A stretch of DNA of 63,891 nucleotides, filler included, from Kipferlia bialata (GCA_003568945.1; 4 parts of 4 records of this genome joined end to end with filler, not necessarily neighbours in it); one strand, 5' to 3'; positions 1-63,891 are shown, counted from the whole stretch's first letter. The notes: generated from the sequence alone by a model not told the origin. Translations and numbers: made by a program.

Positions 1-299
1 GCTGATTGAGGGAGACTCCTCCCCTAGCACTGCCACCACAGAGTCACCGACCACAACTGTCTCCAGTGATGCTACGGAGGGAGAGAGAGAGAGAGAGGAC
101 AGGCAGAGGCAGGTAGAGGCTACGAAGGTGTGCCCCTGAGGGACTGTCTCTCCTATGTCGGTAGATGCCCGTGTGTAACATCAATACTCTTTCCCTCTTC
201 CCCCACCCCCAGGTCCCCTGCCCCCACCTGGTCAGTGCACAGGGATGGGCCAATGGGGGGCTGGAGTGGCAGTGAGATATACATAGGACAGGGTACGTA
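1..299 (+). CDS. Possible 3' terminal exons of an upstream gene
   Basis: GC-rich coding-like sequence with a typical CCCCAG acceptor at ~212. Frame and stop codon are ambiguous. Confidence 0.3.
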
Positions 300-497
300 G
301 CCTTCTACCCTGAGTACCTCTGAGAGATACTATATCTAAAGGCCTTCCCCAAAGAGAGAGGGAGAGAGTCCATTTAGTTCATGTGCAATTGATGTCAATA
401 GACCTGCGAGTTTAATCGTCTTTCGGTGTGGATTACATGTCAAAGCAATCGTCATCGATTGATTGGCTCTCTCCTTCTTTCGAATGACTAAGGAGAC

Positions 498-959
498 ATG
501 GCGGACGCAGACCCCCCCAACCCCCCCACCTGTGACGTGGAGTGTATGCCGGGTGAGACCTGCCACTGGCTAATGAGGGAGGACGGGTACAGGGTGTTCT
601 ACCGCATCACCAGGCCTGTCCACCCCGACCCCAACCCCATAGACACTCTATCCCCCTCCCTGGACCCTCCCTATCTGATGGCACCCATCCTTGGTCTGGT
701 CCTCATGTTCCATGGCATGGGGGGGCACAGCGGCAGGTTCACCACAGCATGCCGGTACTTTGCGGCACATGGTCTTGCTTGTGTCTCACTGGACTACAGA
801 GGTGTGTATATAGTGCATATGCATCTATATAAGTCTGGTATATAATGGTGTCTTGTATCTATGTATCTATGTATCTCTGTATGTGTGTATACCTCTAATC
901 CCCCAGGCCATGGCAGGACATGGGAGGCCAACAGGCACATGTACAAGGTGGGGCCCATA

Positions 960-997
<38 letters not shown>

Positions 998-2819
998 TTA
1001 TTAATACAGTCTATCTGGTTGTGGGACGCCATTAGACACAGTGCCTCAGTGTTCAGTGACACTCGTTTCGACCCTCACTTCCTATCACAATATCCTCTCT
1101 CTTTTCCTGTTCTCATATTGTCTTGCCTTCACTTTCAGATGAGTTTATGTCTTATTCTCATCTTACCCTCACCTCCAGATTGTGCTTGACCCCGGCCCCC
1201 TTGGCTACCGAGGCATCCTGGATGATGCCATGGCTGTGCTGCATGAGGCCAGGGTGTATCTGGATGCAGCACTCACACCCACCTACCTGATAGGGCACAG
1301 CATGGGCAGTCTGCTGGCTCAGGTATACCCGCATATATCCTCACACATACACTATCATATCATATATCTGGTCCAGGTACATACCCTTATCGTACCATGA
1401 CATGTATGTACCTCTCTCACACCAGTCCCTGCTCTTCCTTCCCATCAGCAGAGGGGTCTTCACATCAGCCGTGCTCACAGGTAGGGGTAGGAGTAGTTAT
1501 AGGATAGACCATGTGTCTGTACCCCCTCTATACTACACACTCTATCATACTCTGCCTTACCCCAGGCACTCCTCTCAGACAGGGCAAGAACGTGTCGGTG
1601 CCTCTGCCCATGGTGAGTGTTATAAGAAGGCACTTCTGGATGGAACTAAACTTACAAATGTAATGTGTTTATATGTGTATGCGATAACATTGCCTGACCC
1701 CCAGGTCCTCAAGGCCCTGTCCCTAGCCCCCAACAACCTGTGCATGCCAAGGACACTCAGGAGGGGGATACGCAGGTGAGTATACATATATTCCTTCGCA
1801 TATATTGTGTGTGCTCTGATAGTAGGTGATACAGTCTGTCTACTTGGATCTAACCCCTAGGTACAACCGACGCTGGAGACACCAGGCAAGACGGGAGGGA
1901 GTGCCAGAGATCAAGGGGTGGGTACATATATATATAGGCACAGCCTGCGTATTCCACAGCCCAACACCCCTCTTCCCTCTCACACCTTAGCTTTGAGTGG
2001 ATGTGCTCTGACTCCGACACCGTCAGAGAGCAGATAGTACAGGAGGTGAGACACTGCTACTGACACCGTATGTGTGGCAGAGTTCCTCCTTCTTACTGTC
2101 TCTCTCTCTCTCTATATATATATGTGTGTGTACTATACCCACCCCTCTGACTCTCAGACCTATGGCGTCAAGGCCATGATAGGGACCAGACAGAGACCGG
2201 TGTGCCCTGTGCGGTACGTGCCAATCATCTCTCTCTCTCTCTCTCTCTTACCCTCTCCCTCACCCCCAGCCACTTCCAGAACCTCCTCTCCATGATATCG
2301 TTCTGCATGGACCCCAGTAGTGTGACCCACATACCACAGACAGAGAGGACACCCATCCTGTACCTATCTGGCACACAGGACTCGGTCGGGAGGTATGCAA
2401 CTATATCTTGTCACAACTTCGTCTACTCTTTCCCAGACCCCTTTCTCAGTGGCACATGATACAGCTCCATGCCTATATCCAACTCTCCTTCTCCTGTATG
2501 ATTGTATTGTCACGACTTTGTCTCTGCTACCTATACTAACGCCAGGTTTGGCCAGAATGTGGAGAGACAGCTGGACCACATGCGTGGCCTGGGGTGGCCT
2601 GCCGAGATGGTGCTGCTGGGTGGTCTGAGGCACAGTGTGTGGCTGGAGAGAGACACCACAGTGCACAACATCACCCTGGACTACCTCACCAGGGAGAGGG
2701 AGAGAGACAGAGAGACTGGCACGGCTGGAACTGGTCAAGAGAGAGAGGTTGGTGCTCAGAATAGGGGTGCAGGGGAGCATACTGAGACTACCCCTCTACT
2801 CACCACGGCTCAGGAGTAA
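498..2819 (+). CDS. Multi-exon alpha/beta hydrolase (monoglyceride lipase / lysophospholipase-like, Hydrolase_4 type)
   Basis: Spliced product contains LMFHGMGGHSGRF, ACVSLDYRG|HGR (split by an intron at ~802-906), the nucleophile elbow YLIGHSMGSLLA, LYLSGTQDSV and GLRHSVWLE (catalytic Asp and His candidates). Stop TAA 2817-2819. Confidence 0.85.
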
Positions 2820-3030
2820 TAGGATAAATGACGTATGTCTGGTATGCATTATCAACTAAAACCAAGGAAACCACCCTTATTCAGAGGATATTGTATGGGA
2901 GAGGATACTCATGATTTTTGCTATTAGTAAGCTTAGATCTATCACGTTTGCTTGTGAATGAATTTGACACCGATCTTGGGTTCTCTCGCAGAGAGTCACC
3001 TGACTTTTCTCGAATCCCCCCCTTGTTGGG

Positions 3031-6017
3031 ATGTCGGAGTGTCTGTTGAAGTGCGACACACTCCGAGTCACACCCTATGAATTGAGTGAGTATCAGTGTA
3101 CTCACCGACACTGATATATACAACAGCCTGATGGCTGGCTTTTTGGGATTTGGTACCGATACCGACACTTGATACTGGCACTCATGCTGATATTGCACTT
3201 TTGATATACACAACTGACCCCAGGCTGGTTCAATCCCGAGGGCAGGGTGTCTGTGTTCTCTGAGACATCCATACCCGAGGACAGTGACGAGGGGGAGAGG
3301 GAGGGGTCAAGGGTAGTAGCCCCCCGACACAGTGCCTCTTCCGATGCCCCCTCTGTGTGTGGGTCTGGGTGCAGTGACACCCTTGAGGAGTGTGTGGTGG
3401 AGGGGTGTCTGCCCCACAAGGCATACGGCACAGCCACTCTCCACAGGCTGGCAGAGGGTGGGCGGGGATGAATACATATATGGACTCTGTGTGCATATAT
3501 ATATATACATATAGGTTCATCTGTGTATTTGTGTTTCGATTTGTGTCTCCGGTCTTTCCTTTGTTTTCAACCTGCCCATGATCTCTTCACTTATCCTCCT
3601 TCCCTCTCTCTCTCCTACCCCTCTGGCCTCACCCCAAGGCGTGTGCATGGTGCTCGGTCAGAACACCCTGGGGTCTTCAATGGTGTGGACTACTGCTGTA
3701 TACATTATTGATGAATCCCCCGCCCCTCCCCCCTCCGTCATTCACTCACCTCCTATATCACTAAGACATTCAGACACGGATGCCCTTATCTATATTTTGT
3801 CTTCTCTTCTATATCTGTCTCTTACCATCACTCTCTTCCTCTCTCACGCAGAGAGACCTGTACAATGGTGACAACCCCCACCCCTGCCTCGCGGTGAGTG
3901 TCACCCTACCCACACCCTCTGCCCCCTGTGCCCCCCAGCCCATAGTAGTATCGACAGAGGCCCTGCCCTACCCTGTGGACAGGAGGGTCCGGGGCATGGC
4001 CCTGGCGGTGGTGGGGGGGAGGGCATATCTACACGGGGGTGGGTGGCAGTATCAGTGATACATATATGTATATACTGTACGATCATGTGTATATAGATGC
4101 ACACCCCCACACCCCAGGCACTAGGAATGAGGGCCACCCCAGCCAGATCAAGGACACCTGGACCATGGACCTAGGTGTGTGTATATATAGGGCAGACATG
4201 CATATCCACCTGGTGTATATGTATATCACTACACTCTCCATTTTTGTAGTGGAACTATGTACCATATCTTTTATGTACCCTTCTCACCCCCTCCTCACCC
4301 CCCCCAGACACTAGACGCTGGGTCAAGCTGGGCAGCAGGAAGAGAAGACACCCCCAGGGCAGCAGGGTGAAGCCCCCCGCCCTGTATCAGGCCATGGCCT
4401 GGGAGGGGGAGGGGCAGATGCTGGTGGCAGGTGGGTATGCTAGAGTGTGACTGACTAGTCGGGTACATAATACACACTGTATATATGAAACTGATGCTGT
4501 TACCGATACATATGCAGGTGGCAGGTGGGTGTGGATACTGTAGTGCAGATAGTAACAGTGACAGTATGTTGATGTCACACCCTCACCCAACAGGAGGTGG
4601 AAATGAGCACAGGCCCCTCAAGGACCTCTACTCATACGACCCAGAAGAGCAGGTAGGAATATATATATCGGAGAGGAGTGCATACTTGTTCCTGTTATGC
4701 ATGTATATGTGATACTTATACTGAGTTACTTATATGCTGATATATACCACCTGACCCCCAGGTGTGGAGTGAGCTCCCCCCCCCATGATAGATATTATAT
4801 ATACATATGATATTGAATTTCTTTTTACACAATATGGATATAGTATATATTATATACACTATACTATATATATAGTATCTAATTAGGTATATACCTAACC
4901 TCTAGGTGTGGAGTCAGCTCCCCCCCATGCACATCCCTGATGGTATGGACAGTGTGGATAGGAGACACGCAGCAAACGACATAGCCAAGCACGCAGTGGT
5001 AGACGGAACGGTATACGTACTAGGTACACTCCCTACTGTTCTCTCGTCTATCTATCTGTACCCATAATTCAGGAGGCCTTGCAGGTATAGACTCCTGGCA
5101 GTCCTACACCCCATCCCCTAAGTGGGAGGGAGAGACAGGGAGGCCAGGGAGGGATGTGTGGCATGTGCTGCCCACCCCTCCATTCAGAAGGGTTGGGTGT
5201 GCACTGTTGGCATATGGTGAGTGACTGAGAGGGGAGGTATACACTCTTACTGTGTTTTTAGTTTGCCTTACCTCTCAGGCACCCTAGTACTAGTGTTTGG
5301 AGGCTATAGTAGGGACGGGGAGGGGTACAACAGGTCTCCAGTCCATGCATACGACACCATATCAGGTATATAGACTGTGTATGCACTATCACTGTCACTG
5401 TCCCATTACCCAGTGAAGCGAGTAGGAGTGTGTTGCAATACATATATATTGCAGTATGCACATTCTCTATATACCAGTCTGACCCCATGCGAGTGGATGG
5501 TGGTGTGTCTGGATGGGCCTAGGTTCAGTGAGGGCACGGCATGCATGGTCAGACACGACACAGCTCTGGTGTACACGGGGCAGGGTGCGGCATGATATAA
5601 TAATGATATAGTACTGATATATGAGTGGTATAGTAATGCATACTGATACTGCTCTGGTGTACACGGGGCAGGGTGCGACACACTGTGTATGATAATGACA
5701 TACTGATACTGATACTGATACCGACACAGCACTAGTGTACACGGGGCAGGGTGCGGCATGATATAGTAGTGATATAGTAGTGGTATAAGAGTGATATAGA
5801 AATGACATACTGATACTGATACTGCGCTAGTCTACACAGGGAAAGATGCGGCAGACACAGACTTGCTGTGTGTAAGGCATAGTCTCTCCTCCCTACCCTT
5901 TGTTCCCATTACTTTTCTTACGTCTCAGGCCATGTAATTCTTAGACTGGAGTCCCTGGCACCCCCTGAGTGTCCGAATGTACATCTCTCACACATGTGGA
6001 ATGAGACAGGGTGGTGA
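3031..6017 (+). CDS. Multi-exon Kelch-repeat beta-propeller protein
   Basis: ATG 3031 (MSECLLKCDTLRVTPYEL|SWFNPEG). Kelch blades ALAVVGGRAYLHGG, GGNEHRPLKDLYSYDPEEQ|VWSQLPPM, HAVVDGTVYVLGG and GTLVLVFGGY...VHAYDTIS|GEW. Last exon GHVILRLES...NETGW, stop TGA 6015-6017. Confidence 0.8.
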
Positions 6018-6674
6018 TACATGCTATGGTTGGTTACCACTCTGTTGTATGCCCCTAGGAGAGAGAGCGTCTCCTATTATACCACTGGACTCCTTATGGA
6101 TGATGCTGAACCAACGAGTGCAGGGTTGTTTGGCCCTCTTGCAGAGCCTTTCTCCCATAGGACACAACGCGTCGACGGGAAGGATAGTACTTGTCATGGA
6201 TCCCCCTGAATGAGTGCGGTCTCCATACACCACCCCCTGTTGTATGACATCCAGCGGTACTGATGGTGTGACATGTGTGACAGGTGTGACATGTGGGGTG
6301 TATAGGATCACTCTGGTGTCGAGGACCCAGTGCAGTGGTGTTAAATGAGGCATCCACGATGAACGTAGGACGTTAGGTAGCCTCACTAACAGTGTCAATA
6401 AGTCTTGCTTAGATGAGTAAATCACCCAGAGTGAACAGGAGTTCATTATATCTCCGGTTTGCAATCGTATCTCGCCGCATTCGCTGCAGAGACATAATAA
6501 ACGAGTTAGCGTTGCCAAACACTCGACGGTCAAGTCGACGTCGCCTGAACCCTTATCCATTCATTGGAATCAAAAACACGTTGAAACGGTGAATTGGGTC
6601 TGTATGAGTCATACTATGACCACTGTCTTAGCTCTGCATTGGGCGCATCCTTGGTCCCTTTCCGCTCAGGTTAT

Positions 6675-7299
6675 ATGGCTGGGGCCAAAGCGGACAAGGG
6701 TGGTCCACAGGCCCTCCTCCGGGCGCCATACTTCGTAGGAGCAGGTATCCACCATATTACCTGCTCATGGGAATGTATAGAACAGCCAAGTATTTGCCTG
6801 AATAAGATAACTAGAGTGGTGGTGTCTCCCCCGCGATACCACGCATTGTCTCTTCTGTTCGGACGTCTCCCCCCACCCCCAGGCAATGTGTACCTCTCTC
6901 TGGTCTGTATCACTGCCCTGGCCGTTGTGTTGCTGCACAGGATAGTGTACATGGAGGACGTCCCACAGCCCATCCCAGTGCTCGTAGCTGACGGAAGCAC
7001 CTTGTTGTTAGGTATATAGCTGGAGTCTGTTCCTGTGTGCATTTCCATGTTACTAGTTGACACATGGGGTATTCAGCAAATTGCTGTGCCGTACTCCCGC
7101 CCATGGGGTCTCTCTCTCTCTCTCTCTCTCTCCCCCCCCCCATCTCCCCCTCTCTTTCTCTCTCTGCATGTGCCTCTAACCCCTAGTCTTTGTGCTGCTC
7201 TGGTTCCACACCGGCATAGTCTCCTTCTGGATCTGTATAGTGTGGTCCCTGTGTCTGTCAGGAGTCTCCCTGTATGAGAACATCACCAAGGACACACCG
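6675..7299 (+). CDS. Hypothetical multi-pass membrane protein, 5' part (3' end not recovered beyond the poly-C tract)
   Basis: Three in-phase exons: MAGAKADKGG..., NVYLSLVCITALAVVLLHRIV..., FVLLWFHTGIVSFWICIVWSLCLSGV. An apparent 5'UTR intron at 6589-6669 precedes the ATG. Confidence 0.55.
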
Positions 7300-7370
7300 G
7301 TATGTTTTATCATTATTGAGTGCACATGGGGGACTCGTCCCCCCCCCCCCCCCCCCCCCCCTTTTTTTTT

Positions 7371-7422
<52 letters not shown>

Positions 7423-7787
7423 TTTGGCGGACGCGGTGTTGCCTTACAATACCTTTCCCTCTCCCCATTACAATGTGTCTCTCTCCAATCCCTTTTGACC
7501 TCAATGTAATGTATAATGTGTCCCCCATATCTATATATCCATGCATCGCCACTTATGCCATAGTGTTAAGACATTCCCAGATATACGTGTCCGTTATGTG
7601 TGCTTTTGAATGTATTCATACCCAGATATTTGGCTCTTGTCAGTTTCTAGCAATATGAGTTTTCTATCTCTTCAAGGATACTATCTCTTTAAGGATATGT
7701 ATGTTATGTCCAGTGGAGTGCTACCCTTTCATACTCTCTATGACAACTATGTATATGTATATACATATTTGTTTACTTACTCTTTAG

Positions 7788-8880
7788 GGATGTGTCAGTT
7801 ATGCATGTCCAGTGGAGTGCTGCCCTTCCTGCTCAGGAGTGACATGCAATCATCTAAAGAGCATGAATCCCCACTCTGTGACTCACAGTGTGAGAGTGCT
7901 GTGCCACTATTCCCACCCTTCTCTGGAAGCACAGTCCAGCCATGCCCTGACATAAGGGTGGCAGAGCAGACTGGACATAACCAGGTATAGAACCATATAT
8001 ATATATAGTTGTTCAATATACATCCTTGCCCTGTCATCTTGTTATATATATATAAGAATATAGATAGGTATATATATATATATGTAATACTTTATATGTA
8101 TATATATATATACCTTCAGATACTGGCCATTCCTTGCCCTGTCATCTGGGCGACAGAGAGGGTTGGACACAACCAGTAGTGCCCTCCCCCTCCCCCCCCC
8201 TCCCCCGTCTCTCCATATCTTCACAATTAAACCATTAGCGTGTATATCACATCTCATGTCCAGCTGATTGGGATAGATGACAGGGGGAAGGTGGTGCATA
8301 TATACCACAAGGCAGGAGACCGTACGCGAGATAGCCATCCGGTGTTCGAAATGGCTGTGAGAGGGATGCCAAACCCATGCCTCGATGACGTTATTGTCAA
8401 GGGAGTTACGCGAGATATTCGCAACACGCGAGATAGCAGCGCAAAGGGTGTCAGGTTCCAGGTTCAAGAGTATCTTCCGAAGAAGGGACCCATGTTGCAT
8501 GTCGGTGGGAAGGTATATATACAGGGTTACTTATATATGCTGTGTATATATGTGTTGTATGTATTATATACATTTTATACGTACCAGAGCACATGTATAA
8601 TCTTCTTGATTCTTATTATCTATGTTTTATCCTACAGTATCCAGCTTCATATCTCTCTCCATCACTCCAGCCATATATGATATATATATATATATATATA
8701 TAAATAATATACATTGCTACAACAGTCATGTATGACATTGATATATCATTCACTCCTCACGACACTGGAGATGGGTTATATATATATATACGTAGAAGTA
8801 TGTATGTATTATTACTCTGACTCCAGGTTTACTTCTGCTGTGACTATGGCCAAGTGTTCACACTTGACCTGGCAACTGAG
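7788..8880 (+). CDS. Hypothetical protein fragment, possibly Kelch/beta-propeller-like; truncated before the N gap
   Basis: Exons MCQLCMSSGVLPF...GHNQ | ILAIPCPVIWATER | LIGIDDRGKVV...PMLHVGGK | VYFCCDYGQVFTLDLATE. The frame is supported by synonymous differences in the intronic echoes at ~7706 and ~8957. Confidence 0.5.
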
Positions 8881-9307
8881 GTACGTTTAGATGTATGTTT
8901 CTGTATAGATATACTTAGATGTATACGAGAGTTACGTTGATTTAGTAATATTCATTGTGTTCACCCTTGACCTGGCCAGTGAAGTACGTTGGTTCAGTTA
9001 TATACGAAAGTATGGGTTCAGTTATACATACGACAGTATTGGTTTGGATGTAGGAGATTAGGATATGAGTTTTATTGTAAGACTCTTCCTATCTCTAGCA
9101 CAGAAATTAATAGTGTTATACTATATTCATAGATAATGCAAGATGTCTTTTGGCACCTTCTCTAGTAATTATTATATTATATATATATTATAATAATAAT
9201 AAAATATAATAATTAATTATAATAATAATAAAATATAATAATAATTAATTATATATATTATCTAGTAATTGTCCGAACTACCCCCCCTCATCAGCTATAT
9301 TCACTAT

Positions 9308-9662
9308 NNNNNNNNNNNNNNNNNNNNNNNNNNNNNNNNNNNNNNNNNNNNNNNNNNNNNNNNNNNNNNNNNNNNNNNNNNNNNNNNNNNNNNNNNNNNN
9401 NNNNNNNNNNNNNNNNNNNNNNNNNNNNNNNNNNNNNNNNNNNNNNNNNNNNNNNNNNNNNNNNNNNNNNNNNNNNNNNNNNNNNNNNNNNNNNNNNNNN
9501 NNNNNNNNNNNNNNNNNNNNNNNNNNNNNNNNNNNNNNNNNNNNNNNNNNNNNNNNNNNNNNNNNNNNNNNNNNNNNNNNNNNNNNNNNNNNNNNNNNNN
9601 NNNNNNNNNNNNNNNNNNNNNNNNNNNNNNNNNNNNNNNNNNNNNNNNNNNNNNNNNNNNNN
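9308..9662. other. Scaffold gap (N run)
   Basis: Continuous Ns. Confidence 0.99.
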
Positions 9663-9667
9663 TCTGG

Positions 9668-9705
<38 letters not shown>

Positions 9706-9881
9706 CCCCCCCTTTCCCTCATATCCTGAACACTAGATCTATCTATTCAGATAATGTATTGTTTCCTTGACCCACCGGTATCCAAACGTATCGATACACA
9801 AATCATGAATATAGCCGCAAAGCCACTTCTCAGTGTAGCACAAGTGAGGAAGTATCTTCACAACAACGTGTCCCTCTATTA

Positions 9882-12047
9882 CTACCTTGCCGCCTCTGCA
9901 TACACTGTGAGGAGGTCCGCCAGGTCGAGGGTGTGTGAGGAGGAGGGTGAGGCCTGCCTCCTGACCGACACTGTGTGGGAGGGGTGCCACTGGAGGTCTA
10001 GGCAGTACGGCAGGACAGCAGGGCCAGGGTATCTGGGGGTGAGGACAAACACCAGAGAATAAAAAGAGATACATCTATATCCAGCACACCTGACCAGTGC
10101 CGAGAAGTGGTACTTCCTGGTCTCCCCCACAGCCACAGACCCCAGGTTGAAGGGTATCTGGCCCACCACTAGCAAGGGACATGCGGAGGCAGAGCCACCA
10201 GCGGCCCTGTCCCTATGCTCTGTGTGTGTGTGTGTGTGTGTCTCCTGTCTGTCTCTCTGGGTGTGTCTGAGGGATGCAGTGACAGGGGTACCCAGGGCAG
10301 TGTGGTTAGACACACTCAGGCACAGCGTCACAGTGTCACCCACTCTAACTACTCCGTCACTGCTAGTCTCTCCCTCCTCTGTATCTATAGGGGGTACTAC
10401 AGTGAGTGTCACCTTGGGCAGACCGTAGTCATCACCCGTGTCTCTGTCCCTGCCCTCCTCATACGGGATGTGGATGGGGACCTGGGGGGAGTATAGATAC
10501 ATACACAGTGGATAGTGTACACATATATATATGTATATATAGGTGTATATAGGTGTGTGTGTGTGTGTGTGTGGATGGGGACCTGGGGTTAGTATTATAG
10601 GCATTTACAATAGTGTACATATCTATCTATATGTGTGTGTGTGCGTGTGTGGATGTGGATGGGGACCTGGGGTGGGGGGAGTATAAACACATACTACATA
10701 CATATGTTGGTATAAAGGTGATGACGCTCCCTTACCTTGTATCCAAAGCTGGATGTGATTGATATGAGCTCATCTGACGCCTCTCTCGGCCTCCCGTTCA
10801 CCCTGGGGGTAAGGCGGTAGATAGATACATGAACACAATAGCTGAACACACACACCTACAAGACGTTATTTGTGTATATCAATCACACCTTGAGAGTATG
10901 GGCACCTCTATCTGGGGCCTGACTGTTGATGGTGTCCTGAGCTGTGCACTGGATGATGCATGCACAGCCAGTGGCTCTATGACATTAGCCACAGAGGGCA
11001 GGGGGGGAGGGGGCAGGGATGAGTAGTCACACACCAGAGAGGCACGGTGGGTGTCAGAGGGGCAGGCTGCACTGTTGGTGGGGTCCTGGCCACTCTTCTT
11101 CTCTGTCCCTGCCCTGGCCCTAGCCATGATCCTCTGGCATGCAGCCTCTAACGGGTCCTGTCTGGATGGTCCAGTGGGTGGGGGCAGGGTGCCGGTGATG
11201 TCGGGGTGGATCTGGGGTGAGAGGCAGTCTCTTGCATATATATATATATATTACTCTCACTGAAGGAGAAAGAAAGACATATAACATAATGTAGTAGGAA
11301 GTATAGGGTATAAAGTCCCCCCACCGTGTATGTGGCTGGTGTCCTCAGATGACTAGTGACTATTAGGGTGTCAGTCTCCTCACCAGCAGAGGACCTGGGG
11401 GGTCAGGAGGAGATGTCAAGAGTATATACTATCATCTCACTGTACTGCAGTACCACTGTGTCTCTGATATACCTCTTTCCCCTCCTTGTGACTGAGACTG
11501 GGTCAGAGCATGTGAGGGACAGATGCCGCACTGACGGTTAGATAAAGGGATGGATAGACAGAAACATACAGGTATCTAGGACACACACGAATGAATGAAT
11601 CATAACGCCCTGATATATGTATATATATATATATATATCACTGCACCCACCGACCGATGCCCTCATCCCACTGAACCTGACAGACAGGGTGTGCTGGCCA
11701 GCTGGGACCTAAGGGGTTAGACAACCCTCAGGTGATATGATAGAATAGTGTAATAATTCACCTTGTGTCTCTCGAATCTGGTGCTCCAGACTGGGTGCTT
11801 GCCAGGGGGAGAGGGGTGGACGCAGGGGGGGAGGGTCACCTGGGTGAAGCGGTCACACTCCTGAGGGTTGGGAAGTAGACCGACAGAGAGATGGAGTAGA
11901 CACATGAGGGAGATAATACACTACTAAACCACACCCACCTCATCGTCGAATGTGACACTGATGGATGCGTTGGCCAGCTCTGTGGGCAGTGTGTTGGTGA
12001 CCACCACCAGCACAGCCACGGTGCCAGACAGGGCGTGGGGGACATCA
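9882..12047 (-). CDS. 3' part of a multi-exon gene with Ig-like beta-sandwich domains, resembling the C-terminus of a large TRAPP subunit (TRAPPC9/Trs120- or TRAPPC10-like)
   Basis: Exons DVPHALSGTVAVLVVVTNTLPTELANASISVTFD... and VRVGDTVTLCLSVSNHT...LLVVGQIPFNLGSVAVGETRKYHFSALVR|YPG resemble my recollection of TRAPP-II large-subunit C-terminal domains. Stop TAG 9882-9884. The family call is tentative. Confidence 0.45.
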
Positions 12048-12072
12048 CTGGAGGTGAGGGGGAGCAGAGTAA

Positions 12073-12105
<33 letters not shown>

Positions 12106-12125
12106 GGGGGGGGGGGGGGGGGGGT

Positions 12126-12158
<33 letters not shown>

Positions 12159-12216
12159 GAAGAGGAGGATAAGAACTATAACAGAGTGCAGATACGTGGA
12201 CTGTATATGCCTGTAC

Positions 12217-15200
12217 CTGTGGGAGTGACCAGCTGCAGGTGTGTGACGTCTGCCAGGTGCTGCACAAAGGCTGGGATGGATGTGATGTTGGTGGTGATGG
12301 CCATCTTGTGCTCCCAGTCCAGAATGGTCCACAGGGACCTGGGGGTCAATGGCAGTGTGGGGACAATAGTAATGCCTATGCACTGATATGTGGTTGTATG
12401 AGATATAGTACCTGAACTTCGAGGGTGTGACTGTGCATGGCACTACAAACTCAGTCACGTCGAGGAACACCTCAGTGGTCATGTTGGCCATGGGCTTGCG
12501 GCCCTAGGGGTGAGGAGATGAAGCAGTAACGCATGCATACAATATATATACATAACATATCGAAGTAGATATAATGAAGTGCAGCATAGCAAGTAGTATC
12601 AGTACCTGGGTCAGGTAGAATACTGTGCCGTAGATGACCCCGGCCTCACAGCTTCTGATTCTGACCGAGTACCGGACAGTCTTGGCCTCCAGGGGACCGA
12701 GGGGGAAGGCACGGACCTGGGGGTCAGGAATATATGGAAGTGACTTACACAATACTGACACTGTGAGAGTGTATATGTTCGGTATAAGAATCCTCCCAAC
12801 CTTGGACAGGGACTGGAGTCCCCCTGTTGTTGTGAGCTCCAGCCTCAGATCCTCGACAGTGACCTCGGACCTGAGGGTCAGAGGGATCAGAGAAGGGGAC
12901 CAAGAGTCATGGACCATATCTTCATTATACATATAACGAATGCATATATATATGTTACACCCCACCTGTTGACAAAGAGAACGTCGAGGTGGGCAGCAAA
13001 TGACTCGATTGTGAGGACTGCCTCGGCGTATATACGCTCAGAGTGCCCAGTCAGCTGCACAACGCGAGACAGCCTGGGGGTTGGCAGATGTAGATAAATG
13101 AGAACCTTATGCAATAACTCCCCTCATACCTGTCGAGGTCGTCGAACCCATCGACACCGTCGGCAGGTGCCAGCGATACGGTGTCCCTCTGCTCTGCCTC
13201 GCTGGACTCCTCGTCCTCCTCCTCCTCCCCTATTGCCCCCTGGCCTGCCTCGCCTAGGATGGACATCGTCACAGGGGTCAGGAAGGACGAGGTGGTCTGC
13301 TGGTCGGCCTGGGGGTGAGGGGATAGGACATATCACGTATATAGCTGAGTATCAGTGTTCTACTCTCTAGTCACCCACCTTGACTGCTGTGAGTGCCTGT
13401 CCCTCGGCCATCACTGCCTCTCTGGCAGAGGAGTCCCAAGGGAGGGGGGTCACGGCTGCACATCTAAGGGTGAGGGGGGGATGGGTAGTATCAGAAGAGC
13501 ACTAGCAGAGACATACCTAGCGATAGATGCCCTGAGCCTAGCGAGTGAGGCAGAGTCAACTGGGTTGGTCCTCTGCAGGCACTTGAGGAGAGTGGCCAGA
13601 GTCAGGATGACCCTGGCCCTCCACAGGCCTCCCTCCTTGGCCCTCTCTCCCTCTCTCTCCCCCTCAGCCTTCGTCTCGTGGCTGAGTCTGGCTAGCAGCA
13701 CAGCAAAGGCGTCTGCAACTGTGGAACAGAGGAAGGGGTCAGCCCGAACCCTGCAGTGAGGAATAGGATAAGTGTATCAAAAATTACTGGAGTATGCTCC
13801 TACCTCTCCCCAAGTCTGGTGGAGCACACAGGGGCAGTCAGCTGTCTGTACACCCCGTCCTCCCCTACCACAGTGGATGCAGTTGATGCAGTCTCGGCCA
13901 TGCCTGAGGGGTGAGGGATAGATGTATACACTCACATACACTTTGCCATCAGGAGCATAGTATATATACACCCACCCACCTGATGCCACTGGGGGCAGCG
14001 AGTCAGCTGGGACTGGGCATGCAGACTCCCTCATCAGATCGGCATAGGACACTGCGTTGAGCAGGTGGGTGATGGCAGCAACGGTGCTGTCGGCGTCTCT
14101 GGCCGTATCGACCAGCAGAGCCACGCCCTCTCTCACTCCCGTGTCAGTCTTTGCCTCGCACATGAGCCTAGATGCTACACCAACCAGACCAGGGGACATG
14201 TGGACAAGGACAGCCACCCTCACGCACTGGGCCGCCAGGGCCACCACGCCCATGTCCTCACCCAGGGCCAGGAGGGATATGGTGTCGATGGCAGAGGTCA
14301 GGGTGGAGCAGGCAGGCATCAGGGGGAGCAGGGAGAGGAGGGCAGAGAGGAAGGGGCCCTTGACCCGCTGGGACTGCAGACCAACCATGACTACAGAGAA
14401 CACGTCCTGGATCCTCACAGTGCCGTTGTTGGAGCCACCGTGGGTGACGCTACGCATCAGTAGGTCCAACACACCCTCTGCCACCTCAGAGGGTCTAGGG
14501 GCGGCATAGAGCTCAGACACGGACTCTAGAGAGACCAGCCTGGGGTTGTCGGTGCAGGCAGCAACAAGGGTGTCGAGGGCAACGTGGGCAATGGGAGGGG
14601 AGATGGAGGGGTTGACCAGGAGGTGGAGGCAGAGGGCAACGGCAGTCTCGTTGGTGGAGTCAGAGAGGGAGGAGTGCAGCAGGACCTGGGGGGGTAAGGG
14701 TTGGGACTGAAATGTAGTAGGGTTTCTAGAGGTGTATTAGGGCTAGTACCTGTGCAGTTGGCAGAAGGAGGGATGCAGCCAGGCCCGGCTTGATGGACCC
14801 CTCATCATCCAGGACAATCTCCATCAGACGGTTGACATGGACTGGTGTGAGGATACATACTGCTAGAAATGTACCAGTGACTGTGTGTTGCCCCACCTGA
14901 CCGCATGTGTCCCTTGAGTGCCCCCCTCTGGAACAGTGCAAGGACAGACCGCACATAGGCAGAGACAAACACAAGGTCAGACCTCTTCTGCTCAAGGAGC
15001 TGGGGGGTGAGCAAGGGGGATAGTGTATGTCAGTTCACTGAAATCAATATACAGTTGACGCAGAGGTGTCTGTACCTCGGCTGTGACCACGTTGGTGAGT
15101 GTCTTGACTGCCAGTCGGGGCTTGGTGGCACACAGCATGTCAAGGCCGACAGCAAACACACTGGACGCAGTCTCGGTGTCCAGAACCTACAGGTGAGGGT

Positions 15201-15822
15201 GAGATAGCAGACACTTACAATACACTGGAATATGCAACATGCATTATATACCTCAGCTACGAGAGCAGGGGCCTCCGGGAGCAGGGTGGGGAAGCGGGTG
15301 TACACCGAACGGAGTAGGGCGCAGGCAGCCTCCCTCACCACAAGGTCCTAGGAGTCAGACAAAATGGACACACTCAATGCATACAAACCATTGTGGAGAA
15401 TGTGGTCAATACATATTCATATATATGCTACCTGGTGAGTGAGGGAGTGTGGCAGCACATCGGTGAAGTGGGCCAGGAGCTCCTTAGCGGGGAAGTCGGA
15501 GAGGGCCCTGGAATTAGAGAGTGCAGTAAGAGTATGAGAAAGAGAGAGAGATAGGGCTCTTGCAGTCCCACCCACCTGAGTGTGTCAGCCACCAGGTACT
15601 CATTGGTACTCTGGAGGTCCTTCCTGATGGAGTTGACAATCAGGATGGTCTCCTGGGGGTGAGTATGGTCCATTCAGCCTCTCCTGCTACTGATATGGTA
15701 TATATATATCCCTCTCTGGCCATACCTGCTTGAGGGACCCGTCCTCGGCATAGTAGTCCAGAAGGGGCCAGAAGAGGTGGGCGATGCGCTTCAGCTGCTT
15801 GTCATGGGAGGGGGACACATTC
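12217..15822 (-). CDS. COPB1: Coatomer subunit beta (beta-COP), lacking the N-terminus (contig end) and the last appendage residues
   Basis: SHDKQLKRIAHLFWPLL...ETILIVNSIRKDLQSTNEYLVADTLR matches the adaptin-N region of beta-COP. LSRVVQLTGHSERIYAEAVL...LDVLFVNR and KFRSLWTILDWEHK match the beta-COP appendage motifs (QLTGFSDPVYAEA, FR.MW..FEWENK). Confidence 0.9.
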
Positions 15823-15871
15823 CTGGGTTGAGAGAAGGAGACAGGCAGAAGGTAAGGGAAGATAAGTGAAT

Positions 15872-15907
<36 letters not shown>

Positions 15908-15920
15908 AATGATGATAAAT

Positions 15921-16020
15921 NNNNNNNNNNNNNNNNNNNNNNNNNNNNNNNNNNNNNNNNNNNNTTAATTAATTAANNNNNNNNNNNNNNNNNNNNNNNN
16001 NNNNNNNNNNNNNNNNNNNN
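15921..16020. other. Artificial contig-joining spacer (N44-TTAATTAATTAA-N44)
   Basis: Six-frame stop linker at 15965-15976 inside a 100-nt N block. Confidence 0.97.
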
Positions 16021-16411
16021 GTGGCGTGGGGGGGGGGGTTTTTCCCCCCCCCCCCCCCCCCCACGTGTCGTCGTTCTATGGTCTACTAGAAATAGTACCT
16101 CTCAGTGTCTGTACATATGTGCCCTCCAATCCTCCATATATCTCCCAATGTCCCCTGGTACATCTATAATCACATTGGTCCTTCTTCTCCCTATTCCCCC
16201 CCCCCCCTCCCCCCTCCCACATACACACACACTACATAGAGATGGGTGAACCCTATACTCTCTGTCTCCCCCCCCTCTCTGTTTCCCGGACTGCCTATGT
16301 GTATATATGTCTATCCTCTCACATCCAGGCTCAGTTGTGTTGTGTCATGGGTGTCTCCTCCTCTCTTTCATGTCTGGGTATTCATATGTATATAAATATC
16401 CTTATACCCAG

Positions 16412-19400
16412 GTTCAGCCGTGTTGTGTCCTGGGTCGACCCCATCCCTGTGCTCAAGAAACTGAGACACTGCCTGAAGAAGGCACCCAAGATAGAGTGCA
16501 TTCCACACCTGGAGAGGTACGATGCAGTGTGTCATCCTTATTATAGTGGTGTTGCCCCTCCCTTCCCCCATTGTTCCTCTGTATTCATTTTATTTCCGCT
16601 ATTATGTAACCTTCTTACTCTAGGATATGCACTCGTCTGGCCCAGTCCATGGACAACACGCAGGTAGGGATGTGTTTGGTACTTATATACTTATATATTT
16701 GTATGTATTACGGATCCCTTGCAAATACCTCCTGACTTTGGGATTCTACTCCCAGGTCTGTCATATTGAATATGGTATGTTAGAACATTGTCACATTACA
16801 GTATCATATGCTTCAATTCCCACCCCAGGCCCATGGAGTCCATCTCGAGGCACTGAAGGTGTATGAGATTTTGCTCACAAGGTGTGTTCATAGTGATTGG
16901 TGTATCTCTTCCTGTTCCCGTCCTGATTTACTGAAAGAGGAGAGTCAGAGCGTCATTATGTGTTCATTCATCTACTGACCCCCCAGGCTCACCCCCTGCC
17001 AGGTTGCTGCCCACCTCCCTCTCTTTGCAGTTGGACTGTTCCCAGTATACGCACACGCAGGCATCCCAGTCAAGGTTCGGACTCTCTCTCTCTCTTTATG
17101 TCTCCCACTCCAATCTCTATATGTGGCTATGGGTCCTCTCTCTCCATTGAGTGTTGGTACCTATAGCAATTCTCTCGTTATACTCTCCTCTCACCCCCAG
17201 GGCCCCTATCTGCAGCTCATGTCCAACCTGCTCAGCACCCTGCAGGACCCAAGGGCACCAAAGGTGAGACATATATCTATCTATATACATATATGATAGT
17301 ATTGTCTAATTACACATTCACAATTATTGTACCCAAGGGCACCCAAGGTGAGATGGAGTGTATCCACATAGTCATTGTCGTCCTTTGTCTCTCTGACCAC
17401 TAGGGCACTGCCTCCCTCGCTGCCAGGTCCTTCCCAGGTCTCGTGCCTGCCGCTCTTGCAGGTATCAGTTGCCAGTAGGATTGCATCTCTCTATGCATGA
17501 CACTCTTTCTACACGATATTTTGTTCTCTTTGCATTGTGCGTTCTACCCCCCAGGTCTCAAGGAGGCCCCGAGACGTCTCACAGACCCAGTCAGACAGGC
17601 ATCTACCAAGGACGCTAGGTTAGGATATGTATGTATATAGTATGAATATAGATATACATATATTCTCGTGTATATTAGGTATGTCAGTCAGACAGGCATC
17701 CACCAAGGACGCTATGTTAGGGTATGTATGTATATATATATACATGTTCGTATAAATATGTAATGCCAGTCAGACAGACATCCACCAAGGATGCTGGATG
17801 AGTGTATTTTGTTCTTTGTCTTCTGACACCGGGTGTCTATCTCTCTCCACGTATAGTGACCTTTGACCCACTCACCCACAGAGATATCCTGGGTCTTCTG
17901 ATGAGTGGGGACCCTGCCTTCTTCTTCAGTAACATGTGGAGGTGTATAGGTACATACATGTATGTAATCATACATACGAATATATATGTGTATACATGTT
18001 CACTTCGTCTGATCCTGCCTTCTTCTTCAGCAACATGTGGAGGTGCATAGGTACAGACCACAAGTAATATATATGTGGGTGGCTTATATGTCTATACTTT
18101 CATATATATACTTCCACTTCCTCTTATTCTTCAGGAGCCATGCCCTCCCTGCGTCTCCAGTCCCTGACCTATCTGACAGAGTATGTGGAGGCAGTGGCAG
18201 GGGCAGCAGTCACACCCACAGGTATATATATAGTGATATATATATATGTAAAAATACATATATGTATATGTGGTTACTATACATGGTATGTCGAGGCAGT
18301 GGCTGGGGCAGCAGTCACACCCACAGGTACATATATACTAATGCATATTATATATGTATATATATGAGTATGTGGTTACTATTCAGAGTATGTCGAGGCA
18401 GTGGCTGGGGCTGCAGTCACACCAACAGGTGAGACACGGGCCACAGTTCACTCTCCCATTCAGTCATTCCTTCATTATCTCATTCCATATGTACAGCATA
18501 TATTCATATATTATCCCCCTTCCTACCCTGACCCCAGTGACGTCAGATGCCGACTTCGAGGAGTCCTATGAGGGCAGCATGGGTAGTATCATGGACGAGG
18601 CCAGCATGGGGAGTGTGGCAGATAGAGAGCCAAGGCGGAGGAGGGGGAGGGGGAGGGCCAGAGAGACCAGGCCCAGCCCTGCACCCACCTCTCCTACCAG
18701 CCACCTGCACTCACTCTTCTACCCCCAGCCACACTGCAGGATCGTGTCCAGTCTCCTGACGGCTCTGGAGGTGGGTACACTCATACAGTACCATTCAGTG
18801 AAGTACTGTTCTTGTATGTATTAGTATAACAGTTATTTCGTATATATGTATATACTCTCCTTCTTCTCCTCACCTCAGGTCACTGACGATGTTGCCGTTG
18901 TCCGTAAGGCTGTCAACCTCCTCATCCTCCTTCCCTTCCAGCCCATGCCCGTGTCACCCGCTGCAAAGGCAGCACTGGCAGGGGGGCTACTCAGGTATAA
19001 CTACTATTATATTCAATACCTTGTGTGGACCTACTTATGTATGAGACTGACTCTCACCCCCAGCCTAGTGCGTGTCCAGGAGGCCTCCTCCCTATTGTAT
19101 ATACATAATTAATAGTATTTTACAGTCTTTATGCTATTATGCTGTATATATATACATGAGTAAACTACTCACTCCCAGCCTCGTGCGTGCCCAGGACGCC
19201 TCGTCCCTGAGAAAGGCCACCATCTACATTGGCCAGGACTTTGCATACTGTGCCCCCTACCTACTGTCAGCTGTGCACAGGATCATGGCACACAAGGACA
19301 GGGCTCACAGACAGCAGGTACATGTACTAGTCTATATAAGTAACGTATATATATACATAATTGTATGGCACACAAGGACAGCGCTCACAGACAGCAGGTA

Positions 19401-22400
19401 TACATACTCGTATATATATATATATGTGTGTGTGTACCATATACCTATATGTGAATGCAATACTCACCCCAGGTTCTTGTCCAGAGCCCTGCTGGCCGTG
19501 ACGTGCTTCTGAGACCCATTGCCCTGCTCAGACTCATTCTGACAGGTGTATTGGATTCATATACATGCTGGAGAGTAACCACTGTCATAGTGCCACTATT
19601 ACTATGAATGTTGTTAAGTATGTATATTAACCTTACCTCCAGGCTGGGAGATTGGCGACATGAACGATGTGGCCCTTGTCAATGTTCCAGCATTCCTGTA
19701 CAACAGAATAGTGCAGGTATCTAGTTTAGTCATCAGCATACCGAACACTCTACATTTCTGCATGGAGTGTGATAGTCTCCCCCACCCCCAGGTCCTGCTC
19801 CTGTACACGGGTTGTGTACATGTATAGTAATGATATATAATTGTGGTAATTACAATGTCTTCGAAGAATGTATGCTTCTCCTCACCCCCAGGTCCTGCTC
19901 CTGTACATGGGCAGTGTGCGTAGTGCCGAGGCCTCAGCTCCTGAGTCCTCTGTGGATGCCTCTGCCATAGTGTCCCCTGCAGTGCACGCCCTGCTCAAGA
20001 GGACAAAGGGGAACCTGCTGTACAGGTATATATATGCACACTATCTCTTTCATAATGTAAGATTTTGCTCTGAATAGGTTCTAGTTCTCTCATGTAGCCA
20101 CACAACCTCACCCCCAGGGCTGTGCTGCGTGTCATTGTCTATGGTGCACCCAGGGATCCCTTGGCCCCATACGATCCTGAGGTATGTAAATGAACGCAGT
20201 CAGGATCACTATTAACCAAGAGTGATGTGTTCTGGTTGGTGTATGCCCGTGTTTGTCTTTCACCCCAGGGTCAACCCCCCAACCGTGTGGAGCACTCAGA
20301 GTTCAACCTGCCCGGGTGTCTCTTTGAGTCTGACAATGGTCCCCTCAACAACACAGGTATCAGTATATAGATCCGAAACTGATACTGGTGCTGATGCGGG
20401 TACTGATACCCAGGAGTGGATCTGCTGGCGTCTGTTCTGGATGTCATCCCTCCCCTGCATGTCTCGGAGACTGAGGTATCAAGTATGCATATACATATGT
20501 ATATGTATGGATCCAATAGCATTTTTGTTGGGTATTATCCAGTTGCTATTCTTACTCTTTAGGACGCATCCCTCTTCCAGGCCCTCTCCCAGCGCGGAGG
20601 AGAGAGAGAGAGAGATGAGGAGCTCGAGAGCTTTAACCCGTCTGTCGATGGAGACAACGACAGTGTGGTTGAGGACGGAGAGACTCTAGAGCAGGAGAGA
20701 GACGAGCTGGGCCTTGTCGAGTATGACCTACCCGAGTCTGCTGTCGAGTCCTGTCTGGAGGTTGTGGCCAGTCTGCTCTATCGTATTCACGGTATGGATG
20801 CCTCTGACCCTGCCCTTCCTGCCCACCTGTCCCTATGCGCCAGACTGGTCAGACAGTCATTCCCTGTCTCTGCCAGTGCACAGGGCAAGGAGCTCTATCT
20901 GGCGAGGTATGCAAATAATCCACTCTCTACATATGTGTGTATGTAGTAGTTATTGTTGTTCTCCTCACCCCCCAGGTACCTGTGCCGCCCCCTGACCCCT
21001 GTCGACATAGAGTATGACATGCTGGCTGACCACATGCCACACTCCCTAGAGAGTGGGGCACTGCAGGTATATATATAGTATCTATTTATATATACTATTT
21101 ATTTCTATTGTTTACGAAAATGTATAACCAGGGGCACTGCAGGTATGTATTAATAATGACTTTCAAATCAATAATCTTCGAGAATACTTGCGTTAAGTTC
21201 GTGATCTGTCCTTTTTGCTTGAGACTCACCCCCTAGGTTGCCCTAGCCTCTGTCACCAGGGTTGTGGAGGAGTGCAATGGAGACACCGACTGCAGGGGTC
21301 TTTCTGCTGTTCTCACTGCCTTTGAGGGTGTGGTGTCCTCTCTGCACCAGGGGCTGTACGAGGCAGCAAAGTGAGTGCATATTACATGCATAACTGCCTT
21401 ACTATTATTTGATAGTGAACTTCTCTTACCTCCTCAGGCCTGAGTTCTCTACCTTATGTTCCGCCCTTTCTGCTCTGCGCTGCCTCCCCGCATGCAGCCT
21501 CATTCTGGCCATCACAACTCTCTGCAAGGTATTAGCTACGCGGTTGTGGGTCCACACGTGTATTTGTTTCCCACTCACCCCAGGGAGTTGATGCCGACAT
21601 TGGACCCGATGCCCCCTGTGTCTCTGCCCTTCTCTGTCTCTCTCTCTCCCCCGAAGAGACTGAGTCTTATACAGAGGCAGAGGATGCTAGCAGGCTGTTG
21701 TTCAGAGTGCTCTCTGCCGGTCAGACCTGTCTGTCAGGGCCAGTCACCAGGGCACTGCTTCAGGCACTACAGGTGGGGTGTGACAAGTTTAGTGTGTGAC
21801 AAGTTTAGAGTGACAAGGATGTGTTACCGTAGTGTTTGTATTCACTCCAGGACCCCACCGCCGCCCCAGTTCTCACCAGGAGTCTCCTCAGTGTGCTGCC
21901 TGCCCCTACCCACTCTCTCGATACCGAGAGTGAGGGTGCCATGTCCCCCACCCTGACCCTGGGCATCATGGGGCCATGCGTAGTCACTATGCTGAGGGCA
22001 GGTCAGGATAACCCAAACTCTCTATCTCTCTATTTATGTATTTCTCTATTATTTCTCTAAACCATGTGCATATATGCTCTCATCATCAGGCCAGGGCGAG
22101 AGTGTGTTCCGTACCGCTCTCTCCAACGACACCCTCCCATACATCATGGATCCCCTGCTGGACATGTGCCACCCGATCCTCAAGATATGCACAGGTGGGA
22201 CTACTTTTGGTGTTAGTTAATACCCATGAATATATACTGGTTTTTATTGTATTGATATATGTTGAGTTGGTGTCAGACCTGGGATATTATTCTGCCCCTC
22301 TCTCACTTTCAGCCCGTCAGCGACAGATGGAGCCCGAGGCCCACAGGCACAGAGAGAGGGTGCTCTACGCATTGAAGGCATTCGCCGATATTGTTAGGGT

Positions 22401-25400
22401 GCGACACATACTCATCTCTCACCCTTCACACATCACTGAGGACATGTATGTATCTGTCTCCCACCCCAGTCCCTCCCCCTCGCTGTCTCCCAGCGTGTCC
22501 TCAGCACCAAGTGTGTGTCAGACATATCCAGAGCAGTGTTCCACTCTGCATGTGGTATGTTTAGACTACGATATCATCACATGTATTCTACACGATGAAT
22601 CTATATGATCTCACCGCTAGTCATGTACCACAATGGCAGTGGAGGCAGGTCCCCCCCTACTCCCTGTGTGCCCAAGTTCCAGACATACGGGTCTCTTCTG
22701 CTGCGTCTGGGTGCCCATATACACTCCTACTGTCAGAGTGTGCAGGTTGACACAGAGCAGACCACATTCAGCTCACTAGGGGCTCAGGGTATGTGTACAT
22801 ATATACACAATCATATACATATATACACAATCGAATGTTTCAATGAGGAGACAGTATAGACCTTCCCTCACCGTCAGGCGCCTCTCTGGTTCAGGTTGTG
22901 TGTGCCAGTGCCCTGAGGAGTCCCTCTCTATCCATCAACTGTGATGCATTACATGCTGCCCTCAGATACTCTCTGGCCATGGCAGCTGACACAATGGGTA
23001 AGTGATAGTATATATCTCTCTCTTTATATATATATCATTGCTTCTTAGCTGATGTACACTTGTATTATTACTGCCAATGACAGCTGACACGATGGGTGGG
23101 TATATGTGTATATGCCACATATTTTGTCAGTTGTGTCATGGAAGAGCAGTCCTCACCCCCAGGCATTGCCCTTCTGGACACCGCTGTTTCGACTCTGGAT
23201 GCTCAGCTCATGTGAGTACACCCTATACATACACACATATATCATCCTGTCAACTTTCAATATGTATACGTGTAATGATATATTACGGGTTTAATTATCT
23301 CACCCCTCTAGGTATGGCCACACGTCGTGTAGCATCGACTGCAAGGGCACCCTGACTGCCCTGACCTCCTGTATGTCTGTCATAGCATCACTCTATGCAC
23401 CTAGCACCCTGACACTCTGTCTGGACTGTGCCATAGAGGCAGGAGCAGGTATACATATATTCACTGTATACACTATATATAGCATTGTTCAATTGAGGCA
23501 GGGGCAGGTGTGTTTCACAACACTTAACATGGATTCAGTAGTAGGCTCTTAGATACAGTCTGACCCCCAGGCTCCATCCTCCACCCCATTGAGAGGGCCC
23601 CCAAGAAGAGCACTGAGAGAGACAGCATCGGGGAGGAGGACAGTCTGGGAGACGGAGACTCAGTCGAGACTGCCCCCCACCTGCTCCAGAGCCTGGACCT
23701 CAGGTACATGCATCACTAGTATTGATAGTATTTTGTTGTACCTAAGTATTCATTTCCTCCAACTCTGCAGGTGGAGTGAGCTAGTTGTCCCCATTATCAG
23801 CGGCATAGCTGTGGGAGAGAGAGCTGCTAGGAAGGCAGGGGAGAGTGGCATCAGGCGCAACGCATTTGCAGCATACCCCCCTCAGCTGGAGAAGGTACAA
23901 TGACTCTATGATCTAAGAGAGGACTACATATGTGAATATGCTGAATACTCTTACCCTGCAGATTGTCGGCCTTGCCCAGAACGTGTCCCTCCCGCTGTCC
24001 AGTGTATCTATATCCAGTGCTGGTCACTCCATCCTATCTGCAGAGGGTGGGGAGAGACAGACAGTCAGACAACAGTTGCCATGGCTCGCGGAGAGGTTAG
24101 TGATTTACATCGCGTAGTTAGTGTATCGCGTAGTTGGTGCATCGAGTAGCATCTAACAGTAGGACCGGTGCCTCCCCCGTTGATCTGTTCTACGGTGGAT
24201 ATGACAGTGCCGCAGTCTACTCTTTCAAGAAGGAGAGGGAGAGAGAGGGAGAGGCCCAGGGGGTGGAGGCCCTGACCGATGGAGCTATGTTCTGCACATC
24301 TCCCCCCCACCTGCTACTTGGGCCCAGGTATACACATGGAAGAACACTCTACATGTATAGCAACACTGTTTCTTCCGGCGATATACTAACCCCCCAGGCT
24401 GATGCGCAAGACCACTGCCACCCTGGTTGCCTCCCACCTCATACCCGCCATACCCCAGCAGTGCCTGCTGTCCCTCATGGCAGGTATATACATACATATG
24501 TGTATATATAGTAGTGACGAATATGATGTATTATGTATACATCAACCTTGTATCTGCCATACCCCAGCAGTGGGTGCTGTCCCTTATGGCAGGTGGGATA
24601 CATATACTATATATTCTACTCATGTATTCAATTAGACGGTGAACCCTAGGCCTAGTATTCTCCCTCAGTCTTTGGTGACGAGTACAGTGTATGTAGTGTA
24701 CTGGTATTTGTGTGTTCACTCACGTTTACCCCATCCTTGTCACTCTCTCTGATCCCCCAGGTGTTGTTGACCCAGTCATCCCCCCTCTTCTTCCCCCCCT
24801 TGCCCTAGTTGCACCCTCCCTTATGGGGTCTGCTTCGGTCAACGGTCAAGAGGAGTCTTCGGACGCTGCTGCTGTGGCCACCGATGTACTCACATCCATA
24901 TCCACCTCTCTTGCCAAGGTGGCCACTATTGGGGGAATCCTCACAGGGTCATTCATCCCAGGTGGGTATTCAAGTATACGTACATCACACCTCATTCACC
25001 CTATGTCATAATCATTTTTAGTACAGTATTCTTGGGGGCAAGTATATATGCTAAGCCTCAGGCAGACAGGGGGAGCGCTCCAACGAGAGGGGCAGGGCCG
25101 ATGGGCGTGAGGGCTGCCGCATATCCCCAGGTCTGGCAGCTGGGTCGGTGCTGCAAATCATCAAGACCCTGCCCCACTCTGTTGGGGCACCTCTCCTCAG
25201 GAAGCTACTGGCCTCCTCACCCGGCATAGTGCTGCTCAGCATCATTGCAGACAGGTTGGGGTAATATATCTCCCCTAATATTCATTTGTGAGCATTCCAT
25301 ATATATATTTGCTATGAACTCATTGTGTCTCGGTGGAGACGTGTCGCTCTTGTTGTATGTATATATGTATATATGTATATATATATAATCTCACCCCCAG

Positions 25401-27136
25401 TGTGGAGGACGACCCCAATGCATACACAGCTACAGAGACAGTGTTCGACATCGCAGCCAACACAGGTGGGGAGAGTTCCTTGACCATCCATTTTCATTAC
25501 ATACACACAGTCACCGGTATTAATGCCAGATGGCTCCCAGCTCCCCTGGGTCTCCTGTCTGACCGATGCCCTGGGGTATGGAGGGACCAAGGGGCACAGA
25601 GACATATCCCTGTCCCTGGTGCTGTCCACAGCTGCATCACTCCTCACCTTGGACTCAGTGGGGGTGTCCAGACTCTGCGATAGATACAGGTATTACATCT
25701 ACCAGACAATGCCAAATTGATATGATTGTATTTAGTTCTTCATTACATTACTCTGTCCCACCTCACCCTCAGGGCCACCCCGACCAGCAACGTCGACCCC
25801 CTAGTCGTTGCCCTCCTCAACACAGAGAGGGTGCTGGCAGACGTCACCCCGGCACACATTGTGACATTCACGGCAGGTCAGCACATGTCCTACTTTCATT
25901 GTGATTCTGGTAGTTGTGGATTTCTCTCAATGAGGGTATATACTTTCTCTTCCCTTACCCTCAGGCGTTGCCGCCTCTGTGTATGCCTCCATCCTGGCCT
26001 CTGACACCTCTGCCTCTCTATCATCAAAGGAGAAGGAGAGGAGGAGGGGGGACGGCGAGGAGGACGTCGTCGCGCTCTCCCTTTGCCCCTCCTTGCTGGA
26101 GGTCCAGGCCATCTCACACGGAATCGAGGTGATTAGTTTGGTATAATAGTGCTCAGTAATTGGGAGTATTCTCCAAAGACCCATCAGTTTCAGAGACTTC
26201 TTCTCACTGCCAGGCCATCTTCACCAAGCTCAATGAGAAACAGGAGTCCACTCCCGTACCCTCCCTCTCCTTGCTCCACTCATGTCGTGGTATCATCTGG
26301 TGAGTACCGTATAATTCTAAGACCTTTGTCGTTGTGTTTCCTCCCATGATATCAATAGTTCAAACATACTTTGAGAATTAGGGGTTCTTACCGTCAGGTC
26401 CGTACTGTACTCTTCCTCGGAGACCAAGGAGGGCCAGAGGGAGAGAGACGCTGCTGCTCAGCGTGCCGAGAGGGAGACTGGGTCCAAGAGCCACAGGAGA
26501 GACGCATCGAGGTATGAACATACCATATATAGTTCATAGCTACTTCTCAGTCATTATCATGATTGTCATTGTGTCCTATCTCTCACCCCCTCAGGCTGAC
26601 CCCTGCTGGTGGCATTGGTCTCACCCCCACTGCCGTTGTACCTGCTGCCAGACAGCCCCTGCTACCCCTGATCAACCAGACATGGGTGGGAGTGGCACAG
26701 ATTGCTGGGAGGTACGCTATTAGTTACATTATTCCTTTGGATCTCTCTGTGTTCTAACCACCCAGGAAGGATGGAAGCTTTAGAGAGAAGCACTCTGCCT
26801 TCAAGATCCTGACCACCCTGCTACCATCCGTGGCTGCGGCATCTCAGCCAGTCACAGACTGCACCCTCATAAGGTACTGGATATATGTGTATTCATTTGA
26901 TTTGAAGTCTATATATATACAGTGGTGTTTTCATCAGTGACTGACTCTCAGGAACCGCACCGCCTCCCTGTCCTGCGGCCTGCCCTGGTCCTCTGCTATA
27001 GATCCCTCTGTCGTATCAGCTGATGCCTGTCTCAAGATGCCCCCTGATGCAGAGGCATACGTCAGAGAGGCAGTCACAGTGGCACTCTCCGTTGCAGGTA
27101 TGTTATATATATATATATATATATTGTGCAGGTATG

Positions 27137-27169
<33 letters not shown>

Positions 27170-54289: not shown

Positions 54290-55134
54290 GCCCCTAATTC
54301 CATAGGCTCCTTCTTTGGCCAGACTGTGGCTGCCAGTGGAGAGTGGGCTATAGTACAGGTATTTACACACATATATATGTATAGATATATATATAGAGAG
54401 AGAGAGAGAAAGAGAGACTGTGGCTGCCGATGGAGACTGAGCTATAGTGCAGGTATATATGATCACCGTATATGTATATATACTATATGACAGTAAGAGA
54501 GAGAGAGAGAGAATGGGATTGTGGGCAGTGAGTGCGGGTATTATACACTATATCGATTAATACTTGTGTATATATCTCCCTCTCTCCCTATATATGTACA
54601 TGTATATCTGCTGTCACCTTACACCCAGGCCCAGAAGGAGCCGCGATCAATAATTATGTATATGTATATATATATATATTCATTTGTAAATTCATTGTAC
54701 TGTCAACCTATGTATTAATATCTCTATCTATATCGACCCTTACACCCAGGCCCAGAAGGAGGCCCGCCCAGTTATTATGAATATTATATATACGTATATA
54801 TATATGAATTGACTAATATATCTCTATCTATATACCTCTACATATATACTCTCATATCAGGCCCAGAAAGAGCCCCGCTCTTCAGATGACAGCACTGCCG
54901 TAGGTACTGCTTCTCTCTCCCCCTCTCTCCCTCTCCCTCTGTTTTCTCCTCGATGTATATATATATATAAGTGTGTTGCAATGTCCTGCTTGTAGGCACT
55001 CAGATGACAGCACTGCCGTAGGTATTGCTACTCTCCCTCCCTCTCCCTCCCTCTCTCACACCATTATTTCATGTACTTCTTCCTCTCCTCTGTCCTCACA
55101 ACACCGCAACACACACTCTCTGTCTCTGTCCCTT

Positions 55135-55169
<35 letters not shown>

Positions 55170-55207
55170 ACGCCCTTATTGTAGGCGCTGCCTTCATGTA
55201 CCACCAG

Positions 55208-55260
<53 letters not shown>

Positions 55261-58200
55261 ACACCCTTATTGTAGGCGCTGCCTTCATGTACCACCAGGA
55301 CTCCCTTGGCCAGTGGGTCTATGACAGGTATGTATACATTTGTCTATATATAATATATGTAATACATATATATAGCGTATTCTATTCAGAGTGTATGTAT
55401 ACACCAGGGCTCCCTAGGCCAGTGGGTCTATGACAGGTGCAGATAGTGTGCATAGTAAGTATGGTATATATACACCATATATACATATAGACCTCTCACC
55501 TCAGCCATCTGCCTGTCCCCGATGCAGATACAGCTCTCTCTCTCCATATATATACTCTCCATACACACACATATATAGAGTATATATACCTTTATACCAT
55601 TAATATCTCACCTCTAAGCCGTCTCCCGGTGCCAGATGCAGAGACCAAGCACATTGGGTACAACATGGCAATAGGTATATACATCTCACACATAGGTATA
55701 TATATCACCCCCCCTCTCTCTCCCTCTAGACCCTTATTCCAGATGGTGACTGGTACTGTTGCTGCTTCTCTCTCTCTCTCTCTCCCTCTAGACCCCTAAT
55801 ACAGACGGAGAGTGGTGTGCTGTTGCTGGTCACAACACCAAGGATCTGTGCAGCTATGTATATCTGTTCCACCTAGAGAATGGCGTATGGACACTGGTGA
55901 GTTAACTCTCTATGCGTATAGTAAACACTATTTCGTCACTTCTATATATATATCATATATATAGTGCTGTCTCTCTAGCTGAATCTCTCCTGGATAGTGT
56001 AACACCCTTCCCTTCCTGGACAGTCATGACTCCCTCACTCCCTCCCTCTCTCTCTCTCTCTCTCTCTTATCAGTAGATTGACACCCTCCCCTCCCCTGGC
56101 CCCCAGGACAGTGATCTCTCTCTCTCTCTCTCTCTCCCTATATATATACAAATATATATATATAAGGCTGACACTTAGATGGACACCCTTCCCTCCCCTG
56201 GACCCCAAGACAGTCAGGGACAGGCAGTGGCAATGGGGGGTATGCTACACTATGCTACACTATTGTATACACATATATATATATTGAATACAATGAGTAT
56301 ATATATATCCATACTATACCTAGGACAGTCAGGGACAGGCAGTGGCAATGGGGGGTGAGATACCCACATAGTATATAATATATATAGTATACTACATTAG
56401 TATGTATATATATATATATATTGCCATATTGTAACCCAGGACAGTCAGGGACAAGCAGTGGCCATGGGGGGTACGATCAGAGATACCATACTATATATAG
56501 TATATAGTATTACATTAGTATATATATCCGTACTATACCTAGGACAGTCAGGGACAGGCAGTGGCAATGGGGNNNNATATATCCGTACTATACCTAGGAC
56601 AGTCAGGGACAGGCAGTGGCAATGGGGGGTAAGGGCATATACATACCATACTACATATATAGTATATAGTATACTATGTATATATATCCGTACTATACCC
56701 AACACAGTCAGGGACAGTGGCCATGGGGGGTGAGATACACATATATACTATACATGTTATGGTATTACATATGTATATAGTATATAGTGTATAGTATACT
56801 ACATAAGTATATATAATCATACTGTACCTAGGACAGTCAGGGACAGGCAGTGGCCATGGGGGGTATGCTACTATTGTATATGTATAGTATATATATGTGT
56901 GTGTGTATCTAGTATATATAGTATATATAGGGACAGACAGTGGCAATGGGGGGTGAGACACACACTCGCTGTACACATTCCTCTATACATACATTATCAT
57001 GTTGGTGCTGTATTTACTAGGCCTAGTATCACATTGTACATTGTAAGGAATACTAGTGATAGGGTACGTAGTAGAAATATGAATGAATAGATATATGTAC
57101 ACGTACTGACTTCTAACTGTAGGCGGTGTGCTAGTTATTGGGTACCCAGACTCACATGAGTACGAGGGAGAGGCGGTGGTGTACAGGTAATCATTACATG
57201 TATACATATACATATACTATATATATACAAGTGTATATACGTATATATACCTGTATATTAGTCACATGAGTACGAGGGAGAGGCAGTGGTGTACAGGTAT
57301 CGGTATTGAGTGTGTGATATACCAGAATGTGTCTTGTATTCACCCCAGACTGTTCCATGGCCAGTACTATCATCCTCTCAGACTTTAGCCATTCGTATAG
57401 TTAATAATCTAGATTCTTGTTCACCATAGACTGTTCCATGGCCAGTACTACCTTGAGGCCACTCTCGTAGGAGCAGACTACATGTTTGCGGCAGGTTATT
57501 AGTCTATTACACATCTACACTATATGTATAGTATACATTGTACACACACACATATATATATATAGTTGTTGTGTCCATGAGTATATACTCTTCTATGTAT
57601 ATATATATATGTATCTCTAGAGGCCACTGTAGTAGGTACAGACTACATGTTTGTAGCAGGTTAGGAGGATACTCTAGCCCTACCGTAAATGTGCTAGGTC
57701 CATATCTGTCAATATAGTATCGATATGCGGTGACCCATAGTGGTAGGCGTATCAGTATAGTCAGTATGTACATAGTGGTAGTTGTAGACTTCCACCATCT
57801 CTCTGATATAGTGCCCTTGTGTTGGTATTAGTAAATCAATGCACTTCCCTCTAACCCTACAGACAATGGAGACTCTGTGGCTATCTCAGCCGATGGGTCT
57901 AGGATAGCCATGGGCTCACTCAACGCGTACGTACCATACTGATTCATATATAGACTACTAATGTAATGACTATGGTATATATACTTGTATTTGTCTATAT
58001 ACTAATAGTATATTGGATTGGGCCATGGGGTCGTTCAACGCGTACGTGCCGTGGTCAATATTTAAAATAATGGAATGACTATACTAACTGACTAACCTAC
58101 TTACTAACGTGACTGGATGGCGACCAGTCGGCAGACCACTTGGTTCATATTTGCCACTCAACAATCATTCGTATACCAATTCTGAATAATGAAGCTACCA

Positions 58201-58233
<33 letters not shown>

Positions 58234-58821
58234 GACATAAGGGGCCAGGTCAATGTGTTTGACTATGACCATCTGACAGCTGAGTGGACACTGACCCAGA
58301 CAGTGGCAGGTATTCATATGCATATATATATATATATATATATTTACTTTATATCTATATAGTATATATAGTCCTATATGTATATATACACTGAAGTGGG
58401 CACTGACCCAGACAGGGGCAGGTATATATATGTATCTGTATATGTATATATATATATCTTATACAGTGGCAGGTATACAGTATATGTATATATATGTTTA
58501 TATATATATATATATATATATTTATATACTTATACAGTGGCAGGTATAGGAAGATATTGTGTAAGTATTGTAGAGACTGATACTATATATACACATATAC
58601 ACATATATATTCTGAGTGGACACTGTCCTAGACAGTGGCAGGTGTGCAGAGTGTATACACTATATACATATACATACATGTACTACCTCAGACAGTGGAA
58701 GGTATGGAAAGAACGATCCCTCTCTCCCCACCGCTGTCTCCCATCTCATCCCCAGCCACCTGTTGGGACGGTCTCTCTCTCTCTCTCTCACTGCCTTCTC
58801 TTCCCCAGCCACCTGTTGGGA

Positions 58822-58860
<39 letters not shown>

Positions 58861-61293
58861 CCTTCTCATCCCCAGCCACCTGTTGGGACGGTGTCTCCCT
58901 GTCTCTCAGTGGAGATGGCTCTACTCTAGCCGTAGGTATGGTGATACAATGGGCATTGTTTGGATAGGTATACATTATAGATATACACTTACACAGGATG
59001 CCCCACCTACAGTGGAGTATAGTAATACTATATGTATAGTATAATGGTATATGTATATCTATATAATTAGACAGATACTAACTCTAGGATGCCCCACCTA
59101 CAGTGGGGTATAGTAATACTATATATGTAGTATAATGGTATATGTATATCTATATATATATATAATTAGACAGATATTAACTCTAGGCTGCACCACATAT
59201 AGTGGGGTGGAGTAATACTATATATGTAGTATATTTCTATATACTAATTCTTCCTATACTGGTGTATGGGTACACCCTAACTATAGGATGCCCCACCTAC
59301 AGTGGGGTTTAGTGACAATATATATATATGTATATCATAGTATCAGTGTCAGTGTCAGTACACAACAGTACAGAATTCTGATACTAACTATAGGATGCCC
59401 CACCTACAGTGCAGTGGAGGATACTGCCGGACAGGTGGAAGTGTTCACAGAGGGACAAGACGGGTGAGTGAATATGAATGTTCACCGCTTCTATATCGCT
59501 TTTACACCGGTATTACATCGCTTTTACATGTGGTGACCGTATATTATTTCAGAGGTGTGTAAGGGGTTACAGATGTACATGACTGTCTACTATCGGCAGT
59601 CTCACCCTGTCTCAGTCCTTAGACAGTGTGTATTGTATAGTTATCAGTATCTCAGGTCCCTGGATGGAGGCAGTATCAGTATCATATATATTGTATATAA
59701 TATTCATCTCTCTCTCTATATAATTATTATATAATAGTATAGTGATATATACTTACACCAGTCTCACCCTCTCCCAGTCTCTGGATGGAGGCAGTGTGTA
59801 TTATACATTAATTTATGTATTCATATATATATTCATATATGGTTTACATATATATATATATATGTGTTAGTATATATTTACACCAGCCTCACTCTGTCCC
59901 AGTCTCTGGATGGAGGCAGTGTGTGGTATGCCACATTTGGGTACTCGCTAGGTATGGATAGTGGCATATAATATAATATACATTTTGTGTATATATAGAT
60001 GTGCTATTTGCCTTATAATATATATACATGGAGAGAGATAGGCAGTGTGTGGTATGCAACATTTGGGTACTCGATAGGTAAATTGAATACCTGTGTATGT
60101 ACACATAAGTTTTACATTCATTGTCTAAATATCCCACTAGGTAGTTCGTGAACGTGTATATACATAAATACTCTATACACTCAGTATCTATATGTATCTG
60201 TCAGTGACCCGTGTTGACCTACTTTGACCTGCATTGACCTATCGTGACCTATCTCGATTCATCTTGACCTATCTTGACCTCAGACATGTCCAGTGATGGA
60301 GATACACTGGTTGTAGGGGCAACATTAGACGACAGGTGAGTGTATGCGTTCATTATTCCGTGGTCAATGTCGAGAGTCTATATACTTTGGTACGTCCATA
60401 CTAGGGCCTAGTATCGCCTTTCATGTCTGTGTTATTGCCCACTACGCTTCGAAATGTCATTGTGCTAAACCTTATGCTAAGGAATAGCATATTGTTTATA
60501 TATAGTGTCATTGTGCTAAACGTTATGCAAAAGAATAGCATAGTGTATATATATACGTACACATATAGCGTATTTTTGTACTATCTCCAATATTTATATA
60601 TAATATCTATGTATATATCCATGTATATATGCAAATATTCTAACGCCAGCGTCTATGTGTACACTCTTGCCGGGGGCCTGTACATATTAGCAGACTGGGA
60701 GACCACAACTGACGACTCAATGCTAGGTGTGCATATATTTGTATATCTATATTTGTATATATATCTTTGTTAACATGCATACTATATATAATGTATTTAC
60801 TGACACACTGTTGCCCTCAGGTATTCTCACTCTCCTTCTCTCTATATCTATATCAGACGACTCAATGCTAGTTGCTCTTCCCCTGAAGTGTTTTCTATCT
60901 CATTCTCTCTCTCTCCACACCCTGACACTCGGCCATTCTCTCTACACCATAACCTTAGGCCACACTGTTGCTCTAGGGGGTGCTGGTGAGGATGTTGCCC
61001 TCGTTGGAATGGCCAACACCAGCAACGCGAGGGGGAAGGTGGGCTTACATATATACATGCACATATATGTGCGTATGATGTATTCTCATGTACAAAGTAC
61101 GCTTGGGGAATGGTAGTTCTATATATCCTCGCGAGGTGGCAGCACTATTATCAATAATAGGAATTGGAGTGTTGCTAAGTTGTCTATTTCTTCCCTATAT
61201 TACTTGTGACAGTATATGGTAGTGATACTGACATACTATGAGTGTCAGTACACTTATCCGTAGGTCGGTGTCCTGGATCTGACACTTCTATAG
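53662..61293 (+). CDS. Secreted FG-GAP-repeat-like beta-propeller protein
   Basis: Signal-peptide-like MRLCLLATLCCVSLCMCSVWS. Blades GSFFGQTVAASGEWAIVQA, GAAFMYHQ, IGYNMAIDGEWCAVAG, GDSVAISADGSRIAMGS, SLSLSGDGSTLAVG, FGYSLDMSSDGDTLVVGA and LGHTVALGG. Ends VGVLDLTLL, stop TAG 61291-61293. Confidence 0.8.
56209..56955 (+). repeat. Array of ~8 copies of an exon 3' end plus donor (GACAGTCAGGGACAGGCAGTGGCAATGGGG|GT) separated by TA-rich spacers
   Basis: Copies near 56209, 56323, 56440, 56543, 56597, 56703, 56832 and 56931. Confidence 0.9.
58994..59411 (+). repeat. Array of 5 copies of acceptor plus exon 5' start (YAG|GATGCCCCACCTACAGTG)
   Basis: Copies near 58997, 59087, 59187, 59287 and 59394; only the last continues as a full exon. 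Confidence 0.9.
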
Positions 61294-61827
61294 GAGGACC
61301 TTGGTGTTCTTAGGCGCTAATGTGGTCAGTCCCATTGGACATTGATGGAAGTTCTACCAGTGGCACAAGGCTCTACCACCGTTGACGGCGAGAAATCAGT
61401 GAGTAAGGTGTATGAATAGAACAAGAACTGTATTGACTTCCATTGGAAGTTCCTGTATGGATGGATTCGGTCTGACTTTGTAATGTATTTGTCTATTATA
61501 AATGTCTTATGTGTTATCTGGGGAGTTGTTAATCAGTGCCTGACAAGTTTAGCTCCAGAAACTCTTAGGATCTCTTGGTCGTGGCTATAACAGAGCTAAC
61601 GGCAGGTATAGCAAGAGTTACACTGTGAGCAAAGAGAGCAGAGGCCAAGACAAACAATGGTCTGCCTGCTTCGGAGACAAATTGTGTCACACCATCACTA
61701 TCATCAGGTTGTCAAGACTGGAAACGAGTCGAGCCCATCCGAACCCTTCTCCCACGTGTCCCTAACTCTTTTCAAGTAGAGGCTGGTTGGACAAATAAGC
61801 AGTCCGATCATCATTATTGGGTTCCAG

Positions 61828-62490
61828 ATGAATGCTAGCACAGCTGAGAAGTTCAATAGGATGGTCACGGACAGAGAGCACCTGAACCCTTTATTGTCAA
61901 AAAGAGATTTTCTATATAATGACAATGGACATTTCGTGCCTTCATACAGGCTTCCTTCGTTCACGATGGCACCCCACTTGCCAACCGAGTGTGAGTATTG
62001 CGGTGAGTTTACTCACACCCAGCCCCGGTGCCACTACTTCGTGTCGCCTTCAGAGGACCCGTCGGCCCCTGGCATGGGAGTCAGCCGGTCTGAGTTGCGG
62101 TGCAACATCTGCTACGCACCCCTTGAGTCGGGTCTGAGCTCTCTCCAGAAGGGGCACGCCACAAATCTATACCGGAAGTGGCAAGAGGGGGATGCCGATA
62201 TGGCAGAGGAGCTCCTCGCATACTACCAAAAGACCCATGTGGAGTGGTGCCAGGGAGAGACTGCCGGAATGGTGGCCAGAGTGAGGGCAGACGCCCAGTA
62301 CCGGGTCGCTGCGGGTTTCCCACCTGTGGATTACCCGACAGGCCCTGGTGGGGCAGTATATCTGCCGTACACCCCTGGAGAGGAGGGGGAGGTCACCATG
62401 GAGATGTTTAACAAGTTGGTGGGCAAAATAGAGAACATAGCACACCAGCTGGATGCTCTCACCCGGAGCACTGCACCGGAGCCACTCTGA
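61828..62490 (+). CDS. Intronless 220-aa ORF with a CCHC zinc knuckle, a second CxxC and a C-terminal coiled coil
   Basis: CEYCGEFTHTQPRC (C-x2-C-x4-H-x4-C, 61990-62031), RCNICY and MFNKLVGKIENIAHQLDAL, in 663 nt free of microsatellites. Confidence 0.65.
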   Translation: MNASTAEKFNRMVTDREHLNPLLSKRDFLYNDNGHFVPSYRLPSFTMAPHLPTECEYCGEFTHTQPRCHYFVSPSEDPSAPGMGVSRSELRCNICYAPLESGLSSLQKGHATNLYRKWQEGDADMAEELLAYYQKTHVEWCQGETAGMVARVRADAQYRVAAGFPPVDYPTGPGGAVYLPYTPGEEGEVTMEMFNKLVGKIENIAHQLDALTRSTAPEPL

Positions 62491-62814
62491 GTGATCTGTC
62501 AGACTATGGTGTGGGCTTGCATCAGTAGTCGTGATGAGATCTAGTGTGTGATACATGAGTTGAGATAGAGAGAGAGAGAGAGATAGAGATAGATGGCTAT
62601 GCGAGCAGAGTGCATCGTTACACTGTTTCCCTTTTCATAGCCACCCCCCCACATATACATGCTGGCTACACCTGGAGGAAGGATTTACCATTATTGTCCA
62701 CTCTTTGCAGTGCAAAGTGCAAATTGCACTTCTCTGTACCTGATACTTGTGTATATGCAACCATACGGATTGGGCTCGCGTTCAAGAATTGTGCCCCCCC
62801 CCCCCTGAACACAG

Positions 62815-62975
62815 GAAATGCACTGCTGCTGACATCTCCCAGACCCCCCTGAGGCACAGGTCTTTCTCTCTCTCTCTCTCAGTACCTGCAACACATACTC
62901 TCAGATATTGCAACCCTGTCTCTCAGATGTCCAGTGTTCTCTCTCACTCACACACACACACTCATACATGCATGC

Positions 62976-63011
<36 letters not shown>

Positions 63012-63732
63012 CCCCCCCTTCTAACCCTCAGGTCGATGCCACTGTGTACATCCATGTCGGATCAGACAAGGCCAGGGGCAATGAGACAAACTCTGAGATG
63101 TCGATAGAGTCTAGCCTATCAGCCCTGTCCCTACAGGTAATGTCTCTCTCTCTCTCTCTCTTTCTCTCTCTCCCTCTACACCCCTATATCAGCACTCCAG
63201 TGGCATGGTGCACATCTCTCTCTCTCTCTCCCTCCCTCTACCCCCTTATATCAGCACTCCAGTGGTATGGTCCATCTGTCCCACCTCAAGGCCCTGGGCA
63301 GTGTCACAGGCCTAGGGGGACAGCCCCAGGCACACATACCAGGTATACACTAATACTCTTTGACCTGCTCTAAACTCGACTAACATCCAGGTATTCCTCA
63401 CACTTATATGTATTTATTACATGCTGAGTGTATATATACATTTTTCATATATGCGGAGGGGGACAGCCCCAGGCACACGTACCATGTATATATCACCTGT
63501 ATGTGATACTTCCATACTATTATTTATCTCTGCATTGTCACAGGACTTGTATCAGATTCTCTCTTTGCTCCGTGTTGCTTGGTAGTTCCTGCTCTCTCTT
63601 TCTCTCTCTCTCCGCCCCCTATACTCACCCCCAGTGCTACTAGGCAGCAGGCGTCTAGGCAATGTCACCCTGGACGATAGAGTGGGTGCAGACCACTGGA
63701 TCAGTATCGGAGCATACTTCGAGATCCTCTAG
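62815..63732 (+). CDS. 3' part of a hypothetical multi-exon gene
   Basis: In-phase exons VDATVYIHVGSDKARG...LSLQ | HSSGMVHLSHLKALG...AHIP | VLLGSRRLGNVTLDDRVGADHWISIGAYFEIL, stop TAG 63730-63732. The 5' end is unclear. Confidence 0.55.
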
Positions 63733-63744
63733 ATCCCTTTATGG

Positions 63745-63787
<43 letters not shown>

Positions 63788-63891
63788 CTCTTTGCACTAT
63801 GTTGCCATGCACTCTATTGAGTTAGAAGTTGATTTGGAGAGAGAGAGAGAGACTTTTGAGTTTGTACTCAGAAGAGACACCGTTTCCGGTT

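What the first reader, a model, noticed from the sequence alone, without database searches (positions are those of the whole stretch)
4745..63490. Window-wide 'exon echoes': truncated intronic copies of exon ends that diverge mostly at synonymous sites
Seen: in most genes on all four scaffolds, introns carry 20-50 nt copies of the neighbouring exon's end with its splice site. Donor echoes lie downstream of the exon and acceptor echoes upstream. Most lack the other splice site and fade into (TA)n/(CT)n, yet their differences from the exon are strongly biased to silent codon positions. Examples: 48169 vs 48301 (5 silent, 0 replacement); ~27050 vs ~27182 (GCA/GCT, TCC/TCA, GTT/GTC); ~47320 vs ~47420 (ACA/ACG, TCT/TCA, GCT/GCC); ~41045 vs ~41110 on minus (GGT/GGA, GTC/GTG, ACC/ACT); ~17910 vs ~18011 (GAC/GAT, AGT/AGC); ~32560 vs ~32670 (CGC/CGG, ACG/ACA); ~50750 vs ~50845 (GGC/GGA, ATT/ATC). 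Established: a dead duplicate should accumulate mostly replacement changes in the old frame. Inference: both copies have been under protein-level selection. Possible causes are (a) echoes copied from a diverged allele by template switching, (b) expansion/contraction cycles that swap which copy is coding, or (c) use of echoes in an unrecognised splicing route. Any of these would be an unusual mechanism of intron growth and exon-edge turnover.
Basis: partly seen in the sequence, partly recalled or inferred. Interest (0 to 1): 0.92.

Follow-up and report, generated by a model that had tools for sequence, protein, structure and literature searches.

The report
Introns that archive dead alleles
In this stretch of the protist Kipferlia bialata, a third of the introns carry a spliced-out copy of the neighbouring exon's end that differs from it the way two working genes differ, likely because DNA repair copied it from a diverged allele, which would leave a record of past outcrossing inside one genome.

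Summary
Confirmed and extended. The window is Kipferlia bialata. Echoes lie in 68 of 195 curated introns, donor copies downstream and acceptor copies upstream; wrong-side controls gave 2 and 0. DNA contigs at uniform depth span 12 of 35 exon-echo pairs on scaffold 3, which argues against assembler stitching. The spliced MORN-gene contig uses the exon copy and skips the echoes. In 88 pairs: 116 silent, 60 replacement, pN/pS 0.18 (bootstrap 0.13-0.25) against 0.5 or more for a dead copy. New: echo-echo pairs are also silent-biased (0.27); echo codons follow exon codon usage; echo splice sites differ at 36% of positions yet keep consensus. Replacement sites and GT/AG put dead time at 0.02-0.05 changes per site, silent sites at 0.2, flanks at 0.3-0.46. 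So echoes were working exon ends elsewhere until recently. Best reading (0.6): break repair copied them from a diverged allele or hybrid partner now absent from this apparently homozygous culture. No second isolate was found to test this. Scaffold 1 shows no bias, and lenient alignment weakens it.

The parts
35564..45764 (-). MORN-repeat gene (G8), 47 curated exons, 15 of 46 introns with echoes
   Evidence: Pfam MORN on two exons; exon-length sums 1524, 347, 60 and 1318 equal the offsets in a 4030-nt contig of run X2
41104..41124 (-). Acceptor echo of exon 41058-40989, with its own branch-like motif and AG; 3 silent, 0 replacement
   Evidence: skipped by the 201-nt joint, no X2 cover
41547..41582 (-). 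Donor echo of exon 41719-41636; 3 silent, 1 replacement
   Evidence: skipped by the 157-nt joint, exon copy read with 0 other letters
42078..42244 (-). Array of three acceptor echoes of exon 42026-41953 sharing one silent change
   Evidence: skipped by the 303-nt joint
39609..39633 (-). Acceptor echo of exon 39553-39438; 3 silent, 0 replacement; acceptor flank unlike the real one
   Evidence: inside DNA contig 38812-39794
32998..33048 (+). Donor echo of exon 32775-32920: far half identical, near half with 9 differences (5 silent, 2 replacement, 2 mixed); GT lost
   Evidence: inside DNA contig 32867-34001 with 0 other letters
32656..32693 (+). Donor echo of exon 32519-32584; 2 silent
18011..18050 (+). 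Donor echo of exon 17882-17949; 3 silent
18286..18428 (+). Two donor echoes of exon 18135-18221 (2 and 4 silent, 0 replacement); the nearer one has the far echo's variants on its 5' side and the exon's on its 3' side
27182..27230 (+). Donor echo of exon 26952-27097; 3 silent
47414..47445 (+). Donor echo of exon 47255-47349; 3 silent
47599..47730 (+). Decaying copies of the last codons and stop of gene G9, separated by (GA)n, past the stop codon
   Evidence: sequence; two scored
48292..48349 (+). Donor echo of exon 48117-48217, 58 nt; 5 silent, 0 replacement; intron flank unrelated (z -0.8)
50750..50781 (+). Acceptor echo of exon 50846-50919; 2 silent
54629..54648 (+). Acceptor echo of exon 54861-54903; 3 silent, 0 replacement in 20 nt
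55505..55531 (+). Acceptor echo of exon 55619-55674; 4 silent changes in 4 consecutive codons, 2 replacement
56324..56952 (+). Array of seven donor echoes of exon 56179-56239 with two interleaved silent variants; five have an acceptor-like site at their start; contains an assembly gap
58997..59304 (+). Array of four acceptor echoes of exon 59394-59463; one diverged copy (4 silent, 2 replacement) lies between two identical ones
48117..52328 (+). Membrane-protein-like gene G10, 11 of 12 introns with echoes
   Evidence: gene model by open frame only
53662..61293 (+). Gene G11 (signal-peptide-like start), 14 of 17 introns with echoes
   Evidence: gene model by open frame only
16412..29091 (+). Large gene G5, 12 of 55 introns with echoes
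   Evidence: gene model by open frame only
12217..15822 (-). Coatomer beta gene: echo-free control, short introns
   Evidence: Pfam PF14806 and PF07718 below curated cut-off; 0 of 19 introns with echo
63193..63485 (+). Acceptor echo (63193-63212, 2 silent) and donor echo (63457-63485, 2 replacement) of exon 63255-63342
   Evidence: this exon matches public protein KIPB_003428 at 100%

Best explanation
The echoes are real, spliced-out fragments of exon end plus splice site that were likely copied into the intron from a diverged working allele (or the other parent of a hybrid) during repair of a DNA break. Shown: the tandem layout, its one-sided geometry, skipping in the one mRNA tested, and a divergence profile like that of two working genes (replacement << silent < intron flank, splice consensus kept). 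Inferred steps: (1) a break falls in a microsatellite-rich intron while two diverged haplotypes share a cell; (2) the introns are too unlike to pair, so one end invades at an exon of the other haplotype, copies that haplotype's whole intron and 20-50 nt of the exon beyond; (3) it rejoins the waiting end out of register, leaving most of the old intron, an exon fragment and a second intron in a row; (4) only products with one orphan splice site survive, because the spliceosome pairs sites across whole exons; (5) unequal exchange between exon and echo later grows arrays, and about a fifth of echoes may be same-chromosome copies. An equivalent route is a same-chromosome duplication followed by replacement of the exon from another allele. 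The donor haplotype is not in this culture.
For: pN/pS 0.18 in 88 pairs, bootstrap 0.13-0.25; null simulations through the same detector give 37-43% silent against 66% seen. Adjacent echo-echo pairs, both intronic: 27 silent, 21 replacement, ratio 0.27, p 9e-6 against 1. Codon preference exon minus echo 0.13 +/- 0.11 over 110 silent differences, against 0.42-0.59 if half were neutral echo mutations. Echo acceptors differ from the real ones at 5.8 of 16 positions and donors at 2.3 of 7, yet score 4.9 and 3.3 against 2.1 and 1.4 when half the differences are random; 0 of 1000 simulations reach this. Clocks: second codon positions 19 of 842, GT/AG bases 8 of 166, fourfold sites 83 of 397, flanks 0.46 and 0.30. 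The intron left after removing echo units has median 91 nt against 85 for echo-free introns. In most arrays the farthest copy has the unrelated flank. One fixed divergence plus 20% identical copies reproduces dispersion 1.21 and 24% zero-difference pairs (1.23, 20%). No second haplotype or expressed homeolog was laid at 90% likeness. Fornicates are reported to lack Ku and Rad51A and to use two Dmc1 paralogues, and Carpediemonas is predicted haploid and sexual (PMC8516963, section 8 and passages); DMC1 is described as mismatch-tolerant (PMC7809202, listing).
Against: No donor allele was observed: two metagenome scans and two protein searches found no second isolate. Differences are not clustered within echoes (27 pairs, p 0.69) and show no gradient from the splice site, so mosaic tracts are anecdotal. 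Spacer lengths (median 73, none under 35 of 81) reject a uniform break (p 3e-22) but also my 'longer piece kept' version (p 5e-5) and a whole intron (p 4e-4). The implied divergence (0.2 at silent sites, more in introns) is very high for alleles of one species. Scaffold 1 shows no bias and lenient alignment weakens it. Junction microhomology was seen by eye only. X1 may be the sample behind the assembly; both runs are one sample and contigs only.
Confidence: 0.6

Rival explanations
1. Old same-chromosome duplicates are kept usable by indirect selection: exon and echo recombine often, the echo then becomes the exon end, and damaged echoes are purged.
For: Predicts the same low pN/pS, kept splice consensus and diverged flanks. 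Arrays show signs of unequal exchange: the nearer echo at 18286 is a 5'-echo, 3'-exon hybrid with an exon-type spacer.
Against: My estimate: a silent distance of 0.2 caps the exchange rate near ten times the mutation rate, so selection works only if population diversity is about 0.1 or more, at which point allelic differences would dominate anyway. Without indirect selection the ratio cannot fall below about 0.5. No collapsed form was among the listed DNA joints (the list was cut).
Confidence: 0.15
2. Echoes are used in mRNA in a minor, stage-specific or non-canonical splicing route, so both copies are under selection now.
For: Echo splice sites score nearly as well as real ones (echo equal or higher in 31 of 62 acceptors, 16 of 51 donors). 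Only 2 of 119 echoes show a gained stop codon. Five echoes of one array have both sites.
Against: Only 6 of 51 donor echoes and 6 of 62 acceptor echoes have the opposite site. The MORN contig matches the echo-free length over four spans and carries exon letters with canonical joints across four echo-bearing introns. One gene, one sample, contigs only.
Confidence: 0.1
3. Ordinary tandem duplication across an exon edge followed by neutral decay; the silent excess comes from exon drift, mutation bias or ascertainment.
For: Explains the geometry and the clean recent duplicates (five zero-difference echoes with matching flanks, z 2.8-7.2). Lenient alignment gives a ratio of 0.38-0.48; scaffold 1 gives 0.49.
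Against: Four mutation spectra through the same detector never exceed 52% silent in 160 runs against 66%; echo-echo ratio 0.27; splice consensus kept.
Confidence: 0.08
4. Relics of whole duplicated (mutually exclusive) exons, both once in use, of which one end was later deleted.
For: Would give silent-biased divergence and good splice sites.
Against: Remnants should be two-sided, but exon starts downstream occur in 2 and exon ends upstream in 0 of 195 introns, and one of the 2 is an echo of the next MORN exon (my reading); no intact duplicated exon was found.
Confidence: 0.04
5. Assembly artefact: two haplotypes stitched in tandem.
For: The pairs differ exactly as alleles would; the assembly is fragmented and has gaps inside two arrays.
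Against: Eight listed X1 contigs have depth 425-448 and 0-1 other letters, and span 12 of the 35 pairs on scaffold 3, with no dinucleotide run over 14 nt between the copies; no allelic letters were listed in DNA or RNA contigs.
Confidence: 0.03

Closest known systems
Repair-mediated local duplication by synthesis-dependent strand annealing (Pace et al. 2009, PMC2671141; abstract and section 10 read)
   Same: Short, closely linked copies, some holding splice sites; the same repair logic is inferred here.
   Different: There 4 of 824 human events were partial exon/intron copies and the two full duplicated exons had Ka/Ks not different from 1. Here 68 of 195 introns carry one and pN/pS is 0.18, which points to a diverged functional template.
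Human F7 intron 7 minisatellite with 5' pseudo-sites (PMC1557585; abstract read)
   Same: Repeats span an exon-intron border; downstream donor copies stay silent and the first is used.
   Different: One locus, identical sites, donors only. Here both splice ends, 11 of 13 genes, and founding copies with unrelated flanks and silent-biased exon parts.
Intron gain by tandem genomic duplication of AGGT-containing exon sequence (review PMC3443670, passages read; Gao and Lynch 2009 not held, known only through that review)
   Same: Intragenic tandem duplication reshapes exon-intron structure.
   Different: No new intron is made; existing introns grow from about 85 to about 250 nt and the original splice sites stay in use.
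Paralogous MDSs in ciliate scrambled genes (PMC9797194, search listing only; details recalled)
   Same: Partial copies of coding sequence lie beside the working copy in DNA that is removed.
   Different: Removal here is by splicing; no collapsed form or echo letters appear in the contigs tested.

Membership tests
Repair-mediated local duplication (SDSA type) | Short copy closely linked to its source on the same chromosome | tested here: met
   Site-to-site unit median 97-109 nt; 12 of 35 pairs spanned by DNA contigs
Repair-mediated local duplication (SDSA type) | Copy starts identical to the local source and then evolves without coding constraint | tested here: not met
   pN/pS 0.18 exon-echo and 0.27 echo-echo; met only by a minority of clean recent duplicates
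Repair-mediated local duplication (SDSA type) | Microhomology or filler at the junction | tested here: inconclusive
   Microsatellite next to 42 of 110 faded ends against 23% background; microhomology seen by eye, not counted
Repair-mediated local duplication (SDSA type) | Pre-insertion (empty) allele known from an outgroup or population | not testable with these tools
   No second isolate found
Intron gain by tandem genomic duplication | Duplicated exon sequence yields a new intron using the duplicated site | tested here: not met
   Five RNA joints use the outer original sites and remove the echoes
Tandem duplicated or mutually exclusive exons | Each copy has both acceptor and donor | tested here: not met
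   Opposite site at 6 of 51 and 6 of 62 echoes
Tandem duplicated or mutually exclusive exons | Both copies appear in mRNA | tested here: not met
   No X2 cover on six scored echoes in four MORN introns; rare forms cannot be seen in contigs
Splice-site-spanning minisatellite (F7 type) | Repeat unit crosses the exon-intron border and only the exon-proximal site is used | tested here: met
Splice-site-spanning minisatellite (F7 type) | Units alike along their whole length, intron part included | tested here: not met
   Donor flank z under 1 in 28 of 41 pairs, acceptor flank in 19 of 45; met inside some arrays
Haplotype-stitching artefact | Copies on separate half-depth contigs, allelic letters in reads | tested here: not met
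   contigs, not long reads
Pointer-guided programmed DNA elimination | Collapsed somatic form supplies the mRNA | tested here: not met
   mRNA contig carries the exon copy's letters to the donor, 0 other letters over 41635-41718

The most novel reading that the evidence does not exclude
The Kipferlia genome is a tandem mosaic of two or more strongly diverged lineages: Dmc1-based repair without Ku stacks pieces of the other parent's exons and introns into about a third of introns, so that tens of thousands of dead alleles are archived in one haploid genome, this process sets intron length, and sex or hybridisation in a fornicate can be measured from a single assembly.
Probability: 0.45. Interest if true: 0.9.

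Novelty: new variant of a known kind. Interest (0 to 1): 0.78.

Why it matters
If the pattern holds genome-wide (the species has 124,912 introns, PMC5874029 section 12), most intron length above about 110 nt would come from captured allele fragments, a route of intron growth I did not find described in my searches. It would be sequence evidence of outcrossing or hybridisation in a free-living fornicate, and would give diversity and selection estimates from one genome. It also shows a reduced spliceosome (87 of 174 proteins found, PMC6679479 passages) ignoring consensus-quality orphan donors and acceptors, a large natural test set for exon definition. In practice, echoes misled my own gene finder into false micro-exons.

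Tried and rejected
No whole genome is held, so all counts are for this window. A self-trained gene finder with a low intron penalty turned echoes into micro-exons; models were redone and hand-curated. The last three beta-COP exons keep two internal stops near a poly-C run; they hold no echo but their introns are among the 195. No RNA holder is on record as RNA; X2 is a guess, supported by its spliced contig. Comparing echo variants with heterozygous sites was not possible: no other letters were listed and contigs drop variants. Second-isolate searches: beta-COP exon, none in proteins or metagenome contigs; the 220-aa ORF gave only the species' own protein and 13 weak unrelated loci at 32-44% identity. 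Gradient test flat (ratios 0.15, 0.21, 0.28, 0.13 by distance). Clustering test negative. Exponential (coalescent) divergence gave dispersion 1.64 (5-95%: 1.32-2.04) against 1.21 seen, a weak preference for one fixed divergence. Three spacer-length models all rejected. Five echoes extend across an indel, two of them in multiples of three; not informative. Gene-conversion and single-lineage role-swap models were rejected by argument (ratio cannot go below about 0.5), not by simulation. Gao and Lynch 2009 is not held. Earlier findings: nothing. No supplements were read; the repair-gene table for K. bialata itself (supplement of PMC8516963) bears on the Ku, Rad51A and alternative end-joining step.


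Full report
Setting. The window is four scaffolds of about 15.9 kb joined by N linkers. An ORF at 61828-62487 finds one protein, named KIPB_003428 of Kipferlia bialata, which matches the window at 100% over residues 1-152 and 190-215. The species is a free-living fornicate with 124,912 GT-AG introns; its genome paper has no occurrence of 'duplicat', 'heterozyg' or 'ploid' in the main text (PMC5874029, passages and section 12). No whole genome is held, so every count below is for this window.

Gene models. I curated 210 exons and 195 introns in 15 pieces of 13 genes by splice sites and open frame. Only two are checked against RNA-like data: for the MORN gene four exon-length sums (1524, 347, 60, 1318 nt) equal the offsets in a 4030-nt contig of run X2, and one 80-nt exon of G7 fits its contig (my arithmetic). 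Frames were set without reference to echo differences.

The echoes exist. At score 10 or more, 39 introns hold a copy of the upstream exon's end and 42 a copy of the downstream exon's start; the wrong-side controls give 2 and 0 and exons of other genes 0-0.15. Sixty-eight introns carry at least one; none of 99 introns under 110 nt and 44 of 48 at 200 nt or more. Load differs among genes (p 2e-10), from 0 of 19 in beta-COP to 11 of 12 in G10. Echoes keep their one splice site (GT in 47 of 51, AG in 57 of 62) and mostly lack the other (6 of 51, 6 of 62).

They are not stitched haplotypes. On scaffold 3 the eight listed contigs of run X1 have depth 425-448 and 0-1 other letters and span 12 of the 35 pairs there, with no dinucleotide run over 14 nt between the copies. 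No allelic letters were listed in either run at 90% likeness, so the culture looks haploid or homozygous (inference; contigs drop rare variants, and X1 may be the assembly's own sample).

They are spliced out. Over 40900-42620 the X2 contig (depth 234) has five canonical joints of 201, 72, 157, 233 and 303 nt, six pieces with 0 other letters on the exon copies, and no cover on the echoes. Both a first donor over a nearer echo donor and a second acceptor over an earlier echo acceptor are chosen, which implies that sites are paired across exons (inference). A human precedent for silent downstream donor copies is the F7 minisatellite (PMC1557585, abstract).

The silent bias is real. All 119 pairs (3257 nt): 149 silent, 80 replacement, 3 mixed. 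One pair per exon side (88 pairs, 2518 nt): 116, 60, 3; codon positions 32/19/128; pN/pS 0.16-0.20 by transition weight, p 2e-9 or smaller against the null of one dead and one fully constrained copy; bootstrap 0.13-0.25. Simulating that null through the same detector under four mutation spectra gave 37-43% silent, at most 52% in 160 runs, against 66%. Against this: scaffold 1 (6 pairs) gives 0.49, and a mismatch cost of -0.7 gives 0.38-0.48, probably because alignments then run into unrelated flank.

The echoes behaved as working exon ends. Adjacent echoes, both intronic, differ at 27 silent and 21 replacement sites, ratio 0.27 where 1 is expected. Echo codons are about as preferred as exon codons (difference 0.13 +/- 0.11; 0.42-0.59 expected if half were neutral). 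Echo splice regions differ from the real ones at about 36% (acceptor) and 33% (donor) of positions but keep consensus scores that 0 of 1000 half-random simulations reach; the intronic side played no part in finding the echoes. Second codon positions (19 of 842) and the GT/AG bases (8 of 166) put the time spent dead at 0.02-0.05 changes per site; fourfold sites differ at 83 of 397 and near flanks at 0.30-0.46. Likeness drops at the splice site: 5 of 10 zero-difference echoes of 25 nt or more have flanks no more alike than chance (z about 1 or less). This is the profile of two functional gene copies, so most of the divergence arose while the echo was a working exon edge somewhere else (inference).

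Mechanism. No homeolog or second haplotype is visible in this culture, so the source was likely an allele from a diverged lineage. I propose one-ended repair on the homologue, copying its intron and part of the next exon, then out-of-register rejoining at the microsatellite-rich resident intron; selection leaves only one-splice-site products, and unequal exchange builds arrays. In support, the intron left after removing echo units is of normal size (median 91 against 85 nt), 63 of 68 echo introns but 47 of 127 others hold a microsatellite, and the farthest copy of an array usually has the unrelated flank. Fornicates are reported to lack Ku and Rad51A and to carry two Dmc1 paralogues (PMC8516963 section 8), and DMC1 is described as mismatch-tolerant (PMC7809202, listing). 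Not in support: no clustering of differences (p 0.69), no gradient, and spacer lengths that fit none of three break models. A single divergence with about 20% same-chromosome copies fits the spread among pairs slightly better than a coalescent pool, a weak hint at hybrid origin. The donor allele itself was not found.

Rivals. Indirect selection through frequent exon-echo collapse predicts the same signs but needs similar diversity (0.15). Minor or stage-specific use in mRNA cannot be excluded by contigs (0.10). Neutral duplication (0.08), decayed exclusive exons (0.04) and artefact (0.03) fit poorly.

Comparison and novelty. It works like repair-mediated local duplication (PMC2671141, abstract and section 10) but fails that class's neutral-copy feature, and it is not intron gain by tandem duplication (PMC3443670, passages). 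Six literature searches on the phenomenon and organism returned no description of it; the library lacks most subscription journals. Verdict: observation confirmed; a new variant of a known kind of duplication at an unusual scale and with an unexplained allele-like signature; interest 0.78.

Noticed in passing
window 5556-5880 (+): Four tandem copies of the last codons of gene G2. The first ends in a stop; the last, with about six silent changes in eight codons, runs on into what looks like the gene's older end and a further intron. The duplication may have shortened the protein.
   Followed up: partly
window 47540-47730 and 52300-52395 (+): Stop-codon echoes beyond the last exon of G9 and G10, each next to (GA)n; the 610-nt X2 contig of G9 is long enough to include some of them in the 3' UTR.
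   Followed up: partly
all 81 nearest echoes: No spacer is shorter than 35 nt and no site-to-site unit shorter than 55 nt, close to the shortest intron (48 nt): a possible steric limit on neighbouring splice sites.
   Followed up: partly
window 50956-50978 and 56324-56729 (+): Echoes with both an acceptor-like site and a donor, 22 and 31 nt long, which would shift the frame if included; no RNA data there.
   Followed up: no
window 61828-62487 (+) and 63032-63731 (+): The 220-aa ORF has no Pfam match; the public protein KIPB_003428 joins most of it to the G13 exons. Residues 109-182 weakly resemble 13 metagenome loci L001-L013 at 32-44% identity.
   Followed up: partly
window 498-2819 (+), 12217-15822 (-): Two genes (hydrolase-like, beta-COP) with no echo in 29 introns.
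   Followed up: partly
window 60455-60555 (+): A 50-nt purely intronic tandem repeat at 90% identity: such repeats could calibrate the neutral rate.
   Followed up: no
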